DNA from: a virus
Strand: one strand, 5' to 3'
Length of the DNA stretch: 64,000 bases
IMG/VR virus record: IMGVR_UViG_3300033145_001087
Location: 47,431 to 111,430 of that record
Within the stretch, counting starts at the first letter, position 1. Each line of letters opens with the position of its first letter. The notes under the pieces were generated by a model. It searched no databases. It worked only from the letters and a program-made list of their open reading frames with translations, and was not told the DNA's origin. Below, one piece after another: positions 1 to 64,000 of the stretch. A program made the translations under genes and the position numbers.

Positions 1-27
1 TAGTCTTTAAAGTTTTTACAGGTGACA

Positions 28-3000
28 TTATGATGTATCCTCGCTACATGAACACCCATCACAACAAGTTCTAAAATACATACTTGGTTGGAATAGTGTC
101 CATCCTGAATATCCACAGGCATAATCTGCCCATAACCAAACACCAAAGTTAGTTTCAAACGATACACCGGCTTTAATATTTTCCCAAGACTCTGCTGATA
201 AGCTAATAGCTGTTGTTGAGTCACTAGAGTTACTCATTTTTAGTGTTACACAAGGCTCACTATTTTCAACCAAACTATACCAAGTAAACTCTTTACCTCC
301 ACGATTTTGTGCTGTAATATTTAAAAACGGTATAGAACTAGTTTGCCCCCAAGGTTCTACATTAGTACTGGTAGACGAACTAGGTGCAAAAACTAATGAA
401 TTGATATTTGTAGGTAAACTATAATCCCAATCAGAATAATAATAATTAACTTCTCCTGTATCATTACTGGTATAATCTGGTGTATGAACTATAATTTCAT
501 ATGTATCATTACCACCATAATAATCAAATCTAGGATTTTGTACTTCTAAAGTACCATTAACTAATGATTCAAATGTTATTGGAATCTCTACGAACCCATC
601 TGAATTATTTAAAAAAGTTTCAATTAAAGTAGTATTTAGATTTGCAATTGTAGCACTTTGATTATATGAAATATTAATATCTGAAATTTCTAATAACCCA
701 TATGTTGAATATAAATGTACAGGAATATAACAATAAGGAGATGTTGTACAACTAGATAAATAAGTAGTTAATGCATCTGAAATATTTACTTCTTCTTCTG
801 ATGAATAATTACCAGTATAATTCCATTCTCTATCTCCGGCACCAACTGTTCCAATTTCTAACCATGCGTCTTCTGGAACTCTAGTAAACGCCCAATGAAC
901 AGAATCTTCATAAATATTCGCATAAGCACAATCACCAGAAGAACAACTTGCACTCCACGGAGAAGTTATATATTTTGTATCATATAAATATGTATCTGAA
1001 ATTGTACTATATCCAGGAACGGCACCACTAACATATACTTTATTATAAGTTACTATATATAAATTACTATATCCTGAAATATCTTCATTTGTAAAAATCG
1101 AAGTTGTTTCATTCCACGCAGACATTAAATTATTTACATTATCTACAAATATTGTAAAATTACCATATTCATAAAAAGGACCTGTTGGGTAAGTTTGACC
1201 AACATAATACATTTCAACAATTTCTTTACCATTATTTGGGGCACCAGTTAAATTTATCATTTCATCAGCCATCCACAAATCAGCCCAACATTTGTGAGAA
1301 CTAGAACCTAATTTACAACCAATATTGCCTTCTATTTTAATATAATATTTATCAGCACCAACAAGGAAATCTTTATCAGTTTGAACCGACCAATATTTTG
1401 TTACTGCATCTGCTGGAGTTCCCCAACCTACTGCACTCCTTAATTTACCATTCGATTCAGATGTTCCATTATATCCCACATAATCTCCAGAATCAGACCA
1501 TAAAGAATAATTTACACTATTATCTTCAAAATCATCGTAAACAGTACCATTTTTTGGAACAGCAACATTAATATTAATAAGTTGTGCTGCATATGTTGAA
1601 AAATTATTATCAAATAATAACGAGTCATTACCATAAATTACAGTAGAAGGTAAATTTCTTGTAGATGAAGTTTCTAATACTCCCATATTTAACCATTCAC
1701 TTCCGTTATAACATTGAGGTCTTGATGAAAAGACAGATGACCCATAAGAGGATTTAATCCGTAATTCTATTAAAGTTTCATTATAATCCCAACAACTTTC
1801 TTGGTCACTCATAGTAATATTATAAGCATCTAAAGTTCCGTGTTTAACTTCCCAATATGTTGATGAAATTGAACTTGTTTTTTTCGTAAAATTTGAATAT
1901 CTATAATTAATATTAGAATTTTCTGTAGTAGTATAATTATTATCTTGTGTAGTACTAGTATCGTCTCTATAAGTAACATTATATCCTGTAATATTTAAAA
2001 ATCCTTCTATATTTGTTGCAGAATTAAATAATTCAAAATAACCAACTGTTACTATTTCTGCACCATTAAAAGTAGTATTTTTTGCAGAATCGTCATCGTT
2101 AAAAACAGTAATATCTTCTGATGATACGCCTAAAACAGGCCCGATATAATTACTTAAAGTATTATTAATATAAATACTTACATTTTGTGGATATGTTCCA
2201 TTTGTTTCGTATCCAATTAAATCAATTTTTAAATCTTCTATATCATCATATTCGTGAGAAGATATATAATAAGTATGATTAGCCGCACCTATATAAGTTA
2301 AATTAAAAAGAGAAGATGAATCATTAAATTTAGTAAGTCTAAAATAAGGGATAGTTATACTTAAAACATTATCATCCCCACTAGTATAACAAGAATAATT
2401 TGTTCCAAATACAGAATGATTTATATCAACACATACCGTATCTGCTGATGCATCAACGCTTATATTTAATACTGAACCAAGTTCAATAGTAGTTTCTGTA
2501 GATGCATTTAAACAAACACCTAAAGTTGTTCCACTACAACCAACTTCATTAACTTCTTCTTCACAAGTTACTCCTGATGAGCTACCAGCACTTGATAAAG
2601 GACAAACTATTGCCTCTCCACCAGCATTACCCGAACCATCACAATAACCTGATGTATCGGTTTCATATAAACAAGTATAAGAGGCATTAAAACTATCATA
2701 ATAAGGAGTATCTGCGTCACCATCACATTGAACAGTATCATTATAATTACTTGTGTTTTCAGTACACGTTAATACATTTTCTGTTGTTGCAACAGTAACA
2801 TTTTCTGCTACATTCGTATCAGTTCCCTGGTCTACCCATCCTGTTGCAGTACAACTTCCAGAATCGTAACCTGTATAATAATCAGACATTGTACATGCCC
2901 CTGCTATACATTCATACCAAGTTGCACAACTACAATCATCATTATCATCAGTCCCGCAATCACTATCTCCTGATGGGTCTTCACTTGTTCCGTCTCTGCA

Positions 3001-5094
3001 AACATCTCCTACATCTACATCTGCTATATTATCATTGGTATCTAAAGAACCAGCACCATCACAATATCCATCAGGACCTGTTTTAGTATGTAAATCACTA
3101 CAATCATCAAAACTTGAAGATTTACCTGTATTAATTGTTGAACAAGTTGTAGTATTCTCAGTAGTGTCTATTATATAATTATCTGGAACATTATAATTAG
3201 TTCCTTGGTCTACCCATCCTGTATCTATACAGTCTCCACTATCATATCCTGTATAATAATTATTAGCAAAACAAGCACTTAAAGTACAATCTCGTTGTGT
3301 TTCGCAACTACAAGAAATATCATTATTAAATCCGCAATCACTATTTCCTGAAGGGTCTTCACTTGCAGTAGTTCCACTGTCACAAACATCTCCTGTTGTA
3401 ACATGAGTATCAGCACCCCAAACTCCAGAGGCACATTCTTCATAGTGAGTAATATTTATACACATATCATAACCATTTGCTAATTCTCCATCGTGGTCAG
3501 GATTTACACAATCAGTTGCAGTTGGATGACAATATTTTGTTATAGTATTAAAACCGGCATCACAATTCCCTTCAAAACAATCTTCATCATCTGAACAAAC
3601 ACCATATTGTTCGAATTGAGTACCAAGATTCATATTACCACCAGTTAAATAATTAGTATATAAATCTGAGATTTCTGTAGCAGTTAAAGTTCTATTATAA
3701 ATAGTAATTTCATCTACAAACCCCTGTATACTATCTTCAGGGTCATCAGCACCAACAGCATGCCACGACATTGTACTTGCAAATGCCCCAAAAGTTTTAC
3801 TAGAATTACCTACATAAGTTCCATTATGGTATAAATGAATTACATTACCATCACGAACCCCAACTACATGATGCCAAATGTTCATAGCCAATACTTTATA
3901 AACTACTGCTGTATTACCATCCGCATCACTAACAGTAAAACCCATATTATTATTATATGAGTGAAAATTATACCAAGTACTATTGCCATTTGTTGCATAT
4001 AATATAGGTTCTCCATAATAATTTGTAGAATAATACCACAAAGAAATTGAATATTCAGTTCCTAGATAATCTTCTATATCTGGAAGGGAAATATAATCTG
4101 CCGTAGCACCATAATCTTTAAACTCATAGCACCCTCCAAAAGCACACGCTGTAGAATTACTATCTGCACCATGATTAGTTCCGTGAAAATTATTACTAGT
4201 AGAATCATTTACTGAAGTTAAATGAAGAGCTATTACGGTATTTTCACCATATACAGATTCGGGGGTATATCCTAATCCAGTAGATTCAATTTCATAAGGA
4301 ATAAAAGAAGTATCATTAACAACTGAAAAAATATTACTATCATTATAAGCACAATAAATATCTCCATTTCCGCTACCTGGATTTGTCCAAATAATATTAT
4401 CTCCAACACCATTAGACTGATTAATAGAAAATGCTAAAGAAGATGTTGGTTCATCAGTTATATTTCTAATATACTGATAACCAGTAGGAAACCAAATTGG
4501 GTCAAACATTCTAACATAATAAGTTTCATATTCGTTTTCAGGTCTGTATCTTACAATTAATTTATCAGATGCTATTTTTTGCTGATAAACTTTAGCCCAA
4601 TCATACCCATCTTGCCACTCTACTTTCATTCTATGCCCAAAAGATTCAGGACTAATTGCCTCCCTAGTCTCACCATCGTAAAGAATATCTCTATATTCAA
4701 AATGTACAATCTTGCCTTCACAATTTATACATTCAACTTTATGTTCAATAGGAATTAATTCAACATTTTCAACAGTTGAATCAAAAGTATAAGTGTCATA
4801 AACAGTTATATTATCTTTCCAAATAGAAGTTCTAACTATCGTAGTAATAGTATCTATGGTATTATAACTAACATCACGAGATTTCGCCCGCATTTTCACA
4901 ACACCATCCCAAAGTTGAACATACTCCGTACCACCAAGTACCCATTTGTTATCTTCAAAAACATAAAATTTGGTTCTAGTATTTTCTACTACAATTTTAA
5001 CATTGTCTTGCATTACAAAATAAATAGAAGACGTTAAAATTACTATAAGCATAATTGTACTTAACCAAATCGTTGTTTTTGCTTGTCTATCCAT
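28..5094 (-). CDS. 1688-aa membrane-anchored/secreted surface or receptor-binding glycoprotein with LamG-like domain and Cys-rich repeats
   Basis: N-terminal hydrophobic helix (IWLSTIMLIVILTSSIYFVM); LamG-like motifs (YSISLWY, WHHVVGVRDG, GFVDEITIYNRTLTATEI); duplicated Cys-rich segment; >40 N-x-S/T sequons by eye; N- and C-terminal domains shared with 17606..20314. Confidence 0.7.
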   Translation of the reverse strand: MDRQAKTTIWLSTIMLIVILTSSIYFVMQDNVKIVVENTRTKFYVFEDNKWVLGGTEYVQLWDGVVKMRAKSRDVSYNTIDTITTIVRTSIWKDNITVYDTYTFDSTVENVELIPIEHKVECINCEGKIVHFEYRDILYDGETREAISPESFGHRMKVEWQDGYDWAKVYQQKIASDKLIVRYRPENEYETYYVRMFDPIWFPTGYQYIRNITDEPTSSLAFSINQSNGVGDNIIWTNPGSGNGDIYCAYNDSNIFSVVNDTSFIPYEIESTGLGYTPESVYGENTVIALHLTSVNDSTSNNFHGTNHGADSNSTACAFGGCYEFKDYGATADYISLPDIEDYLGTEYSISLWYYSTNYYGEPILYATNGNSTWYNFHSYNNNMGFTVSDADGNTAVVYKVLAMNIWHHVVGVRDGNVIHLYHNGTYVGNSSKTFGAFASTMSWHAVGADDPEDSIQGFVDEITIYNRTLTATEISDLYTNYLTGGNMNLGTQFEQYGVCSDDEDCFEGNCDAGFNTITKYCHPTATDCVNPDHDGELANGYDMCINITHYEECASGVWGADTHVTTGDVCDSGTTASEDPSGNSDCGFNNDISCSCETQRDCTLSACFANNYYTGYDSGDCIDTGWVDQGTNYNVPDNYIIDTTENTTTCSTINTGKSSSFDDCSDLHTKTGPDGYCDGAGSLDTNDNIADVDVGDVCRDGTSEDPSGDSDCGTDDNDDCSCATWYECIAGACTMSDYYTGYDSGSCTATGWVDQGTDTNVAENVTVATTENVLTCTENTSNYNDTVQCDGDADTPYYDSFNASYTCLYETDTSGYCDGSGNAGGEAIVCPLSSAGSSSGVTCEEEVNEVGCSGTTLGVCLNASTETTIELGSVLNISVDASADTVCVDINHSVFGTNYSCYTSGDDNVLSITIPYFRLTKFNDSSSLFNLTYIGAANHTYYISSHEYDDIEDLKIDLIGYETNGTYPQNVSIYINNTLSNYIGPVLGVSSEDITVFNDDDSAKNTTFNGAEIVTVGYFELFNSATNIEGFLNITGYNVTYRDDTSTTQDNNYTTTENSNINYRYSNFTKKTSSISSTYWEVKHGTLDAYNITMSDQESCWDYNETLIELRIKSSYGSSVFSSRPQCYNGSEWLNMGVLETSSTRNLPSTVIYGNDSLLFDNNFSTYAAQLININVAVPKNGTVYDDFEDNSVNYSLWSDSGDYVGYNGTSESNGKLRSAVGWGTPADAVTKYWSVQTDKDFLVGADKYYIKIEGNIGCKLGSSSHKCWADLWMADEMINLTGAPNNGKEIVEMYYVGQTYPTGPFYEYGNFTIFVDNVNNLMSAWNETTSIFTNEDISGYSNLYIVTYNKVYVSGAVPGYSTISDTYLYDTKYITSPWSASCSSGDCAYANIYEDSVHWAFTRVPEDAWLEIGTVGAGDREWNYTGNYSSEEEVNISDALTTYLSSCTTSPYCYIPVHLYSTYGLLEISDINISYNQSATIANLNTTLIETFLNNSDGFVEIPITFESLVNGTLEVQNPRFDYYGGNDTYEIIVHTPDYTSNDTGEVNYYYSDWDYSLPTNINSLVFAPSSSTSTNVEPWGQTSSIPFLNITAQNRGGKEFTWYSLVENSEPCVTLKMSNSSDSTTAISLSAESWENIKAGVSFETNFGVWLWADYACGYSGWTLFQPSMYFRTCCDGCSCSEDTS

Positions 5095-5095
5095 A

Positions 5096-5464
5096 TTATT
5101 CCTCTATTATTCTAAACGAATATACATAACTTTTATTTCCTCTATCATTACTGTCTTTAAAAGTAAGAGACCCTGGAACTAAATAAAAAGTTCCATCATG
5201 GATTCCATCTACAAAAGCGTGAGCAGTAGCATCTTCGAATCCTTCTATATTACCTCTATTAGTAGATAAATTAGCAACAGTTGTTCCTGTAACTAATCCT
5301 TCTATTTCAAGTTCCCATTGTTGTGAACTCATACCAACTATACTTGTTTGTATAAGACTTTTACCTATAATCTCTTTTCTAGTTTTCTGTCTTTTAGTTG
5401 GTGTCATACTTGTTACAGTTAAAGTAATAGCATTAAATGTAATTGTTTCACTATAGCCCGTCAT
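5096..5464 (-). CDS. putative distal tail (Dit-like) protein
   Basis: 122 aa, beta-rich, immediately downstream of tape measure gene; call is positional. Confidence 0.55.
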   Translation of the reverse strand: MTGYSETITFNAITLTVTSMTPTKRQKTRKEIIGKSLIQTSIVGMSSQQWELEIEGLVTGTTVANLSTNRGNIEGFEDATAHAFVDGIHDGTFYLVPGSLTFKDSNDRGNKSYVYSFRIIEE

Positions 5465-5465
5465 A

Positions 5466-8400
5466 TTACATAGTCCTCATTTCTCTTTTAATTTCTTCTA
5501 CAAATTTATATGCGAATTCAGAAGGGTCACTAGACACTCCTGAAATATTAATATTTTGAATTGTAATTTCATTAGTTCCGCCAGTTGGGGCATCCCCTTT
5601 AAAACCCATTATAGTATCATCGGCACTGAAACTTGCAGCCGGTTGCCCCGGTCTCATTATAAAATCATTATACTTAGTAAAACCAGCTCCAACTTGTGCA
5701 AATGCAGAAGGACCCGCTGTCATCAAACCACCACCTCTAACTCCACCACCTGATATTTTACCAACAGCACTTGCAGCACTATTTGCCATATCACGTAGTT
5801 CGCTTAATGCTTTAACTTCTCCTTCTATAGTTTTAGTAAAATTATATCCTATTTCCTGTGCTTCTAAAAGTTTATCATTAAGTAATTCTATTTGTCCTTG
5901 TGTTCGTTCTACAGCACTAGTATATTCTTCTTGACTAATCCATTGATTTTTTAAAGCATCTATTACACTACCAGCACTTTCGTGTATTGTTATACTCTCT
6001 TCTTTATGGGCTTGTATTGCTTGTTTAACATCTTCTGTCATACTTCCATAATAAAGTTCATATGCGTCTTTAAGTAGAGTAACGCCAGATTCTTGTTTTG
6101 AAGTTTCCTCTGTAAATTTAGATGTTGAAAGTAACAAAGTTTGATATTTTCTTATAGATTCTGATACATTCATACTAAGTTCATTACCAGATTTTACAGT
6201 TTCTCTTATAAAAGTTTCTACAGTTTCTCTCCACGCTTCATAAGATGATTTTCCTGTTATAGTTTGGTCATTTACCTTTTTAAATGTTTCTAAAAAAGCT
6301 TTTAATTCTATATTTGACATAGAGATAGCTTTTTGAAGAAATTCTTGTGCTGAAACTCCTGTTCTTTCAAAAAATTCTTCTGCTTTAACAAACCTATCAA
6401 AACCAGTCATTAAATTTTCTATCCCTAATTGACCAACAAACCTAGGTGCTGAAAGTTCTGCAATTTCTTTATTCACATCTGAAAGTTTATCTTTATAATC
6501 AGAAAGTACTTTATTTTGTGTTGTTATTTGTTTTCTATAATCGGCTGTTGTTCTAGTAAGTTGACGTAAAAATTCATCTTTTTGTAAGATAGCTAAAGAT
6601 GCACTATACCATTGGTCAACTTCTTTTTTAGTAACATCTCCGGTCCTTGATGCAAGGTCTAAATATTCTGCATATTCAATAGATAATTTACTCAATGCAT
6701 AATTATAATCAGTTAATATAGCTTTATCATAAGCATTTTGGAAACGTTCAATTTCTTTAATTAAATCATTTAATATTTTATTAGTATCATTTAATTTAGA
6801 ATTCATAAGGTCTTGATATTTCATAACAAGAGGATAAGATAGTTTTAAAATTTCTAACCGTTCTGTATATTCTTCAAGAGTCATATCAGTTAATGCATAT
6901 GTTTCCTGTAAAATTTTTAGTTCTTCATTATAGTCATCTTGTCTATTTTGTAATTCATTTATTATAGTACTTTCCTTTTCTAATCCTAGTAGACTATTTG
7001 CCCTAATGGCTGATAATTCTTTTATTCTGGTTGATTGCTCGAAAGTTAATTTATTTAATTTTTCTTCCTCTATTTGTAATTTCTTATCTGCTGCAAGCAT
7101 TGCAGAGGTTCCATCTTCATGGGATTTATAGAAATTAACTCTTGCCTCTGCTATATCTTCTATAGCTTTAATTTCTTCAGCGGATGTTAATTCTACTATG
7201 CTAAGTTTTTTAAGTTCTACTTTTTTATCTATTAAAAATTGTTTTGCTGCATCATATCCTTCTATTTCTTCTAGATATCTAAATGATAATTCAATTTCTT
7301 CTTCTTTTGTTAAATCTTTATATGTCGCTAAAAAATCTTCTAAACTTGAAACTATATGCATTTTAGGTTGGTCAATAAATAATTCTTGAAACATACTTCT
7401 ATGACGGTCAGTTTCTACTCCTAATTCTCGTTTAATATCTTCTAAAAGTCGTGTGGCGGCAATTGCTTTATTTACATCTTGTAAATATTGTCCGAAACCA
7501 CTATTCGATGCTCTAAAATAATCTGTCGTGCTAGCTTTTAAATTCCCCCATAAAATAAGCCATTGATTTGCAGTAGTTTCCATAGCAATATCGAATTCAC
7601 GTTGAAGTGATGCAGCGTGTTTAAATTCGTCTGATGCTAAAAGAATATTTCTTTGTAAATCAATAAAATTACTAACTAATCCATTAACAGCAGATGCACC
7701 AACTCTACCAAAAATATCAGTTGAGATAGTTAATCGTTGTGTTTTATCAGTTATTTGTGTTAATCTATAAAGTAAATCTATAAAAACTTTATTAGCATCT
7801 TCACCAATACGGGTTTCAATAACAGATGAAGTAGTATCAAATACTCTAGCTATAGATTCTGTTTCTGTAGCCATCCTTGTAAAAGCAGTTCTCATCCTGG
7901 TTCCTGCTCTTTCGGCTCTCATTCCCATATCTATTAATGTTGCACTTATAGCGGCAGAAATTGGTAATATTATACCAAGTTGGTGAGCAGAAGTAGCCAT
8001 TTTTAACATAGAGGCTGCAATTTCTTTAGAATTTGCAGCAGTAGTATTAGACAATTCATTTATAACACTGCCCATATTTTCTGCTTGTGTTATCGGTAAA
8101 CCAAATGCTTTAGAAATTTTAGCTAAAGCTAAACCAGCTTCTTCGCTGGTTAAAACAGTTGCTGAACCCATCATAGCAACAACTTTTGTAAATTTAAGTA
8201 TATTTTCACTGCCTCTAATACCTAATTGTCCAGCTATACCACCAATTTTTGCTAATTCTTCTGCAGAAACAGGCATGATTCTTGATAAATTAATAAACGC
8301 TCCTTCTAAACGTTTAATTTCATCCCTGGTCATTTTTGTTCTTTTTCGAACAGTCGTCATTTCAGTTTCTAATTCAATAACTGGTTTAATTAAAAGCCTA

Positions 8401-8915
8401 TATGCACCATACACAGCTCCTAAAGCCATTGTCACATTAACTAATAACCATCTAAATCTTGTAAAACTTCCTAATAAAGAATTAAGCCTATTGCCAGAAG
8501 CTGCTGATGCAGCAGACATAGTTATCCATCTACCTTCAACTTTTTTTTGTGTTCGCGAAAATTTTTCCATAGTTCCACGAACTTCTTGGTATCTAGTTTG
8601 AGTACGTTTAATTTTATCGCCGTGTTTATCAATAATATTATTTGTTGTTTTCCAAGAAGTAAATTGTGTAGTCATTGATTGACCAAGTTTTTGCATTGAA
8701 GTATTATTTTTTTTAACAGCAGTTTCTAATTTTTTAAATTTAACAGTTGCACCATTAACAACTACGCCTTGTTTTTTAAATGTTGTATCTGATTTTTTAA
8801 CTGTAGTTTCTAATTTTTTTACACTGCCTTCTACAGATTTTAATCTTTGAACGATTTTTTTATCGTTCAAGATTTGCATTACAATATCTACATCTATTCT
8901 ATAATCACGAGCCAT
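5466..8915 (-). CDS. tail tape measure protein (TP901-like core)
   Basis: 1149 aa; TP901-type core (SAEELAKIGGIAGQLGI, INELSNTTAANSKEI, AERAGTRMRT, DIFGRVG); long coiled coils; follows the chaperone gene. Confidence 0.93.
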   Translation of the reverse strand: MARDYRIDVDIVMQILNDKKIVQRLKSVEGSVKKLETTVKKSDTTFKKQGVVVNGATVKFKKLETAVKKNNTSMQKLGQSMTTQFTSWKTTNNIIDKHGDKIKRTQTRYQEVRGTMEKFSRTQKKVEGRWITMSAASAASGNRLNSLLGSFTRFRWLLVNVTMALGAVYGAYRLLIKPVIELETEMTTVRKRTKMTRDEIKRLEGAFINLSRIMPVSAEELAKIGGIAGQLGIRGSENILKFTKVVAMMGSATVLTSEEAGLALAKISKAFGLPITQAENMGSVINELSNTTAANSKEIAASMLKMATSAHQLGIILPISAAISATLIDMGMRAERAGTRMRTAFTRMATETESIARVFDTTSSVIETRIGEDANKVFIDLLYRLTQITDKTQRLTISTDIFGRVGASAVNGLVSNFIDLQRNILLASDEFKHAASLQREFDIAMETTANQWLILWGNLKASTTDYFRASNSGFGQYLQDVNKAIAATRLLEDIKRELGVETDRHRSMFQELFIDQPKMHIVSSLEDFLATYKDLTKEEEIELSFRYLEEIEGYDAAKQFLIDKKVELKKLSIVELTSAEEIKAIEDIAEARVNFYKSHEDGTSAMLAADKKLQIEEEKLNKLTFEQSTRIKELSAIRANSLLGLEKESTIINELQNRQDDYNEELKILQETYALTDMTLEEYTERLEILKLSYPLVMKYQDLMNSKLNDTNKILNDLIKEIERFQNAYDKAILTDYNYALSKLSIEYAEYLDLASRTGDVTKKEVDQWYSASLAILQKDEFLRQLTRTTADYRKQITTQNKVLSDYKDKLSDVNKEIAELSAPRFVGQLGIENLMTGFDRFVKAEEFFERTGVSAQEFLQKAISMSNIELKAFLETFKKVNDQTITGKSSYEAWRETVETFIRETVKSGNELSMNVSESIRKYQTLLLSTSKFTEETSKQESGVTLLKDAYELYYGSMTEDVKQAIQAHKEESITIHESAGSVIDALKNQWISQEEYTSAVERTQGQIELLNDKLLEAQEIGYNFTKTIEGEVKALSELRDMANSAASAVGKISGGGVRGGGLMTAGPSAFAQVGAGFTKYNDFIMRPGQPAASFSADDTIMGFKGDAPTGGTNEITIQNINISGVSSDPSEFAYKFVEEIKREMRTM

Positions 8916-8917
8916 TT

Positions 8918-9103
8918 TTATTTCTTTTTATTTCTATTAGCCTCTCGTTTCTGACGCTCTATTTCTCTATTATGAGCATCAATTAATCTATTCAATTCCG
9001 AATAGGTCAAACTATTAATAGTAAAAAAAGTATATCCATATTTATGAAGGAATAATTCTAAATCGCTTTCTTGTCTATTTCGTTTGACCTTTTTGAGTTT
9101 TTT
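8918..9103 (-). CDS. -1 frameshift extension of the tail assembly chaperone (gpGT-like)
   Basis: -1 frame is open from the heptamer to TAA at 8920-8918 (KLKKVKRNRQESDLELFLHKYGYTFFTINSLTYSELNRLIDAHNREIERQKREANRNKKK), ending 2 nt before the tape measure ATG. Confidence 0.85.
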   Translation of the reverse strand, partial: KKLKKVKRNRQESDLELFLHKYGYTFFTINSLTYSELNRLIDAHNREIERQKREANRNKKK

Positions 9104-9486
9104 GCAAACTCATCCTCTACTTTTTTTAGAGCTTTTTTTCTACTTGAAGATGGAGTCATTCCACTTTCTCTAAAAATTGTATTAACAATTGCGTTAGCCA
9201 AAGCTGGTTTTATAAAAGGTATATCTTCTTTTTCATATTTGGGATTCACGCAATGTTCTAAAATAACATCACCATCCAAATCTTTTTCTTCTTTACTTCC
9301 TTCTTTAACAACAGAAGACATAAGTCGTCTAAGTTTTCCTCTTGGCATAGGAGTTACAAAAATTGTTTCTCCTTTAAACGTCATTTCATCTGGGTTGTTT
9401 TCGTCTACTTCTAATTCTACTTCTTGTGGGATTAATATTCCTTTCTCATCCCTTGAATATAGTGTTTCTTCAATTTGTAATACCAT
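9058..9486 (-). CDS. tail assembly chaperone (gpG-like)
   Basis: Lies between tail tube and tape measure; in-frame slippery heptamer A AAA AAC at 9103-9097. Confidence 0.85.
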   Translation of the reverse strand: MVLQIEETLYSRDEKGILIPQEVELEVDENNPDEMTFKGETIFVTPMPRGKLRRLMSSVVKEGSKEEKDLDGDVILEHCVNPKYEKEDIPFIKPALANAIVNTIFRESGMTPSSSRKKALKKVEDEFAKNSKRSNEIDKKAI

Positions 9487-9538
9487 TGTTTCTCACCTCT
9501 TGTTTTCAAAAATTAAATAAAAAAATAAAAAAATGTAT

Positions 9539-10645
9539 TTACGAATAATTACTATTAGAATCTACTATATAACATTTAGCATGTTCTACAGATAAATCTA
9601 ATGTTTGTGATACAATATCTTCTGGTGCTCCTGGTATATTTATACTGTTAAATGCACAACTACCAAGTACAATCCTAATAAAGTCATCTGATTCTGTTTT
9701 AACACCACCAACATCTCCAACTCTAACAAAATCCAAAGCAATTTGGTATTTAGAAAGTGTTGCTTGGTCTTCTGTTGCAGTATTGCTTCCAAGGAACCTT
9801 TGATACATCTCTCTAGTTGAAAAGTGTAGATTCAAATTTGCATCATAATCTCTTCCTTTTACTATTAGTTTTTTTAGTCCTCTTAGTGTCTGATGTGTAC
9901 TAGTTGTTCCAGAAATATACCATATAGCTTCTAAGTTATTGTTAATATTAAAATCGAATCCATTAACTTCTGCAATTTGGTCTGCTGCTAAAACGACAGT
10001 ATCTCCTACTACATTACCACTTGTTGCTGTTACAATACCTTGATAAAAAATGTATGGGTCTTTTGTTAAGTCAGTTACACTAGTTGCTGCGGCTGTTGAA
10101 ACAGTTACTCCTTGAGCAATAAAATCACAGTTAATTCTAAGCGGTTCATCTATTGTTCCAGATAATCCTAAAGTATTAACTCTACATCCATCATAAACCC
10201 TTTTTAAGTTATTTGTAGTAGACATTGCACCAGTATCTTCTTCATCAGCAAATTCCATACAAAAACTTGGAAAGTTATCTGCTTCTGGTGATGCTGCACT
10301 TCCTAATGTGTGAAAATATGCAAATCCTGTAGTAGCATTTCCAGTATGAAATTTAGGTCCTGAATCTATTGTTGCACTACTTGCAGTATCTTCCCCAAAC
10401 GCTTGTCTAAGAAATATTCCATCTTGTAAATAATATTCAAAGCTTCCTGAAATTTCGAATTTACCTGGTACTATATTGCTGTAATCTCTATTTCCTCCTA
10501 AAGTTCTTATTTTTATAAGATTATTTGTTTCTGTAGGATTAATAGATTGCACTAAACCAAACGGTTTATCTATTGTAGCAGAGGAACCATATAACGATTC
10601 ATTTGCCCAATATAAATTTTGTTTATATCCTGTTGCGACTCCCAT
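9539..10645 (-). CDS. major tail tube protein
   Basis: 368 aa; tube-like motifs (GKFEISGSFEY, RVYDGCRVNTLGLSG, FDFNINNNLE); upstream of chaperone; strong SD AGGAGGAG. Confidence 0.85.
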   Translation of the reverse strand: MGVATGYKQNLYWANESLYGSSATIDKPFGLVQSINPTETNNLIKIRTLGGNRDYSNIVPGKFEISGSFEYYLQDGIFLRQAFGEDTASSATIDSGPKFHTGNATTGFAYFHTLGSAASPEADNFPSFCMEFADEEDTGAMSTTNNLKRVYDGCRVNTLGLSGTIDEPLRINCDFIAQGVTVSTAAATSVTDLTKDPYIFYQGIVTATSGNVVGDTVVLAADQIAEVNGFDFNINNNLEAIWYISGTTSTHQTLRGLKKLIVKGRDYDANLNLHFSTREMYQRFLGSNTATEDQATLSKYQIALDFVRVGDVGGVKTESDDFIRIVLGSCAFNSINIPGAPEDIVSQTLDLSVEHAKCYIVDSNSNYS

Positions 10646-10678
10646 AAGTCATCTCCTCCTTTTATAATATGTTTTTAA

Positions 10679-10972
10679 TTATTTTTTTTCTTTTTTTAAT
10701 GTTTTTCCTTCTCTTAATGTTTTTGCAGCGATAGATACATCTTTATTATCAAATACGCCATCGTTGTTTAAATCAAATTCATTTTTGACTTTTTTTTCTT
10801 TTATCTCTTTATCTCCCTTTACTAATGAAAAATCCTTATTTTTTAAAAGTTTTTCAGCTATATCTGGTGAAAGGTCTTTTATCTCTCCAGTACCCCATCT
10901 ATTAAATATAGCGGACCCTACTCTTATTTTACAAGGATTTATACTTCTTCCATCGTATCTTACTTGAACCAT
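10679..10972 (-). CDS. small virion-module protein with EF-hand/dockerin-like loop
   Basis: DLNNDGVFDNKD matches the DxNxDGxxD Ca-binding loop; SD AGGAGG. Confidence 0.5.
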   Translation of the reverse strand: MVQVRYDGRSINPCKIRVGSAIFNRWGTGEIKDLSPDIAEKLLKNKDFSLVKGDKEIKEKKVKNEFDLNNDGVFDNKDVSIAAKTLREGKTLKKEKK

Positions 10973-10991
10973 TATATTTTCCTCCTTTCTT

Positions 10992-11396
10992 TTAACTTAA
11001 TGCCTTTGTTTTTGTTAATTCTTCTCTTATTATACTAGGAGCTATAGATGCTCCTGCATCTCTACCTGCTTTCATAAATAAATATGGTGCTTTTGGATTA
11101 ACAGATGACCAACTTTTTTTATTCCTTAGTTGTCTATCAAATTCTAAAAAAATACCATGTGGTGCATCTGAAAAAACTTTAGCATAAAAATCAGTTTCTG
11201 TTCCTATAGTAACAGTATATTGAATATTATTTATGATTAAACTTGGCATTTTTGTTGTTATTCTCTTTTTTTTATATTCAGCGATTGCTACATCTTTTAC
11301 AATCATAGCCACTTTTTTATTAGCATTATTAATACCCCTACGAACATTTCTATTGATTTTATATAACTTAAATAGTCCTTTAACTTTTAATGGCAT
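10992..11396 (-). CDS. neck/tail-completion protein (HK97 gp10-like)
   Basis: Basic 134 aa with APHGIFLEF and PYLFMKAG motifs; neck-gene position. Confidence 0.65.
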   Translation of the reverse strand: MPLKVKGLFKLYKINRNVRRGINNANKKVAMIVKDVAIAEYKKKRITTKMPSLIINNIQYTVTIGTETDFYAKVFSDAPHGIFLEFDRQLRNKKSWSSVNPKAPYLFMKAGRDAGASIAPSIIREELTKTKALS

Positions 11397-11401
11397 TTAG
11401 T

Positions 11402-11884
11402 TCACCTATTAAAATATGCTATCCGTATAGTAACCGAACCAAAATAAAGTTGGGTATCGGGGTCGTATTCAATACGAGATGTATTTATATGTTTATACAT
11501 CTTAACCCCTGCGGTATGAAGTGTGTTAAATTGAGCTTTTAATGTTTGTTTAATTTGTCCTAACCCATATTCTACTAATTGTGAATTTTTATATTCAACC
11601 TCAGATACAGTAACTTTAAAACCATTTTTGCTTTGAAACCAAACATTTAAGAATAATTGTTCGTATTCCATATAATTATCTCCTATATCTATAGGAATTG
11701 TTGGGTTATCTACTTTTTTAATTTCTATTTTAGGAAATTTAGCGTGAGTAGATGGTTCATCGGAAAAGACCCAGAGAGAGCCACCTCTATAGTTACCACC
11801 GGCAGTTTCATAGGGGTCAATCATATAAGTTCTTAATACATTTCTTATTTCCTTTATTGCGGTTATTGAATCCGTTTTAAACAC
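11402..11884 (-). CDS. tail terminator-like protein (start may be ACG at 11875)
   Basis: FPKIEI and FLNVWFQ motifs, ~160 aa, neck position; the annotated GTG lies inside the SD GGGGGTG. Confidence 0.65.
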   Translation of the reverse strand: MFKTDSITAIKEIRNVLRTYMIDPYETAGGNYRGGSLWVFSDEPSTHAKFPKIEIKKVDNPTIPIDIGDNYMEYEQLFLNVWFQSKNGFKVTVSEVEYKNSQLVEYGLGQIKQTLKAQFNTLHTAGVKMYKHINTSRIEYDPDTQLYFGSVTIRIAYFNR

Positions 11885-12539
11885 CCCCTAACATCTCTTT
11901 TAATATCTCTTTCCCAAAATCTATAAACTATATAATCCTGAGATTCTATAAATATTTTACTTGTTTAGCATCTCTAGGTTTGCCTTTTGGATAATGATGC
12001 CAATAATCCCCATCACACATAATTATTGTATTTATTTCAGGTAACCAAAAATCAGCGATTCCTAATTTATAAGGATGCTGTTTTATATATAAAAGGTCGT
12101 TAAAAAGTAATTCATTTTCGACCAACCGTTCTATTTTAGTATCTGCTACTAACATATTACCCTCTTTTAATTGTTTAATAGTAGATTCTCTGTTTTGTTC
12201 ACGTAATTGTTCAGCTTTTTCTTTACCATAAAGTTCTTTATATGTTTTGCCCTTCATTGGGTGTATATGATTTTTCCAATGATTCTTTAATCCTTTTGCT
12301 GATTTTTTAACAGACGTTGGGTCACGTTTTTTACCTAACCAAAACCCACCAGATTCTTTCATTCGTTCTTTAGTTTTCTTGCTAATAACCGTTCGTGTTT
12401 CTTCTGAATATTTATTACCATAATTTGGATTATTTTTACCAATATTATGTATGGTATTCCATTTACCTTGGCATTTTCTATTACAAAAAGACTTATTACT
12501 AGTTAATTTACTACAATATTTACAATTATTACTATCCAT
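11863..12539 (-). pseudogene. free-standing homing endonuclease (Zn finger + NUMOD3-like + Vsr/DUF559-like nuclease), frameshifted near the 3' end
   Basis: CKYC..FCNRKC; GKNNPNYG and HPMKGKT motifs; ADFWLP..CDGDYWH; stop at 11948-11946, but the family C-terminus ESQDYIVYRFWERDIKRDVRGCLKRIQ* continues in another frame to 11863. Confidence 0.8.
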
Positions 12540-12609
12540 TTTCTGCCCTCGGCGAGAACCATACACCCTACGGGAATATACTATTATCTATATAGGTATA
12601 GTAATACAA

Positions 12610-12630
12610 CTTCTCCTATATAAATGTTTC
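12610..12630 (-). promoter_or_regulatory. archaeal BRE-TATA promoter, late class
   Basis: GAAACATTTATATAGGAGAAG, identical to the minus-strand site at 34391-34411. Confidence 0.8.
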
Positions 12631-12642
12631 TATTAGTATATT

Positions 12643-12780
12643 TTATCCAGTAAATCGTGGTTCTTTATTATTTGATGTTCTTTTATTAACATCTATTACA
12701 AAATCTGTTTCTATTACCTTTTGTTTATCTTTTTTTGTAATATTAAATCCTTTATCAAGTTTTTTTGTTATTTTACTCAT
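12643..12780 (-). CDS. 45-aa hypothetical protein (not in ORF track)
   Basis: MSKITKKLDKGF...EPRFTG*; SD GGTGA; fills the gap after the adaptor gene. Confidence 0.55.
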   Translation of the reverse strand: MSKITKKLDKGFNITKKDKQKVIETDFVIDVNKRTSNNKEPRFTG

Positions 12781-12784
12781 TTAT

Positions 12785-13678
12785 TCACCATCCTACACTA
12801 CCGATATAATTATTTTTATCAAAGTTTTGTGTAACTCTTCTCCTATTAACACCATAAATTGGGTCATAATTTTGTACTTGTGAACTTAATTGTACACCAA
12901 TACTATGTGATAATAGTTTTTCTACTTCTGTGACCCTTGTATTTATTACTCCTAATTCTTTACTACTTGTACCACCAGAAGTCATATCAAGTTTTTCTAA
13001 TAACCGTTGACATGTCCTATACAGAGATAACTTATGGAAAATACTAGGCACATAATGTATATCTATTTCACAAGTAGTTTCTAGAGTATACCCACTAGAT
13101 GCATATGGTAAAACTTCTATCATACCATATTGATTATTTGTTTTATAATGGTCATCTAAAAAAAATTCAAATTTAGTTGTTGTGCCATAAAAAACTCTAT
13201 CTACTCTATAGATATTTTCTTCTCCTACATAATACCTTTGCTGAACTGTATTATTTATTTTTCCTATTACAGAATATGATGCTTTTAATGGTGTTCCTGA
13301 TTCTATATAAATAAGGTCATCCACTTCTGTAATTGCATTAAATACATCATCATCTGTCCATCTTCCTACAGTATCTAATATATTTTTAATATCGTCTACT
13401 GTACAAAGCCGTAAAAGTTCTTCTGATGCTGTTGGGTCTGAATAATCTGAATAATATGTTCCATCATAAAATCTTATTTTATACCAATGAGTTTTTGTCC
13501 CACTTGCATCTGTATATGTTGTTACCCAAGTATTTGCTGAAGTTTTTGCTTCACCATCACTTGTTGCGTTTATAGTATCTAATACCGTATAAGTTCCATA
13601 AATACTTGAACTTCTACTAATTTCTACGCTGGTAACTGTTGTTTCTCCTGGTGCTAACCACGAAATCTTTCTTGCCAT
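12785..13678 (-). CDS. head-tail adaptor-like protein with N-terminal Fn3-like domain
   Basis: Fn3-like segment (ISWLAP..YTDASG..WYKIRFYDG..SDYSDP) followed by LCTVDDIK, typical of gp6/gp15-type connectors. Confidence 0.6.
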   Translation of the reverse strand: MARKISWLAPGETTVTSVEISRSSSIYGTYTVLDTINATSDGEAKTSANTWVTTYTDASGTKTHWYKIRFYDGTYYSDYSDPTASEELLRLCTVDDIKNILDTVGRWTDDDVFNAITEVDDLIYIESGTPLKASYSVIGKINNTVQQRYYVGEENIYRVDRVFYGTTTKFEFFLDDHYKTNNQYGMIEVLPYASSGYTLETTCEIDIHYVPSIFHKLSLYRTCQRLLEKLDMTSGGTSSKELGVINTRVTEVEKLLSHSIGVQLSSQVQNYDPIYGVNRRRVTQNFDKNNYIGSVGW

Positions 13679-13695
13679 ATTTTTTCACCTCATAA

Positions 13696-16600
13696 TTAGT
13701 AACTATCTGTTACATATGTTCGTTTTGTATATTCTGTTGATTTTACCGTTGGTTTGGTAATTCGTCCACTCTTTTCATCTATTATTGGTTTTGTTATCGT
13801 TCTGGTTACAGGATGTATTGATGGTCTTGTAATGGACATATCCTGTGTTTTAATGTCTGGTTGTGTTAATACTTTATCGGTTTTATTTATATTAGGTTTA
13901 TTATATGCGTATGCTACATCTGTTATTTCTGGTGTTGAAGGCACTATATATCCAAGAGACAAAATTAAACTATCAGATGTAATATTTTTTGAATAATTTC
14001 TGAAAACCTTGGTGTCGCTTAACAGATTCTTACTATAAGCACTAAGTATTTGGGATATAGAACGTATTGAAACCTCAGATGTAATTAATTCTATTAAAGA
14101 ATTACTTATTATGTTTTTGCTATATGTCTGTAATATATAAGAATCAGACACAAAACTATCACTTATTGATTGAATTAACCAAGAAGTTGATATAACATTC
14201 TTTTTTATATCAATAGTTTTAATATGCAAAACAGATTCAATGTTTTCAATTACAGTTCCTAATATATATGATTCTGAAACAATATTTTTAAATGTTCGTT
14301 CTAAAACAAATAAACTACTTAATATGTCTTTTTCATTAGATAGCTTTAATATGTAAGATTCTGATGTAAATTCTATTTTTGTAGCTAATCGTACTAGATA
14401 ACTATTCGAAGATAAATTTTTACTAATACTACTCAATATATATGAATTACTAGATAAATTACTTTCCTCTTCTTTTGTTATCCAAGAATCACTTAGTATA
14501 TTACTTTCATTAGATAATTTTATAATGTATGAAATACTTGTTATAGAGGTCTCATATTCAAGTTTTAAAATATAGGAATCAGATAAAATATTCTTTTCTA
14601 TATCAGATTTAAGTGTCCACGAATCAGAAAGTATATTTATCTCATTTGCAAGTTTTAATACATATGACTGACTTATTATATTTTTTGAATTTAGTGCTAA
14701 TATAAAAGAGTCACTAATTAAATTTTTACTTTCTCTTTTTAAAATCCATAAATCACTAAGTAGATTTTTTTCGTTTGCTAACTTTTTAATGTATGAAATA
14801 GATGTTATCGACCCTTCGTATCCAAGTTTTTTAATATACAGATTAGACAAAATGTTTTTAGAGTTAGTTGCTAATATAAAAGAATATGACTCTATATTTT
14901 GACTATAGGATGTAATAATAGTTGAATTACTTAAAATATTTTGTTCTACAGAAGGTGTTAATATATAACTATCAGAACTAATAGTTTGTTCAGTTCCTAA
15001 TACTTTAATATATGAATCTGAAAGGGTACTATTACATAAACTACAAAAAATGGATAAGTTAGAAAATATATTTTTGCTTATAGTTGATAAAATATATGAT
15101 TCACTTATAAGATTTTTTTCGTTCTCTGCTTTAAGGATGTAAGAGTTTGAAACTAATGAATTCTCATATCCAAGTTTTTTGATGTAAGAATCTGATAAAA
15201 CATTCTTACTATATGAAGCAAGAACATATGAAGAGGATAAAAGATTCTTTTCAGTTTGTTTTAATATATGAAGTATACTTCCTATGATTTTTTCATTATC
15301 TACAATTAAGATATTAGAAACAGATATAATATTTTTATCATATGGTGCAGTTATATAACTAACAGAAACTAAATTTTTGTCAGTTAATTTCAATATTTGT
15401 AAATCTGACAGACTGTTTTTATCTACAATAGTATTAACCCATAAAATACTTGTTATATTAGAAAGATATCCTAATCTTTTAATATAAGATACACTTGATA
15501 AACTATTTTCGTATCCTAACTTTTTAATTATAGAATCCGAAATAATATTTTTACTATATGTAGATAAGATGTATGAGTCACTTGTAAGATTTTTATCAGT
15601 ACTTTTTTCTATGAAAGACTCTGATAAAATGTTTTTCTCTACATCTAATTTTTTAATATAAGATACTGACAAGATGTTCTGTTCATAAGTCTGGTTTATA
15701 TAGGAACTACTAATTAAATTTTTAGTTTGACCGGGCCACCCAATTTGTAAGTCAGAAAGCATATTCTTAGAGTATGTATATTGTTCTACAATTACTAATA
15801 AACTTGAAATATTCTGTTCATAGGCTAACTTTTTAATATAGTAATCAGATGAAATATTTTTACTTATACTTGCTAAAATAGTTAAATCAGATACTATATT
15901 TTTACTTTCTAATTTTAATATCCAAGAATTTGAGGTAATATTAATAGTATTAGATAATTTTTTAATATATAAACTACTTAAAATACTGTTCTCATATCCA
16001 AGTTTTTTAATAATCGACTCAGATATTATACTTTTAATATAACTTGTTAATCTATAAGAGTCTGATATAAGATTCTTTTCTTGTGTTTTAAGTATCCATA
16101 AATCAGATTCAATATCTTTTTCATTAGCAAATTTTAAAATGTATGAATTGGATAATATGTTCTTATCTGTAGCTAATTTTTTGATGTATAAAATAGATAA
16201 GATGTTCTTAGCAACAGCACCAAATATATAGGAATCAGATAAAAGATTCTTTTCAATAATCTTTAAGATAAAAGAATCACTTATTAAATTATTTTCTGTA
16301 GCTAAACTTTTTATATATGAATTAGAAAGTGAGGAACTTTCATATCCAAGTTTTTTAATTAAGGAATCGCTCACTAAATTTTTAACATAACTTGATAAAA
16401 TATAGGAATCAGATAAAAGATTCTTACTTGTTGGTTTACTTATCCATAAAGTAGATAACATATTTGTTTCTATATTATCTTTCAAAATATAACTATCAGA
16501 TGTTACATTTTTCTCTGTTGCAAGTTTTTTAATAAACGTATTAGATAAAAGGTTTTTATCAACAGTTCCTAGTATAAATGAATCCGATACTCTATTTTTT

Positions 16601-17556
16601 TGTACTTCTTTTAATACCCACAACTCACTAAGTAGATTCTTTTCGTTTGCTAATTTAAGGATAAAAGAATCTGAAAGTATAGACCCTTCATATCCTAATC
16701 GTAAAATATATGAACTGGAGGTAATATTTTTACTATAAGTAGCTTTAATTGATAAATTACTAAGTAAATTCTTATCTAGTGTTTTAAGAACCCAAGAATC
16801 TGACAATATATTGTTTTCTACAGAAGGTTTCAATATATATAAATTACTAGTTACATTCTTTTCTATTGCTAATTTTTTAATATAAGAATTTGATAAAATG
16901 TTTTTACTATAAAAAGATAATATGAAAGACGAACTTTCTATATTCTTTTCTATTGCGGCTGCTGAGGTTATCTCTAAATCTGAAGTAATGTTTTTTTCCG
17001 TTGCTAGTTTTTTAATGTTAGAAACGGAACTAATGTTTTTACTATATGATTGTAAAATGCTATAATCAGATATTATATTTTTTTCTGTAAGTTTTTCTAT
17101 ATATGATATGTTATTTAAATTCTTTTCTATAGCAGATTTTGATATATAAGAATTTGATATTAAAGACCCTTCATATCCAAGTTTTTTAATAAATAAAGTT
17201 GATAATATATTTTGACTTGAACTTGCTAATATAGATAAATTAGAATTAATGTTTTTACTAGTTGGTTTAAGTATCCGAGAATCCGAAAGAAGATTCTTTT
17301 CATTTGCAAGTTTTAATATGTAAGAATCGCTTGTAATATCTTTACTATCTGTAGCAAAAATAGATAAATCACTAATTATATTTTTATCTATTGTTTTACT
17401 AATAAAAGAATCACTATTTAAATTAACACTAATAGCTAACTTTTTAATAAAAGAATCAGAGAGAAGATTTTTTTCAGTAGCAAGTTTCTTTATATAACTA
17501 GAAGAATTTAGGTTCTGTTCCCTAATTACATAAAATACTCCCTTTCCTATAACTAT
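13696..17556 (-). CDS. ~1286-aa Ser/Ile/Lys-rich tandem-repeat protein, probable fibre (ORF track truncates it at 16833)
   Basis: I translated 16831-17565: the frame is open with the same 15-16-aa repeat (xKNLLSDSYIxKL) and has no ATG/GTG/TTG above 16833; SD GAGGG precedes ATA at 17556. Confidence 0.8.
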   Translation of the reverse strand: MVIGKGVFYVIREQNLNSSSYIKKLATEKNLLSDSFIKKLAISVNLNSDSFISKTIDKNIISDLSIFATDSKDITSDSYILKLANEKNLLSDSRILKPTSKNINSNLSILASSSQNILSTLFIKKLGYEGSLISNSYISKSAIEKNLNNISYIEKLTEKNIISDYSILQSYSKNISSVSNIKKLATEKNITSDLEITSAAAIEKNIESSSFILSFYSKNILSNSYIKKLAIEKNVTSNLYILKPSVENNILSDSWVLKTLDKNLLSNLSIKATYSKNITSSSYILRLGYEGSILSDSFILKLANEKNLLSELWVLKEVQKNRVSDSFILGTVDKNLLSNTFIKKLATEKNVTSDSYILKDNIETNMLSTLWISKPTSKNLLSDSYILSSYVKNLVSDSLIKKLGYESSSLSNSYIKSLATENNLISDSFILKIIEKNLLSDSYIFGAVAKNILSILYIKKLATDKNILSNSYILKFANEKDIESDLWILKTQEKNLISDSYRLTSYIKSIISESIIKKLGYENSILSSLYIKKLSNTINITSNSWILKLESKNIVSDLTILASISKNISSDYYIKKLAYEQNISSLLVIVEQYTYSKNMLSDLQIGWPGQTKNLISSSYINQTYEQNILSVSYIKKLDVEKNILSESFIEKSTDKNLTSDSYILSTYSKNIISDSIIKKLGYENSLSSVSYIKRLGYLSNITSILWVNTIVDKNSLSDLQILKLTDKNLVSVSYITAPYDKNIISVSNILIVDNEKIIGSILHILKQTEKNLLSSSYVLASYSKNVLSDSYIKKLGYENSLVSNSYILKAENEKNLISESYILSTISKNIFSNLSIFCSLCNSTLSDSYIKVLGTEQTISSDSYILTPSVEQNILSNSTIITSYSQNIESYSFILATNSKNILSNLYIKKLGYEGSITSISYIKKLANEKNLLSDLWILKRESKNLISDSFILALNSKNIISQSYVLKLANEINILSDSWTLKSDIEKNILSDSYILKLEYETSITSISYIIKLSNESNILSDSWITKEEESNLSSNSYILSSISKNLSSNSYLVRLATKIEFTSESYILKLSNEKDILSSLFVLERTFKNIVSESYILGTVIENIESVLHIKTIDIKKNVISTSWLIQSISDSFVSDSYILQTYSKNIISNSLIELITSEVSIRSISQILSAYSKNLLSDTKVFRNYSKNITSDSLILSLGYIVPSTPEITDVAYAYNKPNINKTDKVLTQPDIKTQDMSITRPSIHPVTRTITKPIIDEKSGRITKPTVKSTEYTKRTYVTDSY

Positions 17557-17564
17557 TTTAATCC

Positions 17565-17600
17565 CTCATTGAATTGAGTCTCACCGTATTGTATTACGAT
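17565..17600 (-). promoter_or_regulatory. tandem AUNCAA-loop hairpins in the leader of the repeat-protein gene
   Basis: CGUA[AUACAA]UACG (17598-17585) and CUCA[AUUCAA]UGAG (17578-17565); the second pairs part of the SD. Confidence 0.7.
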
Positions 17601-17605
17601 TAAAT

Positions 17606-20314
17606 TTAACTTACTACAAAAGCATTAATATCAAAATAACCACCAGATGTTGGACTTGTATAATCTACCCAACAAGATACATCTACACAAGAATCTGATG
17701 TTAATGTTCCGTGAAGTGTTTGATTGCTTGTAGTTAAAGTTGTTGCATCTACTACTGTATAATCATCATCACATTTTAAAGCAATATTCGTGATTGTTTC
17801 ATTCATATTCATATAAATACTTGTCCCAGTACCTGTTCCATTATTACAAATTCTATAAATTGCTTGCGAACTACCAGCATTTTGGTCATCTGGTTCACAA
17901 TCAGTTTGTGTTGGCGTACACCTAAATGTTAAATAGTTTGTGGTTACATCTCCCCAAATTGAGCCAGTCCAAATAGTAAAATTAGTATCTGGGTCACCTA
18001 CCTCTGCATCTGTATTATTTGTAATATTAACAGAATCAAAAAATAAAGTAGTTCCAATACCATAATTTCCATACATTGAATAATAAACATATATTCTAAA
18101 AGTATCGTCAGTATATATTCCATCTGTAGCATTATATACCTCTCCATTTACCGAGTATGATATAACATCATTATCGTGAAGTTCAAAAGTTGCATTCCAA
18201 CCAATAGTCGATACATTAGTTAATATATCTGGATGTTCAGGAAGAAGATAATAACAATCAATATCTCCTTCACCGGCGGGATGCGTATCACCATCATAAT
18301 ATGAATGGATGAGAAAATGGGAACCTGTTGTATTAATTGCATATACACTAAAATTTATTTTCCAACCACCAGGATTAGCTCCACAATTACTACCATATCC
18401 TGTTGCGTGTCCATGAACATGTTCCATTTCAACTTTTGTCCCATATTGTAATGTGGTAAAATTTGTAAGTCTTAAAACATCATCATTAAAAGCGTTATAT
18501 GATTGTAGAAAAATATGGTCTTCGCATCCTGGTGCAACGGTGCAAGTTCCACTACCATTAATATATCCACCTTTTAAATTATAATCATCATAAGCATAAG
18601 CACTAAAATTGTCTGTTTGAACATAAGTTTCATTCCAGGCATGTGTATATAAATTAAATTCATCCTTCCAAACATCGGTTATTGTTTGTTCTACATCATT
18701 AACACCATAATATCTAACATCAGAACCTTTATAAGTTTCTTCTGTCTCATTACTCCAAGAATGCCACAAATAACGGTAAGGTCCCGCTTTTGAAAAAATA
18801 TCACTAGCATTATACATCATAGCTGATAAATTGGAAGCTGTCTTGTTTGAATTGTTTATGTCTAATAACACCGTGCCATTGGTTATATTTACGGTCACAT
18901 TAAAATAACCAGTCCCGCTTGTGGTTAAATTATAACTATCGTCCCAATAATCTGAATATTCTGGTTTTGGAGGTCCCTCGACTGTGGTTGTGGTAATATT
19001 TACTACGGAACACCTATCAAACGTTCCAGTTGCATCATCGCAAATATATCCATAAGCCGTTAATGTTCCTTCATCCGTTTCCAAAGTTTCATATGTACAT
19101 CTTATTTGAAATCCATCATCTGAATAGGGACCCTTACAAAGTGTATCCGTATCTCCACCATCACAAACATCATCTTCACCAACTACAGAAGTAATACCTG
19201 CTGTTCTACATATTATTAAGGCAATAAGTTCGACGTTATCTTCATGTCCAAATGCTGAATAAGTTATATTTAATCCTGCTGTTTGTGGGTCTGGAGAATC
19301 TTCTAAATCTCCTGTCCAGGTTGGCGTGGATGGCGGGTCAACAATATAATCAAATTCTAAATAAGCATTATTATCATTATTTAAACTAACAACTTTAAGG
19401 TCAAAAGTATCATTAACACCGCTTAGATTAGTAAGATATTCTATATAAAGGGTTGGTTTGTAAATTATTGGAAAACTCATAATATAGGTTCCATTAGTTA
19501 AATATACTTCAACGATTGTCGTATTTCCACTTTGATTATTTCGGGGATAAATTGTTATATCTTGGGTAGAATTAAGTTCTTCCTCAAAAGTAACTCTTAT
19601 ATATTCATTATGATAAATAGGCTCCGTCCAGATATTATCTAATTCTGAGGTCTCATTATACACGTTCGAAATAAAACTTTTATTTTCGTCTAAATGTATC
19701 GCATCTGAAATAAATATTGGGTCGAACAATCTAACATTATAAACTTCATAATCGGAATTAATATCATACTGAGCTTTAAGGATACCACTTTTATAAATCC
19801 ACGCCCATCTATAATCAGGATGTAATTCAACTTTCATATTCAATCCAAATTCTAAAGATATTTTATCAGAAAGTTTATATGTATCTCCTTCATACGTTAG
19901 GTCTCTAACTTCATATCGTAAAAAATATTCTGATGCATTAAATACTTCAATCATATGAGAAATAGGAAATACCTCTACATCATCGAGAGTTCCATCAAAA
20001 AGATATGTTTCTTTTATAACAGGTCCTCTTATATAAGGTGTTAATTTTGTAATGGTTATAGTTTTATTTTCTTCATCAATACTTGTATTTATTTCGATTC
20101 CAGATAGACGACGGTTCATTTTAGAATTCCCATCAAAAATAGAAACATATTCTCTACCCGCTACTACCCATCTATTATTATCATTTTTAACATAGAATGT
20201 AGCTTTATCTGTATCAATCTTAAGTTTAACATTATCCATAGAAATATAAATTATACCAGTAGCTAGTAAAAGAAGTATTAATGTTCCAATAATATAATTT
20301 TTAGTATCTGTCAT
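17606..20314 (-). CDS. 902-aa membrane-anchored/secreted glycoprotein, paralog of 28..5094
   Basis: N-terminal TM (YIIGTLILLLLATGIIYI); shared ~200-aa domain ending YNVRLFDP; >30 sequons by eye; shared C-terminal domain (EPxxQ...WxDY). Confidence 0.7.
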   Translation of the reverse strand: MTDTKNYIIGTLILLLLATGIIYISMDNVKLKIDTDKATFYVKNDNNRWVVAGREYVSIFDGNSKMNRRLSGIEINTSIDEENKTITITKLTPYIRGPVIKETYLFDGTLDDVEVFPISHMIEVFNASEYFLRYEVRDLTYEGDTYKLSDKISLEFGLNMKVELHPDYRWAWIYKSGILKAQYDINSDYEVYNVRLFDPIFISDAIHLDENKSFISNVYNETSELDNIWTEPIYHNEYIRVTFEEELNSTQDITIYPRNNQSGNTTIVEVYLTNGTYIMSFPIIYKPTLYIEYLTNLSGVNDTFDLKVVSLNNDNNAYLEFDYIVDPPSTPTWTGDLEDSPDPQTAGLNITYSAFGHEDNVELIALIICRTAGITSVVGEDDVCDGGDTDTLCKGPYSDDGFQIRCTYETLETDEGTLTAYGYICDDATGTFDRCSVVNITTTTVEGPPKPEYSDYWDDSYNLTTSGTGYFNVTVNITNGTVLLDINNSNKTASNLSAMMYNASDIFSKAGPYRYLWHSWSNETEETYKGSDVRYYGVNDVEQTITDVWKDEFNLYTHAWNETYVQTDNFSAYAYDDYNLKGGYINGSGTCTVAPGCEDHIFLQSYNAFNDDVLRLTNFTTLQYGTKVEMEHVHGHATGYGSNCGANPGGWKINFSVYAINTTGSHFLIHSYYDGDTHPAGEGDIDCYYLLPEHPDILTNVSTIGWNATFELHDNDVISYSVNGEVYNATDGIYTDDTFRIYVYYSMYGNYGIGTTLFFDSVNITNNTDAEVGDPDTNFTIWTGSIWGDVTTNYLTFRCTPTQTDCEPDDQNAGSSQAIYRICNNGTGTGTSIYMNMNETITNIALKCDDDYTVVDATTLTTSNQTLHGTLTSDSCVDVSCWVDYTSPTSGGYFDINAFVVS

Positions 20315-20319
20315 TTTAT

Positions 20320-20361
20320 CCTATTGTATTAGGTATTATTTTTACATTGTATTGTAAAAAT
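20320..20361 (-). promoter_or_regulatory. tandem AUACAA-loop hairpins in the leader of the 902-aa gene
   Basis: AUUUUUACA[AUACAA]UGUAAAAAU (20361-20338) and CCUA[AUACAA]UAGG (20333-20320); the second pairs part of the SD AGGA. Confidence 0.7.
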
Positions 20362-20365
20362 CTTT

Positions 20366-20752
20366 TTATTTAGTATGAAGCCTAATCATACCATTTTTTT
20401 CACTAAACATAATTTTTTTATTTTGGTTATTTATAGTAATCTGAAAACCAACAAAACTTTCAATTGTTTTACCACTCGAATCATTTGAAGTTCCTATAGA
20501 AAAGGAAGTTCTTCTAAAGTAAATCAATCTATATTCTTCTGGTCTATAACTACTTTCAGGTATTTCAATTATTGTATTATTAATCATAAAAATACCTACT
20601 TTTAAATCAACAATAATATGTTTATCTCCGTTATCAATTCTGAAAGCTATTAACTTGTCTTGAACTATATCACCAAATAAATTTTCTTTATCGCCTTCAA
20701 ATTGTTTTAATTCAATATCATCATCATATATAGCAGTCCACCTAAAAACCAT
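20366..20752 (-). CDS. hypothetical protein, paralog of 20762..21223
   Basis: Shared WxAx(Y/F)D..Q(F/Y)..E..F and LIYFRR motifs. Confidence 0.6.
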   Translation of the reverse strand: MVFRWTAIYDDDIELKQFEGDKENLFGDIVQDKLIAFRIDNGDKHIIVDLKVGIFMINNTIIEIPESSYRPEEYRLIYFRRTSFSIGTSNDSSGKTIESFVGFQITINNQNKKIMFSEKNGMIRLHTK

Positions 20753-20761
20753 TTAACTCAC

Positions 20762-29814: not shown

Positions 29815-30858
29815 TTACGCATCTGTGAAACAGCCCATACATATTGCTTTTTCATTGATTCTTGTCATTTTATACCAAGCATCAAGCAATACTTTGTGTT
29901 TCCTTTCGTCATCCAATGTGATAACTTTAACTTTTGCTTTTTCTTTCCAAACAATACCAGCTGCTGCTGATGGGTCTATGATATAAGCAAAATGTCCTGC
30001 TGCTCCCCAATCGCCTCTTTGGTCGTTTGTAGCGTCTGTTGTAGTTACTCCTGCGGATACAAGTGTTGAAACTTCAATTATAACACCAACATATTCTTCG
30101 ATAACCCCTTTCCTAACTACGGATGGTGCTCCAAATTCTGCTGCGTTAGTAAACTGTGAAGATTTCAATAGCTGTTTAAACTGTGTTGGGTGAATAAACA
30201 AAATAGCTTCTTCTGGTCTTTTTGCAAAGTCCATATTCTGCAATCTTATCTTCATATCTACAATCTTATCAACATCTATAACATCTCCTGTAACTAACAA
30301 ATCTACATTAGCTGCAAAAGCAGAATTGTCTGCAACAGTTGTTCCACCATAAATAGAACCTGCTCCAGTTGTTGCATTTATTGTTGCTCCTTCTAGAGTA
30401 AGATATGCATCTGTTTCTAGTGTTTTAAGATATTGTCTTGTTAGTTGTTTATGAGCCATTTCAACAATGCTAACTCTTGTAGCACTTGCTGTTTCAAACG
30501 AAACTGAACATCCACCAAGTTTAACATCTGCTGATGTTAGACTAACTGTTAGGTTGTCTGCTGAATCGAATGTAGTCATAACCCTTTCAATACCTTCTTT
30601 ATTTCCTGACCTGCCTCCCATTAGGTCAACATCTCCAATTTTTGGTATAACAATTGTTACGTCGTTATTTCCCATTAAATCGTTAAATTCGATAAAATAC
30701 TTTGAAAGTACTCTATCAGGCTGAGCGTCGAAGATTATCTTCTCACTCCATGTACTACCCATTATACTTCCTATACCTGTGGTTTGAGAACCCCAGCTTG
30801 AAGTACCAATCATAGTAACTCCTGTAGCAAGTTGCTCAGGTTGTTTTATTTCTGACAT
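29815..30858 (-). CDS. major capsid protein (HK97 fold)
   Basis: 347 aa after protease and scaffold; TWSEKI, TIVIPKIG, LFIHPTQFKQL, KGVIEEYVGVIIEVS. Confidence 0.9.
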   Translation of the reverse strand: MSEIKQPEQLATGVTMIGTSSWGSQTTGIGSIMGSTWSEKIIFDAQPDRVLSKYFIEFNDLMGNNDVTIVIPKIGDVDLMGGRSGNKEGIERVMTTFDSADNLTVSLTSADVKLGGCSVSFETASATRVSIVEMAHKQLTRQYLKTLETDAYLTLEGATINATTGAGSIYGGTTVADNSAFAANVDLLVTGDVIDVDKIVDMKIRLQNMDFAKRPEEAILFIHPTQFKQLLKSSQFTNAAEFGAPSVVRKGVIEEYVGVIIEVSTLVSAGVTTTDATNDQRGDWGAAGHFAYIIDPSAAAGIVWKEKAKVKVITLDDERKHKVLLDAWYKMTRINEKAICMGCFTDA

Positions 30859-30889
30859 TTTAATTATCCTCCTTAATAAATATATCTAA

Positions 30890-31741
30890 TTACATAAATT
30901 TTACTCTATTATTCCCAGGTTTGTTTTGTTCTCTAACTAATTCATTACAAATCCCTGCGAAAAAAGCACCATTTGAAAGTTGTTCTTCCTTCTCCTCTGT
31001 CTTCACTTCAGGCTCTTCATCACTTTTTTCTTCTTGTTCTTCAGGCAGTTCTTCAGTTTGTTCTACTCCTGTAACGGCTGGTGCTTCTTTGGTATCTCCT
31101 GTTTTCTCCAATGCAGCATCAACAATTTTCTCGAATTCTCCGAGTGTTTCGTCGTCTTTATTTTCTAACTGTTCAACTGTTTTTTCTTGCCCAAGAAGGG
31201 TAAACTTCTTACTTAATTTTTCAAGCCTTTCACTTCTCATTTTAGCATATAGTTTTTCTTCTGCTTCTTTATATCTATTCAATTGAGTCCCTAAGGATTC
31301 AACTTTTTTATCCAACTTTTCATTTTCCTTCATTAGTTGCTCTTTTTGAGCTTCTAAATCACTGTAATTAGCATAAAGCGTAACAAGTTCTTCACGAACT
31401 TCTTTTACTACTGCAAGCTCTTCTTTAGTTTGCTCTATTTCTGCTTCTATTTCTTTTTTTTCTTCTGTTGTCTCTTTATCACGAGGAGTTTCTTCTTCCT
31501 TAGGTTTTTCCTCTGATGTTTCCTCTTCTGTTTTGGGTTCCTCTTTAGCGGGTGCTACCTCTTCAGCAACTTCCTCTTCAGTAGGAGTTTCCTTTTCTTC
31601 AACAGATTCTTCTTTAGTATCTGCATCAGTTTCTTTCTCAGATTCTTCTGAATTTGTCTCTTCTACAGGTTTTTCTTCTGTAGTCTCCTCAACTTTTTCT
31701 TCAGCGGAATCTTGAAGTTTTTCTTCTGTTTTTGTTTTCAT
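30890..31741 (-). CDS. capsid scaffolding protein
   Basis: Very Glu-rich coiled coil immediately upstream of the capsid gene. Confidence 0.75.
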   Translation of the reverse strand: MKTKTEEKLQDSAEEKVEETTEEKPVEETNSEESEKETDADTKEESVEEKETPTEEEVAEEVAPAKEEPKTEEETSEEKPKEEETPRDKETTEEKKEIEAEIEQTKEELAVVKEVREELVTLYANYSDLEAQKEQLMKENEKLDKKVESLGTQLNRYKEAEEKLYAKMRSERLEKLSKKFTLLGQEKTVEQLENKDDETLGEFEKIVDAALEKTGDTKEAPAVTGVEQTEELPEEQEEKSDEEPEVKTEEKEEQLSNGAFFAGICNELVREQNKPGNNRVKFM

Positions 31742-31778
31742 TTATCTATCCTCCTCGTTAATCGAGTATAATTTTTTA

Positions 31779-32027
31779 TTATCCGGTTAGATTGCCTAAC
31801 CATGAATCAACCAAATGGTTGAAATAATCTGCTCTACTATTTTTTTCCATAGCATGTTTACCAGTAAATCTCTTTTTTAAAATGCTATTTGCGGCACGAA
31901 ATGCCCTTTGCTCATTTCCTTTAGTACTTTTATAAACCGTATTGAATACTGCTCTCCATTGTCTTTGAATTTTTGAACTATATTTCTTTACATATGCGGG
32001 TAACGATTTTATATCAGCATATGGCAT
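31779..32027 (-). CDS. chaB: ChaB-family protein
   Basis: MPY..IKSLPAYVK....QRQWRAVFN....EQRAFRAA is the ChaB pattern. Confidence 0.8.
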   Translation of the reverse strand: MPYADIKSLPAYVKKYSSKIQRQWRAVFNTVYKSTKGNEQRAFRAANSILKKRFTGKHAMEKNSRADYFNHLVDSWLGNLTG

Positions 32028-32028
32028 T

Positions 32029-32631
32029 TTAATTATCTACCATAATGCTATTATTTGGTTCTTGTCCTTGCATTACTAGACTAAGTTCTTTATAAGTTAA
32101 ATCTTTTCCTACTAATCCAAGCAATTCATCATAATCAGCAATTGAATAAATTGTAGCACTTACTTCTTTAATACTTCCATCTAAGACATTTCTGGCAAAA
32201 GTGTCACTATTTATATGTCCCCACCATCTAATACCTTTAATACTATCATCGTATTCTATTTGAGTAACTTGACCAATTATTTTTCCAGCTTCCGTATCTT
32301 TATGGTCTAACATCAAGGGGAAACTATTATTCAATGGATTAACGACAGATTTTTCAAGTTCTTCTGATGTATAAAACTTAGCTAATGGTCTTCCTTCTGT
32401 TAAAAAAACACCTTTAACTTTTAAAGGTAATTTAAATGCTCCTTTTTTAAGTTGTTCTCCACATTCGACAATTGAAGATAGTTTTTCACTACCAATTTCA
32501 TTCTTTTTACTATTATAATAATCATTTAAAATTTGAAGCCTACTAAGTTTTTCTAATTCTGTATACTTATATCTAATAAGTTTCAAATAATTATCTAATT
32601 TATATATAAGGTCACTTGTTTTTTCTTTCAT
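32029..32631 (-). CDS. prohead maturation protease
   Basis: PLMLDH, IIGQV, EVSA and YKELSLV..G, consistent with the phage prohead protease His/Ser motifs. Confidence 0.75.
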   Translation of the reverse strand: MKEKTSDLIYKLDNYLKLIRYKYTELEKLSRLQILNDYYNSKKNEIGSEKLSSIVECGEQLKKGAFKLPLKVKGVFLTEGRPLAKFYTSEELEKSVVNPLNNSFPLMLDHKDTEAGKIIGQVTQIEYDDSIKGIRWWGHINSDTFARNVLDGSIKEVSATIYSIADYDELLGLVGKDLTYKELSLVMQGQEPNNSIMVDN

Positions 32632-32945
32632 TTTATTTTATCCAATCTATCAAAGTGTGTATGTTTTAATTTTGTTTTAATTTTATTATGTAATCGTTCT
32701 ATATCTCTATATGATAATTCCTTCTTTTCTCTTTTTTGATAAAATCTATGTAATAATGCGTGTGTCAATATTAACTGGTCTTGTGTTAATATTTCAACAT
32801 CCATTTCCTTTGTTATAATAAGGTCCCCCCCGGGGGAATTATCTCCCCCCGAAGGGAATTTAGGTGAGACAGACGCACCGGTTACGCCATTATGAAGTTG
32901 TGAATCTAATCTTGATAATAATTCTTTATATTTCCTTTGTTTCAT
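32628..32945 (-). CDS. hypothetical protein
   Basis: 105 aa with ATGA overlaps to portal and protease. Confidence 0.6.
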   Translation of the reverse strand: MKQRKYKELLSRLDSQLHNGVTGASVSPKFPSGGDNSPGGDLIITKEMDVEILTQDQLILTHALLHRFYQKREKKELSYRDIERLHNKIKTKLKHTHFDRLDKIK

Positions 32946-34345
32946 TTTAAACCAGTTGTCGACATTCCACTTTGTTTTGCTTTCTTTTTAACGCCCTTTT
33001 GGCTACCAGCAGGACTTCCAGCCTCTGCTGGGTTCCATTCTTTAGCGTCTTCTTGTTTTATTTCTGTCTCTAAATTTTGAGTTGGTTTAAGAGTCTTTAA
33101 ATCTGTCGGATATAGCCCAATCATTTTTCGTGCTTCATTTAAATCTATAATACCGGCAGCATAAAGCTCGATTGCAAATTCAGTATTAACAGCAACATCT
33201 TCTGCTACATCTTCAAATTGTAATTTAGGAGGTTTAAATCCTGCTAATTCCCCATATTCTTCAAATATTTTATTAAAAAAATCTTCCATATATCGTTGAT
33301 TACTTCTAATAAGCGAATAAAAATGACGAGATAAGATAACTTGTTCTGCTCTATTAGAACCTCCTCCACCACTTCCACTTTCTCCAAGTAGAATTGCTTT
33401 TGGAACACCAAAAGTAGCAACAACAGCATTTAAAAAATAATCAGCATATTCATTAAAATTTTGTGAACCAGGCGATAAAGTATCTAAAGTCATATCCTCA
33501 GGGATAAAAACTTGTTCTCTACCACTTATATTACCAAGTATTGTTCCCCACATAGCAATTTGGTGTGGAGATTTAGTATTACATTTACCTACTATAATCG
33601 GATTAGCTATTTTAACCGCTGCTTCGGCGGCAGCATATTCCATATTCATAAGTCGTACTATAGTATCATAACCTGGTTGAATTGTACTTATACCAGTAAA
33701 ATCGTCTCCAAGTGTATTAAATTTAAGATGTTCTATTATTTCTTTTGGAACATCTTTTTTAACTTCTATTCCTTTATCATCTAAATAAGATTGTTCATAT
33801 CCAACAGGTTCTTTATTTTTATCTAAAAGTATTATATCACTTTCTTTTTTCTTTTTAAATCCTAGTGTTAATGGATGAACATGTTTAAGTCTTAAAATCT
33901 TCTTTTTGTTTGAACTATAAATTTTCTCTTGAAATCCATCTCCCGCAATATCAGTATTTACAGAAAGTTGCCAAAATAAATTAATTCCACCACTTTTATC
34001 TATAAGCTCTTCGCACTCTGTAACGCCTTTATCATCACCAACTATCTTATATCCCCTAGAAATAAGCGTATCCGCTCTAATATTTACTGCTCTAGCAACA
34101 AATTGATTAGTTAAATATAAAATAAAAAGCTCTCTAACATTTCTTTTTACTTTCGCTATCCCAATACCAGCTTCGTGTTTAGTAGTCGAAAGTGCAATAG
34201 CACTAGGATTACTTAGTGTTTTTAATTTCTCGGTTTCTTGCCTTTCAAGAATTTCTGCAGCAACAGCTTCTACTTCTTTGAATAACTGTTCTTTAGAAGG
34301 TTCTTTAAATTCTAATTGTTTTTGTTGTTCAACCATAATATTCAT
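32942..34345 (-). CDS. portal protein
   Basis: 467 aa; VARAVNIRAD, HVHPLTL, IEHLKFN..GISTIQ, ATFGVPKAILLG, NEARKMIGL. Confidence 0.9.
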   Translation of the reverse strand: MNIMVEQQKQLEFKEPSKEQLFKEVEAVAAEILERQETEKLKTLSNPSAIALSTTKHEAGIGIAKVKRNVRELFILYLTNQFVARAVNIRADTLISRGYKIVGDDKGVTECEELIDKSGGINLFWQLSVNTDIAGDGFQEKIYSSNKKKILRLKHVHPLTLGFKKKKESDIILLDKNKEPVGYEQSYLDDKGIEVKKDVPKEIIEHLKFNTLGDDFTGISTIQPGYDTIVRLMNMEYAAAEAAVKIANPIIVGKCNTKSPHQIAMWGTILGNISGREQVFIPEDMTLDTLSPGSQNFNEYADYFLNAVVATFGVPKAILLGESGSGGGGSNRAEQVILSRHFYSLIRSNQRYMEDFFNKIFEEYGELAGFKPPKLQFEDVAEDVAVNTEFAIELYAAGIIDLNEARKMIGLYPTDLKTLKPTQNLETEIKQEDAKEWNPAEAGSPAGSQKGVKKKAKQSGMSTTGLK

Positions 34346-34390
34346 CTCACCTAACTAGTATACCATTAACTATACTATTATACTATACTA

Positions 34391-34444
34391 CTTCTCCTAT
34401 ATAAATGTTTCGCTTTTGAAATAGAAACATTTATATACTAGAAG
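34391..34444. promoter_or_regulatory. back-to-back BRE-TATA promoters
   Basis: TATATAAATGTTTC (34398-34411) and GAAACATTTATATA (34424-34437) form a 14-bp inverted repeat at the strand switch. Confidence 0.85.
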
Positions 34445-34490
34445 TTACATATAATTGTATTATATATAATATATTGTTAGGTGATACAGG

Positions 34491-34844
34491 ATGGATGGAT
34501 TTTTAATTACATATGATTCAAAAAATGATATTTCTAGAGTAAAATTTAATCACATATTATTTGGTAGGATACTTTATAGGACACGAAGAGGCAAACGATA
34601 TGCTTATTATGTACCTGGTATGTTGGATAATACTCCTTTTTTTAGAATAATGAATTCTAGAATTTTTGTTCGAGATATAGATACTCTAAATATAGAGGTT
34701 TTAAAAGAATATGTTGAATTAAATATAGTAAAATGTATAAGGGAAATAACAGTGAATCATATGAAAACAGGAGAAAGATATTGGGAAGATTTTGCTAATG
34801 AAAAAGGGTTGAATCTTAAACGAGCTAAGAAGAGGACAATATAA
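34491..34844 (+). CDS. hypothetical protein
   Basis: 117 aa, SD AGGTGA, first gene of the rightward unit. Confidence 0.6.
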   Translation: MDGFLITYDSKNDISRVKFNHILFGRILYRTRRGKRYAYYVPGMLDNTPFFRIMNSRIFVRDIDTLNIEVLKEYVELNIVKCIREITVNHMKTGERYWEDFANEKGLNLKRAKKRTI

Positions 34845-35411
34845 ATGGTATCCGAAAGAAAAGGTAAACAAGGAAACATTTTAAAAGTAATCGAATTGGG
34901 GTTACAAGATAAAGTTTATAATGCTATGAAAAAAACAGGATTCTCTGTTGATGGATTATGTAAAGAATTAAATGCTACCGGTGTACAGATTTCTTCTCAA
35001 TCTATTAGTAAATTTATTAAACAAACAAAGAAAGCACAGCAACAGTTAATTAAAAAAGATATTAAAGCATCACAAGAGTTAATTAAATTATCTATGGATT
35101 ATAATAAAGCATTGAAAGATATTTTGAATGAAGTAGAAGAAGTTAAAAACTCTGCAAAAGATGATAAAGATTATACAACTTATAATCAACTAATAGGTAG
35201 ATTGTTACAAGGTATAGAACTATTTGCAAAATTAACAGGAGATATTAAACCAAAAGGAACTACCGATATTAAAATAATCTATAATGAAATAAATAACAAT
35301 ATAGAACAAGAAATGAAAGATGTAACAAATACTTTAGATACTACCATTAAAATAGATATAGATGAAGAAATAACAAAAGAAGATAAAGAAATGGAAAAAA
35401 TTATAAGGTGA
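34845..35411 (+). CDS. putative terminase small subunit
   Basis: N-terminal HTH-like segment, helical core, GIELFAKLTG..IKIIY tail; same strand as and upstream of terL; inference. Confidence 0.5.
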   Translation: MVSERKGKQGNILKVIELGLQDKVYNAMKKTGFSVDGLCKELNATGVQISSQSISKFIKQTKKAQQQLIKKDIKASQELIKLSMDYNKALKDILNEVEEVKNSAKDDKDYTTYNQLIGRLLQGIELFAKLTGDIKPKGTTDIKIIYNEINNNIEQEMKDVTNTLDTTIKIDIDEEITKEDKEMEKIIR

Positions 35412-35417
35412 GACTTT

Positions 35418-36152
35418 ATGAAAAAGAATATATTGATTATAGGGTTAGGAGAAGTTGGTAAGGCAATATACAACTTAGAAAAAAAAGCAAAAAATAACAT
35501 ATTTATCTCAGAGTTGAATATGGCACCTTCAAATAATATTAATATTGATGTTGCCCATGTTTGTATACCTTATGATAAGAGATTTATAAATACTATACTT
35601 AAATATTTAAATACTTATAACCCACATCTAACAATTATACATAGTACAGTTAAAGTTGGTTCAAGTAGATTAATTTATAAAAAATCAAAAAGATTAATTT
35701 CTCATTCTCCTATTATGGGAGTGCACCCACATTTAACGAAAAGTGTTCAGACTTTTAAAAAAATAATAGGTGGGACAAGTCTTAATGCATCTATAAAAAC
35801 AAAAAGCCATTTAATTTCCCTAGGAATAAAAACAGAGACTTTTAATAATTCTGACGAATCAGAAGCGTGTAAGATATTTTCAACATCATATTATGGATTA
35901 TGTATAGCATATATGAAAGAAATTCATAAATATTGTGAAGAAAATAATTTAGATTTTGGAAATGTCTATACTGAAATGAATAACGTTTATAATAAGGGAT
36001 ACGCCAAGATGGGTAAAAAGAATGTAATACGCCCAATATTGAAATATATGAAGGGACCTACGGGAGGACATTGTATTTTACCCAATTTAAAATTAATAAA
36101 AAAAGATATTAAATTAGCAAAAAAAATATTAGAGTTAGAAAATGAAAAGTAA
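35418..36152 (+). CDS. UDP-glucose/GDP-mannose dehydrogenase family protein (short form)
   Basis: GLGEVG Rossmann motif, IIHSTVKVG, ESEACK, GGHCILP. Confidence 0.8.
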   Translation: MKKNILIIGLGEVGKAIYNLEKKAKNNIFISELNMAPSNNINIDVAHVCIPYDKRFINTILKYLNTYNPHLTIIHSTVKVGSSRLIYKKSKRLISHSPIMGVHPHLTKSVQTFKKIIGGTSLNASIKTKSHLISLGIKTETFNNSDESEACKIFSTSYYGLCIAYMKEIHKYCEENNLDFGNVYTEMNNVYNKGYAKMGKKNVIRPILKYMKGPTGGHCILPNLKLIKKDIKLAKKILELENEK

Positions 36153-36744
36153 TAAAAAAATAATTTTAGGAGTTGGTAGTGGCAGATGTGGAACGCTTTC
36201 ATTAGCTGTTTTATTAGACCTACAAAAAGATTCAAAATTTACACATGAACGCCCACCACTTATGCCATTTGAACCATGTACACATGCCTATGATGCTAAA
36301 AAAAAACAAATTTTAGAATTAGAGGATACTTATGTTGGAGATGTAGCGTCTTCACTTATTGGATATACTGAATGGTTTATTGAAGATTATCCTAATATAA
36401 AAATTGTATGCTTAAAACGAAATAAAAAAGAATGTATTGAAAGTTTTTTAAGAAAAACAAAAGGAAGAAATAATTTTCAATATGGGAAAGAAGAAAGAAC
36501 TATTTTTTGTATAACAAGTCCTGACTATTCAGCAGATATTACAAAAAGAGAAGCTGTTGATGAATATTATAATGACTATTATCGAATAGCAGAATTTTTA
36601 GAAAAAGATTTTCCAAATAATTTTAAAATCTTCAACACAGAAGATTTGAATACTCACAAAGGAGTATCTGACATTTTAGAATTTTGTGAGTTTAAGGATA
36701 AAACAATATCTATAGGATTACAATTTAACGAGACAAAAAAATGA
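36142..36744 (+). CDS. sulfotransferase-like protein
   Basis: GVGSGRCGTLSL (PAPS-binding-like loop), KIVCLKRN. Confidence 0.65.
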   Translation: MKSNKKIILGVGSGRCGTLSLAVLLDLQKDSKFTHERPPLMPFEPCTHAYDAKKKQILELEDTYVGDVASSLIGYTEWFIEDYPNIKIVCLKRNKKECIESFLRKTKGRNNFQYGKEERTIFCITSPDYSADITKREAVDEYYNDYYRIAEFLEKDFPNNFKIFNTEDLNTHKGVSDILEFCEFKDKTISIGLQFNETKK

Positions 36745-37016
36745 TAATATCAATATCTTATGGAGAATTTAATGATAGTAACTTTCAAGAATTATTGGAT
36801 TACTTAGTACACGTCAATAAAAAACATACCTTGCAGAAATTAATAGTTCATCCATCATACTTTGCAGAGAATATGTTAAAACAATTTAATGGTGTTTGGT
36901 ATGATATAAGATTAAGTAGTTGTATAGAAAAAGGATTTAATAGATTAGAATATGGTAATTTACAACTTGAAGTAATAGTATGTTCAGTGATGAATGGCAA
37001 ATGGTGCGTAATTTAA
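36741..37016 (+). CDS. hypothetical protein
   Basis: ATGA-coupled 91-aa ORF. Confidence 0.5.
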   Translation: MIISISYGEFNDSNFQELLDYLVHVNKKHTLQKLIVHPSYFAENMLKQFNGVWYDIRLSSCIEKGFNRLEYGNLQLEVIVCSVMNGKWCVI

Positions 37017-37028
37017 GGAGTAAAAAAA

Positions 37029-37298
37029 ATGATAAAAGACTGGGTAATGGAGATAGTAAAGATGTATAGTTTTGTAGATGATATAAAGTATAAAAATCTT
37101 TATTATTATATACATTATAAAGTAAATGAAAAAGCAACATACAAAAGAATAAGTTTTCGGGCAACAAGACACCAATTAGAAAAATTAATTGAAAAAATAA
37201 AAAAAGAAATTAATTACCTTGAATTAAAAAAGAAAGTAGATAAAAAAATTAGAAACGAGCTTAATAACAAAGTTCCATTAATTAATATACGTGGGTGA
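37029..37298 (+). CDS. hypothetical protein
   Basis: SD AAGGAG, 89 aa. Confidence 0.5.
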   Translation: MIKDWVMEIVKMYSFVDDIKYKNLYYYIHYKVNEKATYKRISFRATRHQLEKLIEKIKKEINYLELKKKVDKKIRNELNNKVPLINIRG

Positions 37299-37303
37299 GA
37301 TTT

Positions 37304-37516
37304 ATGGCAAAAGATACAAAACTAGTTCATATATCAATAGTAGACGCATCAGTAGAAGATATTGAAATGCTTAGAAAGGCAATAAGCCAAATAAAGGGAG
37401 ATTTACCTTTCGAATTCTTAATAACAAATGATACTATTCAATTACACGATGTAAAATTCTTAATAGGTGAACTATATAAACTTTATAAAATGCAAGAAAA
37501 AAGGAAGAAAAAATGA
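37304..37516 (+). CDS. hypothetical protein
   Basis: SD GGGTGA then ATG at 37304. Confidence 0.5.
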   Translation: MAKDTKLVHISIVDASVEDIEMLRKAISQIKGDLPFEFLITNDTIQLHDVKFLIGELYKLYKMQEKRKKK

Positions 37517-38577
37517 AGAATAAAAAAAGAATTGGTTTCCTTAGTTTTTGGGGCTGGGGCAGGGGTATGTGCTATATTACTAAATGTTATGCTCAAATGA
37601 TTCAAGACGAATATGATGTCTTCATTTTAAAACAAGGAACGAATAAAATAGAAGAAGAGTTTAAACAGATTAACGCCACACTAACAGAATATCCCGAATA
37701 CATTGTTACAAAAGAATTTTTTACTAAGTGGGTTAAAGAAAACAAATTAGATGCTATAGTCTTTAACGAATATAAACAATGGAACAGTGATACGAATGAA
37801 TTAGTAAAAGCAACTAAAGAATTAGGGGTTAAAACATATGGGTATTTAGTTATGGAAAAATTTAAACCAGAACAAGCGACTGAATACGATAGGATTATAG
37901 CACCAACCGTAACGTTTGAACGCTTTATGAGAATATGCCAGGTTAGACATTTTACTTATATACCATTCTCTTTAGATTTAAATGAATTTCCTGATTTTGA
38001 AAGAGATAAAAATAAAAAATTTACATTCTTTCATCCTGGTGGTTGGGGCGGAGTATTTAATAGGAAGAATACTGATTTAGTAATAGATGCATTTAATAAA
38101 TTAAATGATGATAATACTAAACTTATAATAACTTCACAAAAACCATTGAATAAAAAAATTGATAATAAAAATATAGAAATTATAGATAAAAATTTAACAA
38201 GAAAAGAAATATTAGATTTATATCAACAAGCAGATGTGGTAGTATTACCAAGTAAATGGGAAACAATTGGAATACCAATCTTAGAAGCACTTGCATCCAA
38301 AACACCTGTGATTACTTCTGATAACCCACCTATGAATGAATTTATTATTGAAGGATTAAATGGTAGTATTTGTAAATCAGACTTAAAATTAATAAACGAT
38401 ATTTCAATTCCAATAGCAGAGATAGACGAAGATGAATTATCTAAAAAAATGAAATTGATAATGTCCCCTATGTATGAAATATTATTAAAAAATTCGAGAA
38501 AAGTTATAGAAGAAATCTATAATATAGATAAAAACAAGAACTACTTTTTAGAATTTTTGGAGAAAAATTTAAAATGA
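37513..38577 (+). CDS. GT4 glycosyltransferase
   Basis: RKNTD; ADVVVLPSKWETIGIPILEALASKTPVI. Confidence 0.92.
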   Translation: MKNKKRIGFLSFWGWGRGMCYITKCYAQMIQDEYDVFILKQGTNKIEEEFKQINATLTEYPEYIVTKEFFTKWVKENKLDAIVFNEYKQWNSDTNELVKATKELGVKTYGYLVMEKFKPEQATEYDRIIAPTVTFERFMRICQVRHFTYIPFSLDLNEFPDFERDKNKKFTFFHPGGWGGVFNRKNTDLVIDAFNKLNDDNTKLIITSQKPLNKKIDNKNIEIIDKNLTRKEILDLYQQADVVVLPSKWETIGIPILEALASKTPVITSDNPPMNEFIIEGLNGSICKSDLKLINDISIPIAEIDEDELSKKMKLIMSPMYEILLKNSRKVIEEIYNIDKNKNYFLEFLEKNLK

Positions 38578-39608
38578 AAATTTTAGGCTTAACACCAAAG
38601 AATCCAAATACAGGAGAAACGCCAGAAGAAATGTATCTTAGGAAATTGAGAGATTTAGGTCATGACGTAATTATTACAGATAATTGTACTGGGATAACTA
38701 CAGATATAGATATTATCGTATCTATGTCAGAAGTAACTTGTGAACAAGGATATGTATTATCAAAATTTTATAATAAACCATTTTATGCTCATATGGAATG
38801 GCTACCAAAATGGCGTATTGGTATAGAAAATGCAAGAACCTGGGGGGAATCTAGAAATTATACTTTCAAAGAAAAAATGCATTTCATACGTCAGTATTTA
38901 GAATATGCAACCTTTTGGCATTTAGCAGATGTAAAAACATTAGCATCCCCTGTTTTTTATAAAGATATGAAAAACTTTCTTGGTGTACAAGATTTAGAAA
39001 TAGAGAGTAAAAAACTTGGAGTAGATATGGATAAAATTAATAAATATTTAAATGAAACTGAAACAAGACCTAAAAAAGAAAATGAAATTACTTGTGTAGC
39101 ACGTTTTGTTCCACATAAACGAATTCATCATATAATAGAAGCTTTAAAATTAATTAAATTTGATGGAACTTTTAACCTTGTTGGTTATGGCTCTGAACAA
39201 CAAAAATATGAAGCTATTAAAGGAAATATGCAGATTAAATATTTTCCTAGTTCAGATAAATTTAAATGTATGGATAGGTCTAAGGTTACAATAGCACTTT
39301 GGAGTGGTTTAGTCCCAGCAGAATCTATATATCTTGGAACACCTGTAGTTACTTATGATAGCGAATATATGAAAGATTTATTTAGTAAGACCCTTTTTTA
39401 TGCTAAAAATAATAATGTAACTACATTAGCAAAAATGATAAAGAAAGTATTTAATTTTACAGATGATATGAGAAAGAACATATGTAATAATGGTATAAAA
39501 AAGATAGAAGAAGGACAGATAAACACAGTTACCCAAGATGAGTCCGTTAAACAATTAGAAGCATTAATACAAAAAGCATATAATAAAAAACATAAAGGTG
39601 AAAAATAA
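38574..39608 (+). CDS. GT4 glycosyltransferase
   Basis: CVARFVPHKRI, LVGYG, GLVPAESIYLGTPVV. Confidence 0.85.
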   Translation: MKILGLTPKNPNTGETPEEMYLRKLRDLGHDVIITDNCTGITTDIDIIVSMSEVTCEQGYVLSKFYNKPFYAHMEWLPKWRIGIENARTWGESRNYTFKEKMHFIRQYLEYATFWHLADVKTLASPVFYKDMKNFLGVQDLEIESKKLGVDMDKINKYLNETETRPKKENEITCVARFVPHKRIHHIIEALKLIKFDGTFNLVGYGSEQQKYEAIKGNMQIKYFPSSDKFKCMDRSKVTIALWSGLVPAESIYLGTPVVTYDSEYMKDLFSKTLFYAKNNNVTTLAKMIKKVFNFTDDMRKNICNNGIKKIEEGQINTVTQDESVKQLEALIQKAYNKKHKGEK

Positions 39609-40651
39609 TGGGAATGAAACTTGCATTGATTATGGGAACACGACCAGAAATAATTAAGATGATGCCTATAATAAAAGAACTTGAAAAAAGAAAAATAGAC
39701 CATAAAGTTTATTTTACATCCCAACATTTTACTGGTATAGCAGGCACAAAACTTTTCAATGATTTCAAAATAAATAACATTATAGAATATGGTAAAAAAT
39801 TCGACTTTGGGAAAATAAAAGAGTGGGCAACAAACGAATTAAAAGAATATAATCCAGATGTGGTTTTAGTTCAAGGAGATACTGATTCAGCATTGATAGG
39901 TGGTCTTGCCGCCATTAAAGCAAAAATACCTATTGGGCACATCGAGGCTGGATTAAGAAGCTTTAACTTTCAAGAGCCATACCCAGAAGAGTATAACAGG
40001 ACTATGTTAGACTCTATCTCAACATATTTGTTTTGCCCGACAATGAATAATTTAGTTAATGTTCAAATAACAGGTAATAGGAAAGCTTTTATTGTTGGTA
40101 ATACTATAATTGACGTTATTAAAGATTATAAAAAAGTAAAGAATGGCAAACAAGTCCTTATAACTCTTCATAGAAGAGAAAATTGGGCTAAAATTCCAAA
40201 GTTATGTAAAGCTCTTGCATCCTTAGCAGATGCATTTTCAGAATATGAATTCGTATTTGTTAAACATGTAAATAAAAAATTAGCTAAAATAATAGATATT
40301 GAATTAAAAGAAAGTAAAATTAAACTGTTACCACCACAATCATACGCAGACTTTATAAAATTAATGCAAAAATCGAAACTAATAATTTCAGATTCAGGCG
40401 GCGTATTGGAAGAAGCATCTTATTTAAATATTCCAGTTATATCCGTTCGTAATGTTACTGAACGAAAGGAAAGTATAATACTTAAAAAAGCTATTTTAGT
40501 AGGAACAGAACCAGAATCATTAAAACAATATGTTTCTGATTTTTTGCTTAATAATGACTATTATAAAGATATTAAATTGACACCGTGTCCATTTGGTGAT
40601 GGTGATAGTGCAAAAAGAATAGTAGATATTTTAGAAAAGGTGGTAAAATGA
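39608..40651 (+). CDS. wecB: UDP-N-acetylglucosamine 2-epimerase (non-hydrolysing)
   Basis: GTRPEIIKM, VQGDT, HIEAGLRS, PEEYNR, TLHRREN, SDSGG..EEA, FGDG. Confidence 0.95.
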   Translation: MGMKLALIMGTRPEIIKMMPIIKELEKRKIDHKVYFTSQHFTGIAGTKLFNDFKINNIIEYGKKFDFGKIKEWATNELKEYNPDVVLVQGDTDSALIGGLAAIKAKIPIGHIEAGLRSFNFQEPYPEEYNRTMLDSISTYLFCPTMNNLVNVQITGNRKAFIVGNTIIDVIKDYKKVKNGKQVLITLHRRENWAKIPKLCKALASLADAFSEYEFVFVKHVNKKLAKIIDIELKESKIKLLPPQSYADFIKLMQKSKLIISDSGGVLEEASYLNIPVISVRNVTERKESIILKKAILVGTEPESLKQYVSDFLLNNDYYKDIKLTPCPFGDGDSAKRIVDILEKVVK

Positions 40652-41646
40652 ACATTCTTTGTACTGGTGGGGCAGGATTCATTGGTAGCCATGTTGTTGA
40701 TGAATTAATAGATAGAGGACATAACGTTTTAATTTTAGATGATTTCTCAGTAGGAGAAATGAAAAATATAAATCCTAAAGCTAATTTTGTAATAGGGTCT
40801 ATAACAGATGAACGATTAGTAAAAGTTTTAATGAAAGGTATAGATGCAGTATTTCACTTTGCATATGACGCAACAGAATGTAAAAGTATCTTTAGTCCAG
40901 TATTAGATACAGAAACAAACTTATTGGGCAGTATGATTGTTTTGAAAGAAGCAATAAACGCAGGAGTAGAGAAATTTGTTTTTCCTAGTTCTGTTCTTGT
41001 ATATGGTAAACCAAAAGAATTACCAATGAAAGAAACTCATACTAGAATTCCAGATGACCCATATAGCGTTTCTAAATTAGCATTTGAAGAATACTTAAGA
41101 GTTTACTATGAACTTGGTAAAATTAAACCATATATATTAAGATTTAATAATACTTACGGACCTAGACTTCGGTTAGATAATCCCTATAAAGGAGCAACAC
41201 AAATATTTATATCTAGATGTTTAAAAGGTCAACCACCAATAATCTTTGGAGATGGTTCTCAGACAAGGGCGTGGACATATGTAGGAGATATTAAAAAACC
41301 TATAGTAGATATTATAGAACATGATGAATTAATCAATAATCCAATTAATATTGGGTCTGATTGTATACACAGTGTTTCAAAAATTGCTAATTTCATAAAA
41401 GATGAAATAAATAAAAATCTTAAGATAGAATATTTACCTAAGAGACAAAAAGATATTCCTCACGCATATTGTGATGTTACAAAAATGCAAGAAATATTTG
41501 ATTATAAATGTATGGTTGATTTTAAAGAAGGTTTAAGAAAGACTATAGCGTGGGCTAAAAAAGAACCAGACATTAAATTTAAATATAATTGGGTAGTGGA
41601 AATACCAAGTTTACTTGATAATGCTTATAAAAAGAAAAAAATATAG
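40648..41646 (+). CDS. NAD-dependent nucleotide-sugar epimerase/dehydratase
   Basis: TGGAGFIGSH, YSVSK (YxxxK), RFNNTYGP, GDGSQTR. Confidence 0.93.
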   Translation: MNILCTGGAGFIGSHVVDELIDRGHNVLILDDFSVGEMKNINPKANFVIGSITDERLVKVLMKGIDAVFHFAYDATECKSIFSPVLDTETNLLGSMIVLKEAINAGVEKFVFPSSVLVYGKPKELPMKETHTRIPDDPYSVSKLAFEEYLRVYYELGKIKPYILRFNNTYGPRLRLDNPYKGATQIFISRCLKGQPPIIFGDGSQTRAWTYVGDIKKPIVDIIEHDELINNPINIGSDCIHSVSKIANFIKDEINKNLKIEYLPKRQKDIPHAYCDVTKMQEIFDYKCMVDFKEGLRKTIAWAKKEPDIKFKYNWVVEIPSLLDNAYKKKKI

Positions 41647-41655
41647 GGTGTAAAT

Positions 41656-42291
41656 ATGGGTAAAAAAGAAATAATTGATGATTTTCATATTTTATATTAT
41701 GATTCAAAAAAACACGAACAACTCAACTGGTTAGGTATACAAGTATTGAAAACACCTATGGACTTAATGATAATACAAGAAATCATATGTGAAATAAAAC
41801 CAGATGTTATTATCGAAACAGGAACATATAAAGGAGGGTCAGCATATTTTATGGCATCTATACTTGATTTAATCAATAAAGGAAAAATAATTACTATAGA
41901 CAATCAAGTATCATATAAAGGAGAATATCCAAAACATAAAAGAATAAAATATTTAACAGGAAATTCTTGTGAAGAAAGTATTTTAAAATCCATTAAAAAT
42001 CAAATTAAAAAAAACGATATTGTTTTAGTCTTATTAGATAGTGCTCATACAGGAAATCATGTACTTAGTGAATTAAATATTTATAGTAAGTTTGTAACAA
42101 AAGGAAGTTATTTAATATGTGAAGACACAAATTTGAATTCAAATCCTATTAGGACGCCAGAACCAGATGGAGGACCTATGAAAGCAGTAATAACTTTTTT
42201 AAAGGAAAACGATAATTTTATAATAGATAAAACAAAAGAAAAACTATTACTAACATATTTTCCAAATGGTTGGTTAAAGAGGATAAAATGA
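41656..42291 (+). CDS. CmcI-family (cephalosporin hydroxylase-like) O-methyltransferase
   Basis: WLG..K.P.D..QEII..KPDVIIETGT..GGS; LDSAH..VLSEL; EDT. Confidence 0.9.
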   Translation: MGKKEIIDDFHILYYDSKKHEQLNWLGIQVLKTPMDLMIIQEIICEIKPDVIIETGTYKGGSAYFMASILDLINKGKIITIDNQVSYKGEYPKHKRIKYLTGNSCEESILKSIKNQIKKNDIVLVLLDSAHTGNHVLSELNIYSKFVTKGSYLICEDTNLNSNPIRTPEPDGGPMKAVITFLKENDNFIIDKTKEKLLLTYFPNGWLKRIK

Positions 42292-43103
42292 AAGAAGTAC
42301 TAATAGTAATTGCAAGCTTTGCAGATGGATACTTAGATGACTTGTTGAAATCAATAAAAGAAAACACTACTGATGTAACCTATTCTATCCAAGTTGTAGA
42401 TAATCACAGAGATAAAAAAAAACTCGAAGAATGTGTAATTCCAATTTGTAAAAAACATAAAGTCGAGCTTTATTTAGATACTAAGATTACTGGATATGGG
42501 GATGCACTTAATACCGGTGTAAATATATCAGATATAGAATCTAAATATATACTTTATATGGATTCAGATACCTTAGTTAGTAAAGGATGGCTTAGAGAAT
42601 TAATTGATTGTTTTAAACGGCATAAAAAAGAAGACTGTATGATGGTAGGACCCTTAGTCAAAGATTTTAACAATAATTACTTACCGGGAGTAAATGAATT
42701 GTATGGTAAACCAGACGATATAAAAGAAAAAGATATTTTACTAAAAGATGATTCTTATTTAATAGGTGTGTGTGTATTAAGAGAACGAGAAACTTTACCA
42801 TTATTTCAATGGGATAAAAATTATATACGAGCTTATTATGAAGATAATGATTTAACAAAACAAGTTAATTTTTTAAATGGTAAAATATATGTAGCTGGAA
42901 AGTCTCTTATGTTTCATAAAGTAAATTCTAGTCACGAAACAATGAAAACTGAAAATATTAACCCTTCAAGCATTGGAGCGTTTAATAGATATTATTTTAC
43001 AGAAAAATGGAAAACGATTTATGAAAATATATATATAGAGGATATACATAAATTAACATTAGGATATGCGTTTAAACGAGAAATACCCGAGGATTTTAAA
43101 TGA
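42288..43103 (+). CDS. GT2 glycosyltransferase
   Basis: VVDN, GYGDALNTG, YMDSD, YYEDNDL. Confidence 0.88.
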   Translation: MKEVLIVIASFADGYLDDLLKSIKENTTDVTYSIQVVDNHRDKKKLEECVIPICKKHKVELYLDTKITGYGDALNTGVNISDIESKYILYMDSDTLVSKGWLRELIDCFKRHKKEDCMMVGPLVKDFNNNYLPGVNELYGKPDDIKEKDILLKDDSYLIGVCVLRERETLPLFQWDKNYIRAYYEDNDLTKQVNFLNGKIYVAGKSLMFHKVNSSHETMKTENINPSSIGAFNRYYFTEKWKTIYENIYIEDIHKLTLGYAFKREIPEDFK

Positions 43104-43822
43104 TTACTTTATTTATACCAGCATACAATGAAGAAACTATAATAAGAAAAAACGTGACGTTTGTATTTGAATATATAAAGAAAAACAAACTACCTATACA
43201 ACTTATTATTTTAAATGATGGCTCTACTGATAATACAAAGAAAATATTAAATACATTAAAAAAGAAAATAGATATTACTGTTATTAATGATAACGGTCCT
43301 AGTAGACGAGAAAATTTAATAAAACAAATGATAAATGTTAAAACCAATTATGTTGGCTTTATGGATTGTGATTTAGCTACTGATTTATCAGATTTAAAAA
43401 ATCTTGTAATTAACATTAAAAATTATGATATAGTTTCAGGAAGTAGATACTTATCATCTTCAACAATAAAACGAAGTAATACTAGAAAAGTTATTAGTTT
43501 TTTGTTTAATAATAGTATCAAATTATTATTTAGAAGTAAGATTCGTGACCATGAATGTGGTTTTAAATTATTTAATACTAAAGCAATTAAAAAAATAATT
43601 ACATATACAGGATATGGAGAACACAAAAAAAATAGAAAAATGTTTTGGGATACTGAAATGTGGATATATGCACAAAACTTAAATATGAAAATCTTGGAAA
43701 TTCCTATAATTTGGCACGAAGGAGATAAATCTGCTCTAAGATTTAAAACAGAAATTATAATGATACCTTATATAATAAATTTTTGGGTGAAAAGAGAGTG
43801 GATGAAAAAGAACTTAAAATAA
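43100..43822 (+). CDS. GT2 dolichol/polyprenol-phosphate glycosyltransferase-like (ALG5/DPM1/AglJ type)
   Basis: IPAYNEE, NDGSTD, FMDCDLATD, GSRY, DHECGFKLF, WDTE, EIPIIW. Confidence 0.85.
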   Translation: MITLFIPAYNEETIIRKNVTFVFEYIKKNKLPIQLIILNDGSTDNTKKILNTLKKKIDITVINDNGPSRRENLIKQMINVKTNYVGFMDCDLATDLSDLKNLVINIKNYDIVSGSRYLSSSTIKRSNTRKVISFLFNNSIKLLFRSKIRDHECGFKLFNTKAIKKIITYTGYGEHKKNRKMFWDTEMWIYAQNLNMKILEIPIIWHEGDKSALRFKTEIIMIPYIINFWVKREWMKKNLK

Positions 43823-44412
43823 TCGGTAATGACCCTACCTATTGGTGGTTCAAAGCTAAGAATGAAATTATAGAGACTTATATAGATACTACTAAAGAAA
43901 TATTAAATGTTGGTGCAGGAACTACTAATTTTTATTATGCAACAAATTATAACGGTTTTGCTGATTGTATGCCTTTTGCAGATAACGAATTTCATTATGT
44001 TATATTAGCAGATGTTTTAGAACATATACCAGATGGTTTTAGGATAAACACCTTAAAAGAAATAAGGCGAGTATTAAAAAGAAAAGGAAAACTAATTATA
44101 ACTGTTCCAGCATATGGGTTTTTGTATAACGCACATGATAGATTTTTACATCACTTTTTACGTTATTCAAAAAAAGAATTACTATCTGAATTAAAACAAG
44201 CTGGATTTAAAATAAAAAAAGTTAGATACTGGAATTCAATCCTTTGTCCAATTATTATGATTATGAAATTATATAATAAAAAATACGAGTCTCAATCAGA
44301 TTTAAAAAAAATACCACGATGTATCAATTGGTTGTTATATAAAATATTAAAAACAGACGAAAGGATTGAATTGCCTTTTGGAATAACACTTTTAGGAGTA
44401 TTTGAAAAATGA
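43783..44412 (+). CDS. class I SAM-dependent methyltransferase
   Basis: YWWF, LNVGAG, DVLEHI, TVPAY..HD..HFLRYS. Confidence 0.85.
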   Translation: MGEKRVDEKELKIIGNDPTYWWFKAKNEIIETYIDTTKEILNVGAGTTNFYYATNYNGFADCMPFADNEFHYVILADVLEHIPDGFRINTLKEIRRVLKRKGKLIITVPAYGFLYNAHDRFLHHFLRYSKKELLSELKQAGFKIKKVRYWNSILCPIIMIMKLYNKKYESQSDLKKIPRCINWLLYKILKTDERIELPFGITLLGVFEK

Positions 44413-45275
44413 TAAGAAAAAGATTAGGACAACTTAGATATGTAAAAAACCCATTACAAATATGGAGATTATTATTTAGTAGAGTAAAATCTATAGAAAT
44501 AGCTGTTAATTATGTATGTAATAAAAAATGCCCTGGTTGTTATGCAAGAAACCTTAGGGCAGACCAAGAAAAAATGTTTTTAACACCAAAAGATATTAAA
44601 GAAATATGTGAAAAATATAAACCTGCTCATATTAATATTACTGGCGGAGAACCAATGTTAAATCCAAAGCTTTTTGAAATTATTCAAACTATACCAAAAT
44701 CTATAATAGTTAGTATGGTTACTAATGGTGATTTATTTAAAAACCCACCAGATGTTATAGATTTTGAAACAGAAATTGATTATATCAAATTATGGAATTT
44801 AAAATCAAGTGGTTTAAATACTATTCAAATAAGTTATGGTTCTAATTATAATTGTATTTGGAATAAAGAATTAGCAAAATATTCTAAAAGAGAAGGATTA
44901 AATGTTTGTTTAAGCGTTACAAATGTTTATAAAGAAAGAAAACATATTTTACAAGCTATTAGAATAGCAGAAGAAAATGGATACCATGTATTATTTAATA
45001 CTCCTGGTGTTGGAATGGAAGACCAGTTTGATTATCAAACATATTTTACATATAGGAGTCATCCTTTAGTAAGAGAAGATAATATGTTCTGGAATGGAGC
45101 AGATGTCTGTCCAGCAGGACTTAAAAAATTTTATATTTCTGCGGATAAGAGTATTTATCCATGTGATAGATTACATGATGAGAAATATTCATCCTATAAA
45201 GAAATGAGAAAACAATATAAAGGATTAAAGAAAGTATATTGTAGAAGATATTGTAAGATGGTGGAAAATGATTAA
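44409..45275 (+). CDS. radical SAM protein with SPASM/twitch-like C-terminus
   Basis: CNKKCPGC (CxxxCxxC), TGGEPML, TNG, CPAG..IYPC. Confidence 0.9.
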   Translation: MIRKRLGQLRYVKNPLQIWRLLFSRVKSIEIAVNYVCNKKCPGCYARNLRADQEKMFLTPKDIKEICEKYKPAHINITGGEPMLNPKLFEIIQTIPKSIIVSMVTNGDLFKNPPDVIDFETEIDYIKLWNLKSSGLNTIQISYGSNYNCIWNKELAKYSKREGLNVCLSVTNVYKERKHILQAIRIAEENGYHVLFNTPGVGMEDQFDYQTYFTYRSHPLVREDNMFWNGADVCPAGLKKFYISADKSIYPCDRLHDEKYSSYKEMRKQYKGLKKVYCRRYCKMVEND

Positions 45276-46227
45276 TGTAAATTATATTGGTTATGATGGT
45301 TTTCAAAACTATGGTGATGATGTAAATAAAGAAATAGTTATGAAACTTGGCTTTCAACACGATGAAAACTCTGATATTGTATTTATAGGTCCTGGAACAG
45401 GATTTCCAATTCCTAAAAGTAAACAACAATTAATTAAAGAAAATACTAAAGAAGTAATAGTGTTCGGAACTGGTTGTCATACTAAAAAATTTTATAAAGA
45501 TGAAAACTCATTTGAAGAAGATATGAAATTTACAAAAGAATTATTGAAAAAAGCCAAATATATAGGAGTCAGAGATAGTTATACGCAAAAGACTATAGGT
45601 TGTGGAAAGGTTATTGGTGACCCTTTCTTTTTGTTATCAATACCAAAAAAAGAAGAGATACCAGAAAAATATGTAATACTTATTATTGGTCGTGCAGGAT
45701 TTAATTGTTGGGGAGAAGTTGATGGAGAATTTAATTCTTTGAAAAATACTATAAAATTTACTAAAAACTTCATAATGAAAAAATTAGGTTTCAAAGTTAA
45801 AATATTTTATCTTTTTAACAATGATGCCCCCTTATCTTATGAAATATCTTCATATTTAAATGAGTCGGTATTTAAACGAATTGAAATGTATGAAAACTTT
45901 TTAACTGAATATAGGAATGCAGAATTTATTATATCGTATAAATTACATGGAATGATTACTGCACTATTAACTAATACTCCCATTATACCAATAGAATACG
46001 TCCCAAAAATAACCAATGTAGCTAGTGATTTTAAAATTGACAATCTAGTATTAAAATCTAATGAGGTAACAGAAAAACAATTAGAAAATAAATATAATTT
46101 ATTAAAAAACTGGGATTATACCTTTATTAAAAATAAAAGACAAAAATATATTAATTTACAATATAAATTTATAGAACAGATTAAAAAAATATATGGTGAA
46201 AACAATGAAAATAATATTAATGGGTAG
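45268..46227 (+). CDS. polysaccharide pyruvyl transferase family protein
   Basis: NYGD, IGVRDSYT, GDP, SYKLHGMI. Confidence 0.85.
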   Translation: MINVNYIGYDGFQNYGDDVNKEIVMKLGFQHDENSDIVFIGPGTGFPIPKSKQQLIKENTKEVIVFGTGCHTKKFYKDENSFEEDMKFTKELLKKAKYIGVRDSYTQKTIGCGKVIGDPFFLLSIPKKEEIPEKYVILIIGRAGFNCWGEVDGEFNSLKNTIKFTKNFIMKKLGFKVKIFYLFNNDAPLSYEISSYLNESVFKRIEMYENFLTEYRNAEFIISYKLHGMITALLTNTPIIPIEYVPKITNVASDFKIDNLVLKSNEVTEKQLENKYNLLKNWDYTFIKNKRQKYINLQYKFIEQIKKIYGENNENNING

Positions 46228-47278
46228 TTTTACAGATATGCAAACAGGTGTTTATATAGGAGATACTTTTACAAGTATGAAACATGATATTTATGGTATA
46301 GATATAAGGAGAATCTATAAAACTGTCGGTGCTGAAAAAACGCAAGAAACTGTAATAAAAGAATTAATAAAATTAAATCTTAAACCAGACCTAATTTTAA
46401 TACTAAAAGGTTTAGAATTATCCCCAAAAACTATACGAGCTATTAAAGATATGTATCCTAAAGCTATTTATGCTAATTGGTTCTTTGATAAATTTCTACA
46501 AGAAGAACCAATATGGAAAACGGAATCATATTTAAAAATAATTAAAGAATTTGATTATTTCTTTTGTAGTTTAAAAGGAGTAGCTGATAAACTAAATGAT
46601 TTAGGATATAAGAATGTGAAATACTTAGATGAAGGATGTGAGCCAAAACGACACAGTGAAATATATTTAAATAATTTTCAAAAAAAAAAATATGCAAGTG
46701 ACGTATCTTTTATTGGGAATATAGGATATCTATTACAACATCATTTGCGATTACCAATGTTAAAGATTATTGCAGAAGAAGGATTTCGATTACAAATCTT
46801 CGGTTCGTTATGTTGTGATATAAAACACGTACCTACAAAAGTAAGACCGTGTTTGACACAAATACCTGTTATTAATGAAGACCATAGTAAAGTTGTTCAA
46901 TCATCTTTAATTAATTTAGGAATAGACCAAGACTTAGGTATTGATATGGGGCATAGTGCGAGAGTTTATAGAGTCCTTTGTGCCGGTGGTTGTTATCTAA
47001 CTACTAATACTAAAGGATTAGATAAAATGTTTAAAACCAATAAAAAAGACGATGACTTAACAGGAGAAGAAGAAATAGTAATTTTTGATAACAAAGAGGA
47101 TTTAATTAAAAAACTAGACTTTCTTTTAGAGCACGATGACATAAGAGAACAAATAGGAAAAAATGGTCAAAAGAAAGTATTAAAATATCACACATTTAAA
47201 CATAGGTGTGAAGAAATGTTAAAAATAATAAAAGGTGAAAAAAATGAAAGAGGTGATAAAAGATGGACAAAAAAATAA
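46205..47278 (+). CDS. CgeB-like (GT-B) glycosyltransferase
   Basis: DVSFIG, SARVYRVLCAGG..LT, IGKNGQKKVLKYHTFKHR. Confidence 0.82.
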   Translation: MKIILMGSFTDMQTGVYIGDTFTSMKHDIYGIDIRRIYKTVGAEKTQETVIKELIKLNLKPDLILILKGLELSPKTIRAIKDMYPKAIYANWFFDKFLQEEPIWKTESYLKIIKEFDYFFCSLKGVADKLNDLGYKNVKYLDEGCEPKRHSEIYLNNFQKKKYASDVSFIGNIGYLLQHHLRLPMLKIIAEEGFRLQIFGSLCCDIKHVPTKVRPCLTQIPVINEDHSKVVQSSLINLGIDQDLGIDMGHSARVYRVLCAGGCYLTTNTKGLDKMFKTNKKDDDLTGEEEIVIFDNKEDLIKKLDFLLEHDDIREQIGKNGQKKVLKYHTFKHRCEEMLKIIKGEKNERGDKRWTKK

Positions 47279-47432
47279 CTAAATTTAATTTTGATACAAT
47301 AAACGAACCGCATCTTATTTTTACAAAGGACTGGTTAAAGAACAAGGCAAAAGAAAATAAAGACATTTATTTCTATTTCCCTTCTAATATTGATATTAAT
47401 ACACAATTTCCATTAAAATTTGAGGTAAAAAA

Positions 47433-48030
47433 ATGAAGATAATAGATTGGGACGAAAAACTGTTTGAAACACTTGCTTGTGGTAATTATACAGCAAAAGA
47501 CCACACAGTTTTAAGAAAATTAGCAAAATGGATAGGTGATGTGTCTGGAAATGTAAACGTAACTATGCGATTATACCATATAGCAGACAAAATGAAAAAC
47601 GAATATCATAAGAAACAATGGGAAGATACGTATCACGGCTATAAAGAATAAGAGGTAAATAAAATGAAAGAAGATGAATTAACAAAGAAATTTATAGAAT
47701 ACGAAACAACAATAAAAAAACACGCAGAAGTTGTTAATACTTTAAATATAAACCAACAGCTTTTAATAAAAAAAATAGGAGAGATGGAAAAGAATTTAGA
47801 ACCAAAGCCAAAAGAAGAAGAAAAAAAAGAGGAGAAAAAAGATGGTGAGACTAAATAAATGTGGTCATCCAGACCATTGGGTTTTTAGATTAACAGGTGC
47901 GGGAAAGAAATTTTCATATTGTTTAGGATGTTTAATAGAAAAAACAGAGATAGATAATTTCGAAACATATAAAAATCCCTTCCTTAAATCTTCGAAGAAA
48001 ATAAAACCAATAACAAAAGAGAAGAAATAA
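47433..48030 (+). CDS. three small hypothetical proteins (47433..47651, 47664..47858, 47842..48030)
   Basis: Consecutive ORFs with GAGG-type SDs; the last has CGH..CLGC. Confidence 0.5.
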
Positions 48031-48031
48031 T

Positions 48032-49705
48032 ATGCGAACGTTTAAACATATCTATATAGATTATTGTACTTGGATAGTTGAAAAAACTGGAAATAGAGAC
48101 TACTCTTATGAGGCTTTAGTAGAAAAATATGGGGAACAAAATATAGACGTTGTTTTATATAAAGACCTATTAAAAAAATTCTACGATAAAAATTTTGGTT
48201 TCTTTTATTTTTCTAAATTTTTAATTGGAGATTTACAAGAAGTAGGCTATCCAAAACCCTTTAGATATAATACTCTGCTTAGGAAATGGCATAAACTTAT
48301 ACAAACACATAAATATTTAGCTATTCTTTGTGCACGAGGTCATGGAAAAAGTGTTTACTTTTCTCAAGTAAATAATATATATGATATGTTTTTATATAAA
48401 TTTAAGAGGATTATAATAATTTCTGCAAGTCAGGAACAAGCAAACGAACACATAGACAATATAAAGATACTTGTAGATAATAATGAATGGCTTTCCGAAA
48501 AGAAAGATAATAAACGGTGGGCTGTTGAACGAATCAGCTATAATAGTGGTTTTATTATGGCCGCTGGTATAGGAAGTGAAATATTAGGACATCACGTTGA
48601 TAGAATAGTTATAGATGATATACTTAGAAGTGATAATAGATTGTCAGACCAAGAAGTAGAAGATTATATAGATATGAACTTATCACCGATGTTATTAAAC
48701 AGACAAGGACAAATGATATTAGTAGGAACACCCAAATCAGAATCAGATATTTTTTCAACTCTTAAAAAGAGAATAAAGGAAGAATCAAAATGCCCTTGGG
48801 TAATAAAAGAATATAAAGCTGTTTTAGATTATGATAAAAAAATATTACAATGCCCAGATAGATTTACTTGGGAGCAAATTATGGAGAAAAGACTTACTAT
48901 GGGAAGTCTTAAATTCTCTAGAGAATATCAACTTGAATTCTTTAGTAGAGACAAATCTCTTTTCCCAGATATACTTATTAAATTAGCCAAAGATAAAGGA
49001 AAAGATATGCGATTACTTTATAAATTCGATAAAAGAGGTCCTGAATGGATATTCGTCATAGGAGTAGATGTAGCCAGAAGTGGTAGTGCGTCAGCAGATT
49101 ATACTGTAGCTATTGTATTGGCATATAATTCAGTTACACAAGCAAAACAAATAGTTCATATGTGGAGAGAGAAAGGACTAAAAATAACAAAACAGGCAGA
49201 ACATATAGCCAAGATTGCAAGAAGTTTTAATAATGCTACTGTTTTAGTAGAACAAAACAATATGGGACAAGATATGATAGATGAATTAGCAGATACTTGG
49301 AATGTAGGTGTAGAATCTTTTGTTACTGGTGGTAAAGGACAAAAGAAAGATGAATTGATTAGGTTTTTAATAACTTCATTTGAACACGAACAATTAATAA
49401 TACCTCAAGGTGATGACCAATCTATTACAGATATGAATGCATTATGTGATGAATTATCTAAATTTTGTGTAACTCACACACCTGCTGGTAATGAAAAATT
49501 TGAAGGTGCTGGAAGTCACGATGATTGTGTTATTTCCCTTGCTTTAGCTAATAAAGCAACTCAAATATTAGGAGCCCCCTTTGCTTTAACTAATTTTAGT
49601 AATGACCGTAATGTTAAAGATTCAAATGTTTATGAAGCTTTTTTATCTCGTAATACAGGAGAAAGTGACCTTGTAAAATTAATTAGGATGGGAGTAATAC
49701 GCTAA
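48032..49705 (+). CDS. terL: terminase large subunit
   Basis: Walker A ARGHGKS, Walker B IVIDD, coupling motif VGTP, nuclease GVDVA and HDDCVISLALA. Confidence 0.95.
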   Translation: MRTFKHIYIDYCTWIVEKTGNRDYSYEALVEKYGEQNIDVVLYKDLLKKFYDKNFGFFYFSKFLIGDLQEVGYPKPFRYNTLLRKWHKLIQTHKYLAILCARGHGKSVYFSQVNNIYDMFLYKFKRIIIISASQEQANEHIDNIKILVDNNEWLSEKKDNKRWAVERISYNSGFIMAAGIGSEILGHHVDRIVIDDILRSDNRLSDQEVEDYIDMNLSPMLLNRQGQMILVGTPKSESDIFSTLKKRIKEESKCPWVIKEYKAVLDYDKKILQCPDRFTWEQIMEKRLTMGSLKFSREYQLEFFSRDKSLFPDILIKLAKDKGKDMRLLYKFDKRGPEWIFVIGVDVARSGSASADYTVAIVLAYNSVTQAKQIVHMWREKGLKITKQAEHIAKIARSFNNATVLVEQNNMGQDMIDELADTWNVGVESFVTGGKGQKKDELIRFLITSFEHEQLIIPQGDDQSITDMNALCDELSKFCVTHTPAGNEKFEGAGSHDDCVISLALANKATQILGAPFALTNFSNDRNVKDSNVYEAFLSRNTGESDLVKLIRMGVIR

Positions 49706-49750
49706 TGAAAAAAAGTAATGCCAGAAAACACAACAAGGTGTTATAAAATA

Positions 49751-49882
49751 ATGAAATGTAAATATTGTAATAGTATTCAATTTAGGATGACTGCTAATGA
49801 GAACGAAGTTGAATGCGTGTATTGTATAAGATGCGGAACTGAATATAAGTTTAAAAAAGGTGAGAAAAATGGTAGAACATAG
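49751..49882 (+). CDS. 43-aa zinc-ribbon microprotein (not in ORF track)
   Basis: MKCKYC...CIRCG. Confidence 0.55.
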   Translation: MKCKYCNSIQFRMTANENEVECVYCIRCGTEYKFKKGEKNGRT

Positions 49883-50126
49883 TGAATTAGGAATAAGAAT
49901 AACCTCTGAAGATATAGAACATTACCTCTCAAATATGGGTATAATGTTAGTAAATAAAACACATTCTTTTATAGAGGCTGGTACAAAAGAAAGTTTAGAC
50001 ATCGTTGTTTATTATAAAGGTAAAAAAGTTACAAATGTAGTAGCCATTGAATTATCTAGTTCAACTATGGAATTTGGAGAAAAAAAGGATGAGGTATTAA
50101 ATTGGAGAAAAGAGATAGAAGGATAG
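49869..50126 (+). CDS. hypothetical protein with NWRKE-like C-terminal tag
   Basis: Ends EVLNWRKEIEG. Confidence 0.55.
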   Translation: MVEHSELGIRITSEDIEHYLSNMGIMLVNKTHSFIEAGTKESLDIVVYYKGKKVTNVVAIELSSSTMEFGEKKDEVLNWRKEIEG

Positions 50127-50458
50127 TAAATTTTTTAGAAGATAATAAAAAATATACCGGTCTAAGTGAATATAAAATACTTTTATCCTTAAAACCATCT
50201 GTTCGAGATGATGCTTATGCCGAATTAGATGTGAATATCTTAGAAAAAACCCTAAAAATTCAATTAAGTAAAGAATTCTACTTAAAAAACCCTATAGACC
50301 AACGTAACATCCTATTTCACGAACTAGTACACGCTAGAGTAGAAGTTATGAAAAAACTTACAGAACAATTTTCAGAACACCTTGAAGAAGACTTTGTGAA
50401 TGATTTAGTTAGAGGATTTGAAAGATTTTACGGTAAAAAAGAATGGAAAATTAAATAG
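50102..50458 (+). CDS. HEXXH zinc metallopeptidase-like protein
   Basis: ILFHELVH followed by EE; TTG start after SD GAGGT. Confidence 0.6.
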   Translation: MEKRDRRIVNFLEDNKKYTGLSEYKILLSLKPSVRDDAYAELDVNILEKTLKIQLSKEFYLKNPIDQRNILFHELVHARVEVMKKLTEQFSEHLEEDFVNDLVRGFERFYGKKEWKIK

Positions 50459-50468
50459 GTGAAACAAA

Positions 50469-50777
50469 ATGGAAGATAAACAAAAGGAATTAATAGGAAA
50501 CTTAGATGCAAAATTTTGGGCAGAAGAGTTTATTAAAAGAGCGAAAGAAGACCCATCGTTTGCGATTGATGAAGGAAATATGATTGGTTGGTTTGCTAAT
50601 GCAATTATGACTGGGTATGATAATATGGGTGGGGTGAAGATTGATTCCCTTAAAAACTATAGATGTATGTTAGACGTGAATGATAGGCCAATTATGGTAG
50701 AAGTAGAACAAGATGATGTATATGATAACTTTGAACCATTTGTATTGTTATCAGAATTAAAGAAACTAATAAAATGA
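50469..50777 (+). CDS. hypothetical protein
   Basis: SD AGGTGA; DAKFWAEEF..MIGWFANAIMTGYD. Confidence 0.6.
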   Translation: MEDKQKELIGNLDAKFWAEEFIKRAKEDPSFAIDEGNMIGWFANAIMTGYDNMGGVKIDSLKNYRCMLDVNDRPIMVEVEQDDVYDNFEPFVLLSELKKLIK

Positions 50778-50879
50778 GAGACGAATGGGATAACCCAGAT
50801 ATAAAACATAGGATTATTTCTATAGAACCTAGTTTAATAAAAAAATGGATAAAAAAGAATATAATGAGGTAAAAACAAA

Positions 50880-51245
50880 ATGGAAAAACAAAAACAAGAA
50901 CAAACAACAGACATAACTCAAGAACAGATAAATAAAGAATGTATTAAAGATTGGGAAAGTAAAAAAAAAGAATTGGATGAAAAAGCTGAACACGCAAAAG
51001 ACTATTGGGGATTTTCATCATTAAGAAACTCTACTAATTTGGCAAATGATATTGGAAAAGAAGTATATTATGCATTAGGAAAAGACGTTTATAAAGGTAA
51101 GATATTATCAGTAAACTGTTATGGAATGTGCTGTATATTACTTGAAGATGGTGGGAGTATATATCGAAGTATGCAAAAAGTATTTGGTAATGTTAATTAT
51201 GCATTACAAAATGCTAAATATAATGAAGAAATGAAAAAACAATAG
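50880..51245 (+). CDS. hypothetical protein with SH3-like C-terminal half
   Basis: SD GAGGT; IGKEVYY..KGKILSV. Confidence 0.5.
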   Translation: MEKQKQEQTTDITQEQINKECIKDWESKKKELDEKAEHAKDYWGFSSLRNSTNLANDIGKEVYYALGKDVYKGKILSVNCYGMCCILLEDGGSIYRSMQKVFGNVNYALQNAKYNEEMKKQ

Positions 51246-51281
51246 AGGTAAAAATATTTAGATTTAGTATTATACCAGTCT

Positions 51282-51391
51282 TAGGATGTAATCCTATGTG
51301 CCATAGGTGCTTCCTAAGCAACTATTTCTCGAAAAGAGTAGTTTACTACTCTTAATAATATGAATGTCTTAAATGGCTTGTATGAGCGTTG
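51282..51391. repeat. degenerate palindromic element, copy 1
   Basis: TAGGAT..ATCCTA, then core AAGAGTAG-TTTA-CTACTCTT; collinear with 59545-59663. Confidence 0.55.
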
Positions 51392-51510
51392 TTATTTATA
51401 ACACAAGTAAATAGTGAAATAATTAGGTAATTCCCGGAGGTGTAGAGGTAACCACTTTACCTATCCTTTTGAAACTATTCCTAGTCATACTAGACCATAC
51501 ACCTCATTCT

Positions 51511-51765
51511 GTTGTCACCCTGTAGTAGTAACAGGGTCTGATTAACGCCGCCTCTTAGTAGTAGTGACACGGGCCTGAATGACGCCGCCTCTATACGGTG
51601 GTGACACCCTGGGCGTATGTGTTGTCCCTGCCTAGGGACAACGCCTTACCGAGGGTGTCGCCTCTTACCGGTGACATATACTACCCTTAGGTGGTTGTTG
51701 TCACGGGTGAGTAGTTATCACTACTTCTTAGTTGTGTCACGGTGTTATATTTTATAGTAGTTACA
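51511..51765. repeat. GC-rich ~36-bp-period degenerate repeat array (iteron-like) with nested stem-loop
   Basis: GTAACA/GTGACA/GGGACA at 51528, 51564, 51601, 51635, 51671; inverted TGTCAC at 51513, 51699, 51735; stem-loop 51600-51662. Confidence 0.7.
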
Positions 51766-51871
51766 AAATTACTGTATTTAAAGCTATCGAAATGTTTATA
51801 TAGTACCTGCATATTCTATACTCTAGTTGAGTATGAACAAAGATTTATACCAACTGGAGATATAAACAAAA

Positions 51872-52447
51872 ATGGCAAAAGCAAAAAAAGAATATGTGAG
51901 TATGAATGGAAAGAAAGTATTGTTAGACTTAAACGACCAGAAAGAAAACGATAGACCACATAAGTACTTTTGTGTAGACGCAGATTTTGGCAGTGATGTC
52001 GCAGAGAAGCTTAATCTAGCAGATACAACAATAAACCATGTATTCAATGAAGTAATGACACGTGGTTTAAAGTCGTTTGGTTTAGAGCCAGAAGCATATA
52101 ACTTCACACGCAGTATGCAGCCATCCATACGTAATGTTGGTAAACATCCACAGCAAGTTGCAGCGTATGGACTATTGATGAATCCACCAACACCAACGCC
52201 AGTAATCGCAGCAGATATTACACCAGCAACGACTAGTATATCACCACTGGCTCAAAAGTGGATAAATGGCTTAATTGCGACTATCAACCAAAAGATAGCA
52301 GAAAACCAGCCAATCAATGCACAGCAACTACGTAATGCAGTGGATGAAAAAGTGCCAGAAACTATCAGAGAAGTGGTATTTAGTGAATCGCTAAAAGCCA
52401 TACCAACCATTGCAGAAGCAAAAACGCCAGTAGACTTCAGTTTTTAA
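51872..52447 (+). CDS. 191-aa early protein ending PVDFSF
   Basis: Own promoter GAAATGTTTATATAG (~51789) and downstream oligo-T; similar termini to 56826..57464. Confidence 0.7.
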   Translation: MAKAKKEYVSMNGKKVLLDLNDQKENDRPHKYFCVDADFGSDVAEKLNLADTTINHVFNEVMTRGLKSFGLEPEAYNFTRSMQPSIRNVGKHPQQVAAYGLLMNPPTPTPVIAADITPATTSISPLAQKWINGLIATINQKIAENQPINAQQLRNAVDEKVPETIREVVFSESLKAIPTIAEAKTPVDFSF

Positions 52448-52830
52448 TAAACTGATATTTTTCTTTTTTTTTTACCAATCTTAAAAAATAAATGGAGTTG
52501 ATATAAATGATAGAAAAATTAAAACAACAAATAAAAGAATTTAATAAATTAGAAGAGACTGCACCAACAACAGAATTACACAATAAAATTATTGATGTTA
52601 CTTGTAGTATAGCGTCACTTATTGCAGAATTAGAAGAAGAACAAACAAAAGCCAATAAAATATTAAAATGGAGGTGATGCAAATGATTAAATGGATTGAA
52701 AACTTATTCAAACCAACATATTTGGACTGGATTGAATATGAAGCACGTATAAATATGCTGGATGATTTCCATTTCCAGCAGAAAGTCAGAAACAAAAACA
52801 TAAAAAGACTTTAATTTTTTTTTCTTCTTC

Positions 52831-52862
52831 TTGTCACGGGTAGGGAGTGACAATTTTTTTTT
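52831..52862 (+). terminator. hairpin plus T-tract (also a TGTCAC/GTGACA palindrome)
   Basis: TTGTCAC-gggtaggga-GTGACAA followed by T9. Confidence 0.5.
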
Positions 52863-53126
52863 GCGACAGAGTGACGCCGCTTTATTGCCCTTATTGATGT
52901 TATTGATAGTTCCGGGACTTCTGATGGTTTTGTTACTTAATAGTAGTAAATTCGGCTACTGACTGACGCCGGTTAGGTTGGGCTTATTGGCTTTTATTGA
53001 TGTTTCTGGGAGTTTGACCGCTCCGGGGCAATATTGACCGCACCGCTCCTCAACTGTCGTCAGGGCGTCCTAAGCCTAACCGCACCGCACCTATGCCCAT
53101 CCTATGACTACTCCTTAGTGACAATA

Positions 53127-53141
53127 GAAAGCTTTATATAG
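53127..53141 (+). promoter_or_regulatory. BRE-TATA promoter, early class
   Basis: GAAAGCTTTATATAG about 50 nt before 53193. Confidence 0.75.
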
Positions 53142-53192
53142 TGATACTATATATATACTATTATGTAGTAAAATCACTGCATGGAGGCAAAA

Positions 53193-53393
53193 ATGACATA
53201 CAGCATAAGACACGGAGAGTATAATGGGCATAAAACTATGTCTATTGATAAAGTGGAAGTAGGAAAGCGACCATTTAGCTTTACTTTTGGTAGGGCAAAG
53301 GCAGAGGCAGTAATAGCCAATATAGGAGCTATAAAGGCATTTATGGCGGAAACGGCTCCAATAGCAACACCACCAGAAAAGGTGGATATTTAA
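53193..53393 (+). CDS. small protein, possibly PC4-like nucleic-acid binding
   Basis: SD GGAGG; EYNGH..SFTFG..KAEAVIANI.AIKAF; fold is inference. Confidence 0.5.
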   Translation: MTYSIRHGEYNGHKTMSIDKVEVGKRPFSFTFGRAKAEAVIANIGAIKAFMAETAPIATPPEKVDI

Positions 53394-53661
53394 TGCCAAT
53401 ATGGGCAGACCTTGAGGGGCTAGAACCTACCGACAAAGAGGTAGAAGAAGCAACAGAACGCAGCACAGGCATACCCGTGACTATAAAGTGGAAAGATGGT
53501 CATATATCAGAGGTGAGATACTAATGAGATGCCTATGGTGTGGAGAAGAGGGAATAATAGGATATTGTGACAAAAACTGTGAACGGAGTCACAAAGTCCT
53601 TATAGTGTTAAGCGGGAAGGTAGGAATATCTTATCCTGAATCAATAGAGGCATCGGAATGA
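53393..53661 (+). CDS. two coupled microproteins (53393..53524, 43 aa; 53524..53661, 45-aa Cys finger)
   Basis: TAATG overlaps; MRCLWCG..YCDKNC; followed by hairpin GGCATC/GATGCC and T-tract. Confidence 0.55.
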
Positions 53662-54176
53662 TGCCTTATTTTTCTTTTTCTTTATCCGGCAGACAAACTA
53701 CTTCTATATATATACATAATACGCTTAATATGACTACTGAAAGGTTCTGGGTAACTACAAGTCAGTAGTATAGGTAATAGTGATATGGTGGGTAGGGACT
53801 ACTATATAGCACTATATCATATGTATTATTACCTTGTTATACCTATTGTATTATATATATGTAGGTATAATCATTGTCACGGATTCCTCTATATAGCACT
53901 ATATCCTATATTAATATATATGCTCTTATTAAGGTTGTATTGTTATAGTGTTTATAATTATTGTCACGCCTTACTATATGTTCTTATTATATACTCTATT
54001 GGGGGTATATACTGTCACGGAATTCCCTAACCTTTCCTATACCTATCCTATACTCTCTCCTTATATAACTACTACTACCTTAGGGGTATATATTGTCCCG
54101 TTATTTTGTGGTCTAATTCTTAAAAATTAATACCCTTAGTATACCTATAGTGATATACTAAGGAGAAAGCGGAATA

Positions 54177-54196
54177 GAAAGCTTTATAAAGCTTTC
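54177..54196. promoter_or_regulatory. perfect 20-bp palindromic BRE-TATA site
   Basis: GAAAGCTTTATAAAGCTTTC is its own reverse complement. Confidence 0.75.
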
Positions 54197-54352
54197 GCAT
54201 ATTCATATAGTAGATTGAAATATATATATATTCAGACAATTTTGAGGTCTGAATGAGTTTAATGAATTAGAGAGTTCCCTATGTGGAACTTAGTTTTGAG
54301 GATGGAGGGAATCCAGTTCCATCCTCATTATATTCATTTGGAGGTGAAACCA

Positions 54353-54526
54353 ATGGTAGAAATATATAAACACAGCATAAAAGGAATAACACTAGGAAAG
54401 ATTAACCAACTTGAACAAACAGGTACATATACCAGGGATATAGTAATAAAAGGAGAAGATAACTCTGAACTTAGGATAAGATTGTTCAGTAAAACAGAAG
54501 CAGGCATCTTACCAATTATGAAATAA
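54353..54526 (+). CDS. 57-aa hypothetical protein
   Basis: Perfect SD GGAGGTGA before ATG 54353; the annotated upstream extension is a structured leader. Confidence 0.6.
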   Translation: MVEIYKHSIKGITLGKINQLEQTGTYTRDIVIKGEDNSELRIRLFSKTEAGILPIMK

Positions 54527-54734
54527 GTAGAATTAAATTAATGTAAAGAGGTGAATAAGATGGAAAAATGTCATAAGTGCGGATATAAGGAAACAACATT
54601 AGATAATATGAAAGAGTGGGAAAAAAACAGCGTTGAAATCTTTGAACCCGGTGCGAACATATTAAAGAAAGCAATATTTGAATTGGATGAAAGGCTTGAA
54701 AAACTAGAAAAGAAAAGGAAATAAGAGGTTAAAA

Positions 54735-54938
54735 ATGCCAACCATTACATTTAAAGTAGGAGATAGAGTTAAACGAGTAGAGAGCGACCATATGGGTATG
54801 TATAAAGGAGATACTGCTACGGTTATAGAACTTTATAGTGATTGCGGTTTTAAATTAGATAACTATGAGGGTATTCACTCTAAAGAAAATTTTAAAAAGA
54901 TTTCGGTATCAAATTGGAAAAAAGAAATAGGAGGCTAA
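54735..54938 (+). CDS. TNWRKE-family SH3/KOW-like microprotein
   Basis: FKVGDRVKR...KISVSNWKKEIGG. Confidence 0.7.
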   Translation: MPTITFKVGDRVKRVESDHMGMYKGDTATVIELYSDCGFKLDNYEGIHSKENFKKISVSNWKKEIGG

Positions 54939-54939
54939 A

Positions 54940-55284
54940 ATGGGAAGTGTAAATAAAAAAGATATAGTATTATTAAAAGCATTTGTTAAGAGGGAAGCAG
55001 AAGACTTTACTCAAGGTAAAAACAATACATATATTAGGGTTTATCTTGATTTACTCTTAAAAAAGGTTCAAAAATTAAAGGATGTAAACTTTGTAACTTT
55101 TAACTGCTATGCTAGGGTAGGTAGTCGTATCAGGTCTTTGATGTTAGATTGCAGAACAGACTTCTCAGGAAAAAGAAAATTATACAATTATAGTATTACA
55201 TTATGTCCTTGTGGAAATATAGCCCATACTGGTTTTGTAACAAAGGAGGTAAAAAATGGAATACGAAGAAAAGGAAAGCATTAG
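54940..55284 (+). CDS. hypothetical protein
   Basis: SD AGGAGG, 114 aa. Confidence 0.5.
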   Translation: MGSVNKKDIVLLKAFVKREAEDFTQGKNNTYIRVYLDLLLKKVQKLKDVNFVTFNCYARVGSRIRSLMLDCRTDFSGKRKLYNYSITLCPCGNIAHTGFVTKEVKNGIRRKGKH

Positions 55285-55668
55285 TCTTTATACGGCTATA
55301 CAAGATAAAGATGAAGAAAAAATAGATGAATTAATGGAAAAAGCCGAGAAAGGAGAAGTAATAAAAATAATGTAAAGGAGGTACTAATATGAAAAACAAA
55401 ACAGATAATATGACAATAGAGGAATTACTTGATGAATCTGAAAGGTGTTTAATGATGGAGTGTGAAATGACGGTTAAAAAAGCAAAACTAAAAACAAATG
55501 ATTTAGCCGAACAAACACTATCAGAACAAAATTGTGAGGTAATTTAGATGATGTATGATTGTGTTGAAACAAAAAACTCCTTTTTTTGTAAAGGATGTGG
55601 ACAAACTATAAGAAGTAAAATCTATCCTACTTGTGGAACAATAAAAAATAATAATAAGGAGGCAAAAA

Positions 55669-55911
55669 ATGAATAAGGTAGACATTGTAATTAGTATGAT
55701 GATGTTTTGTTTCATAACATTTTTAGTTGTAATCCTCTATGACCAACTTGTTTTAAACCCCATTGTTGATGAGGACGCAAACCAAATATGTATGGCAACA
55801 GGATATAATTTTTTTGAAAGTTATAGCCGTATTCCATTAACAAGGGATGTAAAAGGCTTGAAATGCAAATATGTTGAACAGTATCGGCAAATTGATTTAA
55901 ATATAAAGTAA
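55669..55911 (+). CDS. small membrane protein
   Basis: N-terminal TM plus two Cys; same layout as 58574..58867. Confidence 0.55.
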   Translation: MNKVDIVISMMMFCFITFLVVILYDQLVLNPIVDEDANQICMATGYNFFESYSRIPLTRDVKGLKCKYVEQYRQIDLNIK

Positions 55912-55932
55912 ATTAATAGGAGGCAAAACAAA

Positions 55933-56136
55933 ATGGAACCGGATGAAACAATGCTACTATTATGTAGCCTAAAAAGTGTATGGGATGGAGAAACATACCT
56001 CTGTCTTGATGATGTAGGAATACCAGTATTGAGTGGATGGTATGAAGAAAACGAAGGGGATAAAAGAGTTCATAAAGAATGGAAGTATCTTAAAGACAAG
56101 TGGGTAGAGCAGACTGACGCCGCTTCGGAGGAATAA
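55933..56136 (+). CDS. hypothetical protein, paralog of 56268..56498
   Basis: D..G(I/V)PVL.GW.E...KY...KWV.Q shared. Confidence 0.6.
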   Translation: MEPDETMLLLCSLKSVWDGETYLCLDDVGIPVLSGWYEENEGDKRVHKEWKYLKDKWVEQTDAASEE

Positions 56137-56267
56137 AATGGCAGGAATAATAGATAATGTAAAAGTAAGGGTAAGAACGCATAACCCATCTAATGTTAAA
56201 AGTGGGGAATTTAGAAACATAGATGAAGCAATAGCCTTTTTAAATATATTAAGATAGGAGGTAAAAA

Positions 56268-56498
56268 ATGAACTTAAAACATCCTGACCAATTATTAAAA
56301 AAATTAGAAAACTTTAAAGAAACACCGTGGAATTTTTATGCACGGATACTAATAGATGAAAATGATGTTCCTGTTTTAGATGGGTGGGTAGAATTAGCTA
56401 AAGGAACCCGATATTATCCTGTCTATAAGTATATAGACAACAAATGGGTAAACCAAGAGGGTGTGAAAGAGGAAGAAGAACTAAACTTTAATATATGA
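56268..56498 (+). CDS. hypothetical protein, paralog of 55933..56136
   Basis: VPVLDGWVE..YKYIDNKWVNQ; acidic tail ELNFNI. Confidence 0.6.
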   Translation: MNLKHPDQLLKKLENFKETPWNFYARILIDENDVPVLDGWVELAKGTRYYPVYKYIDNKWVNQEGVKEEEELNFNI

Positions 56499-56825
56499 GG
56501 TGAAAAAAATGAGTAGTTCCGAAGAAAAAAATAATGAACTTGCTTTTGAAGAAGGAGTAGCTATTAAATGCCCTCATTGTGGAGAGGTAATATATAAAGA
56601 GGAATTTGACAATGATTAAACCTATATACGCAGAAGTAAGTAAAATACCTTTAAAGTATCTTGAATATATCTTTCCTGATATAGATGGATTTAAGACCTC
56701 AGTAAAAACAGGTAAAGTTTATGCTAAAATAGGAGAAAAAGAGGCATAAAGGAGAACGAAACATTTATAAAGAACACTTCATTTATAGACTATAGCCAAA
56801 TAAAATTATTTCGGAGGTGAAATAA

Positions 56826-57464
56826 ATGGCAAAGGAAAAAAAATTAAGTAAGATAGAAATAACCAATGTAGAAACTGGTCAGGTATTACCATATATGGTT
56901 AGAGGGAACCCAAATAAAACAACAGTAGGAAATACTGTATTCGGTCCCTTGAACTCTATAGGGTTTGCAGAACTACAAGCACTGGGACACCAAGTATATG
57001 ATGAAAAGGATTGGTGTAAATTAATCAGAGAGAAACTCGGACTCTCAGAGGCAGCAGTTGGTAAAAGGGGTAGCGATTGGTCTACAATAGAATCAAGAGA
57101 AAAACTAAAGGTAACTGTTGATGGACTAAGTTTTAATCCACCTCTTAAATCAAGTGGAGAAGTTCCTGTAGAAAGTGATATAATGCCAACACCGGCATCT
57201 ATACCTAGTGTAATGGCAAATGTTGCACCTGTAAAGAAAGCAACTGTTATCTCACCAAAAGCTAAAGATGCACCGATTAAAAATGAACAGGAAGTAATTA
57301 GCCAAATACACGCTTATCTCGAAAAAGGAGTAAGTGAAGATAAAATAATCGGCGCACTAACAGGACAAGTTGGTCAGAAAAGAGCAGATGTTTTATTTAA
57401 GATGGCAACTGCCCCAGTAGTAGCACAACCACCAACAGAAGCACCTTTGGACTTTACCTTTTAA
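56826..57464 (+). CDS. 212-aa early protein ending PLDFTF
   Basis: Own promoter GAAACATTTATAAAG (~56758), SD GGAGGTGA, downstream oligo-T. Confidence 0.7.
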   Translation: MAKEKKLSKIEITNVETGQVLPYMVRGNPNKTTVGNTVFGPLNSIGFAELQALGHQVYDEKDWCKLIREKLGLSEAAVGKRGSDWSTIESREKLKVTVDGLSFNPPLKSSGEVPVESDIMPTPASIPSVMANVAPVKKATVISPKAKDAPIKNEQEVISQIHAYLEKGVSEDKIIGALTGQVGQKRADVLFKMATAPVVAQPPTEAPLDFTF

Positions 57465-57490
57465 TTTTTTTTATTTTTTATAGGTGAAAA

Positions 57491-57751
57491 ATGATTAAGG
57501 GATTTAAATCAGGAAGATACTATGTATTACATAAAGACGGGTTTGATAAGATTAGGTGGAATTCGAAAGGGAGAATGGACTTTTTAAAAGATGGACAGCC
57601 CCACCAATGTAATGACGGGTCAGAATCTTTTGCTAGTTTTTTTGATTCCCCAGAACCAAAAAAAATATGGGTATTTTCAACATCCTTAGATTATTTTTAT
57701 GAAGTCCTACCTAAAATTACCAACTGGAAAAAAGAAATGGAGGTAAGATAA
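57491..57751 (+). CDS. TNWRKE-family microprotein
   Basis: FKSGRYY...PKITNWKKEMEVR. Confidence 0.7.
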   Translation: MIKGFKSGRYYVLHKDGFDKIRWNSKGRMDFLKDGQPHQCNDGSESFASFFDSPEPKKIWVFSTSLDYFYEVLPKITNWKKEMEVR

Positions 57752-57752
57752 A

Positions 57753-58300
57753 ATGAGTAGAATAAAAACATTAATAGAAGCCTATGAACGTGCAGGAGAT
57801 ATTGATTTAATTGTAACAGAAAATAGAAAGGTGGCTACATATTTCTCCTATAAAGATGTTATGGAACTCTTACGGACTGATAGAGACCTTAGGAATATAA
57901 TAGCTTTAAGACTTCTTTTTAAAAAACAAGAACAGAAGGAGAAATCATTAATACATCTACACAAGGAACAAAAAGAAGAAATAGAGAAATACAACAGATT
58001 TATAGAATACTTAAAAAAGGAGGTATAAAAATGAATGATGAAGAAGATATAACCTTTGATATGATATTTGAAAAAGAAGAGGTAGTCGAGCAGACTGACG
58101 CCGGTTCCAGGACATCTGAGACACACCCTTTACCTAAGGGTTGTGATGGTTGTCCACAAAAGGAAACAGACGAAGAGGGAAACTCTTGGTGTGCTGACCA
58201 TACTGGGGAAACTATTTGCGACTACTCCATAACTGCAACAATAGAAGAAGAGGATAGCGTAGAATCTATTGACCTAGATTTAAACTTTGAAATTATGTGA
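57753..58300 (+). CDS. two hypothetical proteins (57753..58028; 58031..58300 acidic with CDGC)
   Basis: Consecutive ORFs with GGAGG SDs. Confidence 0.55.
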
Positions 58301-58573
58301 AGGGATAAAAATGGCAGCCCATATTTGTAGATGTTGCGGATTTGGAAGGTGTGCCTTTCTTTGTGAATTGTGGGGTATTTGCCTATTTTGTCACATTAAA
58401 CATTTTTTGAGAATACCTATTAAAAAGAACCCAGGTAACAAATTCATAAATTACACATACGAATAAAAGGTGACTACTATGAGTGAGATAAATATAGGAA
58501 TAATAATAGGAATGGTTAGTGTTGTTATAGGATACGGCATATCTTTTTTAATGGATAAAAAAAGAGGTAAAAA

Positions 58574-58867
58574 ATGATAAATAAAGAAACCGTAAGTAAC
58601 CTTTTTTATTTTTTGGTAATAATCCTTGTAATATTTTGTTTTTTATCCTTAATTATTACAACGGATAGTTATACAAATATCGTAAGAACAACCTGTATTG
58701 AAAACAATTATACTGAATACGATACTAAACTAGGTATATATCCTTTTACCGACTTAACATCTGTAACCTGTTGGAATTGGGTATTTGTTTATGCAGGGGG
58801 TAGAAATAATTTATTAAAAGGAGAATATATAAGATTCCAAATTAATAAAGAAGGTGATAAAAAATGA
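58574..58867 (+). CDS. small membrane protein
   Basis: N-terminal TM (LFYFLVIILVIFCFLSLII). Confidence 0.55.
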   Translation: MINKETVSNLFYFLVIILVIFCFLSLIITTDSYTNIVRTTCIENNYTEYDTKLGIYPFTDLTSVTCWNWVFVYAGGRNNLLKGEYIRFQINKEGDKK

Positions 58868-59007
58868 GTAAAATAAGAAGAGGAGAAGCAACTTGCCCAC
58901 AATGCGGTAGAGATATTATAAGAGTAAAATCAGGACAACGACTGAAAGCAAAAGGCTATCAAAGAGAAAGATGCCTTGTTTGCGGATATTACCTAAAAAA
59001 GAATTGA
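58864..59007 (+). CDS. 47-aa CPxCG zinc-ribbon microprotein (not in ORF track)
   Basis: CPQCG...RCLVCG; SD AGGTGA. Confidence 0.6.
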   Translation: MSKIRRGEATCPQCGRDIIRVKSGQRLKAKGYQRERCLVCGYYLKKN

Positions 59008-59544
59008 GGGAAAAAATGGGAACAATAAAAAAAGAAAAAAAAATAGTACAGGGAGAACTATTATTATCATCATGTAATCCTATTATTATAGAAACGGATT
59101 ATGATGGAACAATCTATATTTATAAAGGAGTTTATAAATAAGAATGAAACATTTTGTAGCACGGCACCTTGAAAGCCTTAAAATATTAGATTTATATTTT
59201 AAGTCTAAAAGAGAGGCTAAACAAAAAAACCCTACTCTAGTAGAGTGGGAAGAGGTGAGATAAATGGCAAAAAAAGAATACGGTTATTATCTAATAATAG
59301 GATTTGGAACCTTTAAAAATGCAAAAGAGACATTAAGTAAAAGCCATTATGTAGGGGATGTTGTTAAAATGACCAACAAACAAGCGGCAAAATTAGTAAA
59401 AAACGCAGTATATGAAAAACCTAAGGTGTTTAAATGATGAATAACATATTATGTCCTATACAATTTGGAGATTGTCCTGATTGTGAACACTACAAGGAAG
59501 GAGAATGTCAATACGAAGAAGAAAATAACCAAAACACCACTGCG

Positions 59545-59663
59545 AGGATGCATCCTAACGCACGTAAGCACTGATTTAAGCAGACTTTTTCACTTTAGAG
59601 TAGTTTAGTATCTCTAAAAAGTAGAGTCGCTTAAATCGACTCCCTGTGCGTTTGAGAGCATTG
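59545..59663. repeat. degenerate palindromic element, copy 2
   Basis: AGGATGCATCCT, then nested AACGCAC/GTGCGTT, GATTTAAGC/GCTTAAATC and TTTAGAG/CTCTAAA. Confidence 0.65.
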
Positions 59664-59951
59664 ATAATATGGAGGAAAAAATGGAAAGTGAATATATAAC
59701 CATTGAGTATGATGATAAATATGAATTTTTATCATCCTTAGTAGAAAGACGAATAGGAAAAGATAAAGATATAAAGGCGATTATAGTCTTATATGAGGAA
59801 TAAAAATGATAATACAACACATTAAATATGGATTCAAGGCAAAGTCAGTATCTATCTATCAGGGAACAGTAGTATTTGATACTTATGGATATGGTAGAGG
59901 ATGTTGTAGATTGGAGGATTTTAAAATAATAAAAGAAGGAGGGTAATAAAC

Positions 59952-64000: not shown

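What the first reader, a model, noticed from the sequence alone, without database searches (positions are those of the whole stretch)
28..20314. Two modular, membrane-anchored, sequon-dense giant proteins inside a tailed-virus structural operon
Seen: the 1688-aa (28..5094) and 902-aa (17606..20314) proteins both start with a TM helix and share a ~200-aa domain (DNVK...FYV...WV..G.EYV...DG...YxVR(M/L)FDP). They also share a C-terminal domain (LxF...EPxxQ...WxDY) but have unrelated middles, and carry >40 and >30 N-x-S/T sequons plus many Cys. The larger gene sits right after the tape measure and Dit-like genes, where a tail-tip/receptor-binding protein is expected. Known: tailed virions assemble in the cytoplasm, whereas archaeal AglB N-glycosylation happens outside the membrane. 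Inference: either tail appendages are exported, glycosylated and added at egress, or the virus installs swappable adhesin/S-layer-like proteins on its host (superinfection exclusion, or altered attachment of a DPANN host to its own host).
Basis: partly seen in the sequence, partly recalled or inferred. Interest (0 to 1): 0.78.

Follow-up and report, generated by a model that had tools for sequence, protein, structure and literature searches.

The report
Exported sugar-coated giants in virus tail
A 111-kb tailed virus of archaea encodes, inside its tail genes, two giant proteins of a large undescribed family whose sequences say they are exported and sugar-coated outside the cell, although tailed viruses are thought to assemble entirely inside it.

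Summary
Both proteins start with a Sec-type hydrophobic signal. They share a ~180-aa N-domain (35% identity, E 2e-31) and, by profile only, a ~130-aa C-domain.

N-x-S/T sequons number 55 and 37, against 29 and 13 expected (z 6 and 7.6). No other ORF of the genome shows such an excess.

They belong to an unnamed family of at least 667 clusters at 50% identity:
- 93% of 120 members scored carry the N-terminal signal.
- Median sequon z is 6.6, and the excess is directional, without the bacterial -2 D/E.
- Cysteine counts are even in 68 of 90 complete members, which suggests disulfides.

The N-domain folds as a galactose-mutarotase-like beta-supersandwich, not a known baseplate fold.

The gene lies between the tape measure and a VgrG-like hub gene in at least 11 related viral contigs. 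In this virus its stop overlaps the hub start.

The virus has archaeal-type replication genes. Its RadA is closest to Woesearchaeota (DPANN), and it carries a ~13-kb glycan pathway.

Best reading (0.4): these are host-recognition proteins matured by export and host N-glycosylation, then joined to the tail outside the cytoplasm. Display on the infected cell surface without entering the virion is nearly as likely (0.3).

I found no published description.

The parts
28..5094 (-). P0001, 1688-aa giant protein of the new family. It lies after the tape measure gene and before the hub gene.
   Evidence: ORF. 55 sequons, z 6.0. Family member.
5026..5094 (-). P0001 residues 1-23: Sec-type signal with a K-containing n-region, a hydrophobic core and a small-residue c-region (T-S-S). 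It is either a cleavable signal peptide or a signal anchor.
   Evidence: Hydropathy. Family logo of 178 members aligned on the invariant Tyr. In the AF2 model the helix spans 9-20 and the first strand of the domain begins at residue 24.
4480..5025 (-). P0001 N-domain (about residues 24-205): galactose-mutarotase-like beta-supersandwich shared with P0002. It is poor in sequons.
   Evidence: BLASTP E 2e-31. AF2 pLDDT above 90 over residues 30-200. VIA Z 11-13. 1.33 sequons per 100 aa across the family.
3667..4104 (-). P0001 residues 331-476: Laminin_G_3 / concanavalin-A-like lectin domain.
   Evidence: PF13385 E 4e-20.
2605..3612 (-). P0001 residues ~495-830: Cys-rich region (32 Cys) containing two copies of a ~70-aa Cys-rich repeat.
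   Evidence: Translation. Cys counts per 100 aa.
40..444 (-). P0001 C-domain (residues 1551-1685): Ig-like beta-sandwich ending in a WxDY strand and a Cys-rich tail. It is shared with P0002.
   Evidence: Profile match E 5e-50. AF2 pLDDT 81.7. Generic beta-sandwich, best Z 6.8.
1..28 (-). First 9 codons of the 531-aa VgrG/gp27-like baseplate hub gene; the rest lies before the window, at genome 45863-47458. Its ATG overlaps the P0001 stop (TAATG).
   Evidence: Homologues hit PHROG tail protein and baseplate hub families. The profile hits a contractile-injection-system chain (7aef_q, three copies per entry) and a gp5/Vgr OB-fold chain (9gtr_q).
5096..5464 (-). 122-aa companion gene of unknown family. 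Its stop lies 1 nt before the P0001 ATG (TAAtATG).
   Evidence: No Pfam or PHROG hit. An ORF of 109-162 aa abuts the giant gene in 21 of 30 related loci.
5466..8915 (-). Tape measure protein, 1149 aa.
   Evidence: PF10145 E 6e-25. phrog_28 E 1e-50.
9539..10645 (-). Tail tube protein.
   Evidence: PF18906 E 6e-26. phrog_290.
17606..20314 (-). P0002, 902-aa second family member, between the head and tail modules.
   Evidence: ORF. 37 sequons, z 7.6.
19715..20314 (-). P0002 signal (residues 1-20) plus N-domain (residues ~21-200).
17633..17980 (-). P0002 C-domain (residues 779-894), the variant without the Cys-rich tail.
20366..21223 (-). 128-aa and 153-aa paralogous small genes directly upstream of P0002. 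The 128-aa gene is the companion at this position.
   Evidence: A homologue precedes the P0002-like gene in L019.
21236..24239 (-). 819-aa fusion of a GT2-like domain, a GT4/GT1 domain and a methyltransferase, followed by a 186-aa methyltransferase, next to P0002.
   Evidence: Pfam and PHROG hits. Homologues lie near the giant genes in L006, L015 and L033.
35418..47278 (+). Virus-encoded glycan synthesis and decoration cluster. It holds a sugar dehydrogenase-like gene, a sulfotransferase, two GT1/GT4, a UDP-GlcNAc 2-epimerase, an SDR epimerase/dehydratase, a CmcI methyltransferase, two GT2, a methyltransferase, a radical SAM enzyme, a pyruvyl transferase and a CgeB-like GT. All appear soluble. 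No flippase was seen, and there is no oligosaccharyltransferase.
   Evidence: Pfam. Hydropathy. No STT3/AglB in the viral genome.

Best explanation
P0001 and P0002 belong to a large, unnamed family of modular glycan-binding/adhesin-like proteins of archaeal tailed viruses.

Proposed mechanism:
1. Each protein is made with a Sec-type N-terminal signal and translocated across the host membrane (inferred from sequence).
2. Outside the cytoplasm it is N-glycosylated at many N-x-S/T sites by the host oligosaccharyltransferase AglB. The glycan is probably built or remodelled by the virus's own ~13-kb sugar pathway (inferred).
3. It is stabilised there by disulfides (inferred from cysteine parity).
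4. The sequon-poor N-domain, a beta-supersandwich, is the conserved base of the protein.
5. The variable middle (ConA-like lectin, beta-helix, Kelch, beta-propeller, BNR, MAM and similar modules) is the swappable recognition part.
6. The C-domain is a heavily glycosylated Ig-like cap.

The gene is a fixed, translationally coupled member of the tail-tip block: tape measure, small gene, giant, VgrG-like hub. I therefore commit to the reading that these are the viruses' host-recognition proteins. They mature outside the cytoplasm and join the hub or tail tip only at or after cell lysis. Either the signal is cut off, or the anchor leaves the membrane as in SAR endolysins.

Shown here: the family, its domains, the signal-like N-terminus, the sequon and cysteine statistics, and the synteny.
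Inferred: export, glycosylation, attachment to the virion and its timing.
For: Signal:
- 93% of 120 homologues have the N-terminal hydrophobic segment.
- The logo of 178 members shows K/R, then 11 hydrophobic residues, then small residues at -4 (88%), -3 (95%) and -2 (56%), directly before the first strand of the fold.
- The domain always begins at residues ~21-30.

Glycosylation:
- z 6.0 and 7.6 in the window, with no other ORF of the genome enriched.
- The family median z is 6.6, and 86% of members exceed z 3.
- Only N-x-S/T is enriched, with T preferred over S. The reversed motif, N-S/T, N-x-x-S/T, D-x-S/T and Q-x-S/T are not enriched.
- The virus carries a large glycan cluster and a GT-GT-methyltransferase fusion beside P0002.

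Disulfides: 68 of 90 complete members have an even Cys count (p 1.3e-6). The body count is mostly odd and the tail mostly holds 3 or 5 Cys.

Tail role:
- The order tube, chaperone, TMP, (small gene), giant, ~500-aa protein recurs in at least 11 of 30 viral loci.
- The ~500-aa protein hits PHROG tail and baseplate hub families and a gp5/Vgr chain.
- TAATG and TAAtATG junctions couple the genes in this virus.
- The middle is unalignable between related viruses whose tube, hub and N-domain are 47-62% identical.
- In several relatives I saw no other large variable gene in the tail block.

Host has the enzyme: the virus has RadA, PCNA-like, RFC-like and PolB genes. The related Woesearchaeota MAG encodes STT3/AglB.
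Against: - No tailed virus is known (to my knowledge) to export a virion protein, and tails normally assemble from the tip in the cytoplasm.
- The N-domain does not resemble any Dit, Tal or fibre-anchor structure in PDB or BFVD.
- At the same post-TMP position a relative (L032) carries the other N-domain type: 34% identical to P0001's and 61% to P0002's. A tightly fitted virion adaptor might not tolerate that.
- The second copy (P0002) lies outside the tail-tip block.
- This virus also has a 1045-aa repeat protein without a signal that could be a conventional fibre.
- Cleavage versus anchoring of the signal is undecided, because no SignalP or DeepTMHMM was available.
- No direct evidence of glycosylation or of presence in virions exists.
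Confidence: 0.4

Rival explanations
1. The proteins are exported but are not part of the virion. They are displayed on, or released from, the infected cell late in infection. Possible roles are masking or destroying the receptor so progeny are not lost on debris, superinfection exclusion, loosening the S-layer or glycocalyx for egress, or changing how a DPANN host cell sticks to its own host or to new target cells.
For: - The same export, glycosylation and disulfide signatures apply.
- The N-domain fold is typical of glycoside hydrolases and polysaccharide lyases, and of the periplasmic domain of YidC. It is not typical of tail proteins.
- The C-domain also occurs on three proteins that lack the N-domain but have their own N-terminal hydrophobic signal.
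- N-domain types are interchangeable at one position.
- P0002 sits outside the tail-tip block, next to glycosyltransferases.
- From my own knowledge, phage T5 encodes its receptor-blocking lipoprotein Llp next to its receptor-binding gene.
Against: - The gene is embedded between the tape measure and hub genes with overlapping stop and start, in many relatives. That is not where accessory genes usually sit.
- Several relatives would then have no evident receptor-binding protein.
- These are the largest genes of the genomes, which is costly for an accessory role.
Confidence: 0.3
2. The proteins are ordinary cytoplasmically assembled tail-tip or fibre proteins. The hydrophobic N-terminus is buried in the tail lumen or hub, like tape-measure hydrophobic segments, or it is used to enter the host membrane at infection. 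The sequons are modified in the cytoplasm by the virus's own glycosyltransferases.
For: - Position in the tail block and coupling to the hub gene.
- The virus encodes about ten glycosyltransferases and sugar-modifying enzymes, none with membrane segments.
- The GT-GT-methyltransferase fusion beside P0002 recalls chlorovirus A064R, which builds capsid N-glycans in the cytoplasm. That resemblance is from my own knowledge and is a lead only.
Against: - A K/R n-region, a hydrophobic core and small residues at -3/-1, conserved in about 93% of members, is the classic Sec signal and would be targeted by SRP.
- Enrichment of the canonical, directional N-x-S/T motif points to an oligosaccharyltransferase. 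The only cytoplasmic enzymes known to me that read it (GT41 NGTs) were not among the Pfam hits.
- The even-Cys bias indicates oxidative folding.
Confidence: 0.17
3. There is nothing special: the signal-like segment and the sequon counts are by-products of an AT-rich, Asn/Ser/Thr-rich composition in ordinary fibre proteins.
For: The genome has ~30% G+C. The proteins have 8% Asn and 18-21% Ser+Thr.
Against: - Shuffles that keep composition give 29 and 13 sequons against 55 and 37 observed.
- Control motifs are not enriched.
- The 1045-aa protein of the same composition shows no excess.
- The signals hold across 120 or more homologues.
Confidence: 0.03

Closest known systems
Modular receptor-binding / tail-fibre proteins and 'evolved' distal tail proteins of Caudoviricetes
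   Same: - Encoded in the tail-tip block next to the tape measure and hub genes.
- Conserved N-terminal domain with a variable, lectin-rich distal part (Laminin_G_3, beta-helix, Kelch, BNR).
- Rapid module exchange between related viruses.
   Different: - Carries a Sec-type signal, a family-wide N-x-S/T excess and an even-Cys bias.
- The N-domain is a galactose-mutarotase-like supersandwich, not a listed Dit, Tal or fibre-anchor fold.
- Both ends are conserved, not just the N-terminus.
- No hit in 50,697 GenBank phage records.
Archaeal N-glycosylated surface proteins (S-layer glycoproteins, adhesins, and tip adhesins such as the Tafi TafF2/TafC2 described in bioRxiv 10.64898/2026.09.13.751334)
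   Same: - N-terminal Sec signal, beta-sandwich, then beta-helix or lectin modules.
- Sequon-dense and probably disulfide-bonded.
- Would depend on host AglB.
   Different: - Encoded by a virus inside its tail gene block, not by the cell.
- No C-terminal membrane or sortase-type anchor.
- No sequence relation was found to any named cellular family.
Spike glycoproteins of enveloped archaeal viruses (such as pleolipovirus VP4), and SAR-type phage endolysins as a precedent for export followed by release (both from my own knowledge)
   Same: A virus-encoded protein is exported by the host Sec system. It is then modified or held at the membrane before acting.
   Different: - This virus is a tailed, non-enveloped type with HK97-like capsid, portal, tube and tape measure genes.
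- No muralytic domain.
- The hydrophobic core is strongly hydrophobic rather than Gly/Ala-rich.
Galactose-mutarotase-like beta-supersandwich domains (GH38 C-terminal domain, polysaccharide lyases, LacZ domain 5, YidC periplasmic P1 domain)
   Same: - Fold of the shared N-domain: Z 11-13, 160-185 residues aligned, rmsd about 3 A.
- YidC P1 likewise follows directly after an N-terminal membrane helix and lies outside the cytoplasm.
   Different: - Sequence identity is only 4-14%.
- No catalytic or sugar-binding residues could be assessed.
- A shared fold does not show a shared function.

Membership tests
Caudoviricetes receptor-binding / tail-fibre protein | Gene lies in the tail module next to the tape measure and baseplate hub genes | tested here: met
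   The order TMP, small gene, giant, hub holds in the window and in at least 11 of 30 related loci.
Caudoviricetes receptor-binding / tail-fibre protein | Conserved virion-proximal domain plus a variable, exchangeable distal binding domain | tested here: met
   The N-domain is conserved in 667 clusters. The middles are unrelated and carry diverse lectin, beta-helix or propeller Pfam domains.
Caudoviricetes receptor-binding / tail-fibre protein | Physically part of the virion | not testable with these tools
Caudoviricetes receptor-binding / tail-fibre protein | Cytoplasmic protein without an export signal | tested here: not met
   The Sec-like n/h/c N-terminus is conserved in about 93% of members.
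Distal tail protein (Dit) | Gene lies between the tape measure and the Tal/hub gene | tested here: met
Distal tail protein (Dit) | Dit fold (N-terminal ring-forming beta-sandwich, galectin-like domain) | tested here: inconclusive
   The best structural matches are galactose-mutarotase-like supersandwiches. No Dit appears in the PDB or BFVD lists, but absence from a list does not exclude it.
AglB-dependent archaeal N-glycoprotein | Export signal placing the protein outside the membrane | tested here: met
   Met by sequence logic only, from hydropathy and the family logo. SignalP and DeepTMHMM were not available.
AglB-dependent archaeal N-glycoprotein | N-x-S/T sequons above the compositional expectation | tested here: met
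   z 6.0 and 7.6 in the window; family median 6.6; the excess is motif-specific.
AglB-dependent archaeal N-glycoprotein | Host is an archaeon with AglB | tested here: inconclusive
   The virus has RadA, PCNA-like, RFC-like and PolB genes. The nearest named cellular RadA proteins are from Woesearchaeota. A Woesearchaeota MAG holding a related contig has STT3. The actual host is not identified, and the virus itself has no STT3.
AglB-dependent archaeal N-glycoprotein | Glycan actually attached to Asn | not testable with these tools
   Needs glycoproteomics.
Bacterial PglB substrate | Extended sequon D/E-x-N-x-S/T | tested here: not met
   D/E at position -2 occurs in 10.5% of 7295 sequons against an 11.9% background.
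Bacteroidota general O-glycosylation substrate | Enrichment of D-(S/T)-(A/I/L/V/M/T) | tested here: not met
   z 0.3 and -1.5.
Laminin_G_3 / concanavalin-A-like lectin (PF13385) | Match above the Pfam gathering score | tested here: met
   P0001 residues 331-476, 72.9 bits against a cut-off of 27.6. The domain is absent from P0002.
Galactose-mutarotase-like beta-supersandwich fold | Structural superposition over most of the domain | tested here: met
   Z 11-13, 160-185 residues aligned, on a model with pLDDT above 90 over residues 30-200. This shows fold only, not family membership by sequence.
Donor-strand pilin-like / PapD-like Ig fold (C-domain) | Structural match clearly above background | tested here: inconclusive
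   The best Z is 6.8, within the range common for unrelated beta-sandwiches.

The most novel reading that the evidence does not exclude
A whole lineage of archaeal (probably DPANN) tailed viruses may route its receptor-binding tail proteins through the host's secretory and N-glycosylation machinery. The glycan would be tailored by a virus-encoded pathway. The finished glycoproteins would be fitted to cytoplasmically built tails only outside the cell. That would be an assembly route not known for any head-tailed virus, and a prokaryotic parallel to the glycoprotein maturation of eukaryotic viruses.
Probability: 0.35. Interest if true: 0.92.

Novelty: new variant of a known kind. Interest (0 to 1): 0.8.

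Why it matters
Head-tailed viruses are the textbook case of complete assembly in the cytoplasm. A conserved tail-block gene family whose sequence says 'exported, N-glycosylated, disulfide-bonded' challenges that picture.

Either way the result is new:
- If the proteins are in the virion, part of the virion is finished outside the cell.
- If they are not, these viruses invest their largest genes in remodelling the surface of the infected cell, and their real receptor-binding protein is unknown.

The family is large (at least 667 clusters at 50% identity) and has no Pfam, PHROG or PDB relative for its two conserved domains. It gives a direct handle on host recognition in uncultured DPANN or other sediment archaea.

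Together with the virus-encoded glycan pathway, it offers a testable system for virus-directed N-glycosylation in archaea.

Tried and rejected
- The look-up of encoding contigs, so I could not read the context of the Thorarchaeota-labelled (P0114) and Oceanihabitans-labelled (P0055) homologues.
- Complex prediction, so no test of N-domain to hub binding was made.

Searches that found little or nothing:
The last scan gave one Woesearchaeota MAG contig.
- PHROGs gave nothing for P0001, P0002, the 122-aa protein or ten small companion ORFs.
- A PDB sequence profile of the N-domain gave no hit.
- BFVD gave no significant match for either domain.
- ESM Atlas gave no usable hit.
- The listing of cluster members added no names.
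- TerL is at best 29% identical to Bacteroides phage DAC proteins, which is uninformative for the host.
- The C-domain fold search gives only generic Ig/PapD-like matches (Z up to 6.8). I do not build on the pilin resemblance.

Ideas considered and rejected:
- Pairwise alignment of the C-termini is not significant, so the claim rests on profiles.
- An archaeal class III (pilin-type) signal: no conserved K/R-G/A cleavage motif before the hydrophobic core.
- The PglB extended sequon and the Bacteroidota O-glycosylation motif.
- A compositional artefact.
- A bacterial host, suggested by the class II CCA-adding enzyme and the Oceanihabitans label. It is outweighed by the RadA, PCNA-like, RFC-like and PolB genes and by RadA affinity to Woesearchaeota.

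Literature: three full-text searches found no description of such proteins (papers read).

Full report
**What the window is.** The window is the right-hand 64 kb of a 111,430-bp IMG/VR virus record with a 114-bp direct terminal repeat. G+C is about 30%.

The minus strand from 34345 down to 28 is a head-tail morphogenesis block:
- portal, 32942-34345
- weak HK97-type capsid match, 29815-30858
- tail tube, 9539-10645
- tape measure protein (TMP), 5466-8915

The plus strand from about 35.4 to 47.3 kb is a glycan synthesis and decoration cluster, followed by the large terminase. The cluster holds a UDP-GlcNAc 2-epimerase, an SDR epimerase/dehydratase, GT1, GT2 and GT4 enzymes, methyltransferases, a sulfotransferase, a pyruvyl transferase and a radical SAM enzyme.

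The left arm, outside the window, encodes:
- PolB with a LAGLIDADG insert
- anaerobic ribonucleotide reductase NrdD
- RadA/Rad51 with its N-terminal HhH domain (E 7e-75)
- a PCNA-like protein and an RFC-like clamp loader

This is an archaeal-type replication and recombination set.

**Checking the observation.** The two ORFs are as stated.

*N-domain.* BLASTP aligns residues 26-239 of the 1688-aa protein (P0001) with 23-232 of the 902-aa protein (P0002) at 35% identity, E 2e-31. Nothing else aligns significantly.

*C-domain.* The proposed C-terminal similarity is not significant pairwise. Two profile tests support it:
- jackhmmer from either tail, run against the tails of family members, converges on the same ~90 sequences and includes the other window protein.
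- A profile built from 30 tails, excluding both window proteins, scores the P0002 tail at 18.9 bits. The best of 2000 shuffles scores 14.9. The alignment is collinear from the L-x-F strand through EP..Q to W-x-D-Y.

The C-domain covers P0001 1551-1685 and P0002 779-894.

*Sequons.*
- P0001 has 55 against 28.8 +/- 4.4 in composition-preserving shuffles. P0002 has 37 against 13.0 +/- 3.2.
- None of the other ~100 ORFs of the genome exceeds z 2.7.
- A 1045-aa protein with the same Asn/Ser/Thr content has 18 against 20.8.
- Only N-x-S/T is enriched, and N-x-T more than N-x-S. The reversed motif, N-S/T, N-x-x-S/T, D-x-S/T, Q-x-S/T and the Bacteroidota O-glycosylation motif are not enriched.

*Hydrophobic N-terminus.* Only these two window ORFs have a strong N-terminal hydrophobic segment.

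**A large unnamed family.** A word-indexed search with the aligned N-domains found 128 proteins. Exhaustive HMMER found 667 clusters at 50% identity, 466 of them at E <= 1e-30.
- Lengths run from 228 to 4645 aa.
- The domain starts at residue ~21-30 in nearly all of the 150 listed hits; the few exceptions look like N-truncated or N-extended gene calls.
- Neither conserved domain has a Pfam, PHROG or PDB sequence relative.
- None of 50,697 GenBank phage records has the N-domain.
- The middles carry varied modules: Laminin_G_3, pectate-lyase-like beta-helix, Kelch, DNRLRE, MAM, BNR, pentraxin and others.

Across 120 members, 93% have the N-terminal hydrophobic segment. The rest look like N-truncated gene calls. 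The median sequon z is 6.6, and 86% exceed z 3.

D/E at position -2 of 7295 sequons is not enriched (10.5% against 11.9%). The motif is therefore of the archaeal/eukaryotic type, not the bacterial PglB type. Hydrophobic residues flank the Asn, as expected for exposed faces of beta-strands.

Sequon density per 100 aa is 1.33 in the N-domain, 4.61 in the middle and 5.79 in the C-domain. The N-domain is thus the least decorated part.

Among 90 complete members, 68 have an even number of cysteines (p 1.3e-6). The body count is usually odd, and the C-terminal tail usually holds 3 or 5. That parity compensation is what disulfide pairing predicts. The members are related to one another, so the p-value is optimistic.

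**Signal or anchor?** I aligned 178 members on the invariant Tyr. The N-terminus then reads as follows:
- K/R at positions -19 to -16
- eleven hydrophobic residues
- small residues at -4 (88%), -3 (95%) and -2 (56%)
- then [IV]-Y-[IV]-x-[LMF]

In the AlphaFold model the helix spans only residues 9-20. The Tyr-containing stretch is the first strand of the domain. This is the n/h/c layout of a cleavable Sec signal peptide. An uncleaved signal anchor remains possible. There is no pilin-type K-G/A motif. Either way the body of the protein would lie outside the membrane.

**Folds.**
- N-domain: the model has pLDDT above 90 over residues 30-200. It is a galactose-mutarotase-like beta-supersandwich, with Z 11-13 and 160-185 residues aligned. 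Matches include the GH38 C-terminal domain, polysaccharide lyases, LacZ domain 5 and the periplasmic P1 domain of YidC.
- No Dit, Tal or fibre-anchor structure appears in the PDB or BFVD lists.
- C-domain: the model (pLDDT 81.7) is an Ig/PapD-like sandwich with only generic matches, Z up to 6.8.

**Gene context.** In 30 related viral loci the giant gene recurs in the order tube, chaperone, TMP, giant, ~500-aa protein. At least 11 loci have the ~500-aa homologue directly downstream.
- The ~500-aa family includes the 531-aa gene that begins at window position 28. Its members hit PHROG 'tail protein' and 'baseplate hub' families.
- Its profile hits a chain present in three copies in a contractile-injection-system structure (7aef_q) and a gp5/Vgr OB-fold chain (9gtr_q). 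I read it as a VgrG/gp27-like hub.
- The P0001 stop overlaps the hub start (TAATG). The 122-aa gene's stop is 1 nt from the P0001 start.
- An ORF of 109-162 aa abuts the giant gene in 21 of 30 loci. These small ORFs fall into unrelated sequence clusters and match no family. 'Dit-like' is therefore unsupported.
- A second copy upstream of the tube genes, as with P0002, also recurs. Glycosyltransferase genes are often adjacent.

Between the window and relatives whose tube, hub and 122-aa proteins are 47-62% identical:
- the N-domain is about equally conserved
- the middle is unalignable
- the C-domain is about 23% identical
- one relative (L032) carries the P0002-type N-domain at the post-TMP position

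The C-domain also occurs on three proteins without the N-domain that have their own hydrophobic N-termini.

**Host.**
- The nearest RadA homologues (55-75% identity) are on virus-like contigs, some of which also carry giant genes.
- The first named cellular homologues (48-52% identity) are all 'Candidatus Woesearchaeota'.
- The only GTDB genome with a giant homologue is a Woesearchaeota MAG, on a 34.7-kb virus-like contig. That MAG encodes STT3/AglB.
- One homologue is labelled Thorarchaeota and one Oceanihabitans. I could not inspect those contigs.
- The virus itself has no STT3, and I saw no membrane-spanning flippase in its glycan cluster.

A DPANN host is the best guess, not a result.

**Interpretation.** Three independent sequence signatures say the proteins fold outside the cytoplasm and are N-glycosylated there: the Sec-type N-terminus, the directional N-x-S/T excess and the even-Cys bias. 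Each is specific to these two genes within the genome and general across the family. Synteny and coupling say the gene belongs to the tail tip. The modular, fast-changing lectin-rich middle is what a receptor-binding protein looks like.

- **Main reading (0.4).** These are host-recognition proteins that mature by export, host AglB glycosylation (with a virus-tailored glycan) and disulfide formation. They are fitted to the hub at or after lysis. Tail fibres of T4 join baseplates spontaneously in lysates, and SAR endolysins show that a phage protein can be exported and later leave the membrane. Both points are from my own knowledge.
- **Surface display without a virion role (0.3).** This would cover receptor masking, exclusion, egress or altered adhesion. 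The glycosidase-like N-domain fold and the interchangeability of N-domain types are the best arguments for it.
- **Cytoplasmic fibre glycosylated by viral enzymes (0.17).** This fits the gene position but not the signal, the canonical sequon or the cysteine parity.
- **Compositional artefact (0.03).** This is excluded by the controls.

**Novelty.** I found no description in three full-text searches and four papers read. Papers on Asgard viruses mention viral glycosyltransferase loci but not exported tail proteins.

I class the finding as a new variant of a known kind: a modular viral adhesin or receptor-binding protein with a maturation route that would be new for tailed viruses.

Earlier notes of this scan on the same genome agree on the glycan operon and on the archaeal-type replication genes. 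I re-tested both.

Noticed in passing
window 13696-16833 (-): A 1045-aa protein is built almost wholly of ~13-residue periodic repeats (such as ..KN-L-L-S-D-S-Y-I-L-K..). It has no signal and no sequon excess, and it lies in the lowest-GC stretch of the window (23-26%). It is likely a fibre or solenoid and may be this virus's conventional fibre. L032 has a homologue.
   Followed up: partly
window 16834-17605: A 772-bp stretch between the repeat gene and P0002 has no ORF of 50 aa or more.
   Followed up: no
window 21236-23695 (-): An 819-aa three-domain enzyme (GT2-like, GT4/GT1, SAM methyltransferase) lies next to P0002. The domain logic recalls chlorovirus A064R, which builds capsid N-glycans in the cytoplasm. 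That resemblance is from memory and was not tested.
   Followed up: no
window 11946-12566 (-): A Vsr/NUMOD3 homing-endonuclease-like gene is inserted within the tail module. Further NUMOD3, HNH and DUF559 endonucleases lie in the left arm.
   Followed up: no
genome 38263-41484 (L003:2263-5484 +): The family B DNA polymerase carries a LAGLIDADG domain at residues 883-947, probably an intein or homing endonuclease insert.
   Followed up: no
genome 17077-18393 (L001 +) and L001:15930-16098: The virus has a class II (bacterial/eukaryotic-type) CCA-adding enzyme with an HD domain, next to two tRNA genes (Pro-TGG, Trp-CCA). This is odd for a virus that otherwise has archaeal-type information genes.
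   Followed up: no
genome 28116-28880 (L002:10116-10880 +): A transglutaminase-like cysteine protease domain protein. It could be relevant to processing or to the ubiquitin-like system noted earlier in this scan.
   Followed up: no
P0206, P0207, P0208 (metagenome proteins): The C-domain also occurs on 1000-1600-aa proteins that lack the N-domain but have their own N-terminal hydrophobic signal. The C-domain is therefore an independent module of exported proteins.
   Followed up: partly
L008/L009 (IMG/VR relatives): In these relatives the hub-like gene precedes the giant gene instead of following it, and a 613-aa gene follows. The order within the tail-tip block is not absolutely fixed.
   Followed up: no
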